Assembly (NCBI GenBank): GCA_050261575.1
Contig: JBLNDL010000014.1
Coordinates: 10,054 to 74,053, forward strand
From: Sphingomonadaceae bacterium
Lineage (GTDB): Bacteria; Chloroflexota; UBA6077
DNA length: 64,000 bases
Direction of reading: 5' to 3'
Shown here: piece by piece, positions 1-64,000 of the stretch
Numbering within the stretch: position 1 is the stretch's first letter
How the letters are laid out: every line of letters starts with the position of its first letter
The notes under the pieces: model-generated
Told to the model about the DNA's origin: nothing
What the model saw: the letters and a program-made list of their open reading frames with translations, nothing else
The model's database searches: none
Program-made: the position numbers and the translations under genes

Positions 1-1
1 G

Positions 2-187
2 ATCGCCCAGCCAAACGCGGGGGTGCCCTCCGTGGAGGGCGGCAGGACGGTCTACAGCGTGGGGGCAGCGGAGATGGCCGACTTCGTGCAACAGTTCCTG
101 GATTCGGGGGTTCGGTTGATCGGGTCCTGCTGCGGCAGCTCGCCCGAGTACACCAGGGCCATCGTGCGGGTGGCAAAGGGGGGCTGA
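2..187 (+). CDS. homocysteine S-methyltransferase-domain protein, C-terminal fragment (5' end outside window)
   Basis: Frame-2 translation ends ...FLDSGVRLIGSCCGSSPEYTRAIVRVAKGG*, typical of the C-terminus of the Hcy S-methyltransferase/MetH N-domain; stop overlaps next start (TGATG). Confidence 0.5.
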   Translation: MAQPNAGVPSVEGGRTVYSVGAAEMADFVQQFLDSGVRLIGSCCGSSPEYTRAIVRVAKGG

Positions 188-1215
188 TGGAGAAAGAGCT
201 GGAGAGGTATTCTCGCCAGATCCTTTTCGCCGGCATCGGCGAGGAGGGCCAGCGGAAGCTGCGGGGCTCGAAGGTGTTGCTGGTGGGTTGCGGCGCCTTG
301 GGCAGCAACATCGCCAACACCATGGTGAGAGCGGGGGTGGGCAAGCTCACCATCGTGGACCGTGACTTCCTGGAGCTGAACAACCTGCAGAGGCAGGTGA
401 TGTTCGACGAGGAGGACGTGGCTGCCAGCCTGCCGAAGGCGGTCGCCGCAGCCAGGAAGCTGCGGAAGATCAACTCCCAGGTGGAGGTCGAGCCGCTGGT
501 GGCCGACGTCAATCCGGGGAACATCGAGGCGCTGGTGCGGGATGCGGACCTGGTGATGGATGGCACCGACAACTTCGAGACCCGCTACCTGATCAACGAC
601 GCTTGCGTGTCGCTGGGCAAACCGTGGGTCTACGGTGGCGTGCTCGCCAGCTACGGCGTCTCGATGACCATAGTGCCCCACGAGACCTCGTGCCTGCGCT
701 GCATCTTCGCGGAGAGTCCGCCGCCGGGTACCACTCCCACCTGCGACACCGCTGGGGTGCTCGCCAGCATCGCGGCGGTCGTGGCCAACATCCAGTGCGC
801 CGAGGCGCTCAAGCTGTTGACCGGCGCCAGGGATCGGATCAACAAGGGGATGATCTGGATCGACCTGTGGGAGAACAGCTTCGAGCGGCTGCTGGGCGGC
901 CAGATCGGCGAGAACTGCCCCTGCTGTGTGCAGGGCCGGTACGAGTTCCTGGAGGCCCGAGAGGGGACCCGCACGACCTCCATGTGCGGGCGGGACGCCA
1001 TCCAGGTGAGCGTGAGGGGCGGGGGCTCCGTCTCCTTCCCCGACCTGGCGGCGCGGCTTCAGGGGGCCGGCAAGGTGCAGTACAACGAGTACATGCTGCG
1101 ATTCCAGGTGGACGACTACGAGCTGATCGTCTTCCCGGATGCCCGAACCCTGGTGAAGGGGGTTACCGACGAGGCGATGGCCCGCACCCTGTTCGCCAGG
1201 TACGTCGGGGTGTAG
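187..1215 (+). CDS. ThiF/MoeB/HesA-family E1-like adenylyltransferase (MoeZ-like) with C-terminal CxxC...CxxC and extra domain
   Basis: 342 aa; RYSRQILF, Rossmann motif LLVGCGALGS, CLRC and CPCC zinc motifs; translationally coupled to upstream gene. Confidence 0.8.
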   Translation: MEKELERYSRQILFAGIGEEGQRKLRGSKVLLVGCGALGSNIANTMVRAGVGKLTIVDRDFLELNNLQRQVMFDEEDVAASLPKAVAAARKLRKINSQVEVEPLVADVNPGNIEALVRDADLVMDGTDNFETRYLINDACVSLGKPWVYGGVLASYGVSMTIVPHETSCLRCIFAESPPPGTTPTCDTAGVLASIAAVVANIQCAEALKLLTGARDRINKGMIWIDLWENSFERLLGGQIGENCPCCVQGRYEFLEAREGTRTTSMCGRDAIQVSVRGGGSVSFPDLAARLQGAGKVQYNEYMLRFQVDDYELIVFPDARTLVKGVTDEAMARTLFARYVGV

Positions 1216-1314
1216 GTCTGTCTCGCAGGGGCGGTGGCAAGCCGGAGCGCGGCGTCCTCGGGGGCGCGGCGACCTGACGGATATCCGGCCTGCCACCGCG
1301 GTTATCCCGTGGTG

Positions 1315-1531
1315 CTATCTGGTCTCCACCGGCTTCAACTGCCTCTGAACCTCTCCCCAGAGGTCCCCCTCGGACGTGTAGACCCGGTTGGGTACCCGTT
1401 CCAGGATCTCCACGACGCTCTGTGGAGCGCCCTGCTGCTTGGCCCAGTCGACCAGCGCCGGCAGCGATTCTGGCCAACCCACCTTCCTCAAGTAGGTGCG
1501 CAACTCATCCCTGGTAAGGGTCTGGGCCACA
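1315..1531 (-). CDS. small hypothetical protein (~71 aa)
   Basis: ORF with strong RBS (GGGAGGTGA) 5 nt before a GTG start; divergent from the rrf2 promoter; no recognisable family and no GG terminus. Confidence 0.3.
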
Positions 1532-1681
1532 GCGATCACCTCCCTTCAAAGGCGGTGGCCCACCCCGGCGAGGAGTGGGCCACCAAGCACCATCGCTACT
1601 GCGTGGCCGCCTGGCGCCCCCGAGGCCGGCCGATCGCAACTGGTATATAGCACCTGTAGGTTACCGATTCGCGATCAGGAT

Positions 1682-1720
1682 GTCAATGGATGTTGACAAC
1701 GGCCGCGGGCGCGCTATAAT
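1682..1720 (+). promoter_or_regulatory. near-consensus sigma70 promoter (TTGACA-16nt-TATAAT) overlapped by inverted repeat GTCAA-N6-TTGAC, upstream of the rrf2 gene
   Basis: TTGACA at 1693-1698 and TATAAT at 1715-1720; IR GTCAATGGATGTTGAC at 1682-1697; a second TTGAC direct copy at ~1734. Confidence 0.45.
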
Positions 1721-1779
1721 AGTCGGCGTGTTGTTGACTTAGGCTGTCGGAATTATCGAATATACTGGGGAGGGTCAAC

Positions 1780-2217
1780 GTGCGGATCTCGATGAAGAGC
1801 GACTACGCGTTGCGCGCCTTGATGGAGCTTGCCACGGTGCACGGCAATCGCCCCCTCCAGACCGGCGAAATCGCGGCGCGACGCTCCGTCCCGGAGTCCT
1901 ACCTGGAGCAGTTGCTCACCGCCTTGCGGAAGGCGGGCCTCGTAACCAGCGTTCGGGGGCCTCAAGGCGGGCACTCTCTGGCCGCGCCCCCCTCTCGGAT
2001 CACCGTGGGCGACGTGGTCAGGGCCCTGGAGGGGCCGGTGATAGTCATGGACTGTCTGGATTCGCCCGATGCCTGCCAGTCTCCGGATAGCTGTGTGCTG
2101 AAGGAGTTGTGGCTCGACGTGCGGAGGGCGGTAGAGGGGGCGATGGACAGGGTCACCCTCGAGGACCTGGCATCTCGCCAAGCGCTGATCGAGGGCGGCC
2201 TCATGTACCACATATGA
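1780..2217 (+). CDS. Rrf2-family transcriptional regulator (CymR/IscR-like)
   Basis: MRISMKSDYALRALMELA... winged-helix Rrf2 N-terminus; 145 aa; GTG start 5 nt after GGGGAGGG. Confidence 0.8.
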   Translation: MRISMKSDYALRALMELATVHGNRPLQTGEIAARRSVPESYLEQLLTALRKAGLVTSVRGPQGGHSLAAPPSRITVGDVVRALEGPVIVMDCLDSPDACQSPDSCVLKELWLDVRRAVEGAMDRVTLEDLASRQALIEGGLMYHI

Positions 2218-2311
2218 TCGGCGCGGCCGCGCCTGTCCTTCCAAGGCGGAGGGGGCGTGGCCTCCTGACGCGCAGCCCGGGTACCACGGAACGTGCCGGC
2301 GGCAGGGGGCA

Positions 2312-2338
2312 CGTGAGGCGAGCGAGCGCAGCCTCGCG
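2312..2338. repeat. intergenic hairpin repeat, family H (loop CGAGCGAGCGCAG), copy 1
   Basis: CGTGAGG-CGAGCGAGCGCAG-CCTCGCG; flanked by more small hairpins (2287-2365). Confidence 0.55.
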
Positions 2339-2474
2339 GTTCGGCCTGCCCCGCGGCAGGAACGAGACGCTGAACGTAGTGGCTTGGGATCTGCAATCGT
2401 CCTGGTGGGAATGCCGATGCCTGGAGCCGCATCCCGATGCGGCTTCGAGGGAGCGGGCGAAGGGGGAGATCAGG

Positions 2475-2921
2475 TTGCGGAAAGAACAGAGCGTGGTACG
2501 CCTGCCAGGTAGCTACCTGCGAGAGATCGTCGAGCACGCTCGGGATGGAAGTCCCAACGAGGTGTGCGGACTGATCGCAGGCCGCGGCGGGTATCCCGTG
2601 AAGCTGTACCGGACTACCAACGACGATCCCAACCCGCGGGTTCGGTACAACGTCGAGCCCCGGGAGCTTCTGGAAATCCACAGGGAGATCGAAGAGAACG
2701 GCTGGAGCCTGATGGCCATCTACCATTCCCATCCCGCGAGCGAGGCCTATCCATCGGAGACCGACGTTAGGCTCTCCTACTATCCAGATGCCGTCTATCT
2801 GATCTGCTCGTTAGCGGACGAGGATCCGGTGGTGAGGGCTTTCCGGATAGTCGACAGACAGGTGACGGAGCTGGCGTTGGAGGTCGAAGTGGAAACAGAG
2901 GGGCAGCGGCACGCCTCGTAG
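2475..2921 (+). CDS. JAMM/MPN+ metalloprotease (Mec+-like deubiquitinase-type)
   Basis: EVCGLIAG...HSHPASEAYPSETD matches JAMM motif E..H-x-H-x7-S-x2-D; TTG/GTG start after AAGGGGGAG; upstream part of track ORF 2109.. is not coding. Confidence 0.75.
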   Translation: MRKEQSVVRLPGSYLREIVEHARDGSPNEVCGLIAGRGGYPVKLYRTTNDDPNPRVRYNVEPRELLEIHREIEENGWSLMAIYHSHPASEAYPSETDVRLSYYPDAVYLICSLADEDPVVRAFRIVDRQVTELALEVEVETEGQRHAS

Positions 2922-2954
2922 TGGGGAGAGAGAAAGAAGAAGGAGAAGGAATCT

Positions 2955-3908
2955 ATGCGGATCGCCAACGATATCACGGAGTTGATTGGGAAGACGCCGC
3001 TGGTCAGGCTGAACAGGGTGACGGAGGGGTGCCACGCCACGGTCGTGGCGAAGATGGAGAGTTTCAATCCCCTCTCCAGCGTGAAGGACAGGATCGGCCT
3101 CAGCATGATCGACGAGGCCGAGAAGGCCGGGCTGATCCGGCCGGGCAAGACGGTGATCGTGGAGCCGACCAGCGGCAACACCGGCATCGCCCTCGCCTTC
3201 GTGTCGGCTGCTCGCGGCTACCGGTTGATCCTGACCATGCCCGAGACAATGAGCGTGGAGCGGCGTCAACTGCTGAGGGCCCTCGGTGCCGAACTGGTGC
3301 TCACGCCGGGGTCAGAGGGGATGAAGGGGGCGGTCCGCCGGGCCGAGGAGATAGCCGCGGAGATTCCCGATGGGTGGATCCCCCAGCAGTTCAAGAACCC
3401 CGCCAATCCGAAGATCCACCGCGAGACCACGGCGCTGGAGATCTGGAACGACACCGAGGGGAAGGTGGACATCCTGGTGGGTGGCGTCGGCACCGGAGGG
3501 ACGATCACCGGCATCGCCCAGGTGATCAAGGCCCGAAAGCCCGGGTTCAAGGTGGTGGCGGTGGAGCCGAAGGCCTCGCCGGTGCTATCCGGTGGTGCGC
3601 CGGGTGCCCACAAGATCCAGGGTATCGGGGCGGGCTTCGTGCCGGATGTCCTGGACCGGGAGTTGGTGGACGAGATCATCCAGGTGGAGAACGAGGACGC
3701 TTTCGAGACGGGGAGAAGGCTGGCTCGCCGGGAGGGCCTGCTGGTCGGCATCTCCTCCGGAGCTGCTGCATGGGCGGCTCTCCAGGTGGCGAGGAGACCG
3801 GAGAACGAGGGCAAGCTGATCGTCGTGATCCTTCCGGACACGGGCGAGCGCTACCTGAGCACCCCTCTCTTCCAGGAGCCACAGGGTAACGGGACGGCCA
3901 GCCTGTAG
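2955..3908 (+). CDS. cysM: PLP-dependent cysteine synthase (CysM/CysK family)
   Basis: 317 aa; SVKDRIG lysine motif, GNTG, glycine-rich TGGT loop; RBS GAAGGAGAAGGA. Confidence 0.85.
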
Positions 3909-3997
3909 GGCGTCGTTCTGCAAGTCCCATGCGGTAGGGCGGGGGTTAGTGCCCCGCCGCCCGGCTCATCGGACGCGCCTGGCGGTGGGGCACACGT

Positions 3998-4050
3998 GGC
4001 GCGAGCGTGGCCGCGAGGCGAGCGAGCACAGCCTCGCGGCCACGCGCGCC
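3998..4050. repeat. intergenic hairpin repeat, family H, copy 2 (extended ~20-bp stem)
   Basis: GGCGCGAGCGTGGCCGCGAGG-CGAGCGAGCACAG-CCTCGCGGCCACGCGCGCC. Confidence 0.55.
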
Positions 4051-4341
4051 CTACGGGCGGCGCATTCGCGGAACGGCGCAATCAGTCTGCACGCACCGCG
4101 CCGGAAGCGGCGCATACCGACGTGTGGGGCGAAGCATCGGCGCTGGGAGCCTATGGGCGCGGTGATCCCCACACGCCACGGCTTCGCCCTCGTGCCTCGG
4201 CCCGGACTCTCGGCCAGGAATCCGGAGCCGTACCCCGCCACCCCCGCTCCGGTTGTTCGCGCCCCACAACCGGCCGTATAATTAGGTTAACGTCGCATAA
4301 TACTGCGTAATCCTGGTCGTGGGGGTGGGCGATTGGGCCGG

Positions 4342-5442
4342 ATGGTGGTCGTGGCCATGAGCGGTGGGGTGGACAGCTCTGTGGCCGCCGCCCTGCTGAA
4401 CCAGCAGGGGTACGACGTCGTCGGGGTCACCCTCAACGTATGGCCCGAGAAGAGTCTGGTGGAGGCCGATACCCGCCACAACGCTTGCTGCTCCCTCGAT
4501 TCGGTGGAGGATGCCCGGCGCGTGGCGGATCTGCTGGGCATACCCCACTACACCCTCAACTTCCGGGACGTCTTCGACCGGACCGTGATCGAGGACTTCG
4601 CCCGGGAGTACCTGCGTGGCCGCACCCCCAATCCCTGCGTGCGGTGCAACCGCTTCGTCAAGTTCGACGCCCTGCTTGCGAAGTCCCGAGCGCTCGGCGC
4701 GGAGTACCTGGCGACCGGCCACTACGCTCGGGTTGCGCGCTCGGATGAGGGCCGCTACGTGCTGCGGAGGGCCGTCGACGCCTCCAAGGATCAGAGCTAC
4801 GCCCTCTACTCCCTTACCCAGGAGCAGCTTGCCCACACCCTCTTCCCCCTGGGAGAGATGGAGAAGACGGAGACGCGGCGGATTGCGGCCAGACTCGGCC
4901 TCATCACGGCGAGGAAGCCCGACAGCCAGGAGATCTGCTTCGTCCCGGACAACGACTACGCCCGCTTCCTGCGGCAGAGGATCCCCTCGGCTGCTCGGCC
5001 GGGTCCCATCCTCGATCAGCGGGGCGAAGTGCTGGGGACCCATCCCGGCATCGCCTTCTTCACGGTTGGCCAACGAAAGGGACTGGGGCTGGCCTCCAGC
5101 ACTCCGCTCTACGTGCTCGAGATAATCCCCGAGCGGAACGCCGTTGTGGTGGGGGAGCGCGACGCGCTATACTCGGCGGGCCTGATAGCCGGGGACGTCA
5201 ACTGGGTTTCGATGGAGGAGCCCTCGGGGCCGGTGCGGGTGGACGCGCGGATCCGCTACCGAGCCCCGGAGGTTCCGGCGATGGCCCGCGTGCAGGGGGA
5301 TGGAAGCCTGCTGGTGGAGTTCGACGAGCCGCAGCGCGCCGTCTCCCCCGGGCAGGCTGTGGTGCTGTACCAGGGCGATCGGGTGGTGGCCGGCGGGACG
5401 ATCGAACGAGCTGTCAGCGGCCAGCCATCGGCTGTCAACTAG
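4342..5442 (+). CDS. mnmA: tRNA-specific 2-thiouridylase MnmA
   Basis: VVVAMSGGVDSSVAA PP-loop, C..CN motif, MnmA-length protein; TATAAT-like elements ~60 nt upstream. Confidence 0.85.
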   Translation: MVVVAMSGGVDSSVAAALLNQQGYDVVGVTLNVWPEKSLVEADTRHNACCSLDSVEDARRVADLLGIPHYTLNFRDVFDRTVIEDFAREYLRGRTPNPCVRCNRFVKFDALLAKSRALGAEYLATGHYARVARSDEGRYVLRRAVDASKDQSYALYSLTQEQLAHTLFPLGEMEKTETRRIAARLGLITARKPDSQEICFVPDNDYARFLRQRIPSAARPGPILDQRGEVLGTHPGIAFFTVGQRKGLGLASSTPLYVLEIIPERNAVVVGERDALYSAGLIAGDVNWVSMEEPSGPVRVDARIRYRAPEVPAMARVQGDGSLLVEFDEPQRAVSPGQAVVLYQGDRVVAGGTIERAVSGQPSAVN

Positions 5443-5499
5443 TACACTGTCGGCCGACCGCTGTCCGCTATTGGCTGATAGCTATACGGGGGAGCCTGA

Positions 5500-6330
5500 A
5501 TGGACGAACTGCACCAGAAATACGAGAAGCTGAAGGATGCCCTGCGCTCCATGGAGAGCGTGGCGGTGGCCTACTCCGGTGGGGTGGACAGCACCTTCCT
5601 GCTGAAGGTCGCCGTCGACGTGCTGGGGCGGGATCGCGTGCTGGGCATCGTTGCCGTGTCCGAATCCTATCCCGCTCGGGAGTTGGAGGAGGCGAAGCGT
5701 CTGGCAGAGGAGATGGGAGCGCGCATCCTCCTGATCGAAACGGAGGAGCTCGCCAACCCCGAGTACGCCCGCAACCCGGTCGATCGCTGCTTCCACTGCA
5801 AGACCGAGCTGTTTACCAAGGTGTACCCTGTGGCCAAGGAGCAGGGCCTGCGAGAGGTGCTGTACGGGGTGAACGCCGACGATCTGGGGGACTTCCGCCC
5901 CGGGATCCAGGCTGCCAAGCGGATGGGGGCCAGGGGGCCTCTACAAGAGGTCGGCCTGACGAAGAACGAGATCCGGCTACTGTCCCGGGAGTTGGGGCTA
6001 CGGACCTGGGACAAGCCCGCCTACGCGTGCCTCTCCTCCAGGATCCCCTACGGGCAGAGGATCACCAAGGAGGCCCTGCACCAGGTGGACGAGGCCGAGA
6101 ACTTCCTCCACGACCTTGGTTTCCTTCAGGTGAGGGTGCGCCACCACGACAGGATCGCCCGGATCGAGCTGCCCAGGGAGCAGATGTCGAAGCTGCTGGC
6201 GGATGGGTCCGCCGAGTTGATAGTGGCCAAGCTGAAGGAACTGGGGTACCTCTACGTGACTCTGGACCTGCAGGGCTATCGGACGGGCAGCCTGAACGAG
6301 GCCATCGGGGCTGCCAAGGTCGGCGCGTAG
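5500..6330 (+). CDS. PP-loop ATP-pyrophosphatase, LarE-like sacrificial sulfur transferase family (TIGR00268)
   Basis: VAYSGGVDSTFLL PP-loop; DRCFHCK; AYACLSSRIPYG resembles the LarE Cys loop. Confidence 0.7.
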   Translation: MDELHQKYEKLKDALRSMESVAVAYSGGVDSTFLLKVAVDVLGRDRVLGIVAVSESYPARELEEAKRLAEEMGARILLIETEELANPEYARNPVDRCFHCKTELFTKVYPVAKEQGLREVLYGVNADDLGDFRPGIQAAKRMGARGPLQEVGLTKNEIRLLSRELGLRTWDKPAYACLSSRIPYGQRITKEALHQVDEAENFLHDLGFLQVRVRHHDRIARIELPREQMSKLLADGSAELIVAKLKELGYLYVTLDLQGYRTGSLNEAIGAAKVGA

Positions 6331-6403
6331 GACAGACAGCATCGGGCGCGGCGTTCCACTGGGCCGCCTTCCGCCGCGGGACTCGAATCGGACGGTTGAG
6401 GTG

Positions 6404-6440
6404 GGGCACGCGGGGCGAGCGAAAGCAGCCTCGCGTGCCC
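6404..6440. repeat. intergenic hairpin repeat, family H, copy 3
   Basis: GGGCACGCGGGG-CGAGCGAAAGCAG-CCTCGCGTGCCC. Confidence 0.5.
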
Positions 6441-6645
6441 GCTCGTGTCACCTGCCCAAGGCCACCGTGATCCCGGCACTGCGGGCCGAGTGGTTCTCCG
6501 TCGAGCAGCATCTCCGGATAGAGCACTCGTTGTCCGCAAGGAGGCCGACGCGGAATGGAGGCATCTGCTCGGGGCAGGTGAGCGGCTGCACGTGGGGCTC
6601 GATTGAGGGGCCACGCAGCACCGAGAATCGTTTGAGGTGATGACC

Positions 6646-7341
6646 ATGCCTAGGCTACCAGTTGACCTGGTCGCTTTCGACCTGATGGGAACGGTGATCG
6701 AGGATACAGGCGCAATGGACAGGGCGCTGAAGCGAACCTTGAGCCACCACAAGGTCCCCTTCAACCAGCAAGAGGTGGACGCCATGAGGGGTGCCGCCAA
6801 GGTGGAGGTCTTCCGGGCCGTGGCGGAGCGCGCACTGGGGGCCGGTGGGAGCCCCGAAGCCTGCCTTGAGCTGGCCGAGAAGATGTACCGCACCTTCAAG
6901 CAGGCGCTCAGGGATGCCTACGCGGAGACGCCCCCGGTGGAGATCCCGGGCGCTGCGGCGACCATGCGCTGGCTGAGGGAGCGAGGCGTCAAGGTCGCCG
7001 CAACCAGCGCTCTGGATACCGACCAGTTGGGGCCGATGCTGGATCGGCTGGGATGGGCCGAGGGCGTCTTCGACTGCAAGGTATCCACCTATGAAGTCCC
7101 TCGGGGACGCCCTGCACCGTACATGATATTCCAAGCGATGATGAGGACAGGCGTGGTGGACGTGCGGCGGGTCGCCGCCGTGGGCGATACCCCTTTGGAT
7201 CTGATGGCCGGCACCAATGCGGGGCTCCGGTGGGTGATAGGCGTCTTGAGTGGCGCTCACCGTCTGGAGAGCCTGGGCGTTGTCCCCCACACCCACATCC
7301 TGAACAGCGTCGCCGACCTGCCGAGGATCCTGGAGGGCTAG
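6646..7341 (+). CDS. HAD-IA family hydrolase (phosphonatase/phosphatase-like)
   Basis: VAFDLMGTVIED (DxDGT-like motif I), C-terminal GDTPLD motif; start chosen 8 nt after GAGGTGA. Confidence 0.6.
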   Translation: MPRLPVDLVAFDLMGTVIEDTGAMDRALKRTLSHHKVPFNQQEVDAMRGAAKVEVFRAVAERALGAGGSPEACLELAEKMYRTFKQALRDAYAETPPVEIPGAAATMRWLRERGVKVAATSALDTDQLGPMLDRLGWAEGVFDCKVSTYEVPRGRPAPYMIFQAMMRTGVVDVRRVAAVGDTPLDLMAGTNAGLRWVIGVLSGAHRLESLGVVPHTHILNSVADLPRILEG

Positions 7342-7421
7342 ACTCTGTCGGCCCTGGTCTCGCAGTCTTGCCTGGCACGATGCTACTATACACAGCAAGG
7401 TAGATGTCGCGGAGGAGAGGA

Positions 7422-8213
7422 ATGGGCGATCAGGACCTGGGCAACAAGCCCATGTTGAAGAAGTTCGACCTCACCGGAAGGGTGGCGCTGGTGACCGGGT
7501 CGAGCCGTGGGATTGGCGCCGCCATGGCGGTGGCGCTCGCGGAGGCGGGCGCCGACCTGGCCTTGGTGGCTCGGACGGAGGATGCCCTGCAGGGGGTGGC
7601 CGGCCGGATTCGAGAATTGGGCCGGCGGGCGCTGGTGGTCCCCACCGACGTGTCTCGGGTGCCGGCTCTCACCCAAATGGTGGATCGAGTGGTGGCCGAA
7701 TACGGTCGAGTCGACATCCTGGTAAACGCCGCCGGAGTGCAGTGCCGGAAGCCGATACTGGAGGTGACGGAGGAGGAGTGGGACTTCGTCAACGACGTCA
7801 ACCTGAAGGCGGTGTACTTCTGTTCCCAGATCGTTGCCCGGCACATGCTGAAGCAGGGGAAGGGGAAGATCATCAACATAGCTTCACTCACCTCCACCAT
7901 TGGGATCGCAAACGTCAGCATCTACACGGCCACCAAGGGCGGGGTGCTGGCGCTCACCAGGGTCATGTCAAGGGAGTGGGCGAAGCAGGGGATCAGGGTG
8001 AACGCCATCGCCCCTGGCTACTTCCACACCGAATTGACCAAGCGGTTGTACGACGATCCCGCCCTGCGTCAGTGGGTCGTCGATCGGACCCCCGTGGGTC
8101 GTTGGGGCGAGTTGGAGGACCTGATGGGCACCGCGGTGTTCCTGGCGTCCGACGCATCGGATTTCATCACAGGCGAGCTGATAAACGTGGATGGTGGGTG
8201 GTTGTCGGCGTAG
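7422..8213 (+). CDS. SDR-family oxidoreductase (gluconate/2-deoxygluconate dehydrogenase-like)
   Basis: TGSSRGIGAAMA, NAAG, YTATKGG catalytic Tyr-x3-Lys; RBS GGAGGAGAGGA. Confidence 0.8.
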   Translation: MGDQDLGNKPMLKKFDLTGRVALVTGSSRGIGAAMAVALAEAGADLALVARTEDALQGVAGRIRELGRRALVVPTDVSRVPALTQMVDRVVAEYGRVDILVNAAGVQCRKPILEVTEEEWDFVNDVNLKAVYFCSQIVARHMLKQGKGKIINIASLTSTIGIANVSIYTATKGGVLALTRVMSREWAKQGIRVNAIAPGYFHTELTKRLYDDPALRQWVVDRTPVGRWGELEDLMGTAVFLASDASDFITGELINVDGGWLSA

Positions 8214-8250
8214 TGGGTGGCTGCCGGCGCAGAGGAAAGGAGGCCGGGTG

Positions 8251-9624
8251 ATGGCAACCATCGAGGGCTTCGTCGCCGAGAACGAGAAGCGGTTTCTGGA
8301 GGAGCTTAAGGAGTTTCTCCGCATCCCCTCCATCAGTGCCCTCCCCGAGCACAGGGAGGACATGGTGCGCTGTGCCGAGTTCGGCGCCGAGGAACTCAGG
8401 CGCATCGGGATGCAGCGAGCGGAGGTGCTGCCCACCGGCGGTGCCCCCGTGATCTACGGCGAGTGGCTGGGCGCGCCCGGCCGGCCCACGGTCCTGGTGT
8501 ACGGCCACTACGACGTTCAGCCGGTGGACCCGGTGGATCAGTGGAGCAGCCCTCCCTTCGATCCTCAGGTGAGAGGGAACGAGCTGTACGCTCGTGGATC
8601 GGCCGACGACAAGGGACAGGTTTTCCTCCATTGGAAGGCCGTCGAGGCCCACATGCGGGTGAACGGCCGTCTGCCGGTGAACCTCAAGTTTCTCATCGAG
8701 GGGGAAGAGGAGATCGGCAGCGAGCACCTGGACGAGTTCCTGAAGGCCAACCGGGAGCTGCTGAGTGCCGACGCCGTGGTGGTGTCGGACACCGCGTGGT
8801 TCGACAGAGGGATTCCCTCCATCTGCTACGGGCTGCGCGGTCTCACCTACCTGCAGGTGAACCTGAAGGCCGCCGCGAGCGATCTCCACTCGGGCAGTTT
8901 CGGCGGGGCCATCGCCGACCCAATCCAGGTGCTGGCCGAGATCATCGCGGGCCTCAAGGACGACCGGGGACGGGTCGACGTGCCGGGCTTCTACGACAGG
9001 GTGCGTCCTCTTTCCTCGGATGAGCGCCGGCAGTTCGCGAGCCTGCCGTTCGACGAGGAGAAGTACCGGAGGGAGATTGGCGCCGTGGCGCTTTGGGGTG
9101 AGGAAGGCTACACCCCACTAGAGAGGGTGTGGGCCAGGCCCACCCTGGACGTCAACGGGATCTGGGGAGGCTTCACGGGAGAGGGAAGCAAGACGGTGTT
9201 GCCCGCCAGGGCGTCCGCCAAGCTGAGCTGCCGGCTGGTGCCCGACCAGGATCCTGAGGAGATCTTCCGCCTGGTGTCGGCGCGGATAAGGGAGCTGTGT
9301 CCACCCGTGGTGGAGATGGAGATCGTCCCGATGCACTCTGGGATGTGGGCCATCACCCCCCTGGAGCATCCAGCCGTTCAGGCTGCCGCGCGGGCCATGG
9401 AGCGGGCCTTCCACAGGAAGCCGGCCTTCATCAGATCCGGGGGCTCGATCCCGATCGTCGCGTCCTTCGCGGAGGTGCTGGGAGCACCCACTGTGCTGAT
9501 GGGCTTCGCCCTGCCGGACGATCACGCCCACGCGCCTGACGAGCGGCTCGACCTGGGTAACTTCTTTGGTGGTATCCGAGCCTGCGCCTTCCTGTGGGAT
9601 GAGTTGGGTGGGGAGGGCCGTTGA
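8251..9624 (+). CDS. M20-family metallopeptidase (dipeptidase/ArgE-DapE-like)
   Basis: YGHYDVQP, RGSADDKG, EGEEE metal-ligand motifs; RBS AGGAAAGGAGG. Confidence 0.75.
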   Translation: MATIEGFVAENEKRFLEELKEFLRIPSISALPEHREDMVRCAEFGAEELRRIGMQRAEVLPTGGAPVIYGEWLGAPGRPTVLVYGHYDVQPVDPVDQWSSPPFDPQVRGNELYARGSADDKGQVFLHWKAVEAHMRVNGRLPVNLKFLIEGEEEIGSEHLDEFLKANRELLSADAVVVSDTAWFDRGIPSICYGLRGLTYLQVNLKAAASDLHSGSFGGAIADPIQVLAEIIAGLKDDRGRVDVPGFYDRVRPLSSDERRQFASLPFDEEKYRREIGAVALWGEEGYTPLERVWARPTLDVNGIWGGFTGEGSKTVLPARASAKLSCRLVPDQDPEEIFRLVSARIRELCPPVVEMEIVPMHSGMWAITPLEHPAVQAAARAMERAFHRKPAFIRSGGSIPIVASFAEVLGAPTVLMGFALPDDHAHAPDERLDLGNFFGGIRACAFLWDELGGEGR

Positions 9625-10595
9625 GGCTGGGCACCGGCGGACAACTGGGGTACTACGGGCTGATCGCCCTGGCGGCGGCGATGTGGGGCACCCTCGGGGT
9701 GTTGACCAAGCATCTCTACGAATACGGCGTCAGCCCGTGGTCGCTCACCTTCCTGCGGACACTTCTGGGGTTCCTGGCCTTCGGCGGGGTGATCCTCTTC
9801 TTGGATCGATCCAGGTTCCGCGTTCGGCGGCGGGATCTGCCCTACCTCGCCCTCTTCGGGCTGATCAGTACCTCGATCTTCTACGCCCTCTACCTCTACA
9901 CGATCAGCCTTACCAGCGTGGCGGTGGCCGCCGTGCTGCTCTACACCGCGCCAGTGTTCGCTGCCATCATGGCCAGGTTCGCATTCGGCGAAGCGATCAC
10001 CCCGCCCAAGGTGGTTGCCTTGCTGCTCACCTTTGCTGGATGCGTGCTGGTGGCTGGGCTCGAATCGGGGGCGCCGGTGGTGACGCCGCTTGGGATCGGC
10101 ACGGGGCTAGGCTCCGCCCTGACCTACGCCAGTTTTGGGATCATGGGCAAGAAGGCTGGCCAGCGCAACTGCCACTGGACAATCAACTTCTATTCCATGG
10201 GATTTGCCACCCTCTTCCTGTTGCCGGTGCTGGCGCTGCCGGAGGTGTCCCTCTGGCCCTACCAGACCGAGGTCTGGCTGCTGCTGGCCGTGATGACGGC
10301 GGGGCCCACCCTGGCCTCCAGGGCGCTCTACGTGGGGGCGGTGAAGCACGTGGAGGCGAGCCGGGCGGCCATCGTCGCCACGGTGGAGCCGGTCGCCGCG
10401 GCGGCCTTTGCCTTCCTGCTGCTGGGGGAGCTACTCTCCTCTAGCCAGTTGATGGGAGGCTTCCTCGTGCTGGCGGGCTCTGTGCTCGCCCAGCAGCCGG
10501 GCCGGCCGGACGCGGAGCCACGCGACCAGGGAGGCGCGCCCGCGAAGCGGGATGTTCTGGCGTCTACCTCAGCCTCACTTCAGCAGGACAGGTAG
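9621..10595 (+). CDS. EamA/DMT-family transporter
   Basis: 10 predicted TM helices with duplicated EamA-like halves; TTG start overlapping upstream stop. Confidence 0.65.
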   Translation: MRLGTGGQLGYYGLIALAAAMWGTLGVLTKHLYEYGVSPWSLTFLRTLLGFLAFGGVILFLDRSRFRVRRRDLPYLALFGLISTSIFYALYLYTISLTSVAVAAVLLYTAPVFAAIMARFAFGEAITPPKVVALLLTFAGCVLVAGLESGAPVVTPLGIGTGLGSALTYASFGIMGKKAGQRNCHWTINFYSMGFATLFLLPVLALPEVSLWPYQTEVWLLLAVMTAGPTLASRALYVGAVKHVEASRAAIVATVEPVAAAAFAFLLLGELLSSSQLMGGFLVLAGSVLAQQPGRPDAEPRDQGGAPAKRDVLASTSASLQQDR

Positions 10596-10656
10596 TCTGG
10601 ACAGCCACACTGGTGTAGAATCATACAGATCCGATTCCTGACTCCAGGACGAGCCT

Positions 10657-13098
10657 ATGAGCGCGTCGGCGTCCAGACTGCGGCGGTGGCTGCCGACTCG
10701 GCGGGGTCGGCCGACGGCAGTCCTTCCACTCGGGCTCCAGACCAGGATCGCCCTCCTCGTGGCCTCGGGGCTGCTGGCTCTCATGACTTCGTTCGTGGTG
10801 TTGGGCCTCGCCTCGTTGCGCGAGAGTACCGAGCAGGGCACTCAGCACAGGGTCGCCCTGGCACGGACGGCTGCAGTGCATCTGGACTTCATCCTGGAGC
10901 AGGCCGCCACGATGATCCGCTTGAGCGGCCAGGAACTGGCGGCGGCTCTCCAATCCCGCGACCAAGAGGCTGTTCGGGTGTCGCTGCGGGATGCAGCGCA
11001 CCGGATGGCCACTGTCGCGGATGGCATCCTCCTCTTCGACTCATCGGGACTTCTGCTGCAGTCTGAACCCTCCGATCTCAGCTTCTCCTACCCCTCGATC
11101 GGCCCCGGGGCGTTCGCTGCCCTGGCCTCTGGAGGGGCGATGGCGGTGGACTGGGTGCGCACGCCCCTCGGCGCCGTGGCTCTCGTCGTGGTGCCGTTGC
11201 CCGGAAGCGGCGAGGCCGACGGTGGCTACCTAGCTGCCGCCGTCGACTTCTCGGGCCAGGCTGTGGGCCACTGGCTTCGACAACTGGCACTGGGCAGAAG
11301 CGGGCGCGTGGACATCGTGGACGGTGATGGCGTGGTGCTCACGACGACCGACGAGCAGGATGCCCCGAGCGCCGAGAGCCACGCGGGCTACTTCGCAGGG
11401 TTGATGGCCGAGAGGCGAGCCACCGTGTCCACCTGCTACGACTGCCACACCACCTCCCAGGGGCAGGCGAGGAGCCGCGAGGTGATGGCCTATGCCCCGC
11501 TCCGAGTGGCCGACTGGGGAGTTGTGCTGCGGCAATCCGAAGACGAGGTGCTGGAGCCGACCCACCGGCTGCAGCGACAGGTGCTGGTGCTGGGGGGCGT
11601 CTCGCTGCTGGTTGCCCTCCTGATGGTGTGGCTGACCACCAGGAGCGTGGTGGGGCCCATCCGCGCCCTGACCCAGTCGGCGCGGAGGATCGCGGATGGG
11701 CATCTGGGTGAGGCGGTGGCCGTTCACGGCTCGGACGAGGTGGGTGAGCTGGCTCGCACGCTGGACCACATGAGGGCAAGGCTCCAGCGGTCGATCGAGG
11801 AGATCAAGGCGGGCGCCGCGGAGCTGGAAAGCCGGGTTCGGGAGCGCACGGCGGAACTGGAGCGCTCCGAGGGCGAGCTTCTCCGGCGCAACCGGGAGCT
11901 CTCCACTCTGAACTCCATAGCCGTGGCCCTCAACCAGTCGTTGGACCTGGAGTCCATCCTGAACGTCGCTCTCCTGAACGCGCTGCGGCTGACGGGGATG
12001 GATGCCGGGGCGATCTACCTGCTGGACGAGCACACCGGGGAGCTGGAGTTGGCCGCGCACCACGGCCTCTCGCGAGAGGCTGCCCAGGTGGCTGCGAACC
12101 TGGGATTGAGCGCCAGCCTCTGCGCGGCGGCGGCGCAGGCGGGAGAGCCCATCCTGGTGGAGGACACACACCGCTACGCAAGGGGGGCGAAGGGGGTGCT
12201 GCGCAGCGAAAAGATGAGGTGCATGGTGCGCGTGCCCTTCAAGTCCACCCGTGGCCTGCTGGGGACGATGTGCCTCGGGTCCGGCACCAGCAGGGGCTTC
12301 TCCAAGGCGGAGATGGACCTGCTGACCTCTGTCAGCAACCAGATCGCGGTCGCGGTGCAGAACGCCCGGCTGTACGAGGAGCTGCAGCGCAAGGAGAGGA
12401 TGAGGGGCGAACTGCTGCTGAAGGTGATCACGGCGCAGGAGGCAGAGCGAAAGCGGATCGCCCGGGAGCTGCACGATCAGACCAGCCAGGCCCTTGCCGC
12501 GCTGGCGGTGGCGGTGGAGACCGCCGCCGGTCAGGCGGCCGAGGGGGGAGACGTCGTCGAGAGCCTGGCGCGAATGAAATCGCTGGCAGTGGACACGTTG
12601 GAGGAGATCCACCGCCTGATCTTCGATCTCAGGCCGACGCTGCTGGACGATCTGGGGCTGATCGCCGCGCTCAGGTGGTACGCCGAGACGAGGCTGGGCG
12701 AGGTGGGGATCAAGGTGCGGCTGGAGGTGGTGGGTGAGGAGACGCGGTTGGCACCTCAGATCGAGACGGCGCTCTACCGGGTGGTGCAGGAGGCCGTCAC
12801 CAACGTGGCGAATCACTCAGGTGCACAGAGTTTCACGGTCACGCTGGTCCTCAAACCGGACCGCCTGCAGCTCAGCATGGTGGACGACGGGTGGGGCTTC
12901 GACATGGCCGAGCTAGCCCGCTCCCGTGATCAGAAGCGGGGGCTCGGGCTGATGGGGATGAAGGAGCGGGTGGAGCTGCTGGGCGGGAGCTTTTCGATCT
13001 ATTCGGAGTTGGGTGGAGGCACGAAGATCACGGTGGAGGTTCCGCTCACTGTGGGTGGGGGAGAGGGCGGCGAGGGAGAAGCGGGGCTCGCCGGTTGA
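10657..13098 (+). CDS. sensor histidine kinase: periplasmic domain with c-type heme motif (CYDCH), HAMP, GAF, HisKA_3, HATPase_c
   Basis: TM1 ~aa30-52, periplasmic CXXCH at aa260-264 (nt 11434-11448), TM2 ~aa308-327; HAMP; GAF; ARELHDQTSQAL H-box (NarX/NarL type); C-terminal ATPase. Confidence 0.8.
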   Translation: MSASASRLRRWLPTRRGRPTAVLPLGLQTRIALLVASGLLALMTSFVVLGLASLRESTEQGTQHRVALARTAAVHLDFILEQAATMIRLSGQELAAALQSRDQEAVRVSLRDAAHRMATVADGILLFDSSGLLLQSEPSDLSFSYPSIGPGAFAALASGGAMAVDWVRTPLGAVALVVVPLPGSGEADGGYLAAAVDFSGQAVGHWLRQLALGRSGRVDIVDGDGVVLTTTDEQDAPSAESHAGYFAGLMAERRATVSTCYDCHTTSQGQARSREVMAYAPLRVADWGVVLRQSEDEVLEPTHRLQRQVLVLGGVSLLVALLMVWLTTRSVVGPIRALTQSARRIADGHLGEAVAVHGSDEVGELARTLDHMRARLQRSIEEIKAGAAELESRVRERTAELERSEGELLRRNRELSTLNSIAVALNQSLDLESILNVALLNALRLTGMDAGAIYLLDEHTGELELAAHHGLSREAAQVAANLGLSASLCAAAAQAGEPILVEDTHRYARGAKGVLRSEKMRCMVRVPFKSTRGLLGTMCLGSGTSRGFSKAEMDLLTSVSNQIAVAVQNARLYEELQRKERMRGELLLKVITAQEAERKRIARELHDQTSQALAALAVAVETAAGQAAEGGDVVESLARMKSLAVDTLEEIHRLIFDLRPTLLDDLGLIAALRWYAETRLGEVGIKVRLEVVGEETRLAPQIETALYRVVQEAVTNVANHSGAQSFTVTLVLKPDRLQLSMVDDGWGFDMAELARSRDQKRGLGLMGMKERVELLGGSFSIYSELGGGTKITVEVPLTVGGGEGGEGEAGLAG

Positions 13099-13109
13099 GG
13101 GTGAAGGGG

Positions 13110-13760
13110 ATGGGGAAGATACGGGTACTGCTGGTTGACGACCACGCGATCCTGCGGGAGGGGATACGTGCCCTGCTCGCGCTGTCCAAGGATATCGACG
13201 TGGTGGGGGAGGCTGCCGACGGGCAGACGGGCATCGAGTGCGCGCGGGAGTTGGCGCCGGACGTGGTGCTGATGGATATCGCGATGCCTGTTCTGGACGG
13301 GCTGGAGGCCACGCGCCGGATCAAGGAGCGGCAGAAGGGGACGAAGGTGCTGATCCTGACCCAGCACGAGAATCGGGAGTACGTCTACCCCATCCTGAAG
13401 GCCGGCGCCGACGGGTACGTGCTGAAGAAGGCGGCGGGCACGGAGTTGATCTCGGCCATTCGTGCGGTGCACGAGGGCGGCACCTTCCTCTATCCCTCGG
13501 TGGCGAAGGCGGTGGTGGAGGACTACCTGCGTCCGGACGGGACGGTCGCCGAGCGTCGCCACGCCAGGCTCACAGACCGGGAGGTCGAGGTGCTGAAGCT
13601 GGTGGCGGAGGGGCGCAGCAACCAGGAGATCGCCGACCTGCTCTGCCTCAGCGTCAAGACCGTGACGGGACACCGGACCAACATCATGGAGAAGCTGGAT
13701 CTCCACAGCCGCACCGAACTGGTGAAGTACGCGATTCGGACCGGCCTGGTCCAGCCCTGA
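13110..13760 (+). CDS. NarL/LuxR-family response regulator
   Basis: VLLVDDH...D receiver domain; C-terminal LuxR HTH (EVLKLVAEGRSNQEIA); RBS GAAGGGGA. Confidence 0.85.
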   Translation: MGKIRVLLVDDHAILREGIRALLALSKDIDVVGEAADGQTGIECARELAPDVVLMDIAMPVLDGLEATRRIKERQKGTKVLILTQHENREYVYPILKAGADGYVLKKAAGTELISAIRAVHEGGTFLYPSVAKAVVEDYLRPDGTVAERRHARLTDREVEVLKLVAEGRSNQEIADLLCLSVKTVTGHRTNIMEKLDLHSRTELVKYAIRTGLVQP

Positions 13761-13768
13761 CGTTCGGC

Positions 13769-13803
13769 GAACAGGGCGTTTTTCCCCCTTGGAACAGGGC
13801 GTT
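13769..13803 (+). promoter_or_regulatory. tandem direct repeat GAACAGGGCGTT (x2, 23 bp centre to centre) in the dsrA upstream region
   Basis: GAACAGGGCGTT at 13769-13780 and 13792-13803, just downstream of the RR gene and ~170 nt upstream of the dsrA ATG. Confidence 0.4.
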
Positions 13804-13974
13804 CTGCGGATATGCCCCCCACCTCTGCTCCCCTAGACTGCGGACGGTAGCTTCCGCTCCGGCACCGTTTTCCATCCGAGGTCTCGCGCGCTGTCTCCCC
13901 GCCGGCTCTGGGGTGCCGATTCGTCCGCCATCAAACCGGGACAGGGGAGCGCGGAATGCTGTGGGAGGTAGTTG

Positions 13975-15159
13975 ATGGCAGACGATTCCAAGACACCCTT
14001 GGTGGACGAACTGGAAAAGGGAAGCTGGCCCAGTTTCGCCAAAGAAATGAAGCGGCGGGCCGAGAAGAACCTGGCCGCGAAGGACTTGGTAGGCCAGCTT
14101 GAACTCTCCTACCAGGAGAAACGGGTCCACTGGAAGCACGGCGGGGTCGTGGGCGTCAGGGGCTACGGGGGTGGGGTGATCGGTCGCTACTCCGACGTTC
14201 CCGAGAAGTTCCCCAACGCCGCCGAGTTCCACACGATGCGGGTGAACCAGCCCAGTGGCTGGTTCTACACCACCGAAAGCCTCCGCAAGCTGTGCGACGT
14301 TTGGGAGAAGTACGGGACGGGCCTCACCAACATGCACGGCTCCACAGGCGACATCATCCTCCTGGGCACGCAGACGGCCAACTTGCAGGAAGCCTTCAAC
14401 GCCCTGAGCGACGCCGGGTTCGACCTGGGTGGCTCCGGCTCCGACCTACGAACCCCGAGCGCCTGCGTGGGCCCCGCTCGATGCGAGTACGCCTGCATCG
14501 ACAGCCTGGGGATCTGCCACGACATCACTACGACCTACCAGAACGAGATTCACCGGCCGATGTGGCCCTACAAGTTCAAGATCAAGGTGGCGGGTTGCGC
14601 CAACGACTGCGTCGCATCCGTCGCCAGGTCCGATTTCGCCATCATCGGCACCTGGAAGGGCCCTTTGCGGATAGACCAGGCCGCGGTGAAGGAGTACATC
14701 GCCGCGGGCTTCGACGTGAAGGGCGAGGTGGTCGATATGTGCCCCACGAGGGCGCTGTGGCTGAACCAGGATGACAGCCTGGCTCTTGTCGCCGAGGAGT
14801 GCAAGCGCTGCATGCACTGTCTCAACAAGATGCCGAAGGCGATCAAGCCCGGCAGCGAGAAGGGCGCGACGATTATGGTCGGCGGGAAGGCCCCCATCGT
14901 CCGCGGCGCCTACCTCTCGTGGGTGGTCGTGCCATTCATGAAAATGGAGCCTCCCTACACGGAGTTGAAGGAGCTGCTGGAGAAGATCTGGGAGTGGTGG
15001 GACGAGCACGGGAAGTCCAGGGAGCGGATCGGGGAGTTGATCGACCGACTCGGGATGGGCCGCTTCCTCCGCGATCTGGGACTGGAGCCCTCGCCTGCGA
15101 TGGTGTTCCAGCCGAGGTCCAACCCCTACTACTTCTGGCAGCCCGAGGAGGTGAAGTGA
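13975..15159 (+). CDS. dsrA: dissimilatory sulfite reductase alpha subunit
   Basis: ~395 aa; siroheme/FeS Cys clusters ([16 protein letters not shown]), ferredoxin-like insert (CKRCMHCLN); RBS GGAGG. Confidence 0.85.
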
Positions 15160-15160
15160 G

Positions 15161-16225
15161 ATGGCAGAGGCTAGAACCGATTTCGGGCCTCCGTACTTCA
15201 AGGACATGTTGCCTCCGGTGATGGCGGAGAACTACGGCAAGTGGGTCTACCACGAGACGCTGCGCCCCGGGGTGTTGATGCACGTGGCCGAGAGCGGGGC
15301 GGCGGTCTACACGGTGAGGGTCGGCTCGCCCCGCCTGATGAGCATAGACACCATCCGAGAGCTGTGCGACGTGGCCGATCGGTACTGCGACGGCCACCTG
15401 CGCTTCACGAGCCGGCACAACGTCGAGTTTCTGCTGACCGACCCGGGCAAGATCGAGCCGCTGATGGCCGAAATGAAGAGCCGCGGCTGGCCGGTGGGCG
15501 GGACGGGAAACTCGATCAGCAACATCGTGCACACCCAGGGGTGGATCCACTGCCACAGTGCGGCCACCGACGCCTCCGCGCTGGTGAAGTCCATCATGGA
15601 CGAGGTCCAACCCTACTTCGAGAGCATGACGCTGCCCGCGAAGGTGCGGATCGCAGTGGCCTGCTGCCTCAATATGTGTGGCGCGGTGCACTGCTCCGAC
15701 ATCGCCCTTGTGGGGATCCATCGGAAGCCGCCAAAGGTGGACGCCGAGCGGCTGGCGAAGACCTGCGAGGTGCCGAACATCATCGCGGCCTGCCCGACTG
15801 CGGCGATCCGGCCGAACCCGAAGGAGAAGGGAGTCATCATCAACGAAGAGCGATGCATGTACTGCGGCAACTGCTTCACCGTGTGCCCGGCCATGCCCAT
15901 CGCCGACCCGGAGAACGACGGGGTGGCGGTCTTCGTGGGCGGCAAGGTGTCGAACGCGAGGAGCGCTCCGATGTTCTCCCGGCTGGCGATTCCATATCTG
16001 CCCAACAACCCGCCTCGCTGGCCCGAGACGGTGGCCGCGGTGAAGACCATCGTCGAGGTGTACGCGAAGCACGCCCGCAAGGGCGAGCGGGTCGGGGAGT
16101 GGATCGAGCGGGTCGGCTGGGAGCGGTTCTTCCAGTTGACGGGCATCCCGTTCACCGACAAGCACATCGACGACTTCCGCTTCGCTCCCACCACCTTCAG
16201 GACCTCGGCTGCGTTCAAGTGGTAA
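15161..16225 (+). CDS. dsrB: dissimilatory sulfite reductase beta subunit
   Basis: 354 aa; [20 protein letters not shown] siroheme-[4Fe-4S] motif, ferredoxin insert [12 protein letters not shown]; 1-nt gap after dsrA. Confidence 0.85.
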
Positions 16226-16283
16226 AGGAGTGGGATGGTGGGGGCGGGCTCCGCCCCCACCGATCCATCGAAGGGAGTTGGCC

Positions 16284-16475
16284 ATGAGTGAGGATCTGAA
16301 GGATCGGGTGATGGCCTATCTGGCCACGGTGGAGAAGGCGAAGAACAGGGACATCGCGAACGCCCTGGGGGCGCCGAAGCCCGAGGTGGACAAGGCGGTT
16401 GGCGACCTGGCCAAGGAGGACAAGATCGAGTACATCTACATCGGCACCTCCTACGTGAAGATCAAGGGGAAGTAG
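16284..16475 (+). CDS. dsrD: DsrD-like small winged-helix protein
   Basis: 63 aa MSEDLKDRVMAYLA...IEYIYIGTSYVKIKGK; position right after dsrB and size/pattern match DsrD; RBS GGAG. Confidence 0.55.
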   Translation: MSEDLKDRVMAYLATVEKAKNRDIANALGAPKPEVDKAVGDLAKEDKIEYIYIGTSYVKIKGK

Positions 16476-16487
16476 GGGCCCTCACCC

Positions 16488-16533
16488 CGCAACGCGAGCG
16501 AGTGCAGCGTTGCGCCTCTTGCAGAAGGAGAGG
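16488..16533. repeat. compound hairpin repeat: family H copy 4 plus CCTCTT..AGAGG hairpin
   Basis: CGCAACG-CGAGCGAGTGCAG-CGTTGCG, then CCTCTTGCAGAAGGAGAGG; preceded by GCCCTCACCCC. Confidence 0.55.
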
Positions 16534-16559
16534 GGGAACTGGGGACAGCCTCTCCCGTC

Positions 16560-17099
16560 GTGAGAGGGGGCTGGCAGGTAGCGGTGCTGACGGAGTTGAT
16601 CGAGGCGAACCGAGCCACGCTGCTGAAGCGATGGTTCGAATCGATATTGGAGGGTTACCCCTCGGACGTGGCCGGCCTTCTACGTCGGGAGGCTGACCCG
16701 TTCCTGAACCCCGTCGGAAGCACGATCTCCCGGGAGATCGGGACCGTGCTGGACGAGCTTCGCCGTGGCGGGGGCGGCGCCGGGCTCTCGGCCGCGCTGG
16801 ACGCCATCGTTCAGATCCGGGCGGTGCAGGAGATGGAGCCATCCCGGGCAGTCGGGTTCGTCTTCCTGCTCAAGAGGGTGGTGAGGGAGACGGTCGACGT
16901 CGAGGGCGCGGACCCGCGGCTGCAGGCTGAACTGCAGGAGTTCGAGTCCAGGGTGGATGGTGCGGCTCTTCTCGCCTTCGACCTGTACCTGAAGCATCGG
17001 GAGAGGATCCACGAGATCCGCACGAAGGAGGTTCGGGAGAGGTCCGAACGTCTGATGGAGCGGATGAGCCGGATCTACGGGATACGGGAGCCGGTGTAG
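16560..17099 (+). CDS. dsrT: DsrT-like protein (RsbRD_N-type domain)
   Basis: 179 aa between dsrD and dsrM; LKRWFESIL..ADPFLNPVG pattern resembles the RsbRD N-domain/DsrT; start uncertain (GTG 16560 or 16584). Confidence 0.45.
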   Translation: MRGGWQVAVLTELIEANRATLLKRWFESILEGYPSDVAGLLRREADPFLNPVGSTISREIGTVLDELRRGGGGAGLSAALDAIVQIRAVQEMEPSRAVGFVFLLKRVVRETVDVEGADPRLQAELQEFESRVDGAALLAFDLYLKHRERIHEIRTKEVRERSERLMERMSRIYGIREPV

Positions 17100-17312
17100 G
17101 GGCAGGCGGGCGTGTCTGCCCGGCCGAGGTGGAAGCGCGGCGCCGTGTGTGAGGGACGAGGGCGCACCCGTGTGTGCGCCCCTGCCAGGGTGACGCCGCG
17201 TCGGTAGGGGCTGACGCGCATCGGTCTGGGCGGGCCCGAAGAGCAGTCGACGGCGAGAACGCCGAGTCGGCGGGCATGGTGGCAGGGCTGCCGGCCCCCA
17301 CGTTACCCACTC

Positions 17313-17358
17313 CACAACGCGAGCGAGCGCAGCGTTGCGCCTCTCCCAGGGGGAGAGG
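17313..17358. repeat. compound hairpin repeat: family H copy 5 plus CCTCTCCC..GGGAGAGG hairpin
   Basis: CACAACG-CGAGCGAGCGCAG-CGTTGCG, then CCTCTCCCAGGGGGAGAGG; ~70 nt upstream of dsrM. Confidence 0.55.
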
Positions 17359-17425
17359 CAGAGTAGCGGAGAGATCCAGCGAGCGAGGCATTCGTTCCGA
17401 TGGCCGTGAAGCGAGGCAGTGCTAG

Positions 17426-18430
17426 ATGAGAATCCTCTGTCCCATGCTGGCGGTCCTGGCCATCGCCCTGATCGGGCTGGCGGGCGGGAGCGTGAGCGGC
17501 CTGCGAGCCGTCTTCGGCATCGCCATTCCGTATCTGGCCCTCGGTCTCTTCGTCGTGGGGTTGGTGTGGAGGGTGGTGGACTGGGCCAGATCGCCCGTCC
17601 CCTACCGCATACCCACCACCTGCGGGCAGCAGAGATCGCTGCCCTGGCTGAGAGCCAGTAACCTGGAGAGCCCGCACGACACCCTGGGCGTCGTGGGCCG
17701 TATGGCCCTGGAGGTGCTGGCGTTCCGGTCCCTGTTCCGGAATAGCTCCGTGGAGATAAGGGGCAAGCGGCTGCTATACCGCGACCGGAAGCTGCTGTGG
17801 GTGGCCGCGATCTTCTTCCACTGGTCCATGCTGGTGGTGATCCTCCGGCACTCGCGCTTCTTCCTGGAGCCGGTGCCTGTCTTCGTCTCCCTGCTCCAAT
17901 CGTTGGACGGGTTCTTCCAGATAGGCGAGCCGGTGCTGTTCGTCACGACGGTGGGCTTCCTGGCCGGGCTGAGCTACCTGCTGGTCCGCCGGGTGGTGCT
18001 GCCGCAGGTCCGCTACATCTCGCTGCCATCGGACTACTTCCCCCTCTTCCTCCTCATTGGCATCGGGCTCACCGGTGTCCTGATGCGCCACTTCTTCCGC
18101 ACCGACGTGGCGGCGGTGAAGGATCTGACCCTGGGGTTGGTGAGCCTTCAGCCCGTGGTTCCGGACGGGGTGTCGCCCCTCTTCTTCGCCCACCTGCTTC
18201 TGGTCAGCAGCCTCTTCGCCTACTTCCCCGCGAGCAAGCTGATGCACGCGGGTGGCATCTTCCTGAGCCCGACCAGAAACCTGGCGAACGACAGCCGAGC
18301 GCGCAGGCACGTGAACCCGTGGAACCATCCGGTGCCGGTCCACAGCTACTGGGAGTGGCAACAGGAGTTCAAGGACAAGCTGGAGGCGGCGGGGCTGCCG
18401 TTGGATCCCGAGCCGAGTCGAGAAGGTTGA
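17426..18430 (+). CDS. dsrM: DsrM, membrane di-heme b subunit (NarI/HdrE-like)
   Basis: 334 aa, ~6 TM helices, conserved His in TM helices; first gene of the dsrMKJOP block. Confidence 0.8.
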   Translation: MRILCPMLAVLAIALIGLAGGSVSGLRAVFGIAIPYLALGLFVVGLVWRVVDWARSPVPYRIPTTCGQQRSLPWLRASNLESPHDTLGVVGRMALEVLAFRSLFRNSSVEIRGKRLLYRDRKLLWVAAIFFHWSMLVVILRHSRFFLEPVPVFVSLLQSLDGFFQIGEPVLFVTTVGFLAGLSYLLVRRVVLPQVRYISLPSDYFPLFLLIGIGLTGVLMRHFFRTDVAAVKDLTLGLVSLQPVVPDGVSPLFFAHLLLVSSLFAYFPASKLMHAGGIFLSPTRNLANDSRARRHVNPWNHPVPVHSYWEWQQEFKDKLEAAGLPLDPEPSREG

Positions 18431-18431
18431 G

Positions 18432-20069
18432 ATGCCGGAGAAGAAACCGACACCAGAGCAGTTGATGCAGGTGGATCACACGCCGCCCTCGCGGGACTGG
18501 ATGGACGCCCACGTCGACTTCCAGGCCAGGAGGGGCAGCTACTGCTACAGCGCGAAGCCGGAGATGCTCGAATATCTCGGCATGCCCAACCCTCGGAAGT
18601 GGCAGCCCTACGATGAGGACTGGAAGCTTCCCCCGGACTGGAGGGAGACGATCCTGGAGGGGATGAAGGAGAGGCTGGCGAAGTACCGCTCCTTCAAGCT
18701 CTTCATGGACATCTGCGTGCGATGCGGCGCTTGTGCAGACAAGTGTCACTACTTCGTCGGCTCCGGGGACCCGAAGAACATGCCCGTCCTGAGGGCTGAG
18801 CTGATGAGGTCGGTGTACAGGAGGTACTTCACCACCTCCGGGAGGCTGTTGGGACGTTTCGGGGGGGCGCGCGAGCTGACGGAGGAGGTGCTGAAGGAGT
18901 GGTTCTACTACTTCTACCAGTGCACCGAGTGCCGCCGCTGCTCCGTCTTCTGTCCCTACGGCATCGACACCGCCGAGATCACGATGATGGGGCGGGAGCT
19001 GCTCAATCTGGTGGGGGTGAACATCAACTGGATCCTGGAGCCTGCCGCCAACTGCTACCGCACCGGCAACCACCTGGGGGTCCAGCCGCACACCTTCAAG
19101 GACAACCTGGAGTTTGCCGCATCGGATCTAGAAGACATCACGGGGGTTAAGGTCGAGGCGCCGATCAACAGGAAGGGCGCCGAGGTGCTGGTGATCGTGC
19201 CCTCGGCAGACTACTTCGGGAATCCCCACTACTATACCTTCCTGGGCTACCTGGCGATCTTCCAGGAGATAGGGCTGGACTACACCTTCAGCGCGTTCGC
19301 GTCGGAGGGAGGCAACTTCGGCCTGTTCTCCTCGCACGAGATGGCGAAGCGGCTGAACGCTAAGATCTACGCGGAGGCCGAGAGGCTGAAAGTGAAGTGG
19401 ATCCTGGGGGGCGAGTGCGGCCACATGTGGAGGGTGCTGCACCAGTACATGGACACGCACAACGGCCCCGCCGACTTCTTGGAGGTGCCGGTCTCGCCGA
19501 TCACGGGAACAAGGTTCGAGCATGCCAGGTCGACGAAGATGGTGCACATCGCCGAGTTCACGGCGGACCTGCTGCGGCACGGGAAGCTGAAGCTCGACCC
19601 GAGCCGGAACGACCGCTGGCGGGTGACCTACCACGACTCCTGCAACCTCGCGCGGAGCATGGGGCTGTTCGAGGAGCCGCGCTACATCCTGAGGAGTTGC
19701 TGCAACCACTTCTACGAGATGCCGGAGAACACCATCCGGGAGAAGACCTTCTGCTGCGGGAGTGGCTCAGGATTGGGGACCGAGGAGAACCTGGAGATGA
19801 GGCTGCGGGGCGGGCTGCCCAGGGCCAACGCGGTGAAGCACGTGCACGATAAGTACGTCGTGAACCTGCTCGCCTGCATGTGTGCTATCGACAAAGCCAC
19901 TCTTCCGACGCTGATGGAGTATTGGGTGCCGGGGGTGGAGGTCGCCGGCGTGCACGAGCTGTTGGGCAACGCCCTCGTGATGACAGGCGAGAAGAAGCGG
20001 ACCACGGACCTGCGCTTCGAGCCTCTGCCGGGCGTGGAGGAGGCGGAGGGGGTGGAAGCCAATGTATGA
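18432..20069 (+). CDS. dsrK: DsrK, cytoplasmic FeS/CCG-domain subunit (HdrD-like)
   Basis: 545 aa; CVRCGACADKCH and CTECRRCSVFCP ferredoxin motifs; CCG-domain cysteines (CCGSGSG). Confidence 0.85.
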   Translation: MPEKKPTPEQLMQVDHTPPSRDWMDAHVDFQARRGSYCYSAKPEMLEYLGMPNPRKWQPYDEDWKLPPDWRETILEGMKERLAKYRSFKLFMDICVRCGACADKCHYFVGSGDPKNMPVLRAELMRSVYRRYFTTSGRLLGRFGGARELTEEVLKEWFYYFYQCTECRRCSVFCPYGIDTAEITMMGRELLNLVGVNINWILEPAANCYRTGNHLGVQPHTFKDNLEFAASDLEDITGVKVEAPINRKGAEVLVIVPSADYFGNPHYYTFLGYLAIFQEIGLDYTFSAFASEGGNFGLFSSHEMAKRLNAKIYAEAERLKVKWILGGECGHMWRVLHQYMDTHNGPADFLEVPVSPITGTRFEHARSTKMVHIAEFTADLLRHGKLKLDPSRNDRWRVTYHDSCNLARSMGLFEEPRYILRSCCNHFYEMPENTIREKTFCCGSGSGLGTEENLEMRLRGGLPRANAVKHVHDKYVVNLLACMCAIDKATLPTLMEYWVPGVEVAGVHELLGNALVMTGEKKRTTDLRFEPLPGVEEAEGVEANV

Positions 20070-20445
20070 CGGTGGGAAGATCGTCCCAGGGCTGATCCTC
20101 TTCCTGGGGTTGCTGTTGACGCCCTTCTGGTACAACGCCGGGGCGGGGCGGGCGGCTGCAAAGCCGGAGATCGTAAAGCCGGTCGACGAGAAGGCGTGCG
20201 TGGAGCCGGCGGAGTTCATGCGGGCCAACCACATGCGGCTGCTGATCGACTGGCGCGAGGACGCCGTGCGCGGCGGCGACCTGCTGTACGTGGCCGGCGA
20301 CGGGAGGAAGCACGACAAGAGCCTCAGCAACAACTGCATGAAGTGCCACTCCAACAAGGAGGAGTTCTGCGACCGGTGTCACGACTACGCCCAGGTTAAG
20401 CCTAACTGCTGGGATTGCCACACGGTCCCCAAGGAGGGGAAGTGA
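20062..20445 (+). CDS. dsrJ: DsrJ, periplasmic triheme cytochrome c
   Basis: 127 aa, N-terminal signal/TM, three CXXCH (CMKCH, CDRCH, CWDCH). Confidence 0.8.
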   Translation: MYDGGKIVPGLILFLGLLLTPFWYNAGAGRAAAKPEIVKPVDEKACVEPAEFMRANHMRLLIDWREDAVRGGDLLYVAGDGRKHDKSLSNNCMKCHSNKEEFCDRCHDYAQVKPNCWDCHTVPKEGK

Positions 20446-21245
20446 TGCGAGCGGACAGAAGGCAGTTCCTGAAGATTGCCGGGGTCGCTGTCCTGGGGCT
20501 GGGCCTCAAGGGTGGTGCGGATCTGCTGAATGGCGGCCGGCTCGTGGAGGCCTCGGTCGTCGGAGGCGTGCCGGGCCGGAGCCCCCGCGCGGGCAAGCGG
20601 TGGGCGATGGTGGTGGATCTGCCGAAGTGCTGGGAGGGCAAGGGGTGCACCGACTGCATCGACGCCTGCCACAGAGAGCACAACGTTCCCCACTTCGAGG
20701 AGCCGAAGAACGAGGTGAAGTGGGCATGGCAGGACCGTTACGAGGTCGCCTTCTCCGGCCAGGACCCGCGGCTGCTATCCCCCGGCCTCCGGGATAGGTC
20801 CGCTCTCCTGATGTGCAACCACTGCGACAACCCCCCGTGCGTCCGGGTGTGTCCGACCAGGGCAACCTGGCAGCGGGAGGACGGGATAGTGGCGACGGAC
20901 ATGCACCGTTGCATCGGCTGCCGCTACTGCATGGTGGCCTGCCCCTATGGGGCGAGGAGCTTCAACTGGATCGACCCTCGACGGGGTCTGGACATGGAGA
21001 AGGTGAACGCCGATTTCCCCACCAGGACGCGGGGGGTGGTGGAGAAGTGCACCTTCTGTGCGGAGAGGATCGACAGGGGCGGCGCCCCCGCCTGCGTCGA
21101 GGCGTGCCGGCAGAAGGCGCTGACGTTCGGCGACCTGAACGACCCAGCCTCTGAGGTGAGGAGGATCGTCGAGTCGCGGTACACCCTGGTGCGGCGGCCG
21201 GAGTTGGGGACCAGGCCGCAGGTGTACTACGTGGCCTCGCAGTGA
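20445..21245 (+). CDS. dsrO: DsrO, periplasmic Tat-exported 4x[4Fe-4S] ferredoxin-like subunit
   Basis: RRQFLK twin-arginine signal; CNHCDNPPCVRVCP, CIGCRYCMVACP, CTFCAERI FeS motifs; ATG overlaps dsrJ stop. Confidence 0.8.
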   Translation: MRADRRQFLKIAGVAVLGLGLKGGADLLNGGRLVEASVVGGVPGRSPRAGKRWAMVVDLPKCWEGKGCTDCIDACHREHNVPHFEEPKNEVKWAWQDRYEVAFSGQDPRLLSPGLRDRSALLMCNHCDNPPCVRVCPTRATWQREDGIVATDMHRCIGCRYCMVACPYGARSFNWIDPRRGLDMEKVNADFPTRTRGVVEKCTFCAERIDRGGAPACVEACRQKALTFGDLNDPASEVRRIVESRYTLVRRPELGTRPQVYYVASQ

Positions 21246-21252
21246 GGTAGAG

Positions 21253-22425
21253 ATGGTGGAGAAAGCGCTGAGGGGAAGCCGCGCGTATTGGGGCTGGCTG
21301 CTGTTCCTGCTCGCTGTGTCCGTGACAGGGCTCGGCTTCTACCTGTGGCAGGCCGCGACCGGCACCGAGGCATCGGGGCTGAGCAGGGACGTGCCGTGGG
21401 GCTTCTTCATCGCGAACTACACGTTCATGGTCGGGGTGGCAGCTTCGGCCGTCGTGGTGGTGATACCGTACTACCTCCACAGCCAGAGGGAGTTCGGCCG
21501 GATGATCGCGCTGGGGGAGTTCCTGGCCGTAGCAGCGGTGCTGACGACCCTGCTGTTCATCATGGCGGACCTGGGCCAACCCGGCAGGATGTTCAACATC
21601 CTCCTCTACCCGACGCCCAATTCCCCCTTCTTCTGGAATACCATCGTCCTGCCGGGCTACCTGCTGCTGAATCTGGTGATAGCCTGGTTCACCCTGGATG
21701 CCGAGCGGCACGACGTGCCGGTGCCCGGCTGGGTGAAGCTGCTGATCCTGGTGTCGATCCCCTGGGCGATCAGCATCCACACCCTTACGTCGTTCGTCTA
21801 CAGCGGGTTGGTGGCGAGGCCGTTCTGGAACAGCGCCATATTGACCCCCCGCTTCCTCGCCTCGGCCTTCGCCTCGGGTCCTGCGCTGCTGGTGATCCTG
21901 GCGCTGGTGGTGAGGCGTTACACCGGCTACGATCCGGGCAGCAGGGCCATAGAGAAGGTGGCGCTGATCGTCACCTACGCTGCCACCGCCAACCTGTTCC
22001 TGGTGCTGGTGGAGATCTTCGCAGTGGTGTACAGCAACGTCGCGGGGCACATGGAGCACTTCGAATACATGTTCTTCGGCCTCGAAGGGCGCGGCCAGTT
22101 GGTGCCATGGATGTGGCTCTCGGTGATCGTGGCGGTGGTGTCGGTCGCGCTGCTTATCGTCCCGCGGACTCGCAGGAACGAGAAGACGTTGCTGGCGGCC
22201 TGCGCGGGGGTGTTCTTCTCCACGTGGATCGACAAGGGACTCTGCCTCGTGGTGGGGGGATTCGTTCCCTCGACGCTCGGCAGGATCACGGAGTACCTGC
22301 CAACGGTGCAGGAGTGGGTGATCGCTGGCGCGATATACGCAGCCGCGGGGATGTTGTTGACGTTGCTGTACAAGGTGGCCATCGGCGTGAGACTGGAAGA
22401 GGAGGAGGTGCAGGAATGCCGATAA
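21253..22425 (+). CDS. dsrP: DsrP, NrfD/PsrC-type integral membrane subunit
   Basis: 390 aa, ~10 TM helices, NrfD-like topology. Confidence 0.8.
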   Translation: MVEKALRGSRAYWGWLLFLLAVSVTGLGFYLWQAATGTEASGLSRDVPWGFFIANYTFMVGVAASAVVVVIPYYLHSQREFGRMIALGEFLAVAAVLTTLLFIMADLGQPGRMFNILLYPTPNSPFFWNTIVLPGYLLLNLVIAWFTLDAERHDVPVPGWVKLLILVSIPWAISIHTLTSFVYSGLVARPFWNSAILTPRFLASAFASGPALLVILALVVRRYTGYDPGSRAIEKVALIVTYAATANLFLVLVEIFAVVYSNVAGHMEHFEYMFFGLEGRGQLVPWMWLSVIVAVVSVALLIVPRTRRNEKTLLAACAGVFFSTWIDKGLCLVVGGFVPSTLGRITEYLPTVQEWVIAGAIYAAAGMLLTLLYKVAIGVRLEEEEVQECR

Positions 22426-22733
22426 TCACTCTGAGGGGCCGGGACTTCGAGGTGGACGAGGACGGGTTCCTGGAGGATCCGACGATTTGGAACGAGGAGG
22501 TAGCTCGCTGCTTCGCCGACACCGAAGGCATCGCGGAGCTGACCGAGGATCACTGGAAGGTGATCAACTACCTGCACAACTACTACCAGCAGTACGGGAT
22601 CGCCCCGATGATCCGGAAGCTATGCAAAGACACCGGTTTCGATCTAAAATACATTTACCAGCTATTCCCCTCAGGCCCAGCCAAGGGAGCCTGCAAGCTG
22701 GCTGGTCTGCCGAAGCCCACCGGGTGCGTGTAG
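22416..22733 (+). CDS. dsrC: DsrC (TusE/DsrC family) with conserved C-terminal arm
   Basis: 105 aa ending ...GACKLAGLPKPTGCV (two conserved Cys in the flexible arm); RBS GGAGGAGG; overlaps dsrP 3' end by 10 nt. Confidence 0.85.
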   Translation: MPIITLRGRDFEVDEDGFLEDPTIWNEEVARCFADTEGIAELTEDHWKVINYLHNYYQQYGIAPMIRKLCKDTGFDLKYIYQLFPSGPAKGACKLAGLPKPTGCV

Positions 22734-22770
22734 GCCATCATTTCGGAGTTGAGGAGAACAGGGCAAGAGG

Positions 22771-22959
22771 ATGTACGTCATCACTATCAACGAGGATAAG
22801 TGTGAGGGCGACGGGGAGTGCGTGAGCACCTGCCCGGTGGAGATGTTCGAGCTGAAGAACGGCAAGGCCGTCCAGGTGGGCTCGACGGACGACTGCCTCG
22901 GCTGCGAGAGTTGCGTGAGCGTCTGCCCCAGCGGGGCGATCACGCTGCAGGAGATGTAG
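22771..22959 (+). CDS. small 2x[4Fe-4S] ferredoxin
   Basis: 62 aa; CEGDGECVSTCP and CLGCESCVSVCP. Confidence 0.7.
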   Translation: MYVITINEDKCEGDGECVSTCPVEMFELKNGKAVQVGSTDDCLGCESCVSVCPSGAITLQEM

Positions 22960-22973
22960 CCTAACGGCAACAG

Positions 22974-23000
22974 CGAAGGGGGGTGGAAGGCCCCCCTTCT
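22974..23000. terminator. GC-rich hairpin between the convergent dsr operon and the dsrMK-like operon (possible bidirectional terminator)
   Basis: CGAAGGGGGG-TGGAAGG-CCCCCCTTC followed by T-rich TTCTCGATTCC. Confidence 0.5.
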
Positions 23001-23006
23001 CGATTC

Positions 23007-24602
23007 CTACCACTCGAGATAGGGAGGGAGGTCGGACATCGCGTTCACGATCAACTCGGCCAGGCCGCCGTAGTGGAGGTTGTGTTTCTCCCCGATGCCG
23101 TAGAACTCCAGCAGCCCCCGCATCTGCCCCTTGCAGTTGGAGCAGGGGGCGCAGACGTACTTGGGGATGGATGGATCCATCTCCCCCTCGAAGGCTTCGA
23201 GTATCTGCTTCAGCTTCGTCCGGCCCGAGATCGCGTTCCGCCACTCGGGGAAGTTGAGCGCCTGCATGATTGCGAAGCCGCTGCCACCCCCGCAGCAGTA
23301 GTTCTCCACGCCGTGCGGGGCCATCTCCCGGAAGCGTGGGGCGATCCGCCGCAAGATCCTGCGCTGGGGCTCCACGATCCCCATCAGCCGCACGACGTTG
23401 CAGGGATCGTGGAGGGTCACCGGGAAGTCGTTTCGGCCGGGGTCCAACTCCAGCCTGCCGGAGGCGACGAGGCCGTCTAGCAGGGTGAGGCAGCTCTCCC
23501 TGGGCACGTTGTACTCGGCTGCGAATATGCGGTCGGCGATGACCGAGAGCGCCTTGTGGGCGTGGCCGCACTCGCCGATCACGATCTTCTTCACCTTCAG
23601 CTTCTTCGCCACCTGGGCGTGCCTGAGGGCGATGCGGGCGAACTGGACGTCGTCGTACCAGAGGCCGTAGTTGACGGCGTCGTATCCGAGCAGGTCGCTG
23701 GAGAGGGTGTAGCTTAGCCCTGCCCGTTCGAAGACGATGGCGAACGCCTCCGGGTTCTCCGGCCAGGCCACGAACTCGCCCGCATTGTGGAGCAGCAGGA
23801 TATCCGCCCCCTCCTTGTCCACCGGCCACTCGAAGCTGAGGCCGGTGCGGTCCGTGACGTCCTCCTGGAGGAACTCGATGTTGTTGGCCAGCGCGGCCGG
23901 TGTCATCCCCGTGCTGGAGCCGACCCGAAGCTGCTGGATCGTTCCCTGCTGGTGGATTTCCTTTGGGGCGATCCCCATCTCCATGCTGAACAGCTTCCTG
24001 ATCTCGTGGGCCACGAGCCCGTTGTCCACGCCGATGGGGCACGCCTGGGCACAGCGGCGGCAGAGGTTGCAGCGGTAGGCCAGCTCCGCCAGGCGGGCCA
24101 CGGTTCGCCAGTTCAGCTCGACTTCCGCGCCGGACAGCTTCGCCCTGAGCCTCCCCGCGGGGGAAAGGTACTTCCTGACGATACGGCGGAGGACCTCCGT
24201 GCGGAAGCTCGGGCGGTAGGCTGGGAGGCGGCCGCTGGCCTGGTAGACGTGGCAGGCGTCGGCGCAACTCTGGCAGCGGGCGCAGTTGTCCAGGGAGAGC
24301 ACGAGCGGCTGCCAGAAGGCCCAGTTGCTGTCGCGAGAGAGCAGCTTCCGAAGCCCTCGGAGGAAGCTCTCCACCAGCGTCCTCTCCGCCTCGGGCGAGC
24401 CCGGTTTGGGGATGGCGATGGCGGAGTAGCCATCCAGGGAGGCCTCAAGGGTCTTGCGGCGATCGGACCTGACCCCCTGCAGGGGGGGGAGTGGGGCCTC
24501 GCAGGGGAAGGGGAGCGGCATCAACCCCTCCGAGCGCGGCTGAAACAACGGGTCGGTCTCCCGACCGAAGTCCCGCTCGTTCAACTCGGGATAGCCCTCC
24601 AT
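23007..24602 (-). CDS. DsrK/HdrD-like FeS (CCG-domain) oxidoreductase, paralog 2
   Basis: CARCQSCADACH, CNLCRRCAQACP, CCGGGSGF; similar architecture to dsrK; ATG overlaps upstream stop (TGATG); RBS GGAGG. Confidence 0.75.
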   Translation of the reverse strand: MEGYPELNERDFGRETDPLFQPRSEGLMPLPFPCEAPLPPLQGVRSDRRKTLEASLDGYSAIAIPKPGSPEAERTLVESFLRGLRKLLSRDSNWAFWQPLVLSLDNCARCQSCADACHVYQASGRLPAYRPSFRTEVLRRIVRKYLSPAGRLRAKLSGAEVELNWRTVARLAELAYRCNLCRRCAQACPIGVDNGLVAHEIRKLFSMEMGIAPKEIHQQGTIQQLRVGSSTGMTPAALANNIEFLQEDVTDRTGLSFEWPVDKEGADILLLHNAGEFVAWPENPEAFAIVFERAGLSYTLSSDLLGYDAVNYGLWYDDVQFARIALRHAQVAKKLKVKKIVIGECGHAHKALSVIADRIFAAEYNVPRESCLTLLDGLVASGRLELDPGRNDFPVTLHDPCNVVRLMGIVEPQRRILRRIAPRFREMAPHGVENYCCGGGSGFAIMQALNFPEWRNAISGRTKLKQILEAFEGEMDPSIPKYVCAPCSNCKGQMRGLLEFYGIGEKHNLHYGGLAELIVNAMSDLPPYLEW

Positions 24603-25507
24603 CACTTCGCCTCCGAGGCCGCGTCGGCCCAACTCTCGTCGGGATCGATGTGGGGCGCGGACCAGCCGACCGGCCGGGCCAGGTTGGATCGCATGCGGTC
24701 CAGCATTCGGGGGTCGCCGAGGTTAGGGGCATCGTCCCAACGCACCTGGTGGTAGGTGAAGTACTTGGCGACGAAGTGGGTCATGTGAGTGAATGGCAGG
24801 TAGATCAGGAACAGGGCGGCCACGACGACCTGGGCGGCGACGGCGGGGCTCACGTGGGGCGGCGTGCCGAAGGTGAGCGCTCCCCGGAGGAACGCTCGAA
24901 GTTGGGAGAGGGAGGGGTCCGCGGTGAGCCAGGCGAACGCGGCAGAGAGGAAGACCGCGAGCAGGAAGATCAGGTTGACGTAATCCGCGCGCGTGCTGGA
25001 GTTCCTGAGCCGCGCGTCGGTGAGGCGACGGCGCAGTAGGGAGAGCGCCCCGAACGTGGCGGAGAGGAGCCCGGCGGCACCGGTGGCGTGGGTGAACCCA
25101 TCGAGGACGCTCCACCAGGGGGGCGGGTCGCCCGCGGGCTGCAGGGCGGCGCCTAGGACGAGCAGCAGGGTGAAGCCGAAGAGGAGGTAGATGCCGGCGT
25201 GGAACGGGAAGGAGGCGCACCAGTGGGGGCGATTGTGGTGCCAGAGGCTGCGGACGAGCAGCATCTCCTCCAGCATCGCCCGGATCTCTCCCGATAGGCT
25301 AGTGTCCCGGGGGCGGGTCCACCAGTCTGGATCCTCGAAGTAGGAGCCGCCGTGGTCTGCCTTGCCCTTTTCATGGGGCACGGGGTAAAGCTCCCAGCGG
25401 AGGTGCATCGGTGCGCGCGCGTACTTGGCGGCGGTCAGCGCGACGCCGGTGAAGAAGGCCAGGACCGAGATGTAGGTAAGCGCCAGCAGCAGCGACGGTC
25501 CGATCAA
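24602..25507 (-). CDS. DsrM/HdrE/NarI-like membrane heme-b protein, paralog 2
   Basis: 301 aa, 5-6 TM helices with conserved His; TTG start with RBS GGAGGA; translationally coupled to the downstream DsrK-like gene. Confidence 0.65.
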   Translation of the reverse strand: MIGPSLLLALTYISVLAFFTGVALTAAKYARAPMHLRWELYPVPHEKGKADHGGSYFEDPDWWTRPRDTSLSGEIRAMLEEMLLVRSLWHHNRPHWCASFPFHAGIYLLFGFTLLLVLGAALQPAGDPPPWWSVLDGFTHATGAAGLLSATFGALSLLRRRLTDARLRNSSTRADYVNLIFLLAVFLSAAFAWLTADPSLSQLRAFLRGALTFGTPPHVSPAVAAQVVVAALFLIYLPFTHMTHFVAKYFTYHQVRWDDAPNLGDPRMLDRMRSNLARPVGWSAPHIDPDESWADAASEAK

Positions 25508-25588
25508 TGGCTGTCCTCCGATGCTCGGTCGAGAGATGGGCTAGCGGGGGCGGAATCGGGCCACCAGAGTCAGTATACGGGGAATGGA

Positions 25589-25606
25589 GCAGCTTCGCAT
25601 GGGGCG
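25589..25606. promoter_or_regulatory. 18-bp perfect palindrome ATGGGGCGTACGCCCCAT upstream of the dsrMK-like operon
   Basis: Perfect dyad ~85 nt upstream of the TTG start at 25507, in the divergent region shared with coaX. Confidence 0.35.
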
Positions 25607-25964
25607 TACGCCCCATTTTGCGGTGGTGAGATCGCAGTATTGGCTTCGGGTAACCGGATCACGGTGGTCGACGCATGGCTTCCCCATTTACCCAGGCGTG
25701 GTCTTTCGCAGCAGTGCTCATCGAGAACGACCACCGCTGTCATCCACACGGGCTCAGCGGCGCTCCACTGCGATGCCATCGCCGGGCTTCGGCCCTCGGG
25801 GGCGGCTGTCTTCAGGTAGGCAGTGACGGCCTCTCTGACGCCGGACTCGAGTCCCAGGGGGAGAGGGGGGTGGGAGCGGGTGCCGGCCAAGTGGCGATCG
25901 AGTAGGGCTGTTGATATACTGAGATCATCTGGGGACGACGCCGTCCCGACCGGAGGACGCGAGG

Positions 25965-26756
25965 GTGCGAAGCGAGGAGAAGGACGCTTTGCTGCTGGCC
26001 GTAGACGTGGGGAACACCAACACCGTGGTAGGGGTCTTCCAGGGGGAGGAGTTGGTCGCCGATTGGCGGCTGGCCACCGACTCCCACACGATGCCGGACG
26101 AGTACGCCGTCCTGCTGTGGAGTCTGTTGGGCTACCGGGGCCTGAGCATGTCGCAGCTCGATGCCGCCATCATCGCCAGTGTGGTGCCGAAGGTGACGGC
26201 CAATCTGAGGGAGATGATCGAGAGGTACGTGCGGGTCGAGGCGCTGGTGGTTGGGCCTGGCATCGAAACGGGGGTTCGTATCGGGATCGACAACCCGAAG
26301 GAGGTTGGCGCGGACCGGATCGTGAACGCGCTGGCCGCGTACAGGCTGTACGGTGGACCCGCGATAGTCATCGACCTGGGCACAGCCACCACCTTCGATG
26401 CGGTTTCCGCCGACGGGGAGTACCAGGGAGGGGCGATCGCGCCGGGGATCCTGACCTCGGTGGAGGCGCTCGCGCGCCAGACGGCCAGGTTGCCGCGCGT
26501 GGACATGGTGAGGCCCGCGCACGCCATCGGCAGGGACACCCTGAGTGCGATGCAGTCGGGCATCATTCTCGGCCACGCCTCAATGGTGGAGGGGATGGTG
26601 CGCAGGATCGCCGCGGAGATGGAGGGCGAGCCTCGCGTCGTCGCGACCGGCGGGCTGTGCGCGGTGATGGCCGCCGAAGTGCCCCTCATCGAGGTGGCGG
26701 ACAAGAACCTCACCCTGAAGGGGCTGAGGATGATGTACGAGTTGAACAGGCGGTAG
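25965..26756 (+). CDS. coaX: type III pantothenate kinase
   Basis: LLAVDVGNTNTVVGV..., DLGTATTFD, Bvg accessory factor/CoaX family signature. Confidence 0.85.
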   Translation: MRSEEKDALLLAVDVGNTNTVVGVFQGEELVADWRLATDSHTMPDEYAVLLWSLLGYRGLSMSQLDAAIIASVVPKVTANLREMIERYVRVEALVVGPGIETGVRIGIDNPKEVGADRIVNALAAYRLYGGPAIVIDLGTATTFDAVSADGEYQGGAIAPGILTSVEALARQTARLPRVDMVRPAHAIGRDTLSAMQSGIILGHASMVEGMVRRIAAEMEGEPRVVATGGLCAVMAAEVPLIEVADKNLTLKGLRMMYELNRR

Positions 26757-26986
26757 GCAGGGCTGAGGACTGAGTGGTCCACCCCGCAGGCTCGGGGGAG
26801 CCGTCCAGTCACCCTGAGCGGGGCGAAGGGTCCCCAGTGTCGTGTGCACGCCATCCCGAGATAGCTGCCGAGGCCGAAGTACGCGTTCCCCACCGGAACG
26901 GTCGGCGTGAACAAAGGACGACTGCCCGGCAGGCGGGGCACACCACTCAGCACCCAGAACGCGAGACGACAAAGGAGTCCAGAGGC

Positions 26987-28198
26987 ATGCTGGAGGGCAA
27001 AAAGATCGTCCTGGGCGTCACGGGGAGCATTGCCGCGTACAAGGCGGCGATACTCGCCAGCAGCCTGACCCAGGCCGGCGCGGAAGTAGACGTGATCATG
27101 ACCGAGTCGGCGACGAAGCTGGTGGCTCCTCTGACGTTCCAGAGCCTCACGCGCCGGCCGGTCCACGTGGATATGTTTCGGCTGCTGGAGCAGCCCGACA
27201 TCACCCACGTCTCGCTGGGTGTCGCCGCCGACCTGCTGGTGATTGCGCCCGCGACGGCGAACATCCTGGCGAAGATGGCCTGGGGGATGGCGGACGACCT
27301 CCTCTCGACTACCGTGCTGGCGGCGCGCTGCCCCATCATCGTGGCTCCGGCCATGGACGCCGAGATGTACGAGAACCCGGCCACCAAGGAGAACGTGGCG
27401 CGTTTGCGGGATCGGGGCGTGGTGGTGGTGGAGCCAGATTTCGGACGGTTGGCGTCCGGGCTGGTGGGTCGGGGCAGGCTGGCCGACCTGGAGGAGATCC
27501 TCGGAAGGATCCGCTGGGTGCTCGGCCGCGATGGCGACCTGGCCGACGTCCACCTGCTGGTGACCGCGGGTGGCACCCAGGAGCCGCTGGACCCGGTGCG
27601 GGTGCTGACCAACCGCTCCTCCGGGAAGATGGGCTACGCCATCGCCGAGGCGGCGATGGACCGCGGCGCCCGCGTGACCCTGATCTCGGCACCCACCTCG
27701 CTGAAGCCCCCCAAGGCGGCGGAGTTCGTACCCGTCACCACCGCTACGGAAATGTGCGAAGCGGTGATGGCGAAGCTGCGGCACGCCGACGTGCTGGTGA
27801 TGGCCGCCGCCGTGGCCGACTATCGGGTGGATCAGACGGCGACCCAGAAGATGAAGAGGGCGGACAAGGCCATCCAGATCACCCTGGTGCCCAATCCGGA
27901 TATCCTGATGGAGACGGCGAAGTCTCAGGATGGCGGGAAGGCTCCGATCCGAGTTGGCTTTGCGCTCGAAAGCGAGGATCTGGAGACAGCGGCCCGAGAG
28001 AAGCTATCCCGCAAGAGACTCGACCTCATCGTGGCTAACCGCGTGGATGCCGGCGGTGGTGTGTTCGGCAGCGACCGGAACGAAGTGGTGATGCTGGACC
28101 GAACCGGGAGACGGATAGACGTTCCGCTGGCCTCGAAGGTGCAAGTCGCCCATCGCATACTGGATGAGGTGGTTCAGCTACTGAAAGAGAGGGGGTAA
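26987..28198 (+). CDS. coaBC: bifunctional phosphopantothenoylcysteine decarboxylase/phosphopantothenate-cysteine ligase
   Basis: KKIVLGVTGSIAAYKA flavoprotein N-domain plus C-terminal CoaB domain; RBS AAAGGAG; leader part of track ORF 26774.. is not coding. Confidence 0.85.
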   Translation: MLEGKKIVLGVTGSIAAYKAAILASSLTQAGAEVDVIMTESATKLVAPLTFQSLTRRPVHVDMFRLLEQPDITHVSLGVAADLLVIAPATANILAKMAWGMADDLLSTTVLAARCPIIVAPAMDAEMYENPATKENVARLRDRGVVVVEPDFGRLASGLVGRGRLADLEEILGRIRWVLGRDGDLADVHLLVTAGGTQEPLDPVRVLTNRSSGKMGYAIAEAAMDRGARVTLISAPTSLKPPKAAEFVPVTTATEMCEAVMAKLRHADVLVMAAAVADYRVDQTATQKMKRADKAIQITLVPNPDILMETAKSQDGGKAPIRVGFALESEDLETAAREKLSRKRLDLIVANRVDAGGGVFGSDRNEVVMLDRTGRRIDVPLASKVQVAHRILDEVVQLLKERG

Positions 28199-28220
28199 GA
28201 AGGGGGGGGCGACGAGCGAT

Positions 28221-28275
28221 GCCCTCACCCCGTGAACGTGCCACTGGCACGTTCACGCCTCTCCCGAGGGAGAGG
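28221..28275. repeat. compound hairpin element related to family H (different first loop) plus CCTCTCCC..GGGAGAGG hairpin
   Basis: GCCCTCACCCC then CGTGAACGTGCC-ACTG-GGCACGTTCACG then CCTCTCCCGAGGGAGAGG, 12 nt upstream of the panC ATG. Confidence 0.5.
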
Positions 28276-28287
28276 GAAAATGGTGGC

Positions 28288-29124
28288 ATGAAGCAGATAT
28301 CGACGGTCGCGGAGATGCGGCGAGCGCTGGCCGGGGTGCACGGCAGCGTGGGACTGGTTCCTACGATGGGATTCCTTCACGCCGGCCACATGGCGCTGGT
28401 GGAGAGGGCGCGTGCAGAGAACGACATCGTGGTCGTGTCCATATTCGTGAACCCCACCCAGTTTGGCCCCGGAGAGGATTTCGAAAGGTATCCTCGGGAC
28501 GAGAAACGCGATCTGGCGATGCTCCGCAAGGCCGGGGTCGATTTCGTCTTCACGCCGGAGCCTTCGGAGGTCTACCCTGAGGGGTTCTCGACCTACGTCA
28601 CTGTGGAGGGCCTGTCCGAGAAGCTGGAGGGGGCCTTCCGGCCGGGGCACTTCCGTGGGGTGGCGACTGTGGTGTCGAAGCTGTTCAACATAATCCCGGC
28701 GACGAGGGCCTACTTCGGCCAGAAGGATGCCCAGCAGGTCGTGGTGATCCGGAGGATGGCGGCGGACCTCAACTTCCCTCACGAGATCGTGGTGGTGCCG
28801 ACGGTGCGGGAGCCCGACGGCCTTGCTCTGAGCAGCCGGAACGTCTACCTGAACGCCGAGGAGAGGCAGAGCGCGCTGGTGCTATCCCGGGCGCTGTTCC
28901 TCGCCAAGGAGATGCACGAGAAGGGCGAGAGGAGCGCGGTGGAGATCCGCACTGCCATGAGGGCCATGCTGGAAGCGGAGCCCGGGGTGAAGACCGACTA
29001 CGTGACTGTGTCTGATCCAGAGACGCTGGAAGAGGTGGATCGCATCGAGGGCCGGGTGCTGGTGGCCCTGGCGGCTCGGGTGGGCAAGACTCGGCTGATA
29101 GACAACCTGGTGCTGGGAGAGTGA
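28288..29124 (+). CDS. panC: pantoate--beta-alanine ligase
   Basis: LVPTMGFLHAGHMALV HIGH-type motif; ~278 aa. Confidence 0.85.
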   Translation: MKQISTVAEMRRALAGVHGSVGLVPTMGFLHAGHMALVERARAENDIVVVSIFVNPTQFGPGEDFERYPRDEKRDLAMLRKAGVDFVFTPEPSEVYPEGFSTYVTVEGLSEKLEGAFRPGHFRGVATVVSKLFNIIPATRAYFGQKDAQQVVVIRRMAADLNFPHEIVVVPTVREPDGLALSSRNVYLNAEERQSALVLSRALFLAKEMHEKGERSAVEIRTAMRAMLEAEPGVKTDYVTVSDPETLEEVDRIEGRVLVALAARVGKTRLIDNLVLGE

Positions 29125-29163
29125 AATCCGAGGAGACCGGTTGCGCAGATAGGTCACTGAGGG

Positions 29164-29736
29164 GTGTACAGAGTGGTTGACAATGACGCGGTTGAAGAGG
29201 CGGTCCGCAGCTTGCTGCTTGCCATAGGAGAGAACCCGGAGCGAGAGGGGCTGGAGGGAACCCCGCGGCGGATTGCCGAGATGTACCGGGAGGTATTCGC
29301 CGGGATGGACCAGGATCCGCGGGAGATCCTGTCCGTGGGGTTCGAAGAGGGGCACGAGGAGATGGTGGTCGTGCGGGACATCCCGTTCTTCTCGATGTGC
29401 GAGCATCACCTTCTGCCCTTTCACGGGGTTGCCCACGTCGGGTACATCCCGAAGGGGCGGGTAGTGGGGATCAGCAAGCTGGCCAGGGCAGTCGAGGTCT
29501 TCGCGCGTCGCCCCCAGGTGCAGGAGCGGCTCACCAGCCAGATCGCCGACGCCATCATGGATGTGGCCACGCCGCACGGGGTCGGCGTGGTGATGGAGGC
29601 GGAGCACCTTTGTATGACCATGAGGGGCGTCAAGAAGCCCGGAAGCAAGGTGGTGACCTCGGCTAACCGCGGGATTTTCAGGACGAGGCCCGCTACCAGG
29701 GCGGAATTCATGGCCATCGTCACGGGCCGCAAGTAG
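29164..29736 (+). CDS. folE: GTP cyclohydrolase I
   Basis: [13 protein letters not shown]...[12 protein letters not shown] conserved FolE core. Confidence 0.85.
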
Positions 29737-29738
29737 GG

Positions 29739-30239
29739 ATGGCCGACCGGCGAACCGCCTACCTTTCTCTGGGCTCCAACGTGGGGGACCGCCTCGCCCA
29801 CCTGCGGCAGGCGGTCGATCTGTTGTCTGCGACGCCGGGCATCTCGGTCCAGCGGGTGGCCGGGGTGTACGAGACGGAGCCGGTGGGTGTGGAGGATCAG
29901 CCCTGGTTCCTCAACACAGTCGTGGAGGTGTCCACCGAGCTGGCGCCGCGCGACCTGCTGTCGGCTGTGAAGGCTGTCGAGCGCTCCGTTGGGCGGACCC
30001 CGACCTTCCGCTGGGGTCCCCGGGAGATCGACGTCGACATCGTGCTGTACGAGGGTGTCGAGGTCTCCGACGGTGACTTGACCGTGCCCCATCCCCGCAT
30101 GCGCGAGAGGCTGTTCGTGCTGCTCCCCCTGCGCGAGCTGTGCCCATCGTGGCGGGACGCCGAGGGCGTGGGGATCGACGAGTTGATAGAGAGGGCTCGG
30201 GGTACGGCCGGACTCCGGCCGTACCCCGAGCAAGTCTAA
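29739..30239 (+). CDS. folK: 2-amino-4-hydroxy-6-hydroxymethyldihydropteridine diphosphokinase
   Basis: AYLSLGSNVGDR...WGPREIDVDIVLY HPPK motifs. Confidence 0.8.
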   Translation: MADRRTAYLSLGSNVGDRLAHLRQAVDLLSATPGISVQRVAGVYETEPVGVEDQPWFLNTVVEVSTELAPRDLLSAVKAVERSVGRTPTFRWGPREIDVDIVLYEGVEVSDGDLTVPHPRMRERLFVLLPLRELCPSWRDAEGVGIDELIERARGTAGLRPYPEQV

Positions 30240-30269
30240 AGCTGATGCGGTCCCCGAACCCTGCCGGGT

Positions 30270-30296
30270 CGCAACGCGGGCGAGCGCAGCGTTGCG
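30270..30296. repeat. intergenic hairpin repeat, family H, copy 6
   Basis: CGCAACG-CGGGCGAGCGCAG-CGTTGCG between convergent folK and the aldolase gene. Confidence 0.55.
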
Positions 30297-30311
30297 TGCC
30301 CTGGACCCGCC

Positions 30312-31076
30312 TTACGACTGGCGGGCTTTCTGGAGGAAGGAGGTGGCGCCGCTCATGATGAGGCCGGCGGCACCCACGAGGACGTAGCTGGATCCCTTGT
30401 CCACGTACTGTCTCACCTCGTCGGCGTTGCGGGCGATGTTCCCCACCTTCTTGCCCGCGGCCGTGATCTCCTTCATCGCCCTGTCCACGACAGCGACCAG
30501 ATCCGGATGGTTGTACTGGGCTGGGATGCCCATGGAGTGCGACAGGTCCGAGGTCCCGATGAAGTAGACGTCGATGCCGTCCACCGCGAGCAACTCGGGC
30601 AGGTTGTGCACGGCCTGGATGTTCTCGATGTGAGCGATGATCATGCTCTCCTGGTTGGAGATCTTCACCTGCTCGCTCAACGGGCCGGCGACGCCGTAGC
30701 CGTGGGCCCTGGTGCCGGCGAGGCCCCGCTGGCCCATGGGGTGGAACTTGACCGATCGGACCGCGGTGACTGCGTCCTGTGCCGTGTTGATCTGGGGGAT
30801 GTGGAGGCCCATCGTGCCGGTGTCGACGTATCGCAGGATGTCCTGCGGAATGTTCAGGGGGCACCGGATGATAGAAGGGATCCCAGCGGCTTCGGCGGTC
30901 CTCACTAGGTTCTCGCAGGTCTCGACGGACAGGGGACCGTGCTCGGCGTCGAGGACGACGAAGTCGAAGCCGGCGTAGGCGAAGATCTCCACGAGGATCG
31001 GGGCGTTGAAGCCCATGATCGGCCCGATCACCGGCTGGCCCGCCTGGATCTTCTCTTTGACGAGGTTTTTCTTCAT
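30312..31076 (-). CDS. HpcH/HpaI-family 2-keto-3-deoxy-acid aldolase
   Basis: 254 aa, class II aldolase TIM-barrel pattern (DxEHG, PMGQRG); RBS GGAGG before ATG. Confidence 0.7.
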   Translation of the reverse strand: MKKNLVKEKIQAGQPVIGPIMGFNAPILVEIFAYAGFDFVVLDAEHGPLSVETCENLVRTAEAAGIPSIIRCPLNIPQDILRYVDTGTMGLHIPQINTAQDAVTAVRSVKFHPMGQRGLAGTRAHGYGVAGPLSEQVKISNQESMIIAHIENIQAVHNLPELLAVDGIDVYFIGTSDLSHSMGIPAQYNHPDLVAVVDRAMKEITAAGKKVGNIARNADEVRQYVDKGSSYVLVGAAGLIMSGATSFLQKARQS

Positions 31077-31167
31077 CGAATACCTCCGCGGATTGGGTGG
31101 GGCTTGGTCAGCTGGCGCATTATAGGCCGCTGCGAGCGAGCGCCGCAAATCCTGGTAGAATCAGGCC

Positions 31168-32637
31168 ATGTACGACGACACCATTGCCGCCATTTCCACT
31201 TCGGCGGGCGAAGCGGGGATCGGGATCGTCCGAATCTCGGGTCGCGACGCCGTGCCGATCCTTCGTCGGGTCTTCCGCAAGTCCGTCAGAGGGGGCGCCA
31301 CGGACGGTGGTGGCGGCTGCCTGGGGCCAGGCACCGGGGTGACGGGGGGCGACGCCACGCGGTGCGGGGCGGGAGAAGCCGGGGGGACGGCTGGTGTCCC
31401 CTTCGAGTCCCACCGGGTCTACTACGGCCAGGCAGTCGACCCCGCCACGGGTGCCCCCATCGACGAGGTGCTGGTGTTCTGCATGCTGGCCCCACGCAGC
31501 TACACCCGAGAGGACGTGGTGGAGATCCACTGCCACGGAGGGGCCGTGCCGCTGCGGCGGGTGCTTCTGGCGGTCCTGCAGGCGGGCGCCCGGCCGGCGC
31601 AGCCCGGCGAGTTCACCCTGAGGGCCTACCTGAACGGCCGGATCGACCTGGCCCAAGCCGAGGCGGTCGTGGACGTGATCCGCTCACGGACCGAGAAGGG
31701 GCTCGCTGTGGCGGTGAAGGGTCTGAGCGGCCACCTATCCGGCCGGGTGCGAGCGATTCGCAAGGAGTTGCTGAGGTTGCTCGCCTACCTCGAGGCCACG
31801 ATCGACTTCGAGGAGGACGACGTGCCCGAAGAGGACGTGGACGGCCCGCTGGCCGAGGGGCTGGACGCAGTGAGGCGGTTGCTAGCCACCGCGGATCAGG
31901 GAATCGTATGCCGGCAGGGGATCCGGGTCGCCATCGTGGGACGGCCGAACGTTGGCAAGTCCTCCCTGTTGAATGCCCTGCTGAGGAGCGACCGAGCTAT
32001 CGTCACCGAGATAGCAGGCACCACCCGGGACACGCTGGAGGAGACCGCGAACCTCGGCGGGGTTCCGGTATGCCTCGTCGACACTGCCGGTATCGCCGAG
32101 ACGCGGGACCCGGTAGAGCGGCTGGGGATCGAGAGAAGCCGCAAGGCGATCGAAGAGGCGGATCTCTGCCTGATGGTGGTCGACCGCTCCGTCCCGCTGT
32201 TGCCCGAGGATCGGTCGATAGCCGCATCAGTGGCGTGCAAGGTGACGATCCTGGTGGCCAACAAGTCCGATCTGCCCCCCGTCGTGACCCTGGAGGGGCT
32301 GCAGTCGCTCGTGCCGGGCTCGACGGTGGTGGAGACCTCCGCCGTCGGCGGGGAGGGGCTGGAGGCGCTGGTATCGTCGATCCTGGACGTCGTGTTCTCC
32401 GGACAGGTGGTCCAGAGCGACGAGCTGCTGGTATCCAATCCTCGCCACAAGGGGGTCTTGATGCGGGTGGAGACCCACCTGCGAGACGCCCTGTCCAGCC
32501 GGCACGCCCGCCTGCCGGCCGACTGCACCGCCTCCGACCTCCGCGCGGCGGTCGATGCCCTTGGGGAGATAACGGGGGAGACCGCGACGGAGGAGCTTCT
32601 GGATACCATCTTCTCCCGTTTCTGCGTCGGCAAGTAG
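31168..32637 (+). CDS. mnmE: tRNA modification GTPase MnmE (TrmE) with a Gly-rich N-domain insertion
   Basis: G-domain GRPNVGKSSLLNAL, DTAG, NKSD; C-terminal CVGK; ~40-aa Gly-rich insert at aa ~40-80. Confidence 0.8.
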   Translation: MYDDTIAAISTSAGEAGIGIVRISGRDAVPILRRVFRKSVRGGATDGGGGCLGPGTGVTGGDATRCGAGEAGGTAGVPFESHRVYYGQAVDPATGAPIDEVLVFCMLAPRSYTREDVVEIHCHGGAVPLRRVLLAVLQAGARPAQPGEFTLRAYLNGRIDLAQAEAVVDVIRSRTEKGLAVAVKGLSGHLSGRVRAIRKELLRLLAYLEATIDFEEDDVPEEDVDGPLAEGLDAVRRLLATADQGIVCRQGIRVAIVGRPNVGKSSLLNALLRSDRAIVTEIAGTTRDTLEETANLGGVPVCLVDTAGIAETRDPVERLGIERSRKAIEEADLCLMVVDRSVPLLPEDRSIAASVACKVTILVANKSDLPPVVTLEGLQSLVPGSTVVETSAVGGEGLEALVSSILDVVFSGQVVQSDELLVSNPRHKGVLMRVETHLRDALSSRHARLPADCTASDLRAAVDALGEITGETATEELLDTIFSRFCVGK

Positions 32638-32862
32638 CCGCCGGTGGCGTCCCGACGATTGCGGAAAACCTGCCAGCGAGGGTAGACACACAGGTCTGTC
32701 TCTACTGGGTTTCCGCAACCCCGAGTTCACTACCGTCCTGATGGTCGTAGCGAGTAGTGGCATGCGCCGTGCAACCCTCGGCCGATTCCGCGGTGGCGAG
32801 GAGGCCGATCTCTCCGCTTCCGAAGGGAGAGGGCCGAGTCGCGAGAAGAGCAGCAGATCCCG

Positions 32863-33972
32863 ATGGACGTGGACGGGACGGTGCGTCGTTCGATCGGCGC
32901 GGAGGTGGACGGGATGAGGAAGGGCAGGGAGATGGCGGGGCTGCCTGTGATTGCCCTGGCTCAGGCCGAGAGAGTGGGTGTGGTTCGGGACCTGGTGGTG
33001 GATTTGGGCCGCCGCGCCGTGGTGGCGCTTCTGCTCGCGGATACCGCCCAGCAGACGCCGGACAGGGAGGTTCTCTACCAATCGGTTCGGCGGGTGGGTC
33101 CCGACGCGGTGATGATAGACGATCGATCGTCGGTGACTCCTGTGCTGGAGCGTCCGCAGGCATCGACGCTGCGGGAAGGCGCGACGAAGTTGTCGGGGCT
33201 CCAGGTCCTCACCGAGGAGGGGAGGACTGTGGGCACCGTCGCCGACGTGGTGCTGGACGAGCGCTCGGGGAGGATCGAGCAGTACGAGATCTCCGCGGGG
33301 GCCCTGCGCGACGTGGTGGCGGGGCGGCTCGTCATTCCGGCATCGGCTCCCCGTGCCGTCGGCCGGGAGTACATGATCGTGCCGGAGTCGGTGCTGCCAG
33401 ATGGGAGGCGGCGGCTTGAGGAGGGGCCTCCGCTGGTGATGGAGACTCCGCCTGGCCAGTTCGTCGAGTTGCACGCGGAGGAGATGGAGCGACTGGCGGC
33501 GGAACTGGTGATCCAGCAGGAGGATCTCGTCCTTGGGATGCGGTCCTCCAAGACGATCACGAACGAGGACGCTGGCGGGACGATCTGCTTCGAGGGAGAG
33601 CCGATCACCCAGGAGATCGTCCAGCGAGCGAGGGACGCGGGGAAGCTGAATCTGCTGGTTCAGGCGGCGGGCGAGCCTGCGGTCGCGGCGATGGCTCGGG
33701 GGCTGGCAGAGCAGTACGCCCTCGTGGCTCCGGGGCGGATGGCTGCGAGAACCGTGCGCACGAGTGGGGGGGAGGTCCTGGTCTCCCAGGGAGACGTGGT
33801 CACCGAGGAGGTGGTGAGCCGTGCCCGGGAGGCGGGGGTGCTCGACCAGTTGATGGAAGCGGTGCGGACGCCTGCCGAGGAGGCGTCGGAAGAGGAAGTC
33901 CGGAGGACCGCCGCTCGGTCGATGTGGCGCCAGCTCGGTGGCAGGCTGGCCCGTCTCAGGAGAAGAGGCTGA
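32863..33972 (+). CDS. PRC-barrel domain protein (multiple repeats)
   Basis: Repeated G..V.D.VvD...g.i..l pattern typical of PRC barrels; function unknown; start uncertain. Confidence 0.45.
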   Translation: MDVDGTVRRSIGAEVDGMRKGREMAGLPVIALAQAERVGVVRDLVVDLGRRAVVALLLADTAQQTPDREVLYQSVRRVGPDAVMIDDRSSVTPVLERPQASTLREGATKLSGLQVLTEEGRTVGTVADVVLDERSGRIEQYEISAGALRDVVAGRLVIPASAPRAVGREYMIVPESVLPDGRRRLEEGPPLVMETPPGQFVELHAEEMERLAAELVIQQEDLVLGMRSSKTITNEDAGGTICFEGEPITQEIVQRARDAGKLNLLVQAAGEPAVAAMARGLAEQYALVAPGRMAARTVRTSGGEVLVSQGDVVTEEVVSRAREAGVLDQLMEAVRTPAEEASEEEVRRTAARSMWRQLGGRLARLRRRG

Positions 33973-34282
33973 AGTCGAAGCCTCGAGTGAACTGAAGCAG
34001 GGCAGCCAGCACCAGCGCGGCCATCACGATCAGGAAGGCCAGCAGCAGGCTTCCCAGACCCGAGCCCTCGGGGTTCCGGTCGACGTCGCTCGCGTTCGTT
34101 TCGTCTCCCTCGTTCTTCTCGCCGGGATCGACGCCCGGCGATGCGGATTCCACGGACGGCTGCAAGTCTAGCACGCCTGGCTAGCGGGTGCCAGGTGGCC
34201 ACAAGGGGCGGGTGGGCATAGCGATCGGAAAGGCGAGACGTACTGCGCGTGGTGGCCGGCCGTCAGGAGGACGCGGCTGCAG

Positions 34283-36832
34283 CTATCGGCGGCGCTTGGT
34301 GAACTCGAAGCCCAGGGTGGAGGTGAGGGCCACCGCGACGGCGGCCGCCCACTGGCGGGGATCGGGCGGGCTGAACTGTGCCGCGGAGGCCAGGGGATCG
34401 AGATAGAGCACGAGGCCGAGGCCCGCCAGCGTAGCCGCCACGGCCGGCAGAAGGACTCTGTTGTCCGTCAATCCCCGCCGCCAGAAGGGATCCCTGGGTG
34501 AGCGCGCCTGCAGCACGAGGACCGTCTGGGCGATCACCAGGGTGGCGATGCCCGTGGCCCGAGCCTGATCCAGTGGCACCCCGCCTGCAAGCAGCCACAG
34601 GTAGACGGCCAGGATGCCCAGGAAGATGGCGACTCCCTCCACAGCGACACGCGCGGCAGTGTCAGCGGCAAGGAAGGGTTGGCGCGGGGCGCGGGGCGGC
34701 CGTCGCATGAGGTCTTGGTCCGGTGGCTCGGCCTCGAACACCAGGGCCGCCGTGGGGTGGACTATCAATTCCAGCCACACCAGGTGGACCGGGAGGAGTA
34801 GCAGGGGGGCCCCCGACAGCGGGATGAGCAGCGCCCCCAGCACGATCGGGAGGTGGAAGGTCATCAGGTAGACGAACCCACGCTCGAGGTTGTCGAAGAC
34901 GCGCCTGCCCTGCCGCACTGCCTCCACGATGGTGCCGAAGTTGTCGTCCAGGAGGACCATAGTGGCGGCCTCACGGGCTACCTGAGTGCCCCGCTGCCCC
35001 ATGGCTATGCCGATGTCCGCGGCTCGAAGGGCGGGGGCGTCGTTTATGCCGTCTCCCGTCATGGCCACGACCTGTCCAAGGGCCTGGAGACCGCGAACGA
35101 TTCTGAGCTTCTGGGCGGGCATCATCCTGGCGAAGATGGCGACGTTGCCCAGTGTTCGGAGCAGCGACGCGTCGTCCAGCGCCGCCACCTCCTGCCCCGT
35201 CAGGATGGCCTGGTCCTCGTGGTAGAGGCCGGCGGCCTCGGCGACGGCGTGAGCGGTAAGCGGGTGGTCTCCGGTTATCATGATCACCCGAATGCCAGCC
35301 GACTGGCATTCGCCCACCGCTTCCGGCACCCCTTCCCGAAGCGGGTCCGCGAAGCCGATGAGCCCCACCAGCCCAATGCCGGCTTCGTTCGCCCATCGCT
35401 CCTGCGCGAGCCGGTCTATCGACCTCTCCGCGACGGCGATCACCCTCATGCCGCGTCCGGTCATCTCCTCAAGGGCACGCATCACCGCCTCGCGTGTGGC
35501 CCGGGGCGGGAGCGATAGATCCAGGATCCCCTCGATGGCGCCCTTAGAGCAGAGCCGGGTCTCCCCCTCGCGGGAGCGCCAGACGTGAGTCACGTACTTG
35601 CGTGCCGGGTCGAAGGGGTAATCCCTCACCATGCCCCAGTCGCGATAGAGCGCCGGAGGGCTGATCCCGCACTGCTCCGCCAGTTCTCCGATGGCCCGGT
35701 CCAGGGGGTCGATGGGGTGGGGCTCCGATGCGAGGAGGGCGTCCTCCAGGAGCCGTCTCGCCTCGGGGGTCTCGGCAGAGCACCGGCCGAGTTGGAGCGT
35801 GTGGCCGTCGTAGAATCCCTCCACCACCAGCCGACCCTGTGTGAGGGTGCCGGTCTTGTCGGTGCAGATGACGGTGGTGCTGCCGAGCGTCTCTACACCG
35901 GCCAGCCTTCGGATGAGCGCGCGACGGCGCGCCATGCGCCACGCGCCGAGGGTGAGGTAGATTGCGTAGACGATGGAAAACTCTTCGGGGATAGCGGCGA
36001 TGGCGAGGCTCACTCCGGCGAGCAGGGCATCCACCCAGCCCGCCCCGCGAGCGACCTGGAGGGCGGCGACAGCGAGGGATGCGCCGATCGCTCCCACGCC
36101 CAGCGCCGTCACCAGACCGGCGATAGATCGCTGCAGGGGCGTGGGCTGCAGCCTCGCCTCGGCCACCAGCGTTCCGATCTCCCCGTACTCGGTGGCTGCG
36201 CCCGTCGCTGTCACGATCACCGTCGCCCTTCCGGCGAGCACGGTGGTGCCGGCGAACACCCGTGACTCCCGATCCTGGAGCCGGGGGCCGAAGAGGGGCC
36301 AGCCCGCACCTCGCTTGGAGACCGGCAGGGACTCGCCGGTCAGAGCTGACTCGTCCACCAGGAAGTTGGACTCCGACTCCACGACGCCGTCGGCGGGGAC
36401 GATCTCTCCCTCCTCCAGCAGCAGCACGTCGCCCGGCACCAGTTGATCGGCCGGCAGCGACTGCTCCCTGCCGTCCCGGCGGACGGTGGCCCTGGGTGAG
36501 GCCAATTCTCGCAGCCGCTCCAGGGTTTGCTCCGCTCTGACCTCCAGCACCACGTCCACCACGATTACGGGCACTATGGCGGCCAGCATGATGGTGCCAT
36601 CCCGTCGCTCCCCGAGGGCGAAGAAGATGGCGCCCGCGACCAGTAGGATGAGCACCATCGGGTCGGTGAATGGGCGGAGGAAGCGGCGCCAGGCGATCCC
36701 GGCTTCGCGGGGGACGAGGCGGTTGGGTCCGTAGCTGGCGAGCCGGGCCTCGGCCTCACGGGCACTGAGGCCGCGGGCGGGATCGACTCGGAGGTCGGCA
36801 AGCTCGGCCTGCGCGGGGCTGGCGCGTGCCAT
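34283..36832 (-). CDS. cation-transporting P-type ATPase (P2/P3-type, Ca2+/Mg2+-like)
   Basis: DKTGTLT phosphorylation site, TGES, MITGD, VAMTGDGINDAPAL; ~10 TM helices; N-terminal cation-ATPase domain. Confidence 0.85.
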   Translation of the reverse strand: MARASPAQAELADLRVDPARGLSAREAEARLASYGPNRLVPREAGIAWRRFLRPFTDPMVLILLVAGAIFFALGERRDGTIMLAAIVPVIVVDVVLEVRAEQTLERLRELASPRATVRRDGREQSLPADQLVPGDVLLLEEGEIVPADGVVESESNFLVDESALTGESLPVSKRGAGWPLFGPRLQDRESRVFAGTTVLAGRATVIVTATGAATEYGEIGTLVAEARLQPTPLQRSIAGLVTALGVGAIGASLAVAALQVARGAGWVDALLAGVSLAIAAIPEEFSIVYAIYLTLGAWRMARRRALIRRLAGVETLGSTTVICTDKTGTLTQGRLVVEGFYDGHTLQLGRCSAETPEARRLLEDALLASEPHPIDPLDRAIGELAEQCGISPPALYRDWGMVRDYPFDPARKYVTHVWRSREGETRLCSKGAIEGILDLSLPPRATREAVMRALEEMTGRGMRVIAVAERSIDRLAQERWANEAGIGLVGLIGFADPLREGVPEAVGECQSAGIRVIMITGDHPLTAHAVAEAAGLYHEDQAILTGQEVAALDDASLLRTLGNVAIFARMMPAQKLRIVRGLQALGQVVAMTGDGINDAPALRAADIGIAMGQRGTQVAREAATMVLLDDNFGTIVEAVRQGRRVFDNLERGFVYLMTFHLPIVLGALLIPLSGAPLLLLPVHLVWLELIVHPTAALVFEAEPPDQDLMRRPPRAPRQPFLAADTAARVAVEGVAIFLGILAVYLWLLAGGVPLDQARATGIATLVIAQTVLVLQARSPRDPFWRRGLTDNRVLLPAVAATLAGLGLVLYLDPLASAAQFSPPDPRQWAAAVAVALTSTLGFEFTKRRR

Positions 36833-36959
36833 GGGACACTCCCTGGATGACGAGGCGTTAGGGGCCCTGGAGAGGCCGAGTCGGCAAGGGGCATACCAGG
36901 AATCGCGTCCGGCGGAGGCCGGGGTTTGGTGGGGTTGACAGTGGCGCGGATCGTGCGAA

Positions 36960-36982
36960 TAATTGAGACGCAGTATCAATTA
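36960..36982. promoter_or_regulatory. inverted repeat TAATTGA-N9-TCAATTA (AT-rich metalloregulator box candidate) between the divergent P-type ATPase and fur-family genes
   Basis: Perfect 7-bp arms in an otherwise GC-rich region, immediately 5' of the predicted Fur-family start. Confidence 0.4.
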
Positions 36983-36994
36983 CGCGGAGGGACA

Positions 36995-37444
36995 GTGGAC
37001 GGCCTGGGCCTGACCGTGCCGAAGGTGTTGCGAACCCTGCAGCTTGCCGGCTACAGGGCGACCGCCGCGCGTCGCGCCGTAATCGAGGCGGTGCTGGAGA
37101 AGGAGCGCCACTTCAGCGGCGCCGAGCTGCTCGCCGAGGTGGCCGCGGCGGACCGGTCGGTGGGGCGTGCCACCGTCTTCCGGACCCTCGACGTGCTGGT
37201 GGAACTGGGGGTGCTGGGTCGGGTCCACCGCCCAGAGGGCGGCCACGGCTACGTGCTGTGCGCCCGGGATCACCATCACCACCACGCGATCTGCTCGCGT
37301 TGCGGGCTGGTGGTGACGCTGCCCGGCTGTCCGATCGACTCGGTGGCGGAGAGGGACGCCGCGGCCGCGGGTTTTCGCCTCGAGGGCCACCGCCTGGAGT
37401 ATTACGGCATCTGCCTGGCCTGCCAAGGTAAGGGGGATAGCTGA
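36995..37444 (+). CDS. Fur-family metalloregulator (Fur/Zur/Nur)
   Basis: ~150 aa; HHHHH...C..C and C..C metal sites; GTG start after GGAGGGACAG; the longer track ORF would cover the AT-rich operator. Confidence 0.7.
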   Translation: MDGLGLTVPKVLRTLQLAGYRATAARRAVIEAVLEKERHFSGAELLAEVAAADRSVGRATVFRTLDVLVELGVLGRVHRPEGGHGYVLCARDHHHHHAICSRCGLVVTLPGCPIDSVAERDAAAAGFRLEGHRLEYYGICLACQGKGDS

Positions 37445-37445
37445 C

Positions 37446-38207
37446 ATGTCCCACCTTCACATTCCCGACGGGGTGCTTCCCCTGTGGCTGGCCGGCTCCG
37501 GCTGGCTTCTGCTGGCGATCCTGTTGCTCCTGGCTCTCCGCCGAATGGGCAAGGAGGACCGCGGCCGTCGGCTTCCCCTCTTGGGGGTGATGTCGGCGGT
37601 GATGCTGATCGGAATGTCCACCGAGATCGTGCCCATCGCCTACCACACCAACCTGTCGGTGCTAGCGGGCATCGTGCTGGGGCCGGCTCTTGGCTTGGTG
37701 GCGGCATTCATCGTCAACCTGATGCTGGCCCTATTCGGCCACGGCGGCATCACCGTGGTGGGCCTGAACGCCTTGGTTCTGGGCTTCGAGGCCGCACTCG
37801 GCCACTACCTCTTCCGGGGGGTGTGGTCGCTGCTGAGCCGAAGGCAGCGGTCGCCCGCGATCGCCGCGGGGATCGCGACGGTGTTAGCGCTGCTGGCGAG
37901 CAGCTCCCTCATGGTCGCCATCGTCGGGCTATCGAACCTCGATCCGGCCTCTTCGGTCGTCGGGCACGTCGAGAGCCTCGGCTTCCGGAATCCCTTCGAG
38001 CATGGGCTGGTCTCGCAGGAGCTGCTCTCCCCCCAGGCGGGACACGAGGAAGAGGGGGAGGCGGCGGGGCGAATGGACCTCTTCTCCTTCGCCAGACTGG
38101 TGTTGCTGCTCGGTGTGGCAGGCTGGGCGTTGGAGGGCGTTCTCATCGGCGCGATCGTGGGTTTCGTGCACAGGGTCCGAAGCGATCTGGTTATCGAAGG
38201 GAAGTAG
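37446..38207 (+). CDS. CbiM/NikM-like ECF transporter S-component
   Basis: Starts MSHLHIPDG (conserved N-terminal His of CbiM/NikM), 6-7 TM helices. Confidence 0.7.
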   Translation: MSHLHIPDGVLPLWLAGSGWLLLAILLLLALRRMGKEDRGRRLPLLGVMSAVMLIGMSTEIVPIAYHTNLSVLAGIVLGPALGLVAAFIVNLMLALFGHGGITVVGLNALVLGFEAALGHYLFRGVWSLLSRRQRSPAIAAGIATVLALLASSSLMVAIVGLSNLDPASSVVGHVESLGFRNPFEHGLVSQELLSPQAGHEEEGEAAGRMDLFSFARLVLLLGVAGWALEGVLIGAIVGFVHRVRSDLVIEGK

Positions 38208-38208
38208 C

Positions 38209-40020
38209 ATGGACATAGCAGCCATCGACCACTGGGCCAACAGCGGAAGCAGCGGCCTGCATCGTTCCTCGGCTCTGGCGAAGGGGGTGGCGGCCCTGGG
38301 CTTCGTAGCCGCGGCGGTGATGGCCTCCAGCCCGTTCCTGCTGGCGGCACTCTACCTGCTGCTGGCCGCCGGAGTCTTCGCGACGAGGCTTCCCGCGCGG
38401 AAGCTCTTCGCCATCGCCGCCTATCCCACCCTGTTCGCCCTGCTGTTTGCCGCCAGTCGCTGGGATGGGAGCTTGGCGGCGCCGGCCGTGATCCTGTTGA
38501 AGGCCCTGACGGCGGCTCAAGCGATGGTGCTGCTGATCGCCACCACGCCGTACACCGATCTCTTCGCCGCGGTGGGTAGGGCGATGCCCGGCCTCCTGGC
38601 GGATGGCCTCTTCGTAACGTACCGCTCCTTCTTCGTGCTGCTCCGAGAGATGGACAGGATGGTGACGGCCGCGCGGCTGCGCGGAGGGCTTCGGCCGCGG
38701 CGGATATCCTCCAACCTGGGCGTCTTCAGTCGAGCCCTGGGCACGCTCCTGGTGCGGGCCGTGGAGCTGTCGGAGCGGCTGTACGCCGTGCTGCGGGTCC
38801 GCGGGTATCGCGGGCGGCTGATGGTGGGCGATCGGTGGCGTGCTCTCTCCTCCCACGACGTGATCCCGCTATCGACCGGCGCGGCCGCGCTGACGTTGGC
38901 GGTGTTCGCCTCCCTCCGGCCGGCGCTTTGGGCATCGGTGAACGGGGTGGTTCTCGTGGGCGCGGGGCTGCTGGCGGGGACCGCATTCCTCGCCCAAAGG
39001 GGACGCGGGGACGGGGGGAACGCAGGACTGAGGACTGGGGACTGGGGACTGAGGGATGAGGGGGAAGCGATCGGCAATCAGCGATCAGCGATCGGCAGTC
39101 GCCAGCCGGGATCCAGCATCCAGGGCCAAGAACCCACCACTCGTCACTCATCGCTCGCCACTCGGCACTCCTCGGACGAGGTCGCGCGGGTGAGCTGCGT
39201 ACGCCACCTCTACCCGGATGGCACGGAGGTGAGCCTGTGCGGGCTGGACTTCGTGGCTCATCGGGGCGAGCGGGTGGTGATCCTCGGACCGAACGGTGCC
39301 GGCAAGAGCACCCTGCTGAACCACCTGCTCGGCTTGCTCAGACCGGCGGAGGGAGAGGTGGTGGTGCTGGGGCACGATCCGGCGCGGGAGTTCGGTGAGA
39401 TCCAGCCCAGGATCGGCGTGCTGCTGCAGAACGTGGAGGAGCAGTTGCTGGGGCCGACCGTAGCCGACGACGTTGCCTTCGGCGCCCGCAACGCGGGTTT
39501 CGGCGAGGCGGAAGCGCGCGCGATGGCCGAGCGGGCCATGAAACGGCTGGGTGTCTTGCATCTGGCGGATAAGGTCCCGCACTACCTGTCAGGCGGGCAG
39601 AAGAGGAAGGTTGCCCTGGCGGGCGCACTGGTGACCGATCCGGAGATGCTGGTTCTGGACGAGCCTTTCGAGGGGCTAGATCCCCGCTCACGCGGCGAAT
39701 TGGTGGCGCTGCTGAACGATCTGCACCGCGAGCGCGGGATGGCGATCGTCGTGACCACCCACCACGTCGACCTGCTTCCTCTGCTGGCGGACACCGTCTA
39801 CCTGCTGGTGGACGGGGGGAGGATCGTGGCCAGCGGGACTCCGCAGGAGGTGTTCGCACGTCCGGAGCTGCTGAAGGAGTCGTCGATCGAGCCTCCCGCC
39901 ATCACACTGCTGTTTCAGAGGCTGGCGGAGGCGGGTCTCGATGTGGGGACGCCGGCGGACGTCGAGGATGCCGCGCGGCGGCTTCTGCGCGCCTTGGCGA
40001 CGGGTCGCGCCTCGGTATAG
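38209..40020 (+). CDS. apparent EcfT (CbiQ-like)-EcfA (CbiO-like ABC ATPase) fusion joined by a low-complexity linker
   Basis: N-terminal ~270 aa is polytopic membrane protein (EcfT-like); C-terminal ~280 aa has Walker A GPNGAGKST, LSGGQKRK, Walker B LVLDEP; one uninterrupted frame through a repeat-rich linker (nt ~39000-39180). Confidence 0.55.
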   Translation: MDIAAIDHWANSGSSGLHRSSALAKGVAALGFVAAAVMASSPFLLAALYLLLAAGVFATRLPARKLFAIAAYPTLFALLFAASRWDGSLAAPAVILLKALTAAQAMVLLIATTPYTDLFAAVGRAMPGLLADGLFVTYRSFFVLLREMDRMVTAARLRGGLRPRRISSNLGVFSRALGTLLVRAVELSERLYAVLRVRGYRGRLMVGDRWRALSSHDVIPLSTGAAALTLAVFASLRPALWASVNGVVLVGAGLLAGTAFLAQRGRGDGGNAGLRTGDWGLRDEGEAIGNQRSAIGSRQPGSSIQGQEPTTRHSSLATRHSSDEVARVSCVRHLYPDGTEVSLCGLDFVAHRGERVVILGPNGAGKSTLLNHLLGLLRPAEGEVVVLGHDPAREFGEIQPRIGVLLQNVEEQLLGPTVADDVAFGARNAGFGEAEARAMAERAMKRLGVLHLADKVPHYLSGGQKRKVALAGALVTDPEMLVLDEPFEGLDPRSRGELVALLNDLHRERGMAIVVTTHHVDLLPLLADTVYLLVDGGRIVASGTPQEVFARPELLKESSIEPPAITLLFQRLAEAGLDVGTPADVEDAARRLLRALATGRASV

Positions 40021-40064
40021 TGGGGCGCGTGGGGGCGGGGAGAGAGTTTGAGGCCCTCACCCCC

Positions 40065-42185
40065 TTAGCCCACGGGCTGGACTTCCTCACGAGGCCGAAC
40101 CTCTACCGGCTGCGCGCGCCCTCCCCAGTCCGTTCTGCGTCGCCTCAGCACGACCTCGCCGCCGTCGGACGCGCCGTCCATCTGGAAGCGGGCGACGGCC
40201 GACTGCAACCGCTCTGCCATTTGGGCGAGATGCTGGGCCTGGGCCACCATCTCCTGCACCTGGGCGCTCATCTCCTCGGTGGAGGCGCTCACCTCCTGGG
40301 CCGAGGCGCTGGTCTCCTCGCTGACCGCCGCGACCTTCTCGATCGAGGTGGCGACTTGCTGGCTGGACTGGGCCATACTGCGCGCGGCGGCCCGCGATTC
40401 CTCGGCGACCGTCTCCACCGAGTCCATCGCGGCAACCACCTCCTTGGAGGCGGACTCCATCTGCTGGACCGTTCCGGCGATCTGGGTCACCTGACCTGCA
40501 GCGACCTCGACGGCGGACAGGATGTTCTTGAGTGCCTCTCCGGCCTCCTCGGCGAAACGGGACCCAAGCTCTACTTCCTTGGTGCCACGGTTCATCGCGT
40601 TGACGGCCTCCTGGGTCCCCTTCTGCACCTGCGTGATGAGGTCTGCGATCTCCCTGGTGGACTTGGCCGACCGCTCGGCCAGTTTGCGCACCTCGTCGGC
40701 CACCACCGCGAAGCCCCGCCCGTGCTCGCCTGCCCGCGCCGCCTCAATCGCCGCGTTCAGCGCCAGCAAATTGGTCTGCTCGGCTATGTCGCTGATGGTC
40801 TCCACGATGGTGCCGATCTGTTCGGAGTACGCCTCCAACTCCTGGATCTTGTCGGCGGCTCTGGTGGTGGTGGCTCTGATTGCCGCCATGCCTTTCGCCG
40901 ACTTGCGCACGGTCTCCGCTCCGGAGACCGCGGCTTCCTGGGCTGCGCGGGCGGAGGCGGACACCTCCTTCGAGGCCGATGCCACCCTGGAGATGGAGCT
41001 GTTCAATTGGCTAACCGAGGAGGATGCCCTCTCGACGGCCCGAGACTGCTCGTCGGTTCCTCTGGCAATCTGCTCGATGGAGCGGGAGAGTAGCTCCACC
41101 GAGGCGGAGGTCTCCTGGACAGCGACCGCTTGCTCCTGGTTGCCTGTGGCGACTTGCTGGATGGTGGTTGCGATCTGTTGGGTGGCGGAGCCGGCCTGGT
41201 CCGAGGCCGTCAGGAGCCGCTGGCTGGCTCCAGCCAGATCCGAGGCGGAGACGGAGACACTGCCGACCATCTCTCGCAGGTTGGCGACCATTCGGTTGAA
41301 AGCGTTCCCGAGAGCGTCCCTGTCGGAGCGGGGCACGACTTCGCGGGAGAGGTCGCCGCGAGCCAACCGCTCGGCGACTGAGACCATCTCCTTCAGATAG
41401 TCGATCAGCCGGCAGAACGCTGCAACCACCTGACCCACTTCGTCGCGGCTCCCCGCCTGGAGTTCGAGCTTCTGATCCACGTCTCCCAGGGCCAATCCTT
41501 CCGCCGCGACCTCGATGCGGCGCAACCCGCCCGTGATCGATCTAGAGAGGAGGAAGGCGATAGTCACGCTGATGACCAGGGCCAGAGTGATGAGAAGGAG
41601 CATCTGGGTGCGCGCGGCGTCGTACTGGCTGCGGGAGTCGGTGTAGGCGGCCTCGGCTTGGCGCTGCATCTGTGCCACCAGGAGGTCCATGGCCTCGATG
41701 ACTGCGGCATCGCTGGTCTGTATCTGGATGATCAGTCCCCGCATCTCCGGCAGCATCTCGACCCCGCTGGCCTGCTTGCCAGAGGCGGCGGTGCGGAGAA
41801 GGATATCGTGGAGGAACAGTCCCTTCTCTCTGGCATCGCGCACCCTGGCCAGGGCCTCCTTGCCCTCTGTCGTGCTCAGGAGGGGTTCCAGTTCCTTCAA
41901 CCTGTCTTGGAGCGCTGTGTCGGCTTTCGCCCAGTCCTGGGAGGCCTTGTCGATCGCCTCTCTGTCCGCAGCGAGGGCCGCGTCGCGAAGGGCGACACCC
42001 ATCTCGGACAGGTTCATCTTGGCATCGTTGACCTTGGAGATGCCCTGGCCTTGATTGAGGTACATCTCGTCGACCATTCGATTGACGGCGGTCATCTTGT
42101 CGATGCCGACCCAGCCCACCGCCATCATCAGAGCCAAGACCGTCGCGAACCCGGCGAGCAGCCTAAGCCGCATGGTGACTCGCAT
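40065..42185 (-). CDS. methyl-accepting chemotaxis protein (4HB-type sensor, HAMP, MCP signalling domain)
   Basis: N-terminal TM-sensor-TM, HAMP, highly conserved MCP signalling core (...[16 protein letters not shown]...); RBS AAAGGAG. Confidence 0.85.
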
Positions 42186-42411
42186 TCCCGTTGCTCCTTT
42201 CCGCTGGCCGACGACGACCAACAGCAGTACTGGACAGGTATACGTGCAATGGTCACTAGGACCCCAAGAAGTAGTATCGGCAACTCTCCGCAACCTCTGT
42301 AGAGGTAGCGGGGTTGGTTGGGAGTGGGGTTTCACCAACCTCCTTGACAGGGGGACTGTGCCGCCACAGAATGTGCGGGGGTGCACAAACTCACTCGGGG
42401 TGGTGGGAGCG

Positions 42412-43623
42412 ATGGCCAGGGGACTCACGGGGTTGCGGGTTCTCGATCTCTCACAGGCGCTGTCTGGCCCCTATGCGGGGATGATCCTGGGCGACTTGGG
42501 GGCAGAGGTCATCAAGATCGAGCCCCCGGGCGGTGAGATCTTTCGTAATCTGGGGCCCTACTATCGGGGTGGGTGGAGCAGCTACTTCGTGAGCATTCAC
42601 CGGAACAAGAAGGGGGTAGTGCTGGATCTCAAGAAGGAGGGAGGTCGCCAAGCCTTCCTGGATCTGGCCAAGGTCTCCGACGTGGTGCTGAACAATTTCA
42701 GGCCGGGGGTTCTGGAGCGGTTGGGGATCCCCTACTCGCTGATGAAGGACGTCAACCCCCGGGTGATCGTGGCCTCCATCACGGGCTACGGCTCCACCGG
42801 CAGTTGCCGCCACAAGACCGCCTTCGATCTCGCCGTGCAGGCGGCTAGTGGGGTGCTCAGCGTGACCGGTACCGAGGATGGGGAGCTGGTGAAGTGCGGC
42901 GTGCCGGTGGCGGACCTGGCGGCTGGCATGTTCGCGGTGATCGGGATCCTCACGGCGCTCCGGGAGCGGGAGGTAAGCGGCCAGGGGCAACACGTGGACG
43001 TTTCCATGTTCGACACGCAGCTATCGATGCTGAGCTACCAGATCTCCTGGTACACCTCCAGCGGGGACGTTCCGAAACCGATAGGGACGAGCCACCTCGG
43101 GTTGGAGCCATACGGGGCGTACAAGACTAAGGACGGCTACCTGGTATGGACTATCGGCACCGAGGACTTCTGGCGCCAGCTTTGCCGGGTGCTGGGGGTG
43201 CCCGATCTCGCCTTCGATCCCCGTTTCGACACCGTCAAGAACCGGCACGAGAACCGAGCCGAGTTGAAGCGGATCCTGGAGGAGATTCTATCCACCCGGA
43301 CGACGTCCGAGTGGATGGTGGTGATGGAGAAGGCGGGCATTCCGGCGGCGCCCGTGAACAACCTGGCCCAAGCGCTAGAGGAGCCCTGCGTTCGGGAGCG
43401 GCACATGCTGGTCGAGGTGGACCAGCCCGGATATGGGAAGGCTTACATTGCCGGGAATCCGGTGAAGCTCTCTCGCACCGGCGGCGAGGAGTTCACTCCC
43501 ACGCCTGCCTTGGGTGAGCACACAGTGGAGGTTCTGCGGGAAGTGGCGGGCTACTCCGCGGCCAAGATCGAGCAACTGCTGAGCGAGAAGTCCGCCGTGC
43601 AGGGTCAACTCCTCACGGTCTGA
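42412..43623 (+). CDS. family III CoA-transferase (CaiB/BaiF)
   Basis: [31 protein letters not shown]-terminus and conserved Asp region; the 5' 350 nt of track ORF 42055.. is non-coding leader. Confidence 0.8.
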
Positions 43624-43826
43624 GTGCGCAGCTTTGCCGTCGCGACTTGGAGTGATCGAAGGATGAATGGAGGGCGGGGCAGCCTCTTGCCCGCAGAGAC
43701 GCCCACACGAGCGAGCCTGTCCGGCAGTGGCGCGCCGGTTGGCAAGGGTGACGGGGGCGATGGCTGCCGTGTCGGGTTTCGGTCCCGAACCTGGCTATCG
43801 GGTCAAACCCGCGACGATGGAGAAGG

Positions 43827-43877
43827 ACAGGGAGTGGCCGGCTGGGTGCGAGCGACACCCGGCCGGCCACTCCCTGT
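43827..43877. repeat. long hairpin related to family H (loop CGAGCGA), copy 7
   Basis: ACAGGGAGTGGCCGG(CTGGGTG-CGAGCGA-CACCCGG)CCGGCCACTCCCTGT; 15-bp perfect outer stem. Confidence 0.5.
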
Positions 43878-43894
43878 TGGCGGGCACTATTCGG

Positions 43895-44134
43895 ATGGGA
43901 GGTAGGCAGTTGGGCTACATCGAGATCGAGGAGGAGCGCTGCAAGGGGTGCGAACTGTGCGGCGAGGCTTGTCCCAGGCATCTCATTCACCTCTCGTCGG
44001 CACGGATCAACCGCCTCGGCTACCGTCCCGCAGAATTCGGCCAGGAGGAGGTGAATGGCAGGGGTAAGGGGTGCACCGGTTGCGCAGTGTGCGCCCTCGT
44101 ATGTCCCGAGACAGCGATAGCAGTCTACAGGTGA
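43895..44134 (+). CDS. 2-oxoacid:ferredoxin oxidoreductase delta (ferredoxin) subunit
   Basis: CKGCELCGEACP and CTGCAVCALVCP; ~79 aa; alternative start at 43817. Confidence 0.55.
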   Translation: MGGRQLGYIEIEEERCKGCELCGEACPRHLIHLSSARINRLGYRPAEFGQEEVNGRGKGCTGCAVCALVCPETAIAVYR

Positions 44135-44252
44135 GTGCAGGGTGCTGAGTCCTCTCCCTCTCTCAAGAGGAGAGGGAGCGACTCCGGTCCCAAAAGGATC
44201 GGGGAGCCCGCTGTCTCCCAAAAGGAGAAGTGGATCGTGAAGGTGAGGGCAA

Positions 44253-45347
44253 ATGGCAGCACGACTGGAAACTGTCACGAGAACCGGGATACGCGTGCTG
44301 ATGGAGGGCAACGAGGCCATCGGCGAAGGTGCGATACGCGCCGGATGTGATGCCTACTTCGGCTACCCAATCACTCCTCAGACCGAACTGCTGGAGTACA
44401 TGGCGCGGAGGATGCCGGCACTGGGGAGGGTGTTCGTACAGGCCGAGAGCGAGGTTGCGGCGATCAACATGGTGCTCGGAGCCGCGGCGACCGGTGCCAG
44501 GGCGATGACCTCTTCCTCCAGCCCGGGCATCAGTCTGAAGCAGGAGGGCATATCCTACCTGGCCGGCAACGAGTTGCCGGCGGTCATCGTGAACGTGATG
44601 AGGGGAGGCCCGGGGCTGGGGAACGTCGCCCCCGCCCAAGGCGACTACTTCCAGGCCACCAAGGGAGGTGGCCACGGTGTCTACCATCCCATCGTTCTTG
44701 CCCCCGCTTCCGTGCAGGAGGCCATGGACCTCACGGCTCTCGCTTTCGACCTGGCGGATCGCTACCGCAATCCGGTCATGGTGCTGGCCGACGGCGTAAT
44801 CGGCCAGACGGTCGAGCCGGTCGAACTCCACGACTACCAGATGCCATCGGACCTTCCGGCGAAGGATTGGGCGCTGGGGAGCAGTGCCGGCAGGCGGAGG
44901 CGGATTCTGCAGTCGATTGGGTTGGAGCCGGAGGTGCTGGAGCCGCGAAACCAGCGGCTGGTGCGGAAGTATGAGGCGATCGAGGAGAGGGAGGTGCGCT
45001 GGGCGGGGGCCTATCTGGAGGATGCCCAGTTGGCGGTGGTGGCGTTCGGGACCCCGGCCAGGGTGGGACTGAGCGCCGTCAGGGCGGCGCGATCGGCCGG
45101 CATCCCCGCGGGCCTCTTCCGGCCGATCACGCTGTTCCCCTTCCCGGGGCGAGAGATCGCGGCGTTGGCGAGTCGTGTCCGCGGGTTGCTGGTGGTGGAG
45201 CTGAACCAGGGCCAGATGGTGGAGGACGTGCAGAGGGTGGTCGCAGGGAGGGTGCCCGTCGGCTTCGTGGGGCGTCTCGGGGGCTTCGTCGTGACGCCCG
45301 AGGAGGTGGTGTCCGCCCTGAGGGAGCTGTGGGGGGTGACGAGATGA
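44253..45347 (+). CDS. 2-oxoacid:ferredoxin oxidoreductase alpha subunit
   Basis: KorA/PorA-like: MEGNEAIGEGAIRAGC..YFGYPITPQTE conserved N-terminus. Confidence 0.8.
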   Translation: MAARLETVTRTGIRVLMEGNEAIGEGAIRAGCDAYFGYPITPQTELLEYMARRMPALGRVFVQAESEVAAINMVLGAAATGARAMTSSSSPGISLKQEGISYLAGNELPAVIVNVMRGGPGLGNVAPAQGDYFQATKGGGHGVYHPIVLAPASVQEAMDLTALAFDLADRYRNPVMVLADGVIGQTVEPVELHDYQMPSDLPAKDWALGSSAGRRRRILQSIGLEPEVLEPRNQRLVRKYEAIEEREVRWAGAYLEDAQLAVVAFGTPARVGLSAVRAARSAGIPAGLFRPITLFPFPGREIAALASRVRGLLVVELNQGQMVEDVQRVVAGRVPVGFVGRLGGFVVTPEEVVSALRELWGVTR

Positions 45348-46114
45348 GCACGACTGCAACTGCCCAGCGGGTGTTCAGCCGGCCGCGCTGCCTCTCAGCC
45401 ACCGTTACCCACTACTGCCGCGGTTGCGGCCACGGCGTGGTCCACAGGCTGGTGGCCGAGGCGATAGACGAGTTGGGGCTCCAGGAGCGTGCGCTGGGGG
45501 TCTGGCCGGTGGGGTGCAGCGTCTTCGGGTACAACTACTTCGAGTTCGACGGCTGCGAGGCCGCGCACGGGCGCGCCCCGGCGGTGGCCACCGGAATCAA
45601 GCGGGTGCATCCCGAGCTGTTCGTGTTCGCCTACCAGGGAGACGGCGACCTGGGGGCGATCGGCACAGCCGAGATCGTGCACGCGGCCGCGAGGGGGGAG
45701 AACATCACCATCGTCTTCGTGAACAACGCCGTCTACGGCATGACGGGCGGGCAGATGGCGCCGACGACCCTGCCGGGGCAACGGACCACCTCGACCCCTA
45801 CGGGGCGGGAGACGGCGAAGGCAGGGTATCCCATCCGGATCAGCGAGATGCTGGCGACCCTGGAGGGACCGCGCTACATCACACGCGTGGCTGTGCACAG
45901 TCCGGGGGCGATTCGAAGGGCTGGGGCGGCGATCCGCAGAGCCTTCAAGTGCCAGGAGGCGGGACTGGGCTTCTCTCTGGTGGAGGTGCTGTCTCCCTGC
46001 CCAACGAACTGGGGGGTGAGCCCGAAGGAGTCCCTGAAGTGGTTGGAGGAGCGGATGATGCCCTACTACCCGGTGGGTGACATCAAAGTGGTTCCGGCCG
46101 TGGACGCGTTGTGA
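45344..46114 (+). CDS. 2-oxoacid:ferredoxin oxidoreductase beta (TPP-binding) subunit
   Basis: CRGCGHG, GDGDLGAIG TPP motif; ATGA overlap with alpha subunit. Confidence 0.8.
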   Translation: MSTTATAQRVFSRPRCLSATVTHYCRGCGHGVVHRLVAEAIDELGLQERALGVWPVGCSVFGYNYFEFDGCEAAHGRAPAVATGIKRVHPELFVFAYQGDGDLGAIGTAEIVHAAARGENITIVFVNNAVYGMTGGQMAPTTLPGQRTTSTPTGRETAKAGYPIRISEMLATLEGPRYITRVAVHSPGAIRRAGAAIRRAFKCQEAGLGFSLVEVLSPCPTNWGVSPKESLKWLEERMMPYYPVGDIKVVPAVDAL

Positions 46115-46128
46115 GGGGAGGTCGTCAG

Positions 46129-46695
46129 ATGGAGCAGGACCACGAGATCATCATAGCCGGCTTCGGCGGGCAGGGTGTCCTGTTTGCCGGGATGCTGCTA
46201 GCTCATGCCGCCCTTCACTGCGACCGCAACGTGGCGTGGATCCCATCGTACGGGCCGGAGATGCGGGGGGGAACAGCCAGGTGCACCGTGATCCTCTCGC
46301 ACGAGGAGGTGGGGTCTCCTATCGTCAGCTATCCATCGTCTGCGATAGTGATGAACGAACCCTCTCTGGCGAAGTTTGGTCCGAGAGTGCGTTCGGGTGG
46401 GGTACTGGTGATCAACCGTTCCCTGGCAAAGGCCCCATTCTGCAGGGACGACATCCGCGTGCTGGAGGTCGCGGCGAACGAGATCGCCGCGCGGCTCGGG
46501 AGTGACCGGGCGGCGAACATGGTGGCATTGGGGGCCTTGCTTCGCGCCACAGGCGCCCTACCTATAGATGTGGTGGAGGCGGCGATGCCCGATGCCCTGG
46601 GGCCGGGCAAAGAGCGATTCGTCGAGTCGAACGTCGAGGCGCTGCGGACGGGTGCCGCGCTAGCAGGCGAGCTGCTGAGGGTGCCGGTCGGGTAG
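46129..46695 (+). CDS. 2-oxoacid:ferredoxin oxidoreductase gamma subunit
   Basis: IIIAGFGGQGVLFAG... gamma-subunit signature. Confidence 0.75.
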   Translation: MEQDHEIIIAGFGGQGVLFAGMLLAHAALHCDRNVAWIPSYGPEMRGGTARCTVILSHEEVGSPIVSYPSSAIVMNEPSLAKFGPRVRSGGVLVINRSLAKAPFCRDDIRVLEVAANEIAARLGSDRAANMVALGALLRATGALPIDVVEAAMPDALGPGKERFVESNVEALRTGAALAGELLRVPVG

Positions 46696-46730
46696 CGGGG
46701 CCAATCGACTGGGTGCGGAGTCGCGATGAG

Positions 46731-46766
46731 AGGGCGGCCATCCCGGAACGCCGGGATGGCCGCCCT
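46731..46766 (+). terminator. GC-rich hairpin downstream of the OFOR operon
   Basis: AGGGCGGCCATCCCGG-AACG-CCGGGATGGCCGCCCT, 16-bp perfect stem. Confidence 0.5.
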
Positions 46767-46771
46767 GTGGG

Positions 46772-46844
46772 TCTAAGCAGGTATCTCTAGTTCATGTCAA
46801 CCGTTCCGGCGGGATCTGTACTCAGTCCGGAGATACCTGCTCAG
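46772..46844 (+). mobile_element. MITE-like ~72-bp element with ~18-bp terminal inverted repeats, copy 1
   Basis: CTAAGCAGGTATCTCTAG...CCGGAGATACCTGCTCAG; right TIR supplies the TGA stop of the minus-strand MCP gene. Confidence 0.55.
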
Positions 46845-49309
46845 ACGGCGGGGACCGCACTGGCCCTGGCGCCCGCGAGTGGCTCGGGGCGAACCGGCGC
46901 GGTCCAGTCGTCTTGGCGCTGCCTGAACACCACGCCCTTCTCCTGGCTCATCCGGAAGTGGGCGATGGCGCCCTGAAGCTGTGCGGCCATGGCGGTGAGA
47001 TGCTGGGCCTGGGCCACCATCTCCTGCACCTGGGCGCTCATCTCCTCGGCGGCTGCGCTGACCTCCTCTGCGGAGGCGCTGGTTTCCTCGCTCACTGCCG
47101 CCACCCTCTCGACGGTCGACGTAACCTGCTGGCTGGAGACGACCATCTCCTGGGTAGCGGTGGCCGACGTGTCCGCCGCTGTGGAGACGCCGTTCATTAC
47201 CTGGACGACGTGCCGCGAGGCATCCTCCATCTGGCCGACGGCCGAGGCAATCTGGCTGACCTGGGTGGCGGCGGACTCCACGAGGGAGAGGATGTCCTTC
47301 AGAGCAGCGCCTGCCTCTTCGGCGAGGGCGGTGCCGGCTTCTACCTCCTTCATCCCCTCCTGGATCGCCATGACCGCCTCCTGGGTCTCCTTCTGAACCT
47401 GGCCGATCAGTTCCGCTATCTCTCTGGTTGAGCGGCTGGTGCGCTCCGCGAGCTTGCGCACTTCCTCCGCCACCACCGCGAAGCCTCGTCCGTGCTCTCC
47501 GGCGCGGGCTGCCTCGATGGCGGCATTGAGCGCGAGCAGGTTCGTCTGCTCGGCTATGTCGTCGATCGTCTCGACTATGGAGTTGATCTGCTCGGAGTAC
47601 TTGTCCAGGTCCTGGACTTCTTGGGTCGAGGCGATAGTGCGTTGCTTGATGACGGCTATCCCGTCTACCGTCTTCTCCACTGCCTTTGCCCCAGAGAGGG
47701 CGGCGCGTTGTGCTTGCTGGGTTGCCTCCGCCACCTCTCGCGAGGCCGCAGCGACCCTGGAGATGGAGTCGTTCAGTTGTGCCACTGAACCGGACGCCTT
47801 GCCGACGGCGTCCACCTGCCCCCGCGATGTGTCGGCGATCAGGTCTATTGCCCGGGACAACTGGTCGAGCGAGGATGCCGCCTCCTGGACGGAGCCGGAT
47901 TGCTCTTGGTTGCCCCGCGCCACTTCCTGAATGGTCTGGGCGATCTGGTGGGTGGCGGCGCCAGCCTGGGAAGAAGCGGAGGAGAGCGCCTCCCCTGCCT
48001 CGGCGACCCCGTTGGCCACGTCGGCCACCTGGCCTATGGCCTCGCGCAGGCCAGAGACCATCTGGGCGAAGGCGTTGCCCAGCAGGTCTCGCTCCGAGCA
48101 GGGATGTACCTCCACGGTCAAGTCGCCGCCTGCTATGGCCTCGGCCTGTCGGGATGCCCGCTTCAGGTACTCCCGGATGCCGCGGAAGGCGAGCCCTATC
48201 TGTCCGATCTCGTCCTGTCTGACGGTCTTCTTCCACTTCTTCTCGTCGGCGTGATAGGTGACGTCACCCTCGGCGGTGTGACGTGCCACGTCGGTGAGGG
48301 CTTCGAGGGGTTCGGCCACGCGCCGGGCGACGAACCAAGCCATGATCAGGACCAGCACCAGCAGCACGGCGGCCAGCGGCGCCATGCCGATCAACAGCCC
48401 ACGTGCGGGCGCCATGAACTCCGCCTCCAAGGCGGCGACTCCCACTGCCATCCCCTGGCCCTTGTAATCCCCGTCGGGCTTCACCGGGGCGAAGCCGATC
48501 AGCCTGCCAGATCCGTCCAACTGGTAGCTGCCTGCTCCGGTCTCGCCTGAGACCATCCGCTTGCCGATGGCCGCCAACTCAGGGACTTGATGCTCAGTCA
48601 GGCCGGTGGAGAGGGCGTGGGTGGAGTCTGTGCTCGCCACGATTGTGCCGGCGCGATCCACTACGAAGGCGTAGCTGTGTTCTCCTGCATTGATCTGCTG
48701 CAACTTGGCGGAGATCAGACCGTAGTCCAGGGCGCCGCCCAGAATGGCCTGCACCCGTCCCGCCTCGTCCTTCATCGGCACGGCAACGACGCTGATGAGC
48801 TGCTTGGTGACGGGCGAGGGCTTGGGCTCGCCGACGAATAGCTGACCCTCGATGGCGGGCTTGAAGAAGTCCCAGTTGGAGAAGTCCTGTCCGAGGAGTT
48901 TGCCGTCCAAGGCATCGAGGAACACCTTGCCGTCGATGCCGACCAGGAAGACGTTCTCGTACTCGCCGATCTGCAGAAGGTGCTCACCCTTCAGTTGGTC
49001 GATCGCGTTCTTGCGGGTGGCATCCTCCATGGAGCCCTTGGCCTGTTCGGCAACCGCCTTGTTCAGTAGGGCCCCGGTGCCAAGGACCATCATGGAGCGA
49101 ACCCTCTGGTTGAGGTGCTCAGAGATGAGAGCGGCTTGCTGCTCGGCCGTCCCGCTGAGCCTTTCGTACACCTGACTTCGGAGTGCGCTCTCGAAGCTTC
49201 TGTAGGACACGACCGTCGCCAGCGCCAGCGGCACGAGCGCTGTCACGAGACAGAGGGGGACCAGACTATTGCGCAAGCTTCGGGAGAAGATGCCGCGGAT
49301 CCTTCCCAT
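46841..49309 (-). CDS. methyl-accepting chemotaxis protein (Cache-type periplasmic sensor, HAMP, MCP signalling domain)
   Basis: TM, large periplasmic Cache-like domain, TM, HAMP, MCP core nearly identical to the other MCP. Confidence 0.85.
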
Positions 49310-49466
49310 CGTAGTGATCGAACCTCCTCACCTGATTGCCCCGCTCCGGGAATGGCCAATTTCGGCCCCGGCCTCGAGCAGTGATTGGTGGCCTGACACG
49401 AAGCTCCGGTTAGCCGCGTACGGTAGCACGGCCAATCCAGACAGCGGGGTTTCGCGCCGCGGTCAC

Positions 49467-49540
49467 GCTGAGCAGGTATCTCTGGTGCGTGTCAACTTCT
49501 CTGGCGGGGAACGTGTACTCGATCTGGAGATACCTGTTTA
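49467..49540 (+). mobile_element. MITE-like element, copy 2
   Basis: CTGAGCAGGTATCTCTGG...CTGGAGATACCTGTTTAG; ~160 nt upstream of the MCP start. Confidence 0.5.
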
Positions 49541-49635
49541 GTAAGATCGGCAGAACCGGAGATCTCTTTAGGGTTCGACGTGGGTAGGGCTACGATGGAG
49601 GTGGGGCTACGATCCACGGCCGGTGCAACCCGTAA

Positions 49636-49704
49636 CACCTATCTCTAGTTCATGTCACCTTCTCCGGCGGGAGACGCGTACTCCATCTGGAGATACCTGC
49701 TCAG
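49636..49704 (+). mobile_element. MITE-like element, copy 3 (left end degenerate)
   Basis: ...CACCTATCTCTAGTTCATGTCACC...CTGGAGATACCTGCTCAG; right TIR overlaps the TGA stop of ccmD. Confidence 0.5.
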
Positions 49705-49850
49705 TTGCCCTCTCGCTCGGCGAGGACTGCCTTCAGCGTCTCGATCTCCTCGCTCAGGGTCTTCTGTCGCGCGGCGATGCTGTAACTGTAGAGGAGCATC
49801 GCGAGCCAGATGATGGCGTAGGCCGCGAATAGAAACGTCAGATTGCCCAT
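49701..49850 (-). CDS. ccmD: heme exporter protein D (CcmD-like small membrane protein)
   Basis: 49 aa single-TM MGNLTFLFAAYAIIWLAMLLY..., directly downstream of ccmC; RBS GGAGG. Confidence 0.5.
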   Translation of the reverse strand: MGNLTFLFAAYAIIWLAMLLYSYSIAARQKTLSEEIETLKAVLAEREGN

Positions 49851-49933
49851 GTGGTTCCTCCGTGTACCCGATTCTGAGTCCCGAGTGTTGAGTGTTGGAT
49901 GCTGCGAGATGCCCTGTAAGGCCTGACTTCTCA

Positions 49934-50701
49934 CTACTCCTCGTAGAGCACATGGTCTCGTAGCCGGTACACCTCTTCCCTCTGCAGTTCGAGCCTCGTC
50001 CGCAGCCGGAGCAGGTGGACGAAGAGGAGGGTGAAGGCGGCCAGGCACACCACGAGGGTGGTCACCATGCGGGGATCGAGCTCCAGACTGGTGGAGGTGA
50101 TGACCACGGGGTGGATGGTACGCCACCATCTGATCGACATAAAGACGATCGGGACGTCGACGAAACCCACGATCCCTACGACGGCGGCGAGGGATGCGCG
50201 CTTGGAGGGGTTCTCCACCGCCGATCGGAGCATCAGGTAGGAGACGTAGATCAGCCACAGGATCAGGGTAGTGGTTAGCCTGGGGTCCCAGTCCCACCAG
50301 GTGCCCCACGTTGGCTTGGCCCAAATGGACCCAGTAAGGAGCGCCACCGTGGTGAAGAGGACGCCCACCTCCGCCCCGCTGGCGGCGAGGGCATCCCATC
50401 GGTGCCTCCTGGTGCGAAGCCACTGTATGCTGGCCGCGAACACCACAGCGAACGAGAGGAACCCGACCCAGGCCGCAGGCACGTGGAAGTAGAAGATGCG
50501 CTGCACGTCTCCCATCGTCGCCTCAGTTGGTGCGTAGAGAAAGGCGAAGTAGAGGGCCACCACCATCGCCGGAGCCACCGACCATCCGATGAGGTCGGGT
50601 TTGGAGCGACCGGCGATGCGGCTCAGTCCGGTCGCGTCTCTCTCGCGCGCGTCGCGCGTGGGTTTCGCCTCGGCGTCTACTGCCATCGGTTGCTCACTCA
50701 T
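49934..50701 (-). CDS. ccmC: heme exporter protein C
   Basis: CcmC family: WGTWWDWDPRL WWD motif, 6 TM helices. Confidence 0.8.
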   Translation of the reverse strand: MSEQPMAVDAEAKPTRDARERDATGLSRIAGRSKPDLIGWSVAPAMVVALYFAFLYAPTEATMGDVQRIFYFHVPAAWVGFLSFAVVFAASIQWLRTRRHRWDALAASGAEVGVLFTTVALLTGSIWAKPTWGTWWDWDPRLTTTLILWLIYVSYLMLRSAVENPSKRASLAAVVGIVGFVDVPIVFMSIRWWRTIHPVVITSTSLELDPRMVTTLVVCLAAFTLLFVHLLRLRTRLELQREEVYRLRDHVLYEE

Positions 50702-50707
50702 GGGCGG

Positions 50708-51382
50708 CTACTCCTGGAACACGTACTCGAATGTCAGGAAGGCTGCGGTAAGGAAGATAGCGTCGAAGCCGATCAGGACCGACAGCCAGGGACCGGAGCT
50801 AGCAGCAGGGGTGCTCGCCAGCGCCTCACCCGTCGCTTTGACGGCGGCGACGAGGACCGGCACCGCCACCGGTAGCAGCAGGATCGGTAGCATGATCTCC
50901 CGGGTCCGGGTGTGGACGGCAATGGCCGAGAAGAGGGTCCCCACGGCGGCGAAGCCAAGGGTTCCCAGCAGAACGATCAGCAGCAACCCGGGGCTGAAGA
51001 CCGGCAGATCGAAGAAGGCCCCGAACACCGGAAGGATGATGGCCTCCATGGTGGCCATGAAGAGCAGGTTGCCGACCATCTTGCCCAGGTAGATGGTGCC
51101 GCGATCGACGGGGCAGAGGAGGAGTCCCTCCATGCAACCCCGATCCTTCTCGGTGATGAAGGATCGGTTCAGTCCCAGCATGCCTGCGAAGACTATTGCT
51201 ACCCAGAGCACCCCGGGAGCGGCGGCCTCTTGGTTCTCCACCCTCAGGTCGAAGGCGAAGTTGAAGATCACTATGACCAGGAGGGCGAAGACGAACATGG
51301 AGCTGAGCATCTCGCGTGTGCGCAACTCCGAAACCACATCCTTGCGGACGATGGCCAGCACCTTGTCCAGGTAAGACATCAT
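50708..51382 (-). CDS. ccmB: heme exporter protein B
   Basis: 224 aa, 6 TM helices, CcmB-like; follows ccmA with 4-nt overlap. Confidence 0.7.
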   Translation of the reverse strand: MMSYLDKVLAIVRKDVVSELRTREMLSSMFVFALLVIVIFNFAFDLRVENQEAAAPGVLWVAIVFAGMLGLNRSFITEKDRGCMEGLLLCPVDRGTIYLGKMVGNLLFMATMEAIILPVFGAFFDLPVFSPGLLLIVLLGTLGFAAVGTLFSAIAVHTRTREIMLPILLLPVAVPVLVAAVKATGEALASTPAASSGPWLSVLIGFDAIFLTAAFLTFEYVFQE

Positions 51383-52143
51383 CGCCCGTTGCCCCCCCTG
51401 TGGCCTTGGGCGGTGTATCGGGAGTAGAGCTGGCGGACTGTGGTTGGATCCAGCTCCTCCGAGGGCGCCTGGAAGGCGATCCGCCCATCCACCAGGATGA
51501 CCACTCGGTCGCTGAGGGCCAGACCCAGGTCGAGGTGGTGGGTGATGACCAGCGCCGCCCTGCGGCGACCGGAGGCGGGCTCCCGCAGCAGGTCGACCAG
51601 CAGTTCGAGTGCGTCCTGGTCGAGCCCCGCCTCCGGCTCGTCCAGCATCAACACCTCCGGGTCGTGGAGAATCGCCCTCGCCATGGCGATCCGCTGCCGC
51701 ATCCCATGGGAGAAGGTGCCGACCCGATCGTCGAGTCGAGCCGTAAGCCCAACCCGCTCAACCGTCTGCGCGATCCTACGATCGAGGTTCTGGACATCGT
51801 ACATCCGGCCGTAGAAGCGGAGGTTCTCACGCGCCGTCAGGTCGTCGTACAGGTAGGAATGGTGGGAGACGACACCGATCCGCCGTCGCGCTTCGAGGGG
51901 GTCTTCTTCGGGATCGATGCCGTCTATCACCACGCGGCCGGTGGTGGGAGAGGCAACCGTGGCCAGGATGCGCATCAGAGTGGTCTTTCCGGCCCCATTG
52001 GGGCCGAAGATGGCCACCCGCTCTCCCCTTGCCAGGGAAAGGCCGATCCCCTTGAGTACCAGCCGGTGGCCGAATCGCTTCGTGACTCCCTTGGCCTCCA
52101 GGGCCAGGGCGGTCGACTCGGCCACCGTCGATCCTCCGATCAC
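51379..52143 (-). CDS. ccmA: heme exporter ATP-binding protein CcmA
   Basis: Walker A GPNGAGKTTL, signature FSHGMRQR, Walker B LMLDEP. Confidence 0.8.
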   Translation of the reverse strand: MIGGSTVAESTALALEAKGVTKRFGHRLVLKGIGLSLARGERVAIFGPNGAGKTTLMRILATVASPTTGRVVIDGIDPEEDPLEARRRIGVVSHHSYLYDDLTARENLRFYGRMYDVQNLDRRIAQTVERVGLTARLDDRVGTFSHGMRQRIAMARAILHDPEVLMLDEPEAGLDQDALELLVDLLREPASGRRRAALVITHHLDLGLALSDRVVILVDGRIAFQAPSEELDPTTVRQLYSRYTAQGHRGGNGR

Positions 52144-53591
52144 TGGTCGCCCCTGGCGGCCGCCAGCGCCTTCTGCCGGGCGACCACCTCGACCAGGCGC
52201 TTCTTCTTCTCCGCCCGCAGGCGTCCGTACTCCTCGGCGCCGATCTTCCCGCTCTCGAATTCGTCGTCCAGGCGCGCGATTGCGCCTATCAGTTCTCGCT
52301 TCTCGGCATCGAGGATCTCCTCCTCGGCCTCGATCTCGGCCTCGGTGTGCGGCGCGGCCGACGCTTCCTCAAGGCCGGATTCGGCCTCCGGCGATTCCCT
52401 GTTGCGTGCGGGGGCTGCAGGCCGAGCGGCGCCGGTGCGCCGCTTGCCGCGTCGCCTCACCAGGATGACCGCGACCACGACGACCGCCACGACGATGGCT
52501 GCCACCCCGGCTATCAGCGGCGTCTGAGACTGCTGCGCCGTGGGTGCCTGTGCCTTGGATAGCTGGTCCAGGTCGAACTTCAGCTCGGTATCGGCGGACA
52601 CGTTGTCACCGCTGAGGAGCACGAACTTCTCGCCCTGGATGTCGGGGTTGCTCCTGTTGGGGAGGTTGGACACCGAGATGCCCACCCCGTTGTCCGGCAT
52701 GAGGACGTTGACCTTGGCGGTTGCCTGGGTGACCTTCGAGACGAAGCTTGCGGAGCCGTTCGTGGCGGTGATCCGGTACCGGAAGATCCGTTGAGTGTCG
52801 CCAGGATAGAGCGGCCAGGTGTCTACCAGGCTGCCCTCGCTCTCGAACACTCGGGTTCCGACCATGCCGCCGCCGTATTCCACGTCTTGAGCGCCCTGTG
52901 GAAGGGCGAAGCGAAGGGTCTCCTTCACTCCCTCGTGGATTTCCCTGGAGCCCACGTAGGTCTTGTCGCCGCTGTTGCTGATGATGGCGATCTCGGATAC
53001 GTTGACTCCCTCGGGATCCGGCTCCAGGAGGTAGTGGCGGGCGGCCCATTTGATTGCCTGGTCGGAGGTGGTGGCGTCGAACACTTGCACCTCGGCCGTC
53101 TGCTCGGAGGAGCCCGACGGGAACGTGAGCGGCTCGGCCGCGTAGTCCACTCCCTGATACTGGACGTGCAGCAAGTAGGTGAAGTCCTGCCCGGTCTCCA
53201 GTCCTTCGAAGGCGAACTTCCCGTCCTGTCCGGCAGTGGCCGTCCGCTTGTCGGCCTGATCCTGACCCTTGAAGACGAGGAGGTTGACCTCGACCCCGGC
53301 CACGCTGCCTCCGTCCTTGGTCAGATTCACCACGCTGCCCTTGATGGTGCCCATGGCTCCCGTCGCCGCCGTTGCCGCCGGGGTGGCGGCGGGAGTAGCG
53401 GCAGGCGTGGCGGCCTGCTGGCTCTCCGCGGCCATGGCCGTGGCAGCCAGGCCCAGGAAGAAGACCGCGACGAGCGCGAGCGCAGTCAGTGTGGTAGCCC
53501 TCACCCTAGCCCGCTCCCAGAGGGAGAGGGGATTCGCCGACTGCCTCTGGGAGCGAGTCGGGGTGAGAGCCCCAGTCGATCCGTTCTCCAT
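52140..53591 (-). CDS. secreted, membrane-anchored protein with carboxypeptidase-regulatory-like beta-sandwich and C-terminal coiled-coil, embedded in the ccm operon
   Basis: Signal peptide, ATPAATPAATPA linker, GSVVNLTKDGGSVAGVEVNL (CarbopepD_reg-like), C-terminal TM plus charged helix; RBS GAGGGGG; overlaps ccmA start. Confidence 0.45.
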   Translation of the reverse strand: MENGSTGALTPTRSQRQSANPLSLWERARVRATTLTALALVAVFFLGLAATAMAAESQQAATPAATPAATPAATAATGAMGTIKGSVVNLTKDGGSVAGVEVNLLVFKGQDQADKRTATAGQDGKFAFEGLETGQDFTYLLHVQYQGVDYAAEPLTFPSGSSEQTAEVQVFDATTSDQAIKWAARHYLLEPDPEGVNVSEIAIISNSGDKTYVGSREIHEGVKETLRFALPQGAQDVEYGGGMVGTRVFESEGSLVDTWPLYPGDTQRIFRYRITATNGSASFVSKVTQATAKVNVLMPDNGVGISVSNLPNRSNPDIQGEKFVLLSGDNVSADTELKFDLDQLSKAQAPTAQQSQTPLIAGVAAIVVAVVVVAVILVRRRGKRRTGAARPAAPARNRESPEAESGLEEASAAPHTEAEIEAEEEILDAEKRELIGAIARLDDEFESGKIGAEEYGRLRAEKKKRLVEVVARQKALAAARGDQ

Positions 53592-53649
53592 GTATAGTCC
53601 CCCTCGACTCGGTATTCGACTCAAAGCTTTCCAAGACCTAACACATATT

Positions 53650-54237
53650 CTACCGCTTCGACCCGCGTCGAAGTGATGCCCCGCACCTGCTGCAGAAGGC
53701 CGCTTCGGGGTCCAGAACCCGTTGCCCGCATTCGGGGCAGAGGACCGCACTCGAGCCCTTGGAGTCCCCGCCTCTGCGGACGCTGGACCCCTTGGATCGC
53801 TTTCGGAAGGATTGGATCTCCTCCTCCAGGTCCAACTCCGAGTCCTCGACGTGGCCGCGTCCGGTATCCCCGGCCGTCGAGGGCAAGTCGGCCAGGAACT
53901 CCTCCTCGGCCTCCGGAACGCTCCTGCCCCGGAGTCTGCCGGATCGTGCGTCGTCGATTCGTTTGAGGATGGCCACCGCCTTCTTCTTGTATCGGTCCTG
54001 GAGTTCCTGGAAATCCTCCTGGGATAGGTTGCCCATCGCCAGGTCGAACTCCAACTCCTTCATGGCGGCGTACACCGTGTCTCGCTGGAAGAGCAGTCGC
54101 TGGAGCACGGGCTCGCTCGGCTCCCCACCGAGGAACTCCTCGGGTCTGGTTCGCCCGAAGAGAAGGGGCCATGCTACGAAGACCGCTGCGCCGACGGTGA
54201 TGGCCAGCATGGCCACCATGGTCCACTGGAACGACAT
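53650..54237 (-). CDS. membrane-anchored protein with C-terminal zinc-ribbon (CPECG...CSRCG)
   Basis: N-terminal TM, acidic helical region, C-terminal C-P-x-C-G/C-x-R-C-G pair; between ccmH-like and the unknown secreted gene. Confidence 0.4.
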   Translation of the reverse strand: MSFQWTMVAMLAITVGAAVFVAWPLLFGRTRPEEFLGGEPSEPVLQRLLFQRDTVYAAMKELEFDLAMGNLSQEDFQELQDRYKKKAVAILKRIDDARSGRLRGRSVPEAEEEFLADLPSTAGDTGRGHVEDSELDLEEEIQSFRKRSKGSSVRRGGDSKGSSAVLCPECGQRVLDPEAAFCSRCGASLRRGSKR

Positions 54238-54257
54238 TCTCGCCTCAACCTCCCGTG

Positions 54258-54815
54258 CTATTCGAACTGCTGCAGATCTCTCGAGAGTTGGGACTCGTAC
54301 CGTCGCAACTCTTCTTCACTCAGATCCCTGGCCACCTCGGCGTTCAGGTAGGCATCGTGCCACCTGCGCTCCCTCAACCAGGCGGTCAGCAGGTACCCCA
54401 GGAGGGCAGCCCCGCCGAAAATGGTGGCGAAGGGGGTGATCCAGGCCGCCAGGCTGAAGCCCTGCTTGGAGGGCGCCGGCAGGATGCGCTCGCCGTACTG
54501 GCGAACCAAGGTGTCCACGATCCTCTGACGTGGCCAGCCTTCGGCCGTCTTGGCTCGGATGAACGATCTCATCCACGCGGCCTCGGGTGTGTTGGACGTG
54601 CGCAGCGGCCGCGAACTGGCCGCCGAAGGGCACCTCAACTCGTCGATCAGTTCATCCGCCGGGTCGGTTGCCCCCAGCGGTGCAGTCAGCCAGAGTACCA
54701 CGACCCCGGCCGACAGCAACGCGACGAGGATAAGCCGCAGGGCAGGCGAATGGCTCTCTCCACGGTGAGGGAGAGCCCGCCTCGTCGTCAACATCGCATT
54801 ACGGATCCACCGCAT
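54258..54815 (-). CDS. ccmH: CcmH/NrfF-like cytochrome c biogenesis protein (LRCP motif, single Cys)
   Basis: Signal/TM, LIDELRCPSAAS where the canonical family has LRCxxC; C-terminal TM; TPR-less short form. Confidence 0.5.
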   Translation of the reverse strand: MRWIRNAMLTTRRALPHRGESHSPALRLILVALLSAGVVVLWLTAPLGATDPADELIDELRCPSAASSRPLRTSNTPEAAWMRSFIRAKTAEGWPRQRIVDTLVRQYGERILPAPSKQGFSLAAWITPFATIFGGAALLGYLLTAWLRERRWHDAYLNAEVARDLSEEELRRYESQLSRDLQQFE

Positions 54816-54899
54816 CGTGAATCAGACTTCCGGTCAGCCCGAGCTCCGCAGGTGGCGAAGTCCTCCATATCCCTGCCTTGGTGATCCGAGCAGGTTCGG

Positions 54900-56903
54900 C
54901 TACGCATCGACCGGCTGAAGCACTTCTGCCGTTGGACGCTCGGCGGCCAGCCACGCCGCCTCTCGACGCCTCTCCTTCGCGTCCGGCCAGATGGCGATGA
55001 AGCCGCCCAGCATCAGCAGGTAGCCTCCGGCCCATATCCACGCCACCAGGGGGTTGATCACGAGTCTCAGTGAGGCGCTCTGGCCGGTCCAGGAGTTGAG
55101 TATGAGATAGAGGTCCTCCGCCGCAGTGCTTCGGATGGCCACCTCTGTGTTGGGCTGATCCCAGCCCTGGTAGAACTCCTTGGTGGGGGTCATCGTCCCC
55201 AGCAACTGGTCGCCGGAGTACATGGTGATGTTCGCCGCCACGATCTCCTTCCGACCCTCCCTAGAATCGGAGAGACCCTGGTAGACCAGGCGGTAGCCGC
55301 CGATGGTGGCCTCCTGGCCCGGGGCAAGGGTGACGTCTTTCTCCGTCTTGAAGCCGCTGGAGCCCACTACGCCGATGGCCAGCACGACGATGCCGAGATG
55401 AACCAGGTAGCCGCCGTAGCGAGGCTTGTTTCCCCAGACCAGCGGGCCCAGCGCGAGCAGGGGGTTGCGGTTCAGTATGCGAGCTTGGGCGCGCGCCCCG
55501 CGCCAGAACTCCAGGGCTATGGTGCCCAGCACGAAGCCGCACGAGGCGAACGCCACCAGTGCGTAGAGCTGGCGGACGTTGAGGAAGAGGGCGATCGCCG
55601 TGGCGATCAGCCCAGCCAGGACCGGAGCGCGGAAGTTCCTCAGGAGGTTGTCCATCGAGGCTCGCCGCCAGCCGATGATGGGGCAGATCCCCATGAGAAC
55701 GACGATGGCGAGCAGAATGGGACCGACCACCTGGTTGAAGAACGGCGCGTTGACTGTGACCTTGACACCGCGGATCGCCTCGGAGATCAGCGGGAACATC
55801 GTGCCCCAGAGGACGGCGAAGGCGCCGCCCACCAGGAGAAGGTTGTTCAGCAGGAAGCTAGACTCCCTGGAGACCAGGGAGTCCAGTTCGTTCTCCCCCT
55901 GCAGAAGCGGAAGCCGGTCCCAGATGAGCGCGACGGAGACGGTGATGGTCACGAGCATCATCGCCACGAACATGGGCCCGACGTTGGTTTCCCCGAAGGT
56001 GTGCACTGAGGAGAGGATATCGCTTCTCGTGAGGAAGGTGCCGAAGACGGTGAGGAGGAAGGTGGCGATGATCAGCGCGAGGTTCCACACCTTCAGCATG
56101 CCGCGGCGGCGCTGGATCATGATGGAGTGGAGGAAAGCGGTGCCGGTGAGCCACGGCATGAAGGAGGAGTTCTCCACCGGGTCCCAGCCCCAGTAGCCGC
56201 CCCATCCCAGCTCCACGTAGGCCCACTGGGCGCCCAGCAGGTTGCCGATGCCCAGGAAGACCCACGCGAAGAGCGTCCATCGCCTGGTGATCTGGATCCA
56301 CTCGTTGCCCAGTTGTCCAGTGATGAGCGCAGCCAGGGCGAAGGCGAAGGGCACCGTGAACGCGACGTAGCCCAGGTAGAGGGCGGGCGGGTGGAACAGC
56401 ATGCCCACGTTTTGGAGCAACGGGTTCAGGCCCTGGCCGTCGGGAGGCGGAGCCGGCAGACGGATGAAGGGGTCGGAGAAGAACACCAGCAGTGATAGGA
56501 AGAAGGTCGAGACGAAGCCCATCACGGAGGTGACCCAGGGCATGAGGGTCTTGTGCCGCCCCCGGTTCTGGAGTGTGACGATCAGCAGCATCATCACGAC
56601 GCCCCAGGCCCACATGAGCAACGAGCCTTCTTGGCTGGCGTAGGCCCCGGAGAGGCTGTAGACGAGGTCGATGTCGCGGCTGTTGTAGCGCGCGACGGTC
56701 TGCAGGGAGAAGTCGTGGGTCGCGAAGGCGTACAGCAGCACCCCCCAGGCAAGGGAGACCAGCGCGGCCGCGGCGTAAACCGCATTGCGTGCGCTGGCCA
56801 GCAGATCCGCCTCGCGCCGCGTGATGCCGATTGCCGAAATCACCGTCAGGTAGGAGGTGATGACGAAGGCTACAACCAGTGAGATGCGTCCGATTTCTGC
56901 CAT
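54900..56903 (-). CDS. ccmF: cytochrome c-type biogenesis protein CcmF (heme lyase)
   Basis: 667 aa, ~15 TM helices, WGGYWGWDPVEN WWD motif. Confidence 0.85.
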   Translation of the reverse strand: MAEIGRISLVVAFVITSYLTVISAIGITRREADLLASARNAVYAAAALVSLAWGVLLYAFATHDFSLQTVARYNSRDIDLVYSLSGAYASQEGSLLMWAWGVVMMLLIVTLQNRGRHKTLMPWVTSVMGFVSTFFLSLLVFFSDPFIRLPAPPPDGQGLNPLLQNVGMLFHPPALYLGYVAFTVPFAFALAALITGQLGNEWIQITRRWTLFAWVFLGIGNLLGAQWAYVELGWGGYWGWDPVENSSFMPWLTGTAFLHSIMIQRRRGMLKVWNLALIIATFLLTVFGTFLTRSDILSSVHTFGETNVGPMFVAMMLVTITVSVALIWDRLPLLQGENELDSLVSRESSFLLNNLLLVGGAFAVLWGTMFPLISEAIRGVKVTVNAPFFNQVVGPILLAIVVLMGICPIIGWRRASMDNLLRNFRAPVLAGLIATAIALFLNVRQLYALVAFASCGFVLGTIALEFWRGARAQARILNRNPLLALGPLVWGNKPRYGGYLVHLGIVVLAIGVVGSSGFKTEKDVTLAPGQEATIGGYRLVYQGLSDSREGRKEIVAANITMYSGDQLLGTMTPTKEFYQGWDQPNTEVAIRSTAAEDLYLILNSWTGQSASLRLVINPLVAWIWAGGYLLMLGGFIAIWPDAKERRREAAWLAAERPTAEVLQPVDA

Positions 56904-57051
56904 GTGGTCCGGCTATCCTCGCTTTCGGGCCCGCGCCGTTCTCCGCGCGGGTGTGGATCTGGGCCTCGGGACGCTGGCTTGCAGGGCGCGGGAGAGCGGA
57001 CGCTCGTTCCCCGCGGAAGGGGGACGAGGCGCCCGTGCCCGGCGGCTACCG

Positions 57052-57525
57052 CTACTGGGTAGCCGGCGTGTACTTGGAGGCGCACTTGGCCAGGAGCGTG
57101 GAGGCCTGGAACTGGCCATCGACCCCCAGCTTGCCCTCGACGATCACGTCGGTCCCCTCCTGGAAGCTGTCGGGGACGACCCCCGTGTAGGTGATCGGCA
57201 GGGTTTCCTTGCCGTCGGTGAGACTGAAGGACACGGTGCTGGTCCCCTTCTCCCACTGCACGGAGCCCTCGACCACCCGTCCTCCCAGCTTGGTCTGCTG
57301 GCCGATGGCCTTCTCCCCCATCGCCTTGAGCTCGCCGGTGGTGACGAAGTACTCGGACCCGCTCTGGGTGGCCGCGTAGATCATGTAGGCTATGGCGGCC
57401 ACGATCACGAGCCCCGCCACCACGAACCGCAACTTGGTGCGGGGGCGACGGCGGCTCGAACCCCTGCTGGACGCTCTTGCCGTCGCGACTCGCGAGCCGG
57501 TCCTGACGGTGTCCTCTGTCAGCAT
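57052..57525 (-). CDS. ccmE: heme chaperone CcmE, Cys-type variant (LAKCASKY)
   Basis: N-terminal TM, OB-fold core, C-terminal LAKCASKY where the canonical protein has LAKHDENY (Cys replaces the heme-binding His). Confidence 0.75.
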   Translation of the reverse strand: MLTEDTVRTGSRVATARASSRGSSRRRPRTKLRFVVAGLVIVAAIAYMIYAATQSGSEYFVTTGELKAMGEKAIGQQTKLGGRVVEGSVQWEKGTSTVSFSLTDGKETLPITYTGVVPDSFQEGTDVIVEGKLGVDGQFQASTLLAKCASKYTPATQ

Positions 57526-57703
57526 CGACCTCTCTCCTCTCTTGGGTCAGACCGCTCGGCCTCTTACCCGATGCGCGCCGCCCCTGCGGCTGGCCGGCCC
57601 GACTCAGGAAGGCTCGGACGACGCTGCACCCGCTCGCGTCGCGCCTCTGGCACGCGGGCGGAGTGGACAGGGCCGGCTCCTCGTCGTCGGCGCGGGACAA
57701 CCG

Positions 57704-58108
57704 CTACCACGGAAGCCAGTAACGGTGGGTCGAAGACTCCACGATCAGTCTGCCCCGGTAGATGCCCATCTCCGAGGTAAACAGATACTCTCCCCGTGGG
57801 GGCTGCGGCAATTCGATGCAGGTGGTCCTATACGCCGGCAACCGTCTGTCGACCCCGAGTTCTGAGAAGATCACCCGGCTGGAGCACTCCTCGTTCTCCA
57901 GACGGGTAAACCTCAGCCTCAAGGGGATCCCCTCGCGCGCAATAGCCACGTCAGGGGTGTATCCCCCCAGCACCACTATCTCCATCTCCTGCACCCCATC
58001 CGGCCCCAGCCGCGCCTCCCGGCGGCGCCGGTCGTTGCGCCGAACGAGAAGGAGGGCCACAACCGCTGGAAGCCCGAAGAGGGTGGCCAGTACAGCGAAT
58101 TGGTCCAT
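57704..58108 (-). CDS. membrane-anchored cupredoxin-like domain protein (tentative)
   Basis: N-terminal TM then ~100-aa beta-rich domain (EIVVLGGYTPDVAIAREGIPLRLRF) resembling a cupredoxin_1-type fold; low confidence. Confidence 0.3.
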   Translation of the reverse strand: MDQFAVLATLFGLPAVVALLLVRRNDRRRREARLGPDGVQEMEIVVLGGYTPDVAIAREGIPLRLRFTRLENEECSSRVIFSELGVDRRLPAYRTTCIELPQPPRGEYLFTSEMGIYRGRLIVESSTHRYWLPW

Positions 58109-58251
58109 GACGACGCCTGCCTAGCGGTCCGCCGGCAGCGGACGGCAGCCAGCCGCCAACTGGGCGTTCTGTAGATGATACCGCGCGGGCCGAAGCTGGG
58201 GGCGGGAGAAATATTAGACTAGGATAAGAATTGCGATGGGCCATCGGCCAA

Positions 58252-58322
58252 ACCTGGTGTCTCCAGTTCTTGTCAACTTCCCCGGCGGGAAACGTGTACT
58301 CTATGCAGAGATACCCGCTTAG
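58252..58322 (+). mobile_element. MITE-like element, copy 4
   Basis: ACCTGGTGTCTCCAGTTCTTGTCAACTTCCCCGGCGGGAAACGTGTACTC...GAGATACCCGCTTAG; right TIR supplies the TAA stop of the histidine kinase gene. Confidence 0.5.
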
Positions 58323-59701
58323 ACTGCGGGCAGGCGGACGGTGAAAGTGGTTCCCTGTCCCGGGTCGCTGCTAGCCTCGATCTCGCCCCCGTGCTCCTCT
58401 GCGATCCAACGGGCGATGGCCAGTCCCAACCCGGTGCCCCCTTCGTCACGGGCCCTGGCCTTGTCCGCCCGATAGAAGCGCTGGAAGATGTGTGGCAGGT
58501 CCTCCGGCGCGATCCCCATGCCGGTATCCTTCACCCGGAGCACGGCCATCCCGTCCTCGCGCTGCAGGGACAGCGTGACGGTCCCGCCGCGAGGCGTGTA
58601 CTTGAAGGCGTTCTCCAGGAGTATCAGCAGCAACTGCTTGAGCCAGGTGGCGCTCGCGCGGACCGCCACTGGCTGGACCGAGTCCATCATCAGCGCCACG
58701 CCGTGCTCGTTGCCCTGCCGCGTGCGATAGGTGTCGGCCAGCAGTTCGTCCAGGTCGACTCTCTCCATGTCGATCTTGTGGCCTGCGTCGGCCTTGGCCA
58801 GCAGCAGCAGGTCGGAGGTTAGCCGGCTCATTCGCTCGACCTCCGCTGCCACGTCGTCCAGGGCCTCCGCCCGATCCTCTTTCGGTGCGTCCAGGGCTCG
58901 CTGCAGGAACTCGATGTTGCTTCGGATGGAGGTGAGAGGGGAGCGCAGCTCGTGGGAGGCATCGGATACGAACCGCCGCTGGGCGTCGTAGGCCGCGTCG
59001 AGGCTGGAGAGCATCTCGTTGAAGGTGATCGCCAGCCGCCCGACCTCGTCTCGCGACCTGCCCACCTTTAGCCTCCGCCCAAAGCCGCGGGACAGGGCGA
59101 TTGCTCGGGCGGTTTGGGTGATCTCCTCGATCGGTTTCAGCCCGTTGCGGGCGATCAGCCAGCCGACCGCCACCGCCACCAGTAGGCCGAAGGCGTTGCC
59201 GGCCAGCAACAGTGCCCTCACGCGGGCCAGGGCGGCATCCACATCCCGAAGGGAGCTGAGCACTAGGACGAACCCCCTGGGCTCTCCCGTGCCGCGGATG
59301 GGCGCGAGTAGGGCTCGGTATCTTTGCCCCTGCATTGCGGCGGTGTAGCTGGCCGGTGTTCCCCACCAAGCTGTGGCGAAGGCATCGTCGGGAATGGGGA
59401 AGGTCTCGCCAGCCAGGTTGGATGAGCTGGCGACGGGGCGGCCGTTGGGGTCCAGTATCTCCACCGACACGCCAGGGGATGCGAAGGGCTCGAGTGCTCC
59501 CTCCTGGACCGTGATGGGAGCGGAGGGGTCTGGGCTGCTCCTGAGGGATTGGCGCACCTGTTCGCTGAATGGGGCGAGCCAGCGGTCCGCCTGCAGCAGC
59601 AGTTCGCGCTCCAGGGTGAGGTAGACCAGGGGCGCGAAGATCAGGAACATGAGGGCCAGGAGGGCCGTGTACCAGAGAGCCAGACGGAGGCGGATGGACA
59701 C
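58319..59701 (-). CDS. sensor histidine kinase (HAMP-HisKA-HATPase_c, OmpR-partner type)
   Basis: Two TM helices, HAMP, H-box SHELRSPL, N/G1/G2 boxes. Confidence 0.85.
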   Translation of the reverse strand: MSIRLRLALWYTALLALMFLIFAPLVYLTLERELLLQADRWLAPFSEQVRQSLRSSPDPSAPITVQEGALEPFASPGVSVEILDPNGRPVASSSNLAGETFPIPDDAFATAWWGTPASYTAAMQGQRYRALLAPIRGTGEPRGFVLVLSSLRDVDAALARVRALLLAGNAFGLLVAVAVGWLIARNGLKPIEEITQTARAIALSRGFGRRLKVGRSRDEVGRLAITFNEMLSSLDAAYDAQRRFVSDASHELRSPLTSIRSNIEFLQRALDAPKEDRAEALDDVAAEVERMSRLTSDLLLLAKADAGHKIDMERVDLDELLADTYRTRQGNEHGVALMMDSVQPVAVRASATWLKQLLLILLENAFKYTPRGGTVTLSLQREDGMAVLRVKDTGMGIAPEDLPHIFQRFYRADKARARDEGGTGLGLAIARWIAEEHGGEIEASSDPGQGTTFTVRLPAV

Positions 59702-59705
59702 GCGG

Positions 59706-60401
59706 TCACTCCCTCAGAACGTATCCCGCTCCCCGAACGGTGTGGATCAGCCGCGGCTCGCCCTCCGCCTCCAGCTTGGTCCGGAGGTAGCGGATGTAGA
59801 CCTCGAGGACGTTGGACTCGCTCTCGAAGTCGTAACCCCACACCTTCTCGAGGATGACGTGCCGCGGTACCACCTCGCCCGGGCGACCCAAGAAGAACTC
59901 CAGCAGCCTGTACTCGGTGGTGGTCAGATCGATCCTCCGCTCGCCACGGCGCGCGGTCCTGGAGCGGGCGTCGAGGTGGAGGTCCTGGTAGATCAGCTCG
60001 GTGCGAGGCTGGGGCTCCCTGCGGCGCAGCAGCGCACGTACGCGCGCGAGCAACTCCTCGAAGGCGAACGGCTTGACCAGATAGTCGTCGGCTCCGGCGT
60101 CCAGGCCGGCGACCCGGCTGGCCACCTCGTCCTTGGCGGTAAGCATCAGTATGGGAACGTCGCTGGTCCGGCGAAAGAGCCGACACACCTCCATCCCGTC
60201 GATGCCGGGCATCATGATGTCCAGCACCACTAGGTCTGGCGCGGGGTCTCTGGCCCTCGTGAGGGCCTCGGCGCCGCTGTTGGCGACGTCCACCGCGTAC
60301 CCCTCGTAGGTGAGGCCGCGGCGGAGCGCGCCGGTGATCTTCCGGTCGTCGTCAACGACGAGTATGCGCGGGCTGGTCTGGGGGTGGCCATTCACTTCCA
60401 T
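59706..60401 (-). CDS. OmpR-family response regulator
   Basis: ILVVDDD...D receiver and winged-helix trans_reg_C ([24 protein letters not shown]). Confidence 0.85.
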
Positions 60402-60487
60402 AGTGACTGATTATACCACCGGGCGGATGCCTCGAGGCGCTGGGACAGTAAGGCGCAGCCTCACCGCGGTCTCGTGGACGGCCACCT

Positions 60488-61570
60488 CTACTCGACACCG
60501 CTGGAGAAGAAGGCACCTCCATCCTGGTTGAACCCTGCGGCACGACTCGGGGACGACGCCATGGGGCTTCCGCAGGAGCCAGCCACGATGAGGGGTGCAT
60601 CGAGGAGTACCGACTGGGGGCTGTCGGGTCCCCTACCCTCCAGCCGCGATACCAAGAGCTCGGCGGCCACGCGCCCGAGATCCAATGAGGGGACTGAGAT
60701 CCTGGTCAACGGTGGATCGACCAAGTCGTTCCACGGGTCGCTTCCCATGCCCACGAGCGCAACGTCGTCCGGCACGCGTATGCCCTTCTCCCTCAGGAAA
60801 CGGACGACCTCGTACGACAACTGGGCATGGGCAACAACCAGGGCTGTCGGTCGGGGCGACCCAGATAGCAGGCGAGTCATCCCCAGCCGTACCTCGTGGG
60901 GCTCGGGCTGGATCTCACATATGAGTCTGTCCTGCAATGGGATCCCATGTGACAGGAGCGCCTGGGAGTACCCAGTCCGGCGGGCGGTGAACATGGCGCG
61001 CGGGCTCGCCCTTCCGACGAATCCGATGCGCCGGTGGCCGAGCGACAGCAGATGCTCCGTAGCCCTCTTCACGGCCAGCTCATCGTCGATGTCGACGCAA
61101 TCGACAGTCGCCGAAGCGGGATGGCAGTGAACCAATACGACCGGGAATTCGGTGAAACCTGCCATCTTGTTGACGAACATCTCGGAGCACCCGATCGCCA
61201 GCAGCCCGTCTACACGCAGATCCGTCAGGGTGCGGATGGCGTTCAACTCAAACGAAGACTGCAGGTGCGTGCAGGAGAGGATGGGCGAGTACCCATGCGC
61301 AACCAGCACCTCCTCGGCACCCGTCACCAAGACACCGACGGACGGGACACGAACGTGGGAAACAAGACACCCAACAGTGTTCGTTCGCTTCGTCTTCAAC
61401 CCGCGAGCAAGTCTGTTGGGGCGGTATCCGATCTGCTCCGCCACGGCCAGCACTCGCTCTCGAGTCTCCGGTTTTACGTGGCGAGTACCGTGTATGGCGT
61501 GGGAGACGGTACAGACCGAGAGTCCGGTGAGTTCGGCTACATCCTTAATGGTGGGCACTGGCTGCTTCAT
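60488..61570 (-). CDS. LacI-family transcriptional regulator
   Basis: N-terminal HTH TIKDVAELTGLSVCTVSHAI..., periplasmic-binding-fold C-domain. Confidence 0.8.
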   Translation of the reverse strand: MKQPVPTIKDVAELTGLSVCTVSHAIHGTRHVKPETRERVLAVAEQIGYRPNRLARGLKTKRTNTVGCLVSHVRVPSVGVLVTGAEEVLVAHGYSPILSCTHLQSSFELNAIRTLTDLRVDGLLAIGCSEMFVNKMAGFTEFPVVLVHCHPASATVDCVDIDDELAVKRATEHLLSLGHRRIGFVGRASPRAMFTARRTGYSQALLSHGIPLQDRLICEIQPEPHEVRLGMTRLLSGSPRPTALVVAHAQLSYEVVRFLREKGIRVPDDVALVGMGSDPWNDLVDPPLTRISVPSLDLGRVAAELLVSRLEGRGPDSPQSVLLDAPLIVAGSCGSPMASSPSRAAGFNQDGGAFFSSGVE

Positions 61571-61732
61571 CCAAAGGTCGAGTTCTCCATGGAGGGGCGC
61601 TGAGACCTAAGGCAGCACTGTCTCGGCGTCTATGATAGCAGATGATGAGCAGGCCAACGACCAAGGTATGGCCCACGTGGCGGGGTGGGAGGTGGGACAG
61701 GGCACACCGACGGAAGTGGGATCCCGCTACCG

Positions 61733-62725
61733 CTAGATCTTGAAGCTCTCCCGGGTGTTAGGCGCGAACAGTTCCTCGGGGTTCAGTCGGCGCGGTGTCA
61801 GCCCCTGGTCCCAGAGGTAATCCATCAGGGTCTGGAGCGTTCGCTGGTTGGGGCTGAGCCCATCCGGCCATGGATCTTCGCCCATGAGGTTGACCATCTC
61901 CTCCACGTCGGCGACCATCCACGGAAGCAGGTAGCGGAGTGACGTGGGATTGGCGATCGACTGGTAGCAGAGCCGTTTCGCCTGGATGAATGCCTTGAGA
62001 AGGCTGGGGGCCACCCACGGGTACTGCTGGTAGACACCCTTCCTGATGACGATCGTGTGCATGATCGGGAAGATTCCCGTTTGGCCGAAGTACTCCTTCT
62101 CCACCTTCCGACAGTCTCGGAACAACCGTCTTATCTCACCGCTTCTCGTGCGAAAGATGGAGGGGGTACGGGCTGCCAGCAGCGCAGCAATCTCACCGTC
62201 GAGGAGCATATCGTTCAGGGATCTACCGGGAGGAGCCTGCTCGATGTGAACCCCAGGAGGCGACTGAAGCGGGATCTTCTCTTTTCGATCGGGCTGTTCC
62301 TGTCCGCCGGTCACCCACTCGATTTGTTCGGGACCGACGCCGTATTGGTCTTTCAGGATGCCCCTTACCCATACCGCCGCGGTGATCTGGTACTCTGGTA
62401 CACCAACCCGTCTCCCAATGAGGTCCGCCGGCTGTTCGATGCCCGAATCCTGTCGAACGTAGAGCGACGAATGCCGGAACATCCGAGAGGGGAACACTGG
62501 GATAGCCACGAAGGGCGAGGCGTTTCGAGCGCACTCCATGGCATACATGGCAAGCGACATCTCGGAGACGTCGAACTCCTGGTGACGGATCATTCGCCAG
62601 AAGGTCTCTTCCGGCTCGAGGGGCAGGTAGTTCAAGTCGATGCCCTCCGGTGTCACCCGCCCGTCCAGCAGTGCCCGAGTGCGGTCGTAGTCACCACAGG
62701 CAAGGGTGATCCTGACTTTTGCCAT
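61733..62725 (-). CDS. SsuA/THI5-fold protein, 4,5-dihydroxyphthalate decarboxylase-like family
   Basis: MAKVRITLACGDYDRTRALLDGRVTPEGIDL N-terminus typical of this family; RBS GAGG 7 nt before ATG 62725. Confidence 0.45.
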   Translation of the reverse strand: MAKVRITLACGDYDRTRALLDGRVTPEGIDLNYLPLEPEETFWRMIRHQEFDVSEMSLAMYAMECARNASPFVAIPVFPSRMFRHSSLYVRQDSGIEQPADLIGRRVGVPEYQITAAVWVRGILKDQYGVGPEQIEWVTGGQEQPDRKEKIPLQSPPGVHIEQAPPGRSLNDMLLDGEIAALLAARTPSIFRTRSGEIRRLFRDCRKVEKEYFGQTGIFPIMHTIVIRKGVYQQYPWVAPSLLKAFIQAKRLCYQSIANPTSLRYLLPWMVADVEEMVNLMGEDPWPDGLSPNQRTLQTLMDYLWDQGLTPRRLNPEELFAPNTRESFKI

Positions 62726-62848
62726 GGTTTGCCTCATTCCTTGGTGATCTCAGGTGCCGATCGTCGCTGGGGTCTCTGGTTCCGTGGGGCGATGGCCGCT
62801 TGCCAGCGAGGACGAACGTATTCCTCGTCCTCACTGGCCCCGCAGCCT

Positions 62849-63550
62849 CTACCTGGAAGCGGGAAGAGACCGGAGATAATCCATCACCTCCGCCACCTTC
62901 ATGACGTCCGCATACTTCGCGTTCATGTCGAACAGGTTGATCTTGTGGGAAACCTCACCCCGGTCGAAGGTGCACTCCTCGATGACGCCAACCTTGAAAT
63001 TGTAGGAGAAGGCATCGATGACCGTCGCGCGCACACATCCGCTTGTCGTAGTGCCGCAGACCAAGACCGTGTCAACGTTGTGATATATGAGGTAGCTCAG
63101 CAATGGTGTCGCGAAGAAGAGAGAAGGTTTCTCTTTTGGGATGATGATGTCGTCCGGCCCGGGAGCGATTTCGGCCACTATCTGGTTGCCGTCGCCCTCT
63201 CCGGGCTCGCCAGTGCGGCGGTTCTTGGCCGCCCACTGACCGGCGAAGATCCGTTGCGCTCCACTCCTGGGTTTCCCTGTAGAGTAGAAGATCGGGACCT
63301 TCCGCTCCCTCGCGAGGGGTAGGACCTGCTGCAGCCCTCGCACCGCATCCCACCCTGCCTCGCCACAGGACATGTGGAACCGCTTGATCGATTCCAGGAT
63401 CGGTTCGGGCTTGTCCCCCACGAAGTTGTAGTTCACGTCGATTATGATAATCGCCGGCTTACGGCCGAGTCCACCACGTTGACCATAGCCAGCCGCCTCG
63501 TATACCAGCTTGTCCTTCTCAGTGAGGACGTCGTCCCAGACTCTTCCCAT
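62849..63550 (-). CDS. isochorismatase-family cysteine hydrolase
   Basis: AIIIIDVNYNF (Asp), K, and VLVCGTTTSGCVRAT (catalytic Cys) triad pattern. Confidence 0.75.
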   Translation of the reverse strand: MGRVWDDVLTEKDKLVYEAAGYGQRGGLGRKPAIIIIDVNYNFVGDKPEPILESIKRFHMSCGEAGWDAVRGLQQVLPLARERKVPIFYSTGKPRSGAQRIFAGQWAAKNRRTGEPGEGDGNQIVAEIAPGPDDIIIPKEKPSLFFATPLLSYLIYHNVDTVLVCGTTTSGCVRATVIDAFSYNFKVGVIEECTFDRGEVSHKINLFDMNAKYADVMKVAEVMDYLRSLPASR

Positions 63551-63773
63551 CGCTCATCCTCTCGACTGCGAAATCCTCGAGCAAGATCATCTTGTTGGGT
63601 TGGTGGCGACCCGTCCGCTGGAGAGGTCGAGATCGGAATCGGCGATCTCTGAGGTGGGCTACCCTCTCCGGCGACACGAGCCGCCGCCACGCAAGAACTC
63701 GGCTACCGACAGCGCTTAACGCAGCCCGTGCAGGGGCGGACCTATGTGGCCGCCCCTACGGGTACTGTCAGGA

Positions 63774-63843
63774 TCTAAGCAGGTCTCTCCAGATAGTACA
63801 CGCTTCTCGACAGAGAAGTAGACGTGAACTAGAAGCCTGCTCA
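63774..63843 (-). mobile_element. MITE-like element, copy 5 (inverted orientation)
   Basis: CTAAGCAGGTCTCTCCAG...CTAGAAGCCTGCTCAG; reverse complement aligns with copies 1-4; abuts the stop of the following gene. Confidence 0.5.
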
Positions 63844-63847
63844 GGCT

Positions 63848-64000
63848 ACTGGGAATTGGCCATCATCGGCTTGATTATGGCCTCGGTTTCGTTCCAGTAG
63901 GCGCCGTACGCTGCAGCATCCATGTACTTGAGGGGCAGAGAGGCTTCCTTGATCTTCTTCTTGTGCTCCTCGTTGTTGATCGCCTTCTTGAATGCGGCAT
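63848..64000 (-). CDS. TctC/Bug-family tripartite tricarboxylate transporter substrate-binding protein, C-terminal fragment (5' end outside window)
   Basis: Minus-strand translation ...AAFKKAINNEEHKKKIKEASLPLKYMDAAAYGAYWNETEAIIKPMMANSQ* matches the TctC C-terminal consensus. Confidence 0.4.

Follow-up and report, generated by a model that had tools for sequence, protein, structure and literature searches.

A sulfur amino-acid gene block with a CysO/MoaD-type carrier in a dsr-bearing Chloroflexota lineage

Genes and sites at the left end of the window

The window, meaning the whole 64,000 nucleotide stretch of DNA that was analysed, begins inside a gene block for sulfur amino-acid metabolism. 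The segment described here is a truncated part of that block, which is conserved in a Chloroflexota lineage that bears dsr; Chloroflexi bacterium UBA6077 has the closest genome. All features are on the plus strand unless the minus strand is indicated.

Positions 2..187 encode the last 61 codons of a homocysteine S-methyltransferase (PF02574, 2.3e-11). The complete gene is L001:3847-4716, and its 289 aa product (PF02574, 2.6e-73) is a stand-alone MetH-type homocysteine-binding Zn domain. The best solved relative is the homocysteine domain of Thermotoga maritima MetH (1Q7M, 190 bits), and the three Zn-ligand cysteines are kept. Relatives found elsewhere are nearly all YitJ-type fusions, and these do not have carrier or E1 genes as neighbours. 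The methyltransferase stop codon overlaps the start of the next gene (TGATG at 185-189).

This next gene (187..1215) encodes a 342 aa ThiF/MoeB-type E1-like adenylyltransferase (PF00899, 4.1e-77). Residues 1-250 make up the adenylation domain with its Zn tetra-Cys site, and residues ~251-342 make up a TBP-like domain that includes an invariant Cys267-Gly-Arg. The CxxC pairs C169/C172 and C244/C247, together with C186, are invariant in 81 relatives. An earlier reading of the window, made from the sequence only, had named this enzyme MoeZ. Its placement in the ThiF family and both CxxC pairs stand, but the MoeZ label does not. There is no rhodanese domain: Pfam gives only ThiF (residues 8-245), the C-terminal domain is instead folded like TBP, and the alignment to the MoeZ model is confined to model positions 18-246 of 392. 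The best NCBIfam model is the SAMP-activating E1 (UbaA), which at 206.9 bits does not reach its cutoff of 450. Identity among these E1s is at least 76 % inside the lineage and at most 65 % outside it. The wider family (46-65 % identity) spans Chloroflexota, Planctomycetota and Acidobacteriota, and its neighbours are mostly unrelated. In about 20 loci a JAMM gene lies directly upstream of the E1 gene with no carrier gene nearby, and in locus L052 the E1 gene is placed between MnmA and a cysteine desulfurase.

Downstream of the E1 gene is a small ORF on the minus strand (1315..1539). It belongs to the DUF2795 family (PF11387, 1.1e-11) and is not a beta-grasp carrier. Some relatives have the gene (L170) and others lack it (L007, L167), and it is probably not core to the block. 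It is followed by a consensus sigma-70 promoter (1693..1720), TTGACA and TATAAT separated by 16 nt, which is a 12/12 match and the sole one within positions 1-6500, where 0.6 would be expected. Between the promoter and the start of the regulator gene is a 32 bp block, TTGTTGAcTTaGgCtGTCGGaATTATCGAaTA (1731..1762); in an alignment of this spacer with that of L007, a UBA6077 relative, no other stretch is well conserved. There is one copy in the window and one in L001, and we infer that the block is a putative Rrf2 operator.

The regulator (1780..2217) belongs to the Rrf2 family (PF02082, 7.5e-42) and is CymR-like. CymR (NF047409) is the best specific model, at 118.7 bits and under its cutoff of 195, and the score with the Rrf2 superfamily model, 137.3, exceeds the cutoff of 73.3. 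The Rrf2 gene adjoins a CysK gene in seven other loci (L007, L008, L052, L167, L169, L170 and L172).

Next is a JAMM/MPN+ Zn metalloprotease of ~148 aa (about 2475..2921; PF14464, Prok-JAB, 1.7e-20), which starts at a TTG at 2475 preceded by GGGGGAG. The form predicted by gene finders is 235 aa and starts at 2214. Its extra 87 aa N-terminus is not conserved and its domain match spans residues 100-212 only; the orthologues are 135-158 aa and homology begins at ...RLPGS. The motif is intact, with the E in NEVCG followed by HSHPASEAYPSETD, which corresponds to HxHx7Sx2D, and these residues are invariant in the alignment. Among solved structures 2KKS is the best relative (84 bits), the best NCBIfam model is desampylase (95.5 bits, cutoff of 130 not reached), and JGI gives the name CysO-Cys hydrolase to some homologues. 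The genes that the sequence-only reading had listed do exist at the positions it gave. In several respects the sequence-only reading had described the segment as found here: an upstream gene ending in a homocysteine S-methyltransferase-type domain, a small minus-strand ORF that is no Gly-Gly carrier, an Rrf2 regulator with its own strong promoter between the E1 and JAMM genes, and an intact JAMM metal-binding motif.

The last gene of this set (2955..3908) starts 34 nt past the JAMM stop codon and encodes a PLP enzyme (PALP, 1e-75). It had been taken for a CysM-type enzyme; the models assign it to CysK, the O-acetylserine sulfhydrylase also known as cysteine synthase A. The match to the CysK equivalog TIGR01139 spans all 298 model positions and, at 478.6 bits, is above the cutoff of 350.95, and the cysM model is failed (305.5 bits, cutoff 394). 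The best solved relative is Mycobacterium tuberculosis CysK1 (2Q3B/3ZEI, 471 bits), and M. tuberculosis CysM is not among the best 60 solved-structure matches. The orthologues in L007 and L167 are likewise CysK-type.

A separate neighbouring unit (4277..6330) consists of a -10 box (TATAAT, 4277-4282) that is conserved in three genomes, MnmA at 4333-5442 (454 bits with the NCBIfam MnmA model) and a tri-Cys PP-loop enzyme resembling LarE at 5500-6330 (LarE TIGR00268, 354 bits). It is syntenic with the sulfur block in relatives.

The carrier gene is upstream of the window edge

The sequence-only reading had described these genes as a module without a recognisable carrier gene, and had named a canonical CysO/ThiS-like gene immediately upstream of position 1 as the finding that would speak against this. 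Inside the window, the description holds. There is no ThiS/MoaD-like ORF within 1216-2955, as had been stated, and no plausible carrier ORF (55-140 aa, with GG at or near the C-terminus) across the whole 64 kb. However, none is visible because the window is cut. Contigs that are 99.97-100 % identical to window positions 1-3190 reach 4.5 kb further upstream, and on these a CysO/MoaD-type gene is located two genes 5' of the E1 gene, at approximately -1038 to -727 in window coordinates, with only the methyltransferase gene in between.

The product is 103 aa long, matches PF02597 (ThiS/MoaD, E value 2.9e-11) and ends in ...PVAGG followed by a tail of 13 residues, EAGVEFQVLSAGC. M. tuberculosis CysO (3DWG_C, 55 bits), to which it aligns as far as the GG, and Amycolatopsis orientalis 4N6E_B are among the nearest solved structures. 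The best NCBIfam model is SAMP1, at 58.8 bits and short of its cutoff of 60. A carrier is present in every examined relative of the lineage. The GG is invariant among the orthologues and the tails past it vary (TE, LEF, IIGTGG, ERSQ, V, none, 12 aa or 13 aa), which fits a propeptide that is cut off by a protease. The question of the missing carrier is thus decided against the sequence-only reading on the terms which that reading had set. The cluster is not carrier-less, and is a complete, lineage-specific variant of a known protein-thiocarboxylate sulfur amino-acid cluster.

Organization and conservation

The block is made up of two units. Unit 1, which begins upstream of the window, is NIL - carrier - methyltransferase - E1. 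Its first gene encodes a NIL domain, which is degenerate in the source organism (11 bits); the domain also flanks the carrier of relatives, and has otherwise been tied to methionine/homocysteine metabolism (PMC5764234). In L167 the NIL gene overlaps the carrier gene, and this overlap and that of the methyltransferase and E1 genes suggest translational coupling. In unit 2, Rrf2 - JAMM - CysK come after the sigma-70 promoter and the putative operator. The full order, NIL-carrier-MT-E1-Rrf2-JAMM-CysK-MnmA-LarE, is repeated in L007, L167/L168 and L170, and is partial in L169 and L172. As the block is conserved within one lineage only, this synteny is weak evidence of function. No MetY (O-acetylhomoserine sulfhydrylase, PF01053), CysE or DUF39 genes were found in the 64 kb window or the 4.5 kb upstream of it.

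Two further observations concern the pairing of JAMM with CysK. In L054, a bona fide carrier-E1 fusion and JAMM locus, the neighbouring PLP enzyme is CysM-type, and in L008 and L052 a CysK gene is beside an Rrf2 gene with no JAMM gene. The adjacency of JAMM and CysK here may reflect co-regulation instead of a shared reaction.

Comparison with known systems

The block resembles the CysO/Mec+/CysM/MoeZ system of M. tuberculosis in its MoaD/ThiS carrier, whose nearest solved relatives include CysO, and in having a JAMM protease with an intact motif, an adjoining fold-type II PLP cysteine synthase and an E1-like activator. However, a strict analogy fails on two defining features, as the PLP enzyme is CysK-type rather than the O-phosphoserine-specific CysM, and the E1 has a TBP-like C-terminal domain and lacks the rhodanese of MoeZ. 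The 13 aa carrier tail past the GG, the division into two units, and the presence of an Rrf2 regulator and a homocysteine methyltransferase also differ.

The HcyS/HcyD/HcyF/MetY system of Wolinella succinogenes, which makes homocysteine and methionine by a thiocarboxylate-dependent route (Krishnamoorthy & Begley 2011, cited in PMC6225789 and PMC5764234), likewise has an E1 without rhodanese and a methionine link. HcyS reportedly has one or more extra residues after the GG and requires a JAMM protease, and the tail of the carrier here may be removed in a similar way. Unlike that system, the cluster here includes CysK and no O-acetylhomoserine sulfhydrylase, and a MetH-type homocysteine domain that stands alone, together with the NIL protein, provides its link to methionine.

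Clustered Rrf2, CysK and MnmA genes, with CymR as the best specific model, recall the CymR-CysK pair and the cymR-yrvO-trmU(mnmA) operon of Bacillus and Staphylococcus, where CymR complexes with CysK (PMC2869319). In contrast, the Rrf2 score here is under the CymR cutoff and JAMM takes the place of the cysteine desulfurase.

The component set is identical to that of neighbourhood classes 4c-4e of Iyer, Burroughs & Aravind 2006 (PMC1779556). Class 4c includes Chloroflexus, but its E1s are rhodanese fusions, whereas class 4e E1s, like the one here, lack rhodanese and their operons include SirA and sulfate-assimilation genes. The descriptions of classes 4c and 4e do not mention a homocysteine methyltransferase, a NIL protein or an Rrf2 regulator. 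This kind of neighbourhood has been known since 2006, and what is new here is modest: the partner is a CysK, a MetH-type homocysteine domain stands alone, and a NIL protein is included.

Function

The best explanation, which we consider probable from the gene content, is a protein-thiocarboxylate sulfur-carrier module for the synthesis of cysteine and/or homocysteine/methionine. The sequence-only reading had proposed such a module, and the proposal is strengthened by the CysO-like carrier with GG and a removable tail, even though the missing carrier and the MoeZ and CysM labels were not upheld. Neighbourhoods that combine ThiS/MoaD, E1 and JAB with cysteine synthase or with sulfur-assimilation genes form an established class, in which E1s without rhodanese also occur (PMC1779556). 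For M. tuberculosis and W. succinogenes, pathways to Cys and Met that depend on a thiocarboxylate have been established (PMC6225789).

From the observed genes and motifs we infer the following steps. JAMM would trim the variable carrier tail to expose Gly-Gly, and the carrier C-terminus would then be adenylated by the E1. The adenylate could be converted to a thiocarboxylate by sulfide, of which a sulfite reducer has plenty, or by a persulfide, possibly one borne by the E1 on Cys186 or Cys267, both of which are invariant. The thiocarboxylate would attack the aminoacrylate on a PLP enzyme, which would be CysK in the case of cysteine and/or, in the case of homocysteine, a MetY from another part of the genome; an S-to-N acyl shift would follow. 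JAMM would hydrolyse the resulting carrier-amino acid amide, and the methyltransferase would convert homocysteine to methionine. By analogy with CymR-CysK, Rrf2 might repress the unit of JAMM and CysK in response to cysteine/O-acetylserine status. Abundant free sulfide in a sulfite reducer counts against the need for a carrier, and a canonical CysK, in place of a CysM that uses CysO-COSH, counts against a carrier-fed cysteine route. A combined route in dsr-bearing Chloroflexota, in which CysK accepts a CysO-like thiocarboxylate, the carrier is linked to methionine via the MetH-type domain and NIL, and the TBP-like E1 domain with its invariant Cys replaces the rhodanese function, is a speculative and rather unlikely version of this module.

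The strongest alternative, possible though clearly less likely than the module as stated, is that carrier, E1 and JAMM serve Hcy/Met only, as in the HcyS system. The O-acetylhomoserine sulfhydrylase would be elsewhere, the methyltransferase would complete methionine, and CysK would be an ordinary sulfide-using O-acetylserine sulfhydrylase sharing a CymR-like regulon. A MetH-type homocysteine domain flanking the carrier, as does NIL in relatives, the post-GG tail, the E1 without rhodanese, the canonical CysK and the Rrf2-CysK pairs without JAMM in other genomes all agree with this, and such E1s accompany sulfur-assimilation and O-acetylhomoserine sulfhydrylase operons (type 4e; PMC1779556). However, MetY is absent from the 68 kb, JAMM is transcribed with CysK rather than with the carrier, the NIL gene is degenerate in the source organism, and among solved structures the carrier is nearest to CysO-type proteins.

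It is rather unlikely that the E1 and JAMM are a housekeeping pair for several ThiS/MoaD carriers (Moco, thiamin, tRNA thiolation, possibly the LarE-like enzyme), with CysK clustering reflecting a sulfur regulon. The widespread E1 family with its mostly unrelated neighbours, the ~20 JAMM-E1 loci, the L052 arrangement and the syntenic MnmA and LarE-like genes would be explained, but translation of the E1 here appears to be coupled to that of a dedicated operon for a CysO-like carrier, MnmA is served by a separate promoter and uses persulfide rather than thiocarboxylate (PMC6225789), and the window has no Moco or thiamin genes.

Ubiquitin-like conjugation (SAMP/TtuB-like), with the E1 attaching the carrier to targets and JAMM deconjugating them, is very unlikely. 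SAMP1, desampylase and the SAMP-activating E1 are the best NCBIfam models for the three proteins, but all scores are under the curated cutoffs (58.8 < 60, 95.5 < 130 and 206.9 < 450), and the neighbours are sulfur amino-acid enzymes with no proteasome or Cdc48-type genes among them; such a role could coexist with sulfur transfer. A carrier-less system, or one with a non-canonical carrier, can be dismissed almost entirely, as it accounts for the window itself but not for the CysO/MoaD-type gene upstream on window-identical contigs and in all lineage relatives examined.

Gene content and location of the carrier gene

The window opens within the gene for a homocysteine S-methyltransferase (MT; PF02574), of which the 3′ end, the last 61 codons, lies at 2-187. 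Its stop codon overlaps the start codon of the gene for a 342 aa ThiF-family E1 (187-1215) in a shared TGATG at 185-189. Further along are genes for a DUF2795 protein (1315-1539, minus strand), an Rrf2 regulator (1780-2217), a JAMM protease (about 2475-2921) and a PLP-dependent cysteine synthase (2955-3908). All of the genes named in a sequence-only reading of this DNA were found at the coordinates that it gave, and the JAMM catalytic motif E...HSHPASEAYPSETD is intact, as it had claimed. That reading considered the locus to be a cysteine/homocysteine sulfur-carrier module without a recognisable gene for the carrier. No ThiS/MoaD-like ORF of 55-140 aa with GG at or near the C-terminus was found in any of the six frames of the whole 64 kb and, inside the window, the negative statement is therefore right.

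However, the carrier is neither missing nor non-canonical, as a CysO/MoaD-type gene sits just upstream of the window, a finding that the reading itself had named as contrary to its claim. An exact-sequence look-up with the E1 protein led to six assembly contigs that are 99.97-100 % identical to window positions 1-3190, some of which reach 4.5 kb further upstream. In one of these (L001), the order toward the E1 gene is a heat-shock cluster (MerR, DnaJ, HSP20), a spacer of ~0.5 kb, the carrier, the MT and the E1. The carrier is a ThiS-family protein of 103 aa (L001:3491-3802, about -1038 to -727 in window coordinates) with a TTG start after AGGAAGG, and the complete MT of 289 aa (L001:3847-4716) lies between it and the E1. 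The carrier matches PF02597 (2.9e-11), and its best solved relatives are a Thermus thermophilus MoaD-related protein (1V8C), Mycobacterium tuberculosis CysO (3DWG_C) and Amycolatopsis orientalis ThiS/MoaD (4N6E_B). The alignment with CysO (55 bits) reaches the terminal GG. The carrier ends ...ELTILLPVAGG then EAGVEFQVLSAGC. In its orthologues the GG is invariant, and what follows it varies from one to another and is unconserved (TE, LEF, IIGTGG, ERSQ, V, none, or 12 aa in Chloroflexi bacterium UBA6077), the pattern to be expected if the tail is removed by a JAMM protease. The apparent carrier anomaly is a product of the window cut, and the cluster is complete.

Other candidates for the carrier were excluded. 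A 74 aa minus-strand ORF is the DUF2795 protein. Gene finders begin the JAMM gene at 2214 (product P0012, 235 aa), giving it an 87 aa N-terminal extension, but a carrier hidden in the 258 bp Rrf2-JAMM spacer, or as an N-terminal part of the JAMM protein, was ruled out, as this extension has no Pfam or other domain match and no counterpart in the orthologues of 135-158 aa. The spacer (2214-2474) is GC-rich and about 100 nt shorter in UBA6077; positions 2218-2474 are not conserved in that genome (L007) and fold no better than shuffled sequences (z -0.68). The MT ends ...KGG, which might suggest a cryptic carrier, but the UBA6077 orthologue ends ...VVKGT and the resemblance is therefore a coincidence. 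An RNA element in the spacers, either a leader or a riboswitch, was also ruled out, as no Rfam family matched window positions 1-9000 or contigs L001 and L005 at E<=1.

Identity of the E1 and of the PLP enzyme

The E1 is not MoeZ, as it had been labelled. Pfam detects ThiF alone (residues 8-245), and only the adenylation half of the MoeZ model aligns. The AlphaFold model (pLDDT 88.9) superposes on Escherichia coli ThiF over the first ~250 residues (TM 0.94). The fold of the C-terminal domain is TBP-like, and a fused beta-grasp or rhodanese domain was ruled out. The Cys-Gly-Arg motif (Cys267) of this domain showed no variation among 81 relatives or among 42; that Cys267 carries a persulfide is speculation. 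E1s of this 340 aa class, in which the C-terminal domain is TBP-like and bears a Cys, are widespread and without a solved structure.

The PLP enzyme had been called CysM-type. By model scores it is a CysK and not a CysM, passing TIGR01139 (CysK; 478.6 bits against a cutoff of 351) and failing the cysM model (305.5 against 394). It is most like M. tuberculosis CysK1 (471 bits), and M. tuberculosis CysM is absent among its 60 best solved relatives. The orthologues in L007 and in L167, a related Chloroflexota locus, gave the same outcome. The adjoining PLP enzyme is CysM-type at L054, a locus from Clostridia that encodes a JAMM protease and a carrier fused to an E1.

Conservation of the block

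The closest genome in the species-representative collection is Chloroflexi bacterium UBA6077 (E1 83 % identical), UBA6077 being a class within Chloroflexota (PMC10284905). The order NIL-carrier-MT-E1-(DUF2795)-Rrf2-JAMM-PALP-MnmA-LarE-like was seen in this genome and in the related Chloroflexota loci L167/L168 (carrier 63 % identical) and L170 (JAMM 71 % identical), and in part, to the limit of those contigs, in L169 and L172. At L171 (JAMM 57 % identical), the gene context differs. The E1s of the lineage form a tight group (at least 76 % identity, all 342 aa), and the next relatives are at most 65 % identical. As evidence that genes are linked in function, synteny confined to a single lineage is weak.

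The MT (METHYLTRANSFERASE) most resembles the barrel of Thermotoga maritima MetH that binds homocysteine (1Q7M, 190 bits) and retains the three cysteines that serve as Zn ligands; its similarity to BHMT or SMM-type enzymes is far lower. Its 80 nearest metagenomic relatives are at most 47 % identical and almost all are ~620 aa YitJ-type fusions (methyltransferase plus MTHFR). They have no carrier, E1 or JAMM gene nearby, ruling out an MT-carrier linkage kept outside the lineage, and the stand-alone MT between carrier and E1 is therefore lineage-specific.

In the relatives, a NIL protein of 79-100 aa (PF09383, 1.9e-16) is encoded directly before the carrier and overlapping it, and is well conserved in L007, L167 and L170. 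Among the proteins with NIL domains are ones that methanogens and Desulfovibrio require to make homocysteine (PMC5764234). The ORF in this position in the window organism (L001:3171-3494, some 1.0-1.4 kb before the window begins) scores 11 bits against a NIL HMM made from the orthologues and has no Pfam match, and an intact NIL gene was rejected. As the ORF is barely recognisable, NIL is probably dispensable or decaying in this organism.

Regulation and transcription units

A perfect promoter (TTGACA-16-TATAAT, 1693-1720), the only such site within 1-6500, precedes the Rrf2 gene. Between it and the Rrf2 start is a 32 bp block (1731-1762, core GTCGGAATTATCGA) that is the sole conserved stretch in the alignment with UBA6077, and we infer that it is a putative Rrf2 operator. 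The block occurs once, with no second copy ahead of the carrier operon. For the Rrf2 protein, the best match is the CymR model, with a score under its cutoff; CymR works in complex with CysK (PMC2869319). The MnmA gene has its own TATAAT (4277-4282), conserved in three genomes, and therefore begins a separate unit.

Proposed pathway and alternatives

The analysis established gene content, motifs, order and conservation, and from these we infer the chemistry. On balance we favour a thiocarboxylate carrier system serving sulfur amino-acid synthesis. The tail of the carrier would be trimmed by the JAMM protease, the carrier would be adenylated by the E1, and a thiocarboxylate would be formed from sulfide or a persulfide. 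This would be captured by a PLP enzyme (CysK here and/or MetY elsewhere), the amino acid would be released by the JAMM protease after an acyl shift, and the MT would make methionine from homocysteine. The system may be HcyS-like with CysK merely co-regulated, or CysK itself may be the acceptor; CysK adjoins Rrf2 also in the JAMM-less loci L008 and L052. A lesser rival to the thiocarboxylate system is that the E1 and JAMM act as a general-purpose pair for several carriers. Outside the lineage, neighbours of this E1 family are mostly unrelated, and the sole recurrent one is a JAMM gene directly upstream (about 20 Chloroflexota loci). SAMP-like protein conjugation by the carrier, E1 and JAMM is also a lesser rival, but the SAMP1, desampylase and UbaA models each scored under cutoff.

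The locus differs from the M. tuberculosis system in lacking two of its defining features, CysM and MoeZ, and from the Wolinella system in lacking one, the in-cluster MetY. Neighbourhoods of ThiS/MoaD, E1, JAB and cysteine synthase were catalogued in 2006, Chloroflexus included, with a subtype of rhodanese-less E1s beside sulfur-assimilation genes (PMC1779556), and thiocarboxylate-dependent routes to cysteine and methionine are established (PMC6225789). A limited literature search found no description of the combination of CysK, a MetH-type homocysteine domain, NIL and Rrf2. The scientific weight of this variant would be modest. If CysK-type enzymes accept protein thiocarboxylates, an oxidation-resistant cysteine route would be predicted in more organisms. 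The linkage of carrier, homocysteine methyltransferase and NIL could be a sign that anaerobic Chloroflexota feed methionine synthesis in a way not yet described, and gaps remain in their amino-acid pathways (PMC5764234).

Neighbouring genes and related architectures

Beside MnmA is a gene for a LarE-family PP-loop enzyme (5500-6330; TIGR00268, 354 bits) with three cysteines, in DRCFHCK and YACLSSR, as in the [4Fe-4S]-type LarE of T. maritima; LarA, LarB and LarC were not found in the window. After the block come genes for an M20 peptidase and an EamA-family transporter (8191-10595), a pair that recurs downstream in L172. A complete dissimilatory sulfite reductase (dsr) island (13972-22425) runs from dsrA (569 bits) and dsrB (518 bits) through a gene with an RsbRD_N domain to dsrM, dsrK, dsrJ, dsrO and dsrP, with the dsr genes above NCBIfam cutoffs throughout. 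Chloroflexota bearing dsrAB have been reported before (PMC10591310). At 23007-25507 on the minus strand is a second DsrMK-like pair, in which a 541 aa Fer4/CCG protein resembles HdrD/DsrK and its 301 aa partner is a membrane cytochrome b like NarI.

Among the other loci, the Clostridia locus encodes a 533 aa fusion (L054:306-1907, minus strand) with a CysO-like carrier N-terminal to the E1, and a carrier domain ending GG forms the C-terminus of a 475 aa protein without NCBIfam match in Planctomycetales (L043:5084-6511, plus strand). In Anaerolineae (L063, L073 and L074, about 12.1-13.7 kb), a JAMM domain is found at the C-terminus of proteins of ~515 aa.

Follow-up and report, generated by a model that had tools for sequence, protein, structure and literature searches.

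A loop-conserved family of short intergenic hairpins in an uncultured dsr-carrying Chloroflexota-like bacterium resembles palindromic DNA repeats

The window, by which we mean the whole 64-kb stretch of DNA analyzed here, carries a family of short hairpins whose most conserved part is an 11-nt loop, GAGCGAGCGCA, set on stems that vary. A covariance model of the family (R1) finds exactly seven members in the window, with scores of 33 to 46 bits, after which the scores drop to less than 20 bits. The six members on the plus strand make up direct-repeat family D4 and score 34.3 to 46.4 bits; the seventh lies on the minus strand. The original prediction also listed seven copies. Six of those form one family, but the hairpin at 43827 is not detected by R1, and the minus-strand member at 57618-57644 had been overlooked. 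We read the family as short, non-autonomous, REP/MITE-like palindromic DNA repeats in which the loop would be the recognition determinant and which would serve only secondarily as 3'-UTR hairpins, a reading on which our confidence is evenly divided. Coordinates, scores and gene neighborhoods are listed in Table 1.

Table 1. Members of the hairpin family and other features of the window discussed in the text
Feature	Position	Strand	Stem, loop or modules	R1 score (bits)	Predicted energy (kcal/mol)	Location
Copy 1, type A	2312-2338	+	CGTGAGGC / GCCTCGCG, 8 bp including one G·U; loop GAGCGAGCGCA; weaker outer pairing out to 2298-2356	43.1	-17.3	95 nt past Rrf2 gene stop (2217); ~137 nt ahead of JAMM/MPN gene
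Copy 2, type A	4005-4045 (core 4012-4038)	+	Perfect 15-bp stem, outer 7 bp (GCGTGGC/GCCACGC) unique to copy; added pairing 3998-4052; loop GAGCGAGCACA	41.9	-45.7	97 nt past cysteine synthase stop (3908); 288 nt ahead of mnmA
Copy 3, type A	6404-6440	+	13-bp stem with one G·U, outer GGGCA/TGCCC unique to copy; variant loop GAGCGAAAGCA	34.3	-31.8	74 nt past NAD-synthase-like gene stop (6330)
Copy 4, type B	16488-16514	+	CGCAACGC / GCGTTGCG; loop GAGCGAGTGCA; center of compound unit	45.7		13 nt past dsrD-like ORF stop (16475); 70 nt ahead of RsbRD_N gene
Copy 5, type B	17313-17339	+	CACAACGC / GCGTTGCG, one A·C mismatch; consensus loop	43.5		214 nt past RsbRD_N stop (17099); 87 nt ahead of dsrM
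Copy 6, type B	30270-30296	+	Loop GGGCGAGCGCA	46.4		Between convergent genes; 31 nt past folK stop (30239); 16 nt from stop (30312) of minus-strand HpcH-type aldolase gene
Copy 7	57611-57649 (core 57618-57644)	-	CGACGC GAGCGGGTGCA GCGTCG (minus-strand sequence); weakest member	33.4		Between cupredoxin-like gene (57704-58108, -) and ccmE (57052-57525, -), same orientation as both
Module M1	16478-16488	+	GCCCTCACCCC			Directly 5' of copy 4
Module M3, degenerate	16515-16533	+	CCTCT-TGCAGAAGG-AGAGG hairpin			Directly 3' of copy 4
Module M3	17339-17359	+	GCCTCTCCC-AGG-GGGAGAGGC hairpin, 9 bp			Abuts copy 5
Compound unit without family loop	28221-28275	+	M1 (GCCCTCACCCC), H2 (CGTGAACGTGCC-ACT-GGCACGTTCACG, 28231-28257), M3 (CCTCTCC-CGAG-GGAGAGG); fold z = -4.06	12		3' arm of M3 overlaps likely panC ribosome-binding site
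43827 hairpin, no demonstrable member	43827-43877	+	21 bp; loop CGAGCGA		-50.3	Between CoA-transferase gene and ferredoxin subunit of 2-oxoacid:ferredoxin oxidoreductase

Each unit is a stem whose G-C and C-G closing pairs surround the loop. A near-identical loop of 13 nt had been proposed; the conservation is real, but the outermost C and G pair with each other, which leaves a loop of 11 nt. The inner stem occurs in two inherited types in the window, A (CGYGRGG/CCTCGCG) and B (CRCAACG/CGTTGCG), which are two compensatory double changes apart, and the outer extensions are specific to each copy. The proposed stem-variable logic therefore describes the outer parts of the stem but does not extend to free variation throughout. 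Similarly, the stems do co-vary but are not all perfectly complementary as claimed, with one G·U pair each at 2312 and 6404 and one A·C mismatch at 17313. In a set of 53 distinct copies drawn from many contigs, the positions flanking the conserved stem pair as GC (18), CG (16), AU (4), and UA (2). The observed covariation score of the outer stem was reached by none of 500 shuffles, and its pairing is 78%, versus 28–41% in slid controls. The stems contain 14 G·U and 15 A·C pairs, with no excess of G·U. Predicted hairpin energies range from -10 to -46 kcal/mol across copies.

Compound units follow the order GCCCTCACCCC (M1), then a hairpin, then a CCTCTCCC..GGGAGAGG hairpin (M3). Three had been described. 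Those at 16478-16533 and 28221-28275 are confirmed, the one at 17300-17359 is present in degenerate form, and the unit at 28221 holds a different hairpin, H2, and no family loop; it scores 12 bits with R1 and is therefore not a family member. M1 also precedes family hairpins in two loci of other genomes (L056 and L160), and H2-like hairpins are present in L136 and L161. The 43827 hairpin might be a truncated member, but R1 gives no match there even at E<=10, and only CGAGCGA is shared with the family loop.

According to the gene map of the window, all seven R1 members lie between genes, which bears out the original prediction on this point. Intergenic DNA is ~11% of the window, so seven of seven by chance has a probability of ~2e-7. 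Each copy follows the stop codon of a co-oriented gene at a distance of 13–214 nt, and the shared orientation with transcription (7/7; two-sided p ~0.016) would also fit an RNA function or an orientation relative to replication. No U-tract follows the hairpin at any of the seven copies, where the 3' flanks are GC-rich. The copies thus lack the GC-rich hairpin plus U-tract of an intrinsic terminator, and a terminator scan reports none of them. Canonical terminators in positions 1-20000 are at chance level (8 found versus 7.5 expected). Further 3' ends in the window have unique strong hairpins (22975 and 46731). A riboswitch or 5'-leader role was rejected, as downstream starts lie at inconsistent distances and no co-oriented gene follows copy 6. 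A Pfam scan of the genes revealed no transposase, RAYT, or other HUH gene in the window, and an approximate regular expression for the RAYT motif gave no match.

The distribution among relatives is patchy. A search of 92 kb of syntenic DNA, covering the dsr locus in five relatives with 57–63% amino-acid identity, found no family member. RsbRD_N and dsrM overlap in four of these five and are separated by a 17-nt gap in the remaining one (L189), and dsrD and RsbRD_N are spaced 12–35 nt apart in two relatives. In the window, copy 4 lies in a dsrD/RsbRD_N junction of 108 nt and copy 5 in an RsbRD_N/dsrM junction of 326 nt. Mobility is suggested by this comparison, which draws on distant relatives only. 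Six independent Logan assemblies of a 99.9%-identical strain all stop at the same base in the 17313 element (...CGTTGCGCCTCTCCC), and three Logan contigs of the 99.9%-identical strain begin within the hairpin at 4005. Contig breaks inside elements in independent assemblies point to further identical copies elsewhere in the genome.

The family also occurs well outside this lineage. A third stem, GTGTGGCG/CGCCACAC, is found in another Chloroflexota MAG, together with the same M1-hairpin-M3 compound. A metagenome scan returned 56 loci with a family hairpin, at 39–71% GC. Contigs carrying the family were assigned to Parcubacteria, Clostridia-like, and Handelsmanbacteria/Latescibacteria-like bacteria, as their proteins are exact members of clusters (>=90% identity) annotated Parcubacteria, Handelsmanbacteria/Latescibacteria, and Clostridia. 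The same apical hairpin is shared by four or more lineages of phylum rank, an unusual spread. Parcubacteria and Clostridia-like contigs carry the element downstream of a canonical U-tract terminator, within inverted duplications of tRNA 3' ends. The base stem there is an exact inverted copy (10–13 nt) of the T-loop/T-stem of the neighboring tRNA, paired with the duplicated tRNA 3' end. Each unit in Parcubacteria (L179, L131, L152) and Clostridia-like bacteria (L182, L142) ends with a copy of the last 13–20 nt of the adjacent tRNA, and tandem arrays of such units occur with periods of 159 and 163 nt. L170 and L179 share one tRNA-Ser but differ by an island of 7.6 kb inserted into it. Among the metagenome loci, where gene calls are crude, copies face either way with respect to the closest gene end; these ORF heuristics are noisy and gave false inside-gene calls even for window copies 2312 and 4005.

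No transposase, RAYT, or other HUH gene was found beside the hairpins in five loci outside the window (L143, L182, L051, L139, L056). Oppositely oriented pairs of copies were seen only in L135 and L145. The latter has two plus and two minus copies around 3 kb and was suspected of being a REPtron or transposon; the contig proved to be a fold-back chimera with arms at 36-2215 and 2350-4539, and none of its ORFs has a Pfam match. Viral contigs had no match to the family pattern, and plasmids had none to the branched, hairpin-carrying element of L152. Rfam gave no match at the gathering threshold in the window, and at E<=1 only tRNAs and spurious matches in seven family-bearing loci. A literature search for the motif string found it in no paper.

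To our knowledge, small palindromic repeats are barely described outside Proteobacteria and Cyanobacteria. REP/BIME elements, as originally suggested, are the best available analogy, but the family departs from REPs in the strict sense, with no GTAG/GTGG tag in the window, an 11-nt loop, and no flanking RAYT gene found in the window or beside hairpins at five other loci. Like REPs and REPINs, the family consists of short (27–41 nt), GC-rich palindromes that are intergenic and multi-copy (seven in 64 kb). The copies lie mostly between unidirectional or convergent genes, so they are expected to be co-transcribed, and a secondary role as mRNA 3' hairpins is a further likely resemblance. Sequence subfamilies within one genome and embedding in flanking palindromes are also shared. 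Palindrome-embedded REPs are known from T. roseum (GTAG-23), A. variabilis (GTAG-15), and H. neapolitanus (CGTC-1), where no such palindrome is present in the absence of the REP, and distant taxa have certain REP families in common (PMC3733652). REPs carry a GTAG or GTGG (or CGTC) tag 0–2 nt from the foot of the stem (PMC3733652, PMC6006769), and REP search rules specify loops of 2–5 nt or bulged long hairpins (PMC6006769). In contrast, we saw no consistent GTAG/GTGG/CGTC tag beside the stem of any of the seven window copies on either strand, and the only stems with an adjoining GTAG belong to certain metagenome classes (L127, L128, L138). Furthermore, the identity of this family resides in its 11-nt loop, whereas that of REPs resides in the stem; the window has no head-to-head or tail-to-tail dimers; and the apical hairpin crosses phyla as described above. 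RAYT (TnpA_REP), a Y1 HUH transposase, mobilizes REPs, and inverted REPs usually border its gene. A BIME-like feature of copies 4 and 5 and of the 28221 unit is their mosaic make-up from recurring modules, a mosaic also found in L056 and L160. However, BIMEs are alternating inverted REPs with defined linkers, whereas the modules of the window share a single orientation and do not amount to BIMEs.

Other known systems fit less closely. HUH hairpin origins and nick sites, such as those of CRESS-DNA viruses, rolling-circle Rep proteins, and IS200/IS605 ends, are recognized as folded single-stranded DNA; by analogy, they would share with the family a conserved loop on a stem that need only pair, but our hairpins are dispersed and have no adjacent rep or tnpA gene. 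Intrinsic terminators share the stable GC-rich hairpin soon after a stop codon, in one case between convergent genes. The family differs in lacking a U-tract, in its sequence-conserved 11-nt loop, and in following a genuine terminator in other phyla. Integron attC sites have R''(RYYYAAC)...R'(GTTRRRY) at the outer ends of a 57–141 bp imperfect palindrome, 3' of promoterless cassettes. We rejected this identity because AAC/GTT adjoin the loop rather than the outer ends, units are 27–41 nt, and the neighbors are housekeeping genes in conserved synteny. Identity with dif or a K-turn was ruled out on anatomy.

Mobility, the enzyme, and the effect on RNA are inferred. The apical part, comprising the closing pairs and the GAGCGAGCGCA loop, would be read by a trans-acting, structure-specific DNA enzyme, while the stem would need only to pair. 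The likeliest candidate is an HUH/Y1-type protein that recognizes single-stranded DNA hairpins and would be encoded outside the window. Copies would land, or be kept, in gene-free DNA shortly after stop codons. They are embedded in copy-specific arms that are inverted copies of the local flank, which could arise either by insertion into pre-existing palindromes or by templated palindrome extension. Co-transcribed copies would then fold as hairpins in 3' UTR or intercistronic RNA. As the region is without U-tract terminators, the hairpins probably serve a secondary role in forming 3' ends, blocking exonucleases, or attenuation, as might apply at the boundaries of dsrABD, RsbRD_N, and dsrMKJOP.

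Among the alternatives, chance recurrence of a GC-rich, quasi-repetitive motif (GCGA GCGA GCGC) in a genome of 66% GC is effectively refuted. The bare 13-mer, allowing up to two mismatches, is only modestly enriched (13 matches versus 7.15 expected; 13 reached by 3 of 100 shuffles), which is not significant. The loop plus 3' arm (CGRGCGARHRCAGCSTYGCG) also occurs once each in more than 100 unrelated GC-rich genomes among the matches listed. We used these matches in contigs of other genomes, at least 117 loci, as a negative control. Among those listed, almost all are single chance matches, and none has a fully paired 7/7 5' arm outside two loci of the Chloroflexota MAG SBF912SR1HQ0014; in 742 kb of such loci, preselected for loop and 3' arm, R1 scores reach at most 32.7 bits. 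In the window, all copies are arm-paired, intergenic, and co-oriented, with covarying stems. The family signal is the loop together with paired flanks and position. It is possible, though doubtful, that the hairpins are dedicated cis-acting RNA elements, namely U-tract-less terminators, attenuators, or mRNA-stabilizing 3' structures whose loop is bound by a conserved RNA-binding protein or another RNA, with locus-by-locus selection, not mobility, as the source of the copies. As such elements would, all seven window copies share the orientation of a gene that ends a short way upstream. The copy at 30270 lies between convergent genes, a classic terminator position, and two copies are intercistronic in the dsr cluster, whose parts could plausibly be expressed differentially. 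Canonical terminators do not exceed chance, the family hairpins are stable, and the unique hairpins at 22975 and 46731 suggest that this niche is normally hairpin-filled. However, the stems show no G·U excess, no Rfam family matched, and the same junctions in five syntenic relatives lack the element, their genes abutting or overlapping. The Parcubacteria and Clostridia-like copies, which follow a canonical terminator beside tRNA 3'-end duplications, do not suggest an mRNA function either, and orientation in metagenome loci is mixed by crude gene calls. Stem complementarity had been taken as the signature of selection on RNA structure, which our data do not support; the lack of G·U excess and the position after U-tract terminators in other phyla favor a DNA-level palindrome.

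Two further accounts start from the tRNA-linked copies and the spread across phyla. One holds that the hairpins are remnants of integrative or satellite elements, or att-site structures, of elements mobilized by site-specific recombinases, with the window copies as decayed relics. The tRNA 3'-end copies that close the units, which can be tandem, and the 7.6-kb island in tRNA-Ser fit this account. Nevertheless, we regard it as quite improbable, as the window has no tRNA genes, integrase, or direct repeats flanking the hairpins, its copies are scattered behind housekeeping genes, and the duplicated flank is inverted rather than direct, unlike the footprint of tyrosine-recombinase integration. 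The other, which we consider unlikely, is that the apical hairpin is the signature of an undescribed cross-phylum mobile or recombinogenic DNA element that would target hairpin-forming DNA, such as terminator palindromes or tRNA T-arms, and would duplicate the flank in inverted rather than direct orientation. If true, it would imply a conserved structure-specific loop-reading enzyme, HUH or other, with a mechanism distinct from RAYT/REP.

Small palindromic repeats influence operon expression, genome plasticity, and assembly quality. This family breaks short-read assemblies of an uncultured dsr-carrying Chloroflexota-like organism at reproducible points. Its hairpins in the dsrABD/RsbRD_N/dsrMKJOP cluster, which is compact in relatives, may uncouple sulfite reductase expression from that of the membrane complex. 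If a conserved enzyme uses the loop as its handle, as in our preferred reading of REP/MITE-like repeats, the family would be a tractable entry to loop-read, stem-free recognition unlike canonical REP/RAYT and would help in understanding how palindromes arise around elements of this type. As minor observations, the weakest member, copy 7, scores 33.4 bits versus 32.7 for the top control, and the minimum-free-energy fold of the wider region around it favors a different pairing. In addition, GCGAGCGA appears to resemble a conserved segment of 23S rRNA, which we take to be a low-complexity coincidence.

The dispersed hairpin family has an apical loop of 11 nt, GAGCGAGCGCA, rather than the 13 nt of the original prediction, as the first C and last G of that longer loop pair with each other. 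Loop positions 2, 6, 7, 8 and 9 vary among the window copies. The inner stem is of type A (CGYGRGG/CCTCGCG) in copies 2312, 4005 and 6404 and of type B (CRCAACG/CGTTGCG) in copies 16488, 17313 and 30270, while copy 57618 on the minus strand has the stem CGACGC/GCGTCG. Types A and B differ at two base pairs, with both sides changed in each. The outer arms are copy-specific (GCGTGGC/GCCACGC at 4005, GGGCA/TGCCC at 6404), and the hairpins have folding energies of -10 to -46 kcal/mol. In an alignment of 53 sequences, the two pairs directly outside the conserved AACGC/GCGTT are paired in 42/53 and 37/53 sequences, with each of the four Watson-Crick types represented. Covariation scored 0.281, compared with 0.127 for shuffles (0/500 reached the observed value) and 0.065-0.160 for slid controls. 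The co-varying stems proposed from the sequence are thus borne out, both in these outer pairs and in the double-sided changes between the two stem types.

A repeat finder grouped six 27-nt units (2312, 4012, 6409, 16488, 17313 and 30270) as one family. The suggested covariance model, R1, has 39 positions and 8 base pairs; we built it from 53 different copies in the window and other contigs. Run unfiltered on the window, R1 gave seven matches of 33.4-46.4 bits, and elsewhere only the antisense of these seven sites exceeded 20 bits. Six of the copies in the original prediction were recovered; its copy at 43827 was not detected, and the seventh match (57611-57649, minus strand) is new. The compound unit at 28221, also counted as a copy, scores 12 bits with R1 because the hairpin there is a different one. 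As had been proposed, all seven members fall in intergenic DNA, which makes up ~11% of the window. In the mechanical ORF list, the JAMM/MPN ORF reaches upstream over hairpin 2312; its coding signal begins only at ~2400-2475.

Enrichment of the bare loop motif in the window is weak; it is the combination of loop, paired arms (7/7 copies) and position that is beyond chance. As a control, we scanned a pattern of loop plus 3' arm across one genome per species, which gave at least 117 matches, mostly one apiece in unrelated GC-rich genomes. Among the control matches listed, the number of paired 5'-arm positions peaked at 3-4 of 7, and a fully paired 7/7 arm occurred only in two loci of the Chloroflexota MAG SBF912SR1HQ0014. 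The best R1 score in 742 kb of control loci was 32.7 bits. Five window copies score far higher, and copies 6404 (34.3 bits, yet with a 13-bp stem) and 57618 (33.4 bits) are barely over this maximum.

The window has a GC content of 66% and carries housekeeping genes, with a dsrAB / dsrD-like / RsbRD_N / dsrMKJOP cluster at 13972-22425; no tRNA genes or Rfam families were found in it. Each of the seven copies is co-oriented with its upstream gene, and none is followed by a U-tract. The number of canonical terminator-like sites in window positions 1-20000 is at chance level, and other 3' ends in the window have unique strong hairpins, such as 46731-46766. The latter is a 16-bp hairpin (-37.6 kcal/mol) between convergent genes, without a U-tract. 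The site at 43827-43877 is a unique 21-bp hairpin (-50.3 kcal/mol), also without a U-tract, that precedes the ferredoxin subunit of a 2-oxoacid:ferredoxin oxidoreductase.

Locations of the hairpin copies, associated modules and related elements (window coordinates unless a contig is named)
Feature	Location	Strand	Distance past upstream stop	Upstream gene
Hairpin copy 1	2312	+	95 nt	Rrf2 regulator
Hairpin copy 2	4005	+	97 nt	cysteine synthase
Hairpin copy 3	6404	+	74 nt	NAD-synthase-like gene
Hairpin copy 4	16488	+	13 nt	dsrD-like ORF
Hairpin copy 5	17313	+	214 nt	RsbRD_N gene
Hairpin copy 6	30270	+	31 nt	folK
Hairpin copy 7	57618	-	~60 nt	cupredoxin-like gene
M1 (GCCCTCACCCC module)	16478, 28221, 40053, ~53497			
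M3-like (CCTCTCCC..GGGAGAGG module)	17339-17359, 28257-28275, 32809-32832, 44150-44178			
~87-nt repeat family	46762-46850, 49450-49548, 49613-49711, 58231-58329	-		
Branched tRNA-linked element	L179 2350-2700; L131 1-480; L152 820-1560; L182 3080-3640; L170; L142	L170: reverse		

The gene order HK, RR, dsrAB, dsrD, RsbRD_N, dsrMKJOP is the same in five syntenic relatives. The spacing from dsrD to RsbRD_N is 12-35 nt in two of the five, and RsbRD_N and dsrM overlap in four, with a 17-nt gap in contig L189. The corresponding window junctions measure 108 and 326 nt and hold copies 4 and 5. Unfiltered R1 reached at best 15.8 bits in 92 kb of the relatives' loci. This is evidence that the window copies are additions and not ancestral sites. 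Self matches aside, the RsbRD_N protein has its closest relatives in Chloroflexota MAGs (57-63% identity), and seven Logan sequencing-run assemblies contain a strain with 99.9% DNA identity to the window. In this near-identical strain, six independent assemblies stop at one base within element 17313 (...CGTTGCGCCTCTCCC). An identical break point is what would be expected of a de Bruijn graph where a k-mer is common to other loci. Three contigs of the strain start within hairpin 4005 at different points (4016, 4033 and 4035), where reduced coverage across a strong hairpin could be an alternative cause.

The family is also found in other lineages. Three copies were found in 11.6 kb of SBF912SR1HQ0014 (~56% GC); one of them has a third stem, GTGTGGCG/CGCCACAC, and one lies in a compound of the window type, CCCCTCACCCC / hairpin / GCCTCTCCC..GGGAGAGGC. 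Scanning metagenomes with the type B core gave 56 loci of 39-71% GC with many unrelated flanks. Exact protein look-ups assigned contig L170 to Parcubacteria (Veblenbacteria/Giovannonibacteria). A protein of L156 belongs, as an exact member, to a cluster (at least 90% identity) annotated Handelsmanbacteria/Latescibacteria, and one of L182 belongs in the same way to a cluster (at least 90% identity) whose sole named member is a Clostridia MAG. The genes beside the hairpins in other contigs are housekeeping genes, with no transposases found among them, and the viral contigs and plasmids searched gave zero matches. The inverted hairpin architecture of L145, a JGI metagenome contig, was rejected as an assembly artefact, because positions 36-2215 are an inverted copy of 2350-4539 and the contig is a fold-back chimera.

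In Parcubacteria (L179, L152, L131, L175) and Clostridia-like contigs (L182, L142), a branched element of ~95-125 nt has the family hairpin as one of its arms. One strand of the element's base stem repeats, exactly and in inverted orientation, the T-loop and the 3' strand of the T-stem of the adjacent tRNA (for example, GGGATTTGAA is the reverse complement of TTCAAATCCC), and the partner strand is a duplicated tRNA 3' end. The left flank is truly inverted, not direct, because TTCAAA is not palindromic. The unit is placed after the tRNA's own U-tract terminator and in some cases is repeated in tandem, at periods of 159 and 163 nt. The inverted flank has its counterpart in the copy-specific outer arms of the window hairpins and agrees with the pattern of published REP families, some of which sit in palindromes never found without the REP (PMC3733652). 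L170 and L179 differ by an island of 7.6 kb that is inserted into tRNA-Ser(GCT), and L152 has an additional 5' tRNA-Ser fragment followed by hairpins.

Selection on the structure could act on RNA or on DNA. The stem pairs include 14 G·U and 15 A·C among 530 cells and therefore, within these small numbers, lack the strand-specific wobble tolerance expected of an RNA-selected structure. A primary RNA role is further disfavoured by the location of the element behind true terminators in other phyla. Co-orientation of all seven window copies would fit either an RNA role or a replication-strand bias; the plus-strand copies are all located between 2 and 30 kb, the lone minus-strand copy is at 57.6 kb, and the cumulative GC skew rises over ~1-40000 and is flat afterwards. 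The description that fits the family best is a palindromic DNA repeat of REP-like kind whose conserved part is the apical loop and not the stem; it probably furnishes 3'-UTR and intercistronic hairpins as a by-product. It differs from strict REPs, as the window copies have no GTAG/GTGG tag, the loop is large and conserved, and no RAYT gene was seen in the window or beside hairpins in five other loci; we therefore class it as functioning in the manner of a REP and not as a REP itself. The more interesting features are the occurrence of the loop across phyla and the inverted flank duplications.

Other repeats were observed in the window. In the 28221 compound, the hairpin H2 (CGTGAACGTGCC-ACT-GGCACGTTCACG, 28231-28257) stands in place of the main hairpin, and in metagenome contigs L136 and L161 near-identical hairpins come after copies of the main family. 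Modules M1 (GCCCTCACCCC) and M3 (CCTCTCCC..GGGAGAGG) are each found repeatedly in the window, and other taxa carry them too (L056, L160, L143, L166). At ~53470-53575, M1 and M3 modules make a larger palindrome, CCCTCACCC ... GGGGTGAGAG, probably where a gap separates two minus-strand genes. In some cases a GGAGAGG arm overlaps with a likely ribosome-binding site, as before panC at ~28279-28290. A second repeat family of ~87 nt, AGGTATCTC...GAGTAC...CCCGCCGG...GTTGACA...GAGATACCT, has a 10-bp outer inverted repeat with TTGACA inside. These repeats adjoin or precede an MCP gene (46841-49309) and also occur at the 3' end of a histidine kinase gene (58319-59701). The four copies show zero compensatory changes and zero Rfam matches, and the repeat may represent either a MITE or a module that acts as operator/promoter.

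The dsr locus (13972-25507) keeps synteny with Chloroflexota MAGs (L191, L193, L194, L189). The relatives have a Cons_hypoth698 gene upstream of dsrA that the window lacks. No dsrC or ferredoxin gene was noted past dsrP, where 22426-23006 was looked at only superficially, and a second DsrMK-like pair lies at 23007-25507 on the minus strand. Between the genes for the Rrf2 regulator and cysteine synthase is a JAMM/MPN-domain gene (2475-2921; HSHP...S..D motif), with a ThiF-family gene upstream (187-1215), an arrangement that resembles the CysO-type sulfur-carrier cysteine pathway. A perfect sigma-70 consensus promoter at 1693-1720 (TTGACA, 16 nt, TATAAT) is overlapped by the palindrome TGTCAAT-GGAT-GTTGACA (1681-1698). 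The downstream gene encodes the Rrf2-family regulator (1780-2217), and the site at 1681-1720 looks like its autoregulated operator.

Follow-up and report, generated by a model that had tools for sequence, protein, structure and literature searches.

The window (the whole 64-kb stretch of DNA that was analysed) stems from an uncultured Chloroflexota bacterium and carries, one after the other on the plus strand, a sensor histidine kinase gene, a response regulator gene, a tandem operator-like element and a set of dsr genes. The marker enzyme of microbial sulfate/sulfite respiration, DsrAB, is among the products; its regulation is little known.

Sensor kinase, regulator and dsr genes

The sensor histidine kinase gene (10657..13098) encodes 813 aa, with Pfam matches to HAMP, GAF, HisKA_3 and HATPase_c above the cut-offs and orthologues of 58-100% identity. 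A Kyte-Doolittle plot (19-residue window) placed one transmembrane helix at aa ~30-52 (10744..10812, peak 2.49) and another at aa ~308-328 (11578..11640, hydropathy peak 2.53), and the region between them (aa 53-307, 10813..11577, ~255 aa) is a double-Cache (dCache_1-type) extracytoplasmic sensor domain. Regarding the orientation, the N-terminus before the first helix is rich in Arg and is read from its sequence as cytoplasmic under the positive-inside rule, and HAMP comes straight after the second helix; aa 53-307 are therefore predicted to face outward. The region between the helices has a double PDC/Cache fold; dCache_1 (PF02743) scored 27-30 bits on the window kinase (cut-off 45), and 72 of 73 homologues matched it (best E 4.7e-24).

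The second helix is followed by HAMP (11635..11787; PF00672, 57.5 bits), GAF (11941..12360; GAF_2, 67.4 bits) and the HisKA_3 dimerisation/phospho-acceptor domain with the HATPase_c catalytic core (12445..13050; 51.3 and 61.4 bits). Both core domains and the H-box histidine (H-box ARELHDQTSQ, from the sequence) of a HisKA_3 kinase of the NarX/DesK type are present, and DesK, VraS and YocF were among the PDB matches, as were the GAF and ATPase domains of DevS. The NCBIfam equivalog cut-offs of NarQ (98 vs 553 bits) and NarX (83 vs 578) were not reached by the kinase. It is possible that its GAF domain is a second, cytoplasmic input.

The response regulator (13110..13760) consists of REC (Pfam, 103 bits) and a GerE helix-turn-helix (73.8 bits). 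ATG 13110 is a likelier start than TTG 13095 and agrees with the orthologues, which are 85-90% identical. All receiver and GerE/LuxR features of the NarL/FixJ family are present, the acidic pocket and phospho-acceptor being Asp10, Asp11 and Asp56 as read from the sequence. No NCBIfam equivalog cut-off was reached (best MctR, 201 vs 300 bits; NarL, 162 vs 250; TtrR far below), so the regulator belongs to no named orthologue group.

The regulator gene is followed by dsrA (13975-15159; NCBIfam TIGR02064, 569 vs 392.85 bits) and dsrB (15161-16225; TIGR02066, 518 vs 341.5 bits), which would be the regulated genes, and then (16284..22425, plus strand; Pfam and DsrJ motifs) by a dsrD-like gene of 63 aa, an RsbRD_N gene (dsrT-like), dsrM, dsrK, dsrJ (three CXXCH), dsrO and dsrP, giving the order dsrABD-dsrT-dsrMKJOP. 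The first-pass annotation had described an 813-aa kinase with two transmembrane helices around an outward domain of ~250 aa, continuing into HAMP, GAF and a NarX-type HisKA_3/HATPase core, with a LuxR/NarL-family partner and dsrAB next in line. The open reading frame, hydropathy and Pfam results agree with this description, the kinase scores for HAMP, GAF, HisKA_3 and HATPase_c exceeding the Pfam cut-offs, the regulator matching REC and GerE, and dsrA and dsrB both passing their equivalog cut-offs.

The CXXCH motif of the sensor domain

The membrane-proximal Cache module holds a single CYDCH (aa 260-264, 11434..11448), a putative covalent heme-c site, at the place and in the copy number given by the first-pass annotation; its location outside the cytoplasm, on which the earlier proposal depended, is borne out by the topology prediction described above. 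Among the plausible genes of the window, CXXCH was found only in the kinase and in DsrJ. Homologues were collected in an exhaustive HMMER search (586 cluster representatives), and the motif was counted in the best 150, of which ~120 carry CXXCH at the same alignment column. C260, C263 and H264 are retained or lost jointly (motif-positive members 122/151; each Cys alone 126-127), and all full-length orthologues of at least 58% identity retain the motif. This conservation marks CXXCH as a family-level feature and not a chance motif, and the intact domain, with its motif kept by all full-length orthologues, indicates that the Cache domain is under selection in the window.

A System I cytochrome c maturation gene set, which had also been reported, lies on the minus strand (49934..57525; Pfam), where ccmC, ccmB, ccmA, ccmH, ccmF and ccmE are interspersed with other open reading frames. 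Thus the conserved motif, its predicted extracytoplasmic position and the encoded Ccm maturation genes all speak for a c-type heme protein, and judging from these sequence features the Ccm system of the window probably attaches c-type heme to the kinase CXXCH.

The motif may be read in another way, namely as a binding site for a metal (Zn, Fe or Cu) or as a redox-active disulfide formed by CXXC, situated in the proximal Cache pocket of a two-component system that would control dsr all the same. The consensus of the family, CHxCH preceded by a nearly invariant SDH, puts many side-chain ligands at hand (Asp-His 241-242 and Cys-His-x-Cys-His 260-264), and His242 is conserved irrespective of the presence of the motif. 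A helical turn is the canonical setting of a heme-c site, but the AlphaFold prediction puts the motif inside strand beta3 of the membrane-proximal module, showing neither an inserted helix nor any insertion relative to motif-less homologues. In addition, 4 of the ~30 homologues that lack the motif still have CXXC but not the His, and no clear sixth heme ligand was seen in the homologue alignment, neither a conserved Met nor a His specific to the motif-bearing members. On the other hand, the His after the second Cys is kept nearly always when both Cys are present, which is the signature recognised by Ccm, and in the dsr-linked clade the X1 His of the motif is replaced by Tyr, Phe or Ser, leaving one metal ligand fewer. 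An Arg able to pair with a heme propionate (Arg292) co-varies with CXXCH (89% vs 17%), as does His261, and the outward-facing domain occurs together with Ccm genes. A metal or disulfide site is accordingly regarded as unlikely.

The closest described counterpart of a heme-c double-Cache sensor is found in the sCache_heme domains (DUF3365/Tll0287, PF11845; GSU0582, GSU0935, Tll0287 and the P. azotoformans CHH receptor; Deshpande et al. 2026 preprints, PMC12889525, 10.64898/2026.05.25.727664), which were described as the first case of a covalent cofactor in a Cache domain and reported to be rare or absent in Chloroflexota (PMC12889525). In these domains an inserted helix, placed between beta3 and beta4, holds the motif, and signalling members bind NO (PMC12889525). 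The window sensor and sCache_heme are both extracytoplasmic sensors of the Cache superfamily with a conserved CXXCH, fused to HAMP and, among the outputs, to histidine kinases; however, the window sensor is a double Cache of ~255 aa whereas sCache_heme is single, and its motif lies in the predicted beta3 strand and not in an inserted helix. Membership of the window sensor was considered and rejected: PF11845 was absent from the Pfam matches of the kinase (E<=0.01) and from the 25 families listed for 73 homologues, a PDB profile search listed none of 5B82, 3B47 and 3B42 at E<=1, and the sensor departs from the sCache_heme architecture in both the number of Cache modules and the position of CXXCH.

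A further lead, and only that, is DcrA of Desulfovibrio vulgaris, the motif of which we take to be CHHCH, a form that would fit the CHxCH consensus of the window sensor family. DcrA is a methyl-accepting chemotaxis protein with a periplasmic heme c (Fu et al. 1994, cited in PMC2886117 and PMC8396549). It comes from a sulfate-reducing bacterium, responds to redox state or oxygen, and would resemble the window kinase in being a periplasmic sensor with c-type heme. The outputs differ, being chemotaxis in DcrA and transcription in the window kinase.

Operator, promoter and synteny across relatives

As the first-pass annotation had stated, two exact copies of GAACAGGGCGTT precede dsrA, 23 bp apart (13769-13780 and 13792-13803). 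The first lies in a distal operator site (13769..13791, plus strand), which in relatives is the palindrome yAGGG-CGTTTT-CCCTA (5+5), as would be expected of a target for a LuxR-type dimer. The second, followed by the conserved CTGCGGAT, forms a proximal site (13792..13812, plus strand) that overlaps the would-be -35 position. A -10-like hexamer, TAGACT, is found at 13834..13839 (plus strand), which would set the transcription start near 13846. The repeats lie upstream of this hexamer and are thus promoter/operator DNA; their earlier assignment to a transcribed dsrA leader is corrected here.

In relatives the hexamer reads TAGACT, TACACT, TAGCAT or TATAAT. Its distance from the start of the proximal site was 41-43 nt in the seven loci counted, and operators aligned later showed a similar hexamer at about the same distance. 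No pair of sigma-70 -35 and -10 consensus elements was found, the -35 consensus being absent in every locus, which fits an activator-dependent promoter.

The operator stands out as a sharp island of conservation within otherwise diverged intergenic DNA, its two NarL-type sites being spaced 23-24 bp and conserved across relatives. A generalised two-site pattern gave one match in the 64 kb and none in 100 shuffles. Besides the window, it matched 11 of the 98 loci fetched, each time on the strand that carries dsr; nine of these 11 show dsrA downstream, and the other two (L009 and L097) contain close orthologues and end before dsrA could appear. Among the loci examined, the gene that follows the operator was in each case either dsrA or a YeiH-family transporter gene preceding dsrA, and in most relatives one or two such genes (PF03601) lie between operator and dsrA. 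In L010 the operator comprises 4.5 perfect 24-bp units, 1.4 kb beyond the regulator gene and before transporter and dsrA; in L092 two transporter genes and dsrA are each preceded by an operator of their own, three in all.

The comparative check proposed with the first-pass annotation, for co-occurrence of the pair with dsrAB, came out positive: the pair precedes dsrAB in 12 loci (the window, L001, L002, L003, L010, L016, L019, L091, L092, L093, L095 and L096), with kinase identities from 100% down to ~44%, and over this range pair and operator occur together in every dsr-linked locus examined. In L094 kinase and regulator are kept, and dsr genes and operator are both absent. As judged from sequence conservation, the operator-like element indicates that the pair would switch the dsr genes on.

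Three sister lineages (L002, L003 and L095) have an orthologous kinase without Cache, a short form made up of a TM hairpin and GAF-HisKA_3, while operator and dsrAB are still present. The heme-Cache domain is therefore an accessory input to a conserved GAF-HisKA_3 core and is not required for dsr control as such. These short kinases, all of which keep the GAF domain, raise the alternative that the conserved input is cytoplasmic or intramembrane (GAF, TM pair, redox or energy state of the cell), the heme-Cache being a lineage-specific add-on that may be linked to the detection of an external substrate imported by the YeiH-family transporter. Cache domain and transporter do occur together in eight of nine loci and are both missing in all three short-kinase loci, a co-variation drawn from few and phylogenetically non-independent loci, and GAF-HisKA_3 kinases such as DevS, the GAF domain of which matches, are known cytoplasmic sensors. 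However, the Cache domain of the window is intact and its motif invariant among full-length orthologues, and a cytoplasmic input supplements the main explanation without replacing it; as a reading of its own it is considered somewhat unlikely. Repression, with the regulator sitting over the -35 region and blocking RNA polymerase until a signal arrives, would accord with the overlap of the proximal site and the -35 position and with the tandem sites of L010 as a possible strong roadblock. Promoters without a -35 consensus, however, typically need an activator, and a site centred ~41-43 bp before the start is in the classic class II activator position known from NarL, FNR and CRP promoters; repression thus seems decidedly improbable. 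Regarding the protein on the operator, a different binder might be imagined, for example the small winged-helix DsrD-like protein encoded in the same operon or some other regulator, in which case the pair would be a conserved neighbour with its target elsewhere. Binding of the regulator is deduced, and L094 as well as L098 show that the pair, or one related to it, can occur with no dsr genes beside it; yet pair and operator go together wherever dsr is linked, no operator occurs where dsr is absent, and palindromic 16-bp sites with half-sites ~11 bp apart fit a GerE-type dimer. Such a substitute binder is highly doubtful.

Proposed pathway and related systems

The reading that we favour, with somewhat better than even confidence, is that a dedicated two-component system with a heme-c double-Cache sensor and an activating regulator controls the dsr operon of this bacterium. 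The kinase would cross the membrane twice and display its double-Cache sensor, with CXXCH in the membrane-proximal module, to the outside, where the Ccm system would attach the heme. A change at the heme or in the distal Cache pocket (redox state or bound ligand) would start a signal that passes through the second helix, HAMP, a coiled coil and GAF to the HisKA_3 core, which would phosphorylate the regulator at Asp56. Two dimers of the phosphorylated regulator would then occupy the two tandem sites 23 bp apart (13769-13812), centred by estimate near -66 (distal) and near -43 (proximal, overlapping the missing -35 box), and recruit RNA polymerase to the TAGACT promoter, turning on dsrABD-dsrT-dsrMKJOP. 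The one or two YeiH-family transporter genes that most relatives have in between would be driven by this operator as well.

We suggest more tentatively, and as somewhat less than an even prospect, that the sensor represents another type of heme-c Cache that evolved independently of sCache_heme, with the heme in the pocket of the membrane-proximal module and the distal pocket free for a small ligand, and that sensor, regulator and operator make up the first known dedicated signalling pathway that activates dissimilatory sulfite reduction together with a co-regulated YeiH-family sulfur-anion transporter. If so, the sensor would have two inputs, e.g., external sulfite or a related sulfur oxyanion, and redox state or a gas.

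NarX/NarQ-NarL/NarP and TtrS-TtrR are respiratory two-component systems whose sensors detect an electron acceptor outside the membrane. With NarX/NarL-type systems and TtrS-TtrR the window shares a HisKA_3 kinase and a NarL/GerE regulator that would activate a respiratory reductase operon, and the inverted half-sites of its operator have a geometry that resembles the '7-2-7' arrangement of NarL. By contrast, NarX has a four-helix P-box sensor where the window kinase has a dCache with CXXCH and an extra GAF domain, and the operator yAGGG-N6-CCCTA is unrelated to TACYYMT. DevS/DosS-DevR of Mycobacterium, a heme-based gas and redox sensing system governing anaerobic adaptation, likewise combines a GAF-containing HisKA_3 kinase with a NarL-type regulator; DevS, however, is a soluble protein whose cytoplasmic GAF holds heme b non-covalently, whereas the putative heme of the window kinase would be covalent, extracytoplasmic and in a Cache domain.

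A LuxR-family gene directly upstream of dsrAB was reported for the Dehalococcoidia single-cell genome DEH-C11, an adjacency stable enough to serve as a PCR anchor. That study (Wasmund et al. 2016, PMC4959651) treated it purely as a marker for phylogeny and described neither a kinase or sensor domain nor an operator or a role in regulation, and the likeness to the window, a LuxR-type gene before dsrAB in another Chloroflexi lineage, is one of gene position only.

The first-pass annotation had put forward a heme-c sensor of redox state or of a small ligand (sulfite, NO or O2) controlling dsr and had called such a module undescribed for dsr operons. Regarding the former, CXXCH conservation, synteny and operator speak in its favour, but the sensor domain is optional, as the three sister loci reveal. 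Regarding the latter, no sensor-regulator pair assigned to dsrAB was found in the literature searched, but heme-c Cache sensors and a LuxR-type gene by dsrAB had been described; the module is real, and its kinds of component are partly known already. With its defined kinase, regulator and operator it gives work on uncultured Chloroflexota a concrete starting point, and it may show which environmental cue activates sulfite respiration. Should the heme prove real, the recently proposed concept of a covalent-cofactor Cache reaches the double Cache by an apparently independent route, and at least ~120 sequence clusters at 50% identity are involved. The tie between operator and transporter is a functional hint for the poorly characterised YeiH family. 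Next to the pair of the distant loci L016 and L019 lies a gene for a Ser/Thr kinase, an arrangement that echoes the CHH-STPK association of sCache_heme.

The sensor kinase, its regulator and the dsr genes

The sensor histidine kinase is encoded by an open reading frame at 10657-13098 (813 aa). A 19-residue hydropathy scan returned two strongly hydrophobic segments (aa ~30-52 and aa ~308-328); because six arginines fall within residues 1-20 and HAMP starts right behind the second segment, residues 53-307 should face outward. The sole CXXCH of the kinase, CYDCH (aa 260-264, nt 11434-11448), lies within this stretch. HAMP, GAF, HisKA_3 and HATPase_c exceeded the Pfam cut-offs, and dCache_1 matched below threshold over aa 105-290. 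The first-pass annotation had described a kinase with two transmembrane helices, a periplasmic CYDCH and a HAMP, GAF and HisKA_3/HATPase core; reading frame, hydropathy, motif position and Pfam matches agree with this description, and the topology prediction from hydropathy, arginines and HAMP places the CYDCH domain outside rather than in the cytoplasm.

The following gene encodes a REC + GerE protein (Pfam), as expected of the proposed LuxR/NarL-family partner, and orthologues indicate the ATG at 13110 as its start. The dsrA and dsrB genes, correctly named as the next genes, lie 3' of the regulator gene, both above the NCBIfam equivalog cut-offs, and behind them come a dsrD-like gene of 63 aa, an RsbRD_N (dsrT-like) gene and dsrMKJOP, with three CXXCH motifs in DsrJ. 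The ccm genes ascribed to the window are those for CcmA, B, C, E, F and H, and they occupy minus-strand positions 49934-57525. The sequence statements of the annotation were correct throughout.

Just after dsrP, a convergent second DsrMK-like pair (23007-25507, minus strand) comprises a nitrate-reductase-gamma-like membrane protein and an HdrD-like CCG protein. Sulfur-related genes are also present upstream at 187-3908 (a ThiF-family enzyme, an Rrf2 regulator and a cysteine-synthase-like PALP enzyme), and the Rrf2-PALP neighbourhood was found again in L095, one of the fetched relative loci (L001 to L098).

Gene order and transporter genes in relative loci

The order kinase, regulator, dsrAB was found in three Chloroflexota metagenome-assembled genomes by a genome scan, and further loci were obtained from a metagenome scan with the regulator and from context look-ups of kinase orthologues. 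Co-occurrence with dsrAB, for which comparative genomics had been proposed, extends to twelve loci in which dsrAB follows the pair (the window, L001, L002, L003, L010, L016, L019, L091, L092, L093, L095 and L096), with kinase identities from 100% to about 44% and DsrA identities down to about 60%. Pair and operator are also present in L097 and L009, on contigs too short to reach dsrA. The observation holds up, and the comparison of sequences largely supports its main interpretation.

One or two genes of PF03601 (YeiH family, 'putative sulfate exporter') follow the regulator gene in L001 (9580-10902), L010 (3893-5224), L016 (7402-8472), L019 (8151-9707), L091 (10595-11917), L092 (two copies, 5023-6456 and 7504-8826), L093 (8628-9950), L096 (12389-13828) and L097 (9827-10873); on contigs long enough to include dsrA, they separate it from the regulator gene. 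No PF03601 gene was found in the 64-kb window. In most relatives these genes are downstream of the operator, and ahead of dsrA in every case where dsrA is on the contig.

The orthologous kinases of L002 (703-2415), L003 (7794-9353) and L095 (7001-8803) are only 520-600 aa long and have cleanly lost the entire periplasmic Cache domain. They consist of two transmembrane helices with a short joining loop and keep the GAF domain and kinase core (that of L003 additionally lacks HAMP), and their genes still precede operator and dsrAB. Cache domain and PF03601 transporter occur together in eight of nine loci (the exception being the window) and both are absent from all three short-kinase loci, an association with a one-sided Fisher value of about 0.02 for loci that are few and not phylogenetically independent. 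As a hypothesis for the signal, this suggests that the outward-facing domain reports something handled by the transporter; the GAF-HisKA_3 core would be a second, conserved input.

In L094 (387-9801) a 58% identical kinase (CYNCH) and the regulator are kept, and the entire dsr island and the operator are absent. The regulator gene there directly abuts the pantothenate and folate genes that border the dsr cluster of the window on its far side, and the L094 flanks (PALP enzyme, pantothenate kinase, DFP, pantoate ligase, GTP cyclohydrolase I and HPPK) are those found at the edges of the window's dsr island. Judging from this arrangement, the dsr island looks like a block gained or lost as one.

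Further genes were noted beside the pair. In the lineage with 44% identity (L096:5459-7001), the kinase gene is directly preceded by siroheme-synthesis genes (CysG-like and TP_methylase), so that sensor, regulator, cofactor supply, transporter and dsrAB are grouped together. Between regulator gene and operator, L010 (2373-3134) encodes a predicted Tat-exported protein with a C_GCAxxG_C_C domain, two CXXCH motifs and a partial match to split-Soret cytochrome c. In two distant dsr-linked loci a Ser/Thr protein kinase gene follows the regulator gene (L016:5937-6824 and L019:6670-7620), which recalls the reported pairing of a heme-Cache-HAMP receptor with a Ser/Thr kinase (bioRxiv 10.64898/2026.05.25.727664).

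A proposed tandem operator upstream of dsrA

The sequence GAACAGGGCGTT occurs exactly twice in the window, at 13769 and 13792, which matches the two exact copies 23 bp apart annotated before dsrA. When the DNA behind the regulator gene was aligned for four loci, a sharp island of conservation stood out amid diverged sequence, composed of the two repeats, a GCGGAT.CCCC block and a CTAGACT box. Once further instances were compared, the element proved to consist of two tandem sites 23-24 bp apart: the distal site is a palindrome (yAGGG-CGTTTT-CCCTA, its 5+5 arms perfect in five instances), and the proximal site (AAyAGGGyGTT..CGGAT) is a weaker one. This geometry would fit dimers of GerE-type helix-turn-helix domains, and we infer binding of the regulator to it.

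The proximal repeat starts 41-43 nt upstream of a -10-like hexamer (TAGACT, TACACT, TAGCAT or TATAAT) in the seven loci counted, and the same layout was seen in ten operators aligned later; in L095, L096 and L097 the hexamers at about that distance are TAGAAT, TATAGT and TAGACT. Since no -35 consensus and no sigma-70 consensus promoter were found, the promoter is read as dependent on an activator. If transcription is assumed to start about 7 nt past the -10 box, the site centres would lie near -43 and -66, candidate positions resembling a class II plus class I activator layout.

Three natural 'experiments' tie the element to the regulated genes instead of the 3' end of the regulator gene. L010 has an extra cytochrome-like gene behind the regulator, and its operator lies 1.4 kb further, before transporter and dsrA; L092 has three operators, one before each of its two transporter genes and one before dsrA; and L094, which is without dsr genes, has none. 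The L010 operator (3475-3581) has grown into a 24-bp unit, GGGTGTTCTACCTACGTCGGAATA, repeated perfectly 4.5 times (Tandem Repeats Finder); this perfect identity suggests a recent expansion, which might alter the dose-response of the promoter. The same program reported no array in the window, where there are only two copies with a non-repeated spacer between them.

A generalised two-site pattern matched the window once, compared with no match in 100 shuffles. Of the 98 fetched loci 11 contain it, each time on the strand of the dsr genes; the pattern was refined after the sites had been seen, so that its sensitivity is circular, and the 87 loci that lack it remain informative. Downstream of the pattern dsrA was found in nine of the 11, and the remaining two (L009 and L097) are those with the truncated contigs. 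The island has diverged further in the distant loci L016 and L019, which retain the AATAGGG/ACCCTA cores, a period of 23 bp and the spacing to a TATAAT box. The window holds no further copy of the operator, including upstream of the kinase gene and of dsrM.

A function of the repeats as terminator or structured leader was rejected, as they are direct repeats and no terminator-like site is present on the plus strand; Rfam matched neither the leader of the window nor the long one of L003. Between operator and dsrA, L002 and L003 have a stretch of 520-620 nt with a second strongly conserved block (L002:3395-3435 and L003:10215-10255; CAGTGGAAAyGryAGGGGCyAACGTAGTAGACTAGwTGGCGG) that includes another TAGACT box and is absent from the window. 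This block might serve as a second promoter or as an RNA element; the L003 stretch, the one of the two scanned, had no match in Rfam. The operator is well defined and directly testable, and the dsr pathway is of wide biogeochemical interest, with a poorly known regulation.

The Cache domain and its CXXCH motif

When 1.84 billion cluster representatives were searched exhaustively with HMMER, kinase aa 25-332 yielded 586 relatives, 322 of them below 1e-10. CXXCH is found at about the same residue number in 120 of the 150 best relatives, and Cys, Cys and His occupy the aligned columns in 122 of 151 sequences (MAFFT), where they are kept or lost jointly. The motif is mostly CHxCH; the window protein and sequences close to it have C(Y/F/S)xCH. 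Among 73 homologues Pfam identified dCache_1 in 72, HisKA_3 in 43 and GAF in 37. A confident AlphaFold model from the family alignment (pLDDT 90.8) has a long stalk helix and two alpha/beta modules, with the motif predicted in the third strand of the membrane-proximal module; as motif-less homologues are of equal length there, the motif is not an insertion. A canonical dCache_1 (83 bits) without CXXCH occurs in a chemoreceptor 33 kb away (46841-49309, minus strand), which is an in-genome contrast to the motif-bearing dCache of the kinase.

The motif probably carries a covalent heme, an attachment that we infer from the strict co-conservation of the CXXCH triplet, the predicted outward orientation of the domain and the nearby Ccm genes. 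Arg292 co-varies with the motif (89% when present vs 17% when absent), as do His261 and Asp241, and the arginine could be the partner of a heme propionate. In heme-PAS sensors such as EcDOS and FixL the heme pocket lies between the central helix and the third strand, an analogy by which the third-strand position would also favour heme. A metal or disulfide site in place of heme is considered unlikely; points against heme are a motif predicted in a strand and not in a helical turn, a consensus full of potential metal ligands (SDH...CHxCH) and the few homologues in which CXXC is kept and His is absent. The family alignment likewise offers no clear motif-specific sixth ligand: His242 was rejected in that role, being equally conserved in motif-less members.

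Periplasmic heme-c sensors are already known as a kind, including DcrA of Desulfovibrio, for which heme c is experimentally proven (cited in PMC2886117 and PMC8396549), and ten heme-c sensor domains reported in Geobacter (PMC3460858). The single-Cache family sCache_heme (PF11845) was defined in 2026; according to its authors no Cache domain with a covalent cofactor preceded it, and in Chloroflexota it is rare or lacking (PMC12889525). Assignment of the kinase domain to sCache_heme was rejected because it has no PF11845 match; sCache_heme is a single module with an inserted helix, whereas the window domain is a double module without that helix, its motif not inserted. It is apparently a distinct, undescribed variant of a putative heme-Cache domain. 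A full-text literature search found no paper on a dCache with CXXCH and none assigning a two-component system to dsrAB. The proposal that such a module is undescribed for dsr genes holds in this respect, and is qualified by the nearest precedent, a gene of LuxR type beside dsrAB in Dehalococcoidia DEH-C11 that served only as an anchor for PCR. The module is likened in function to NarX-NarL and TtrS-TtrR but falls outside their orthologue groups; we regard it as a fresh variation on established kinds, heme-c Cache sensors on one side and respiratory two-component systems of NarL type on the other.

A more distant dCache-CXXCH kinase with a NarL-type regulator is encoded in L090 (1930-9374), the kinase gene being broken by frameshifts in the assembly. 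This pair adjoins a 4Fe-4S/NrfD/multiheme cytochrome c/cytochrome b cluster, which hints that the dCache-CXXCH family is generally attached to anaerobic respiratory modules.
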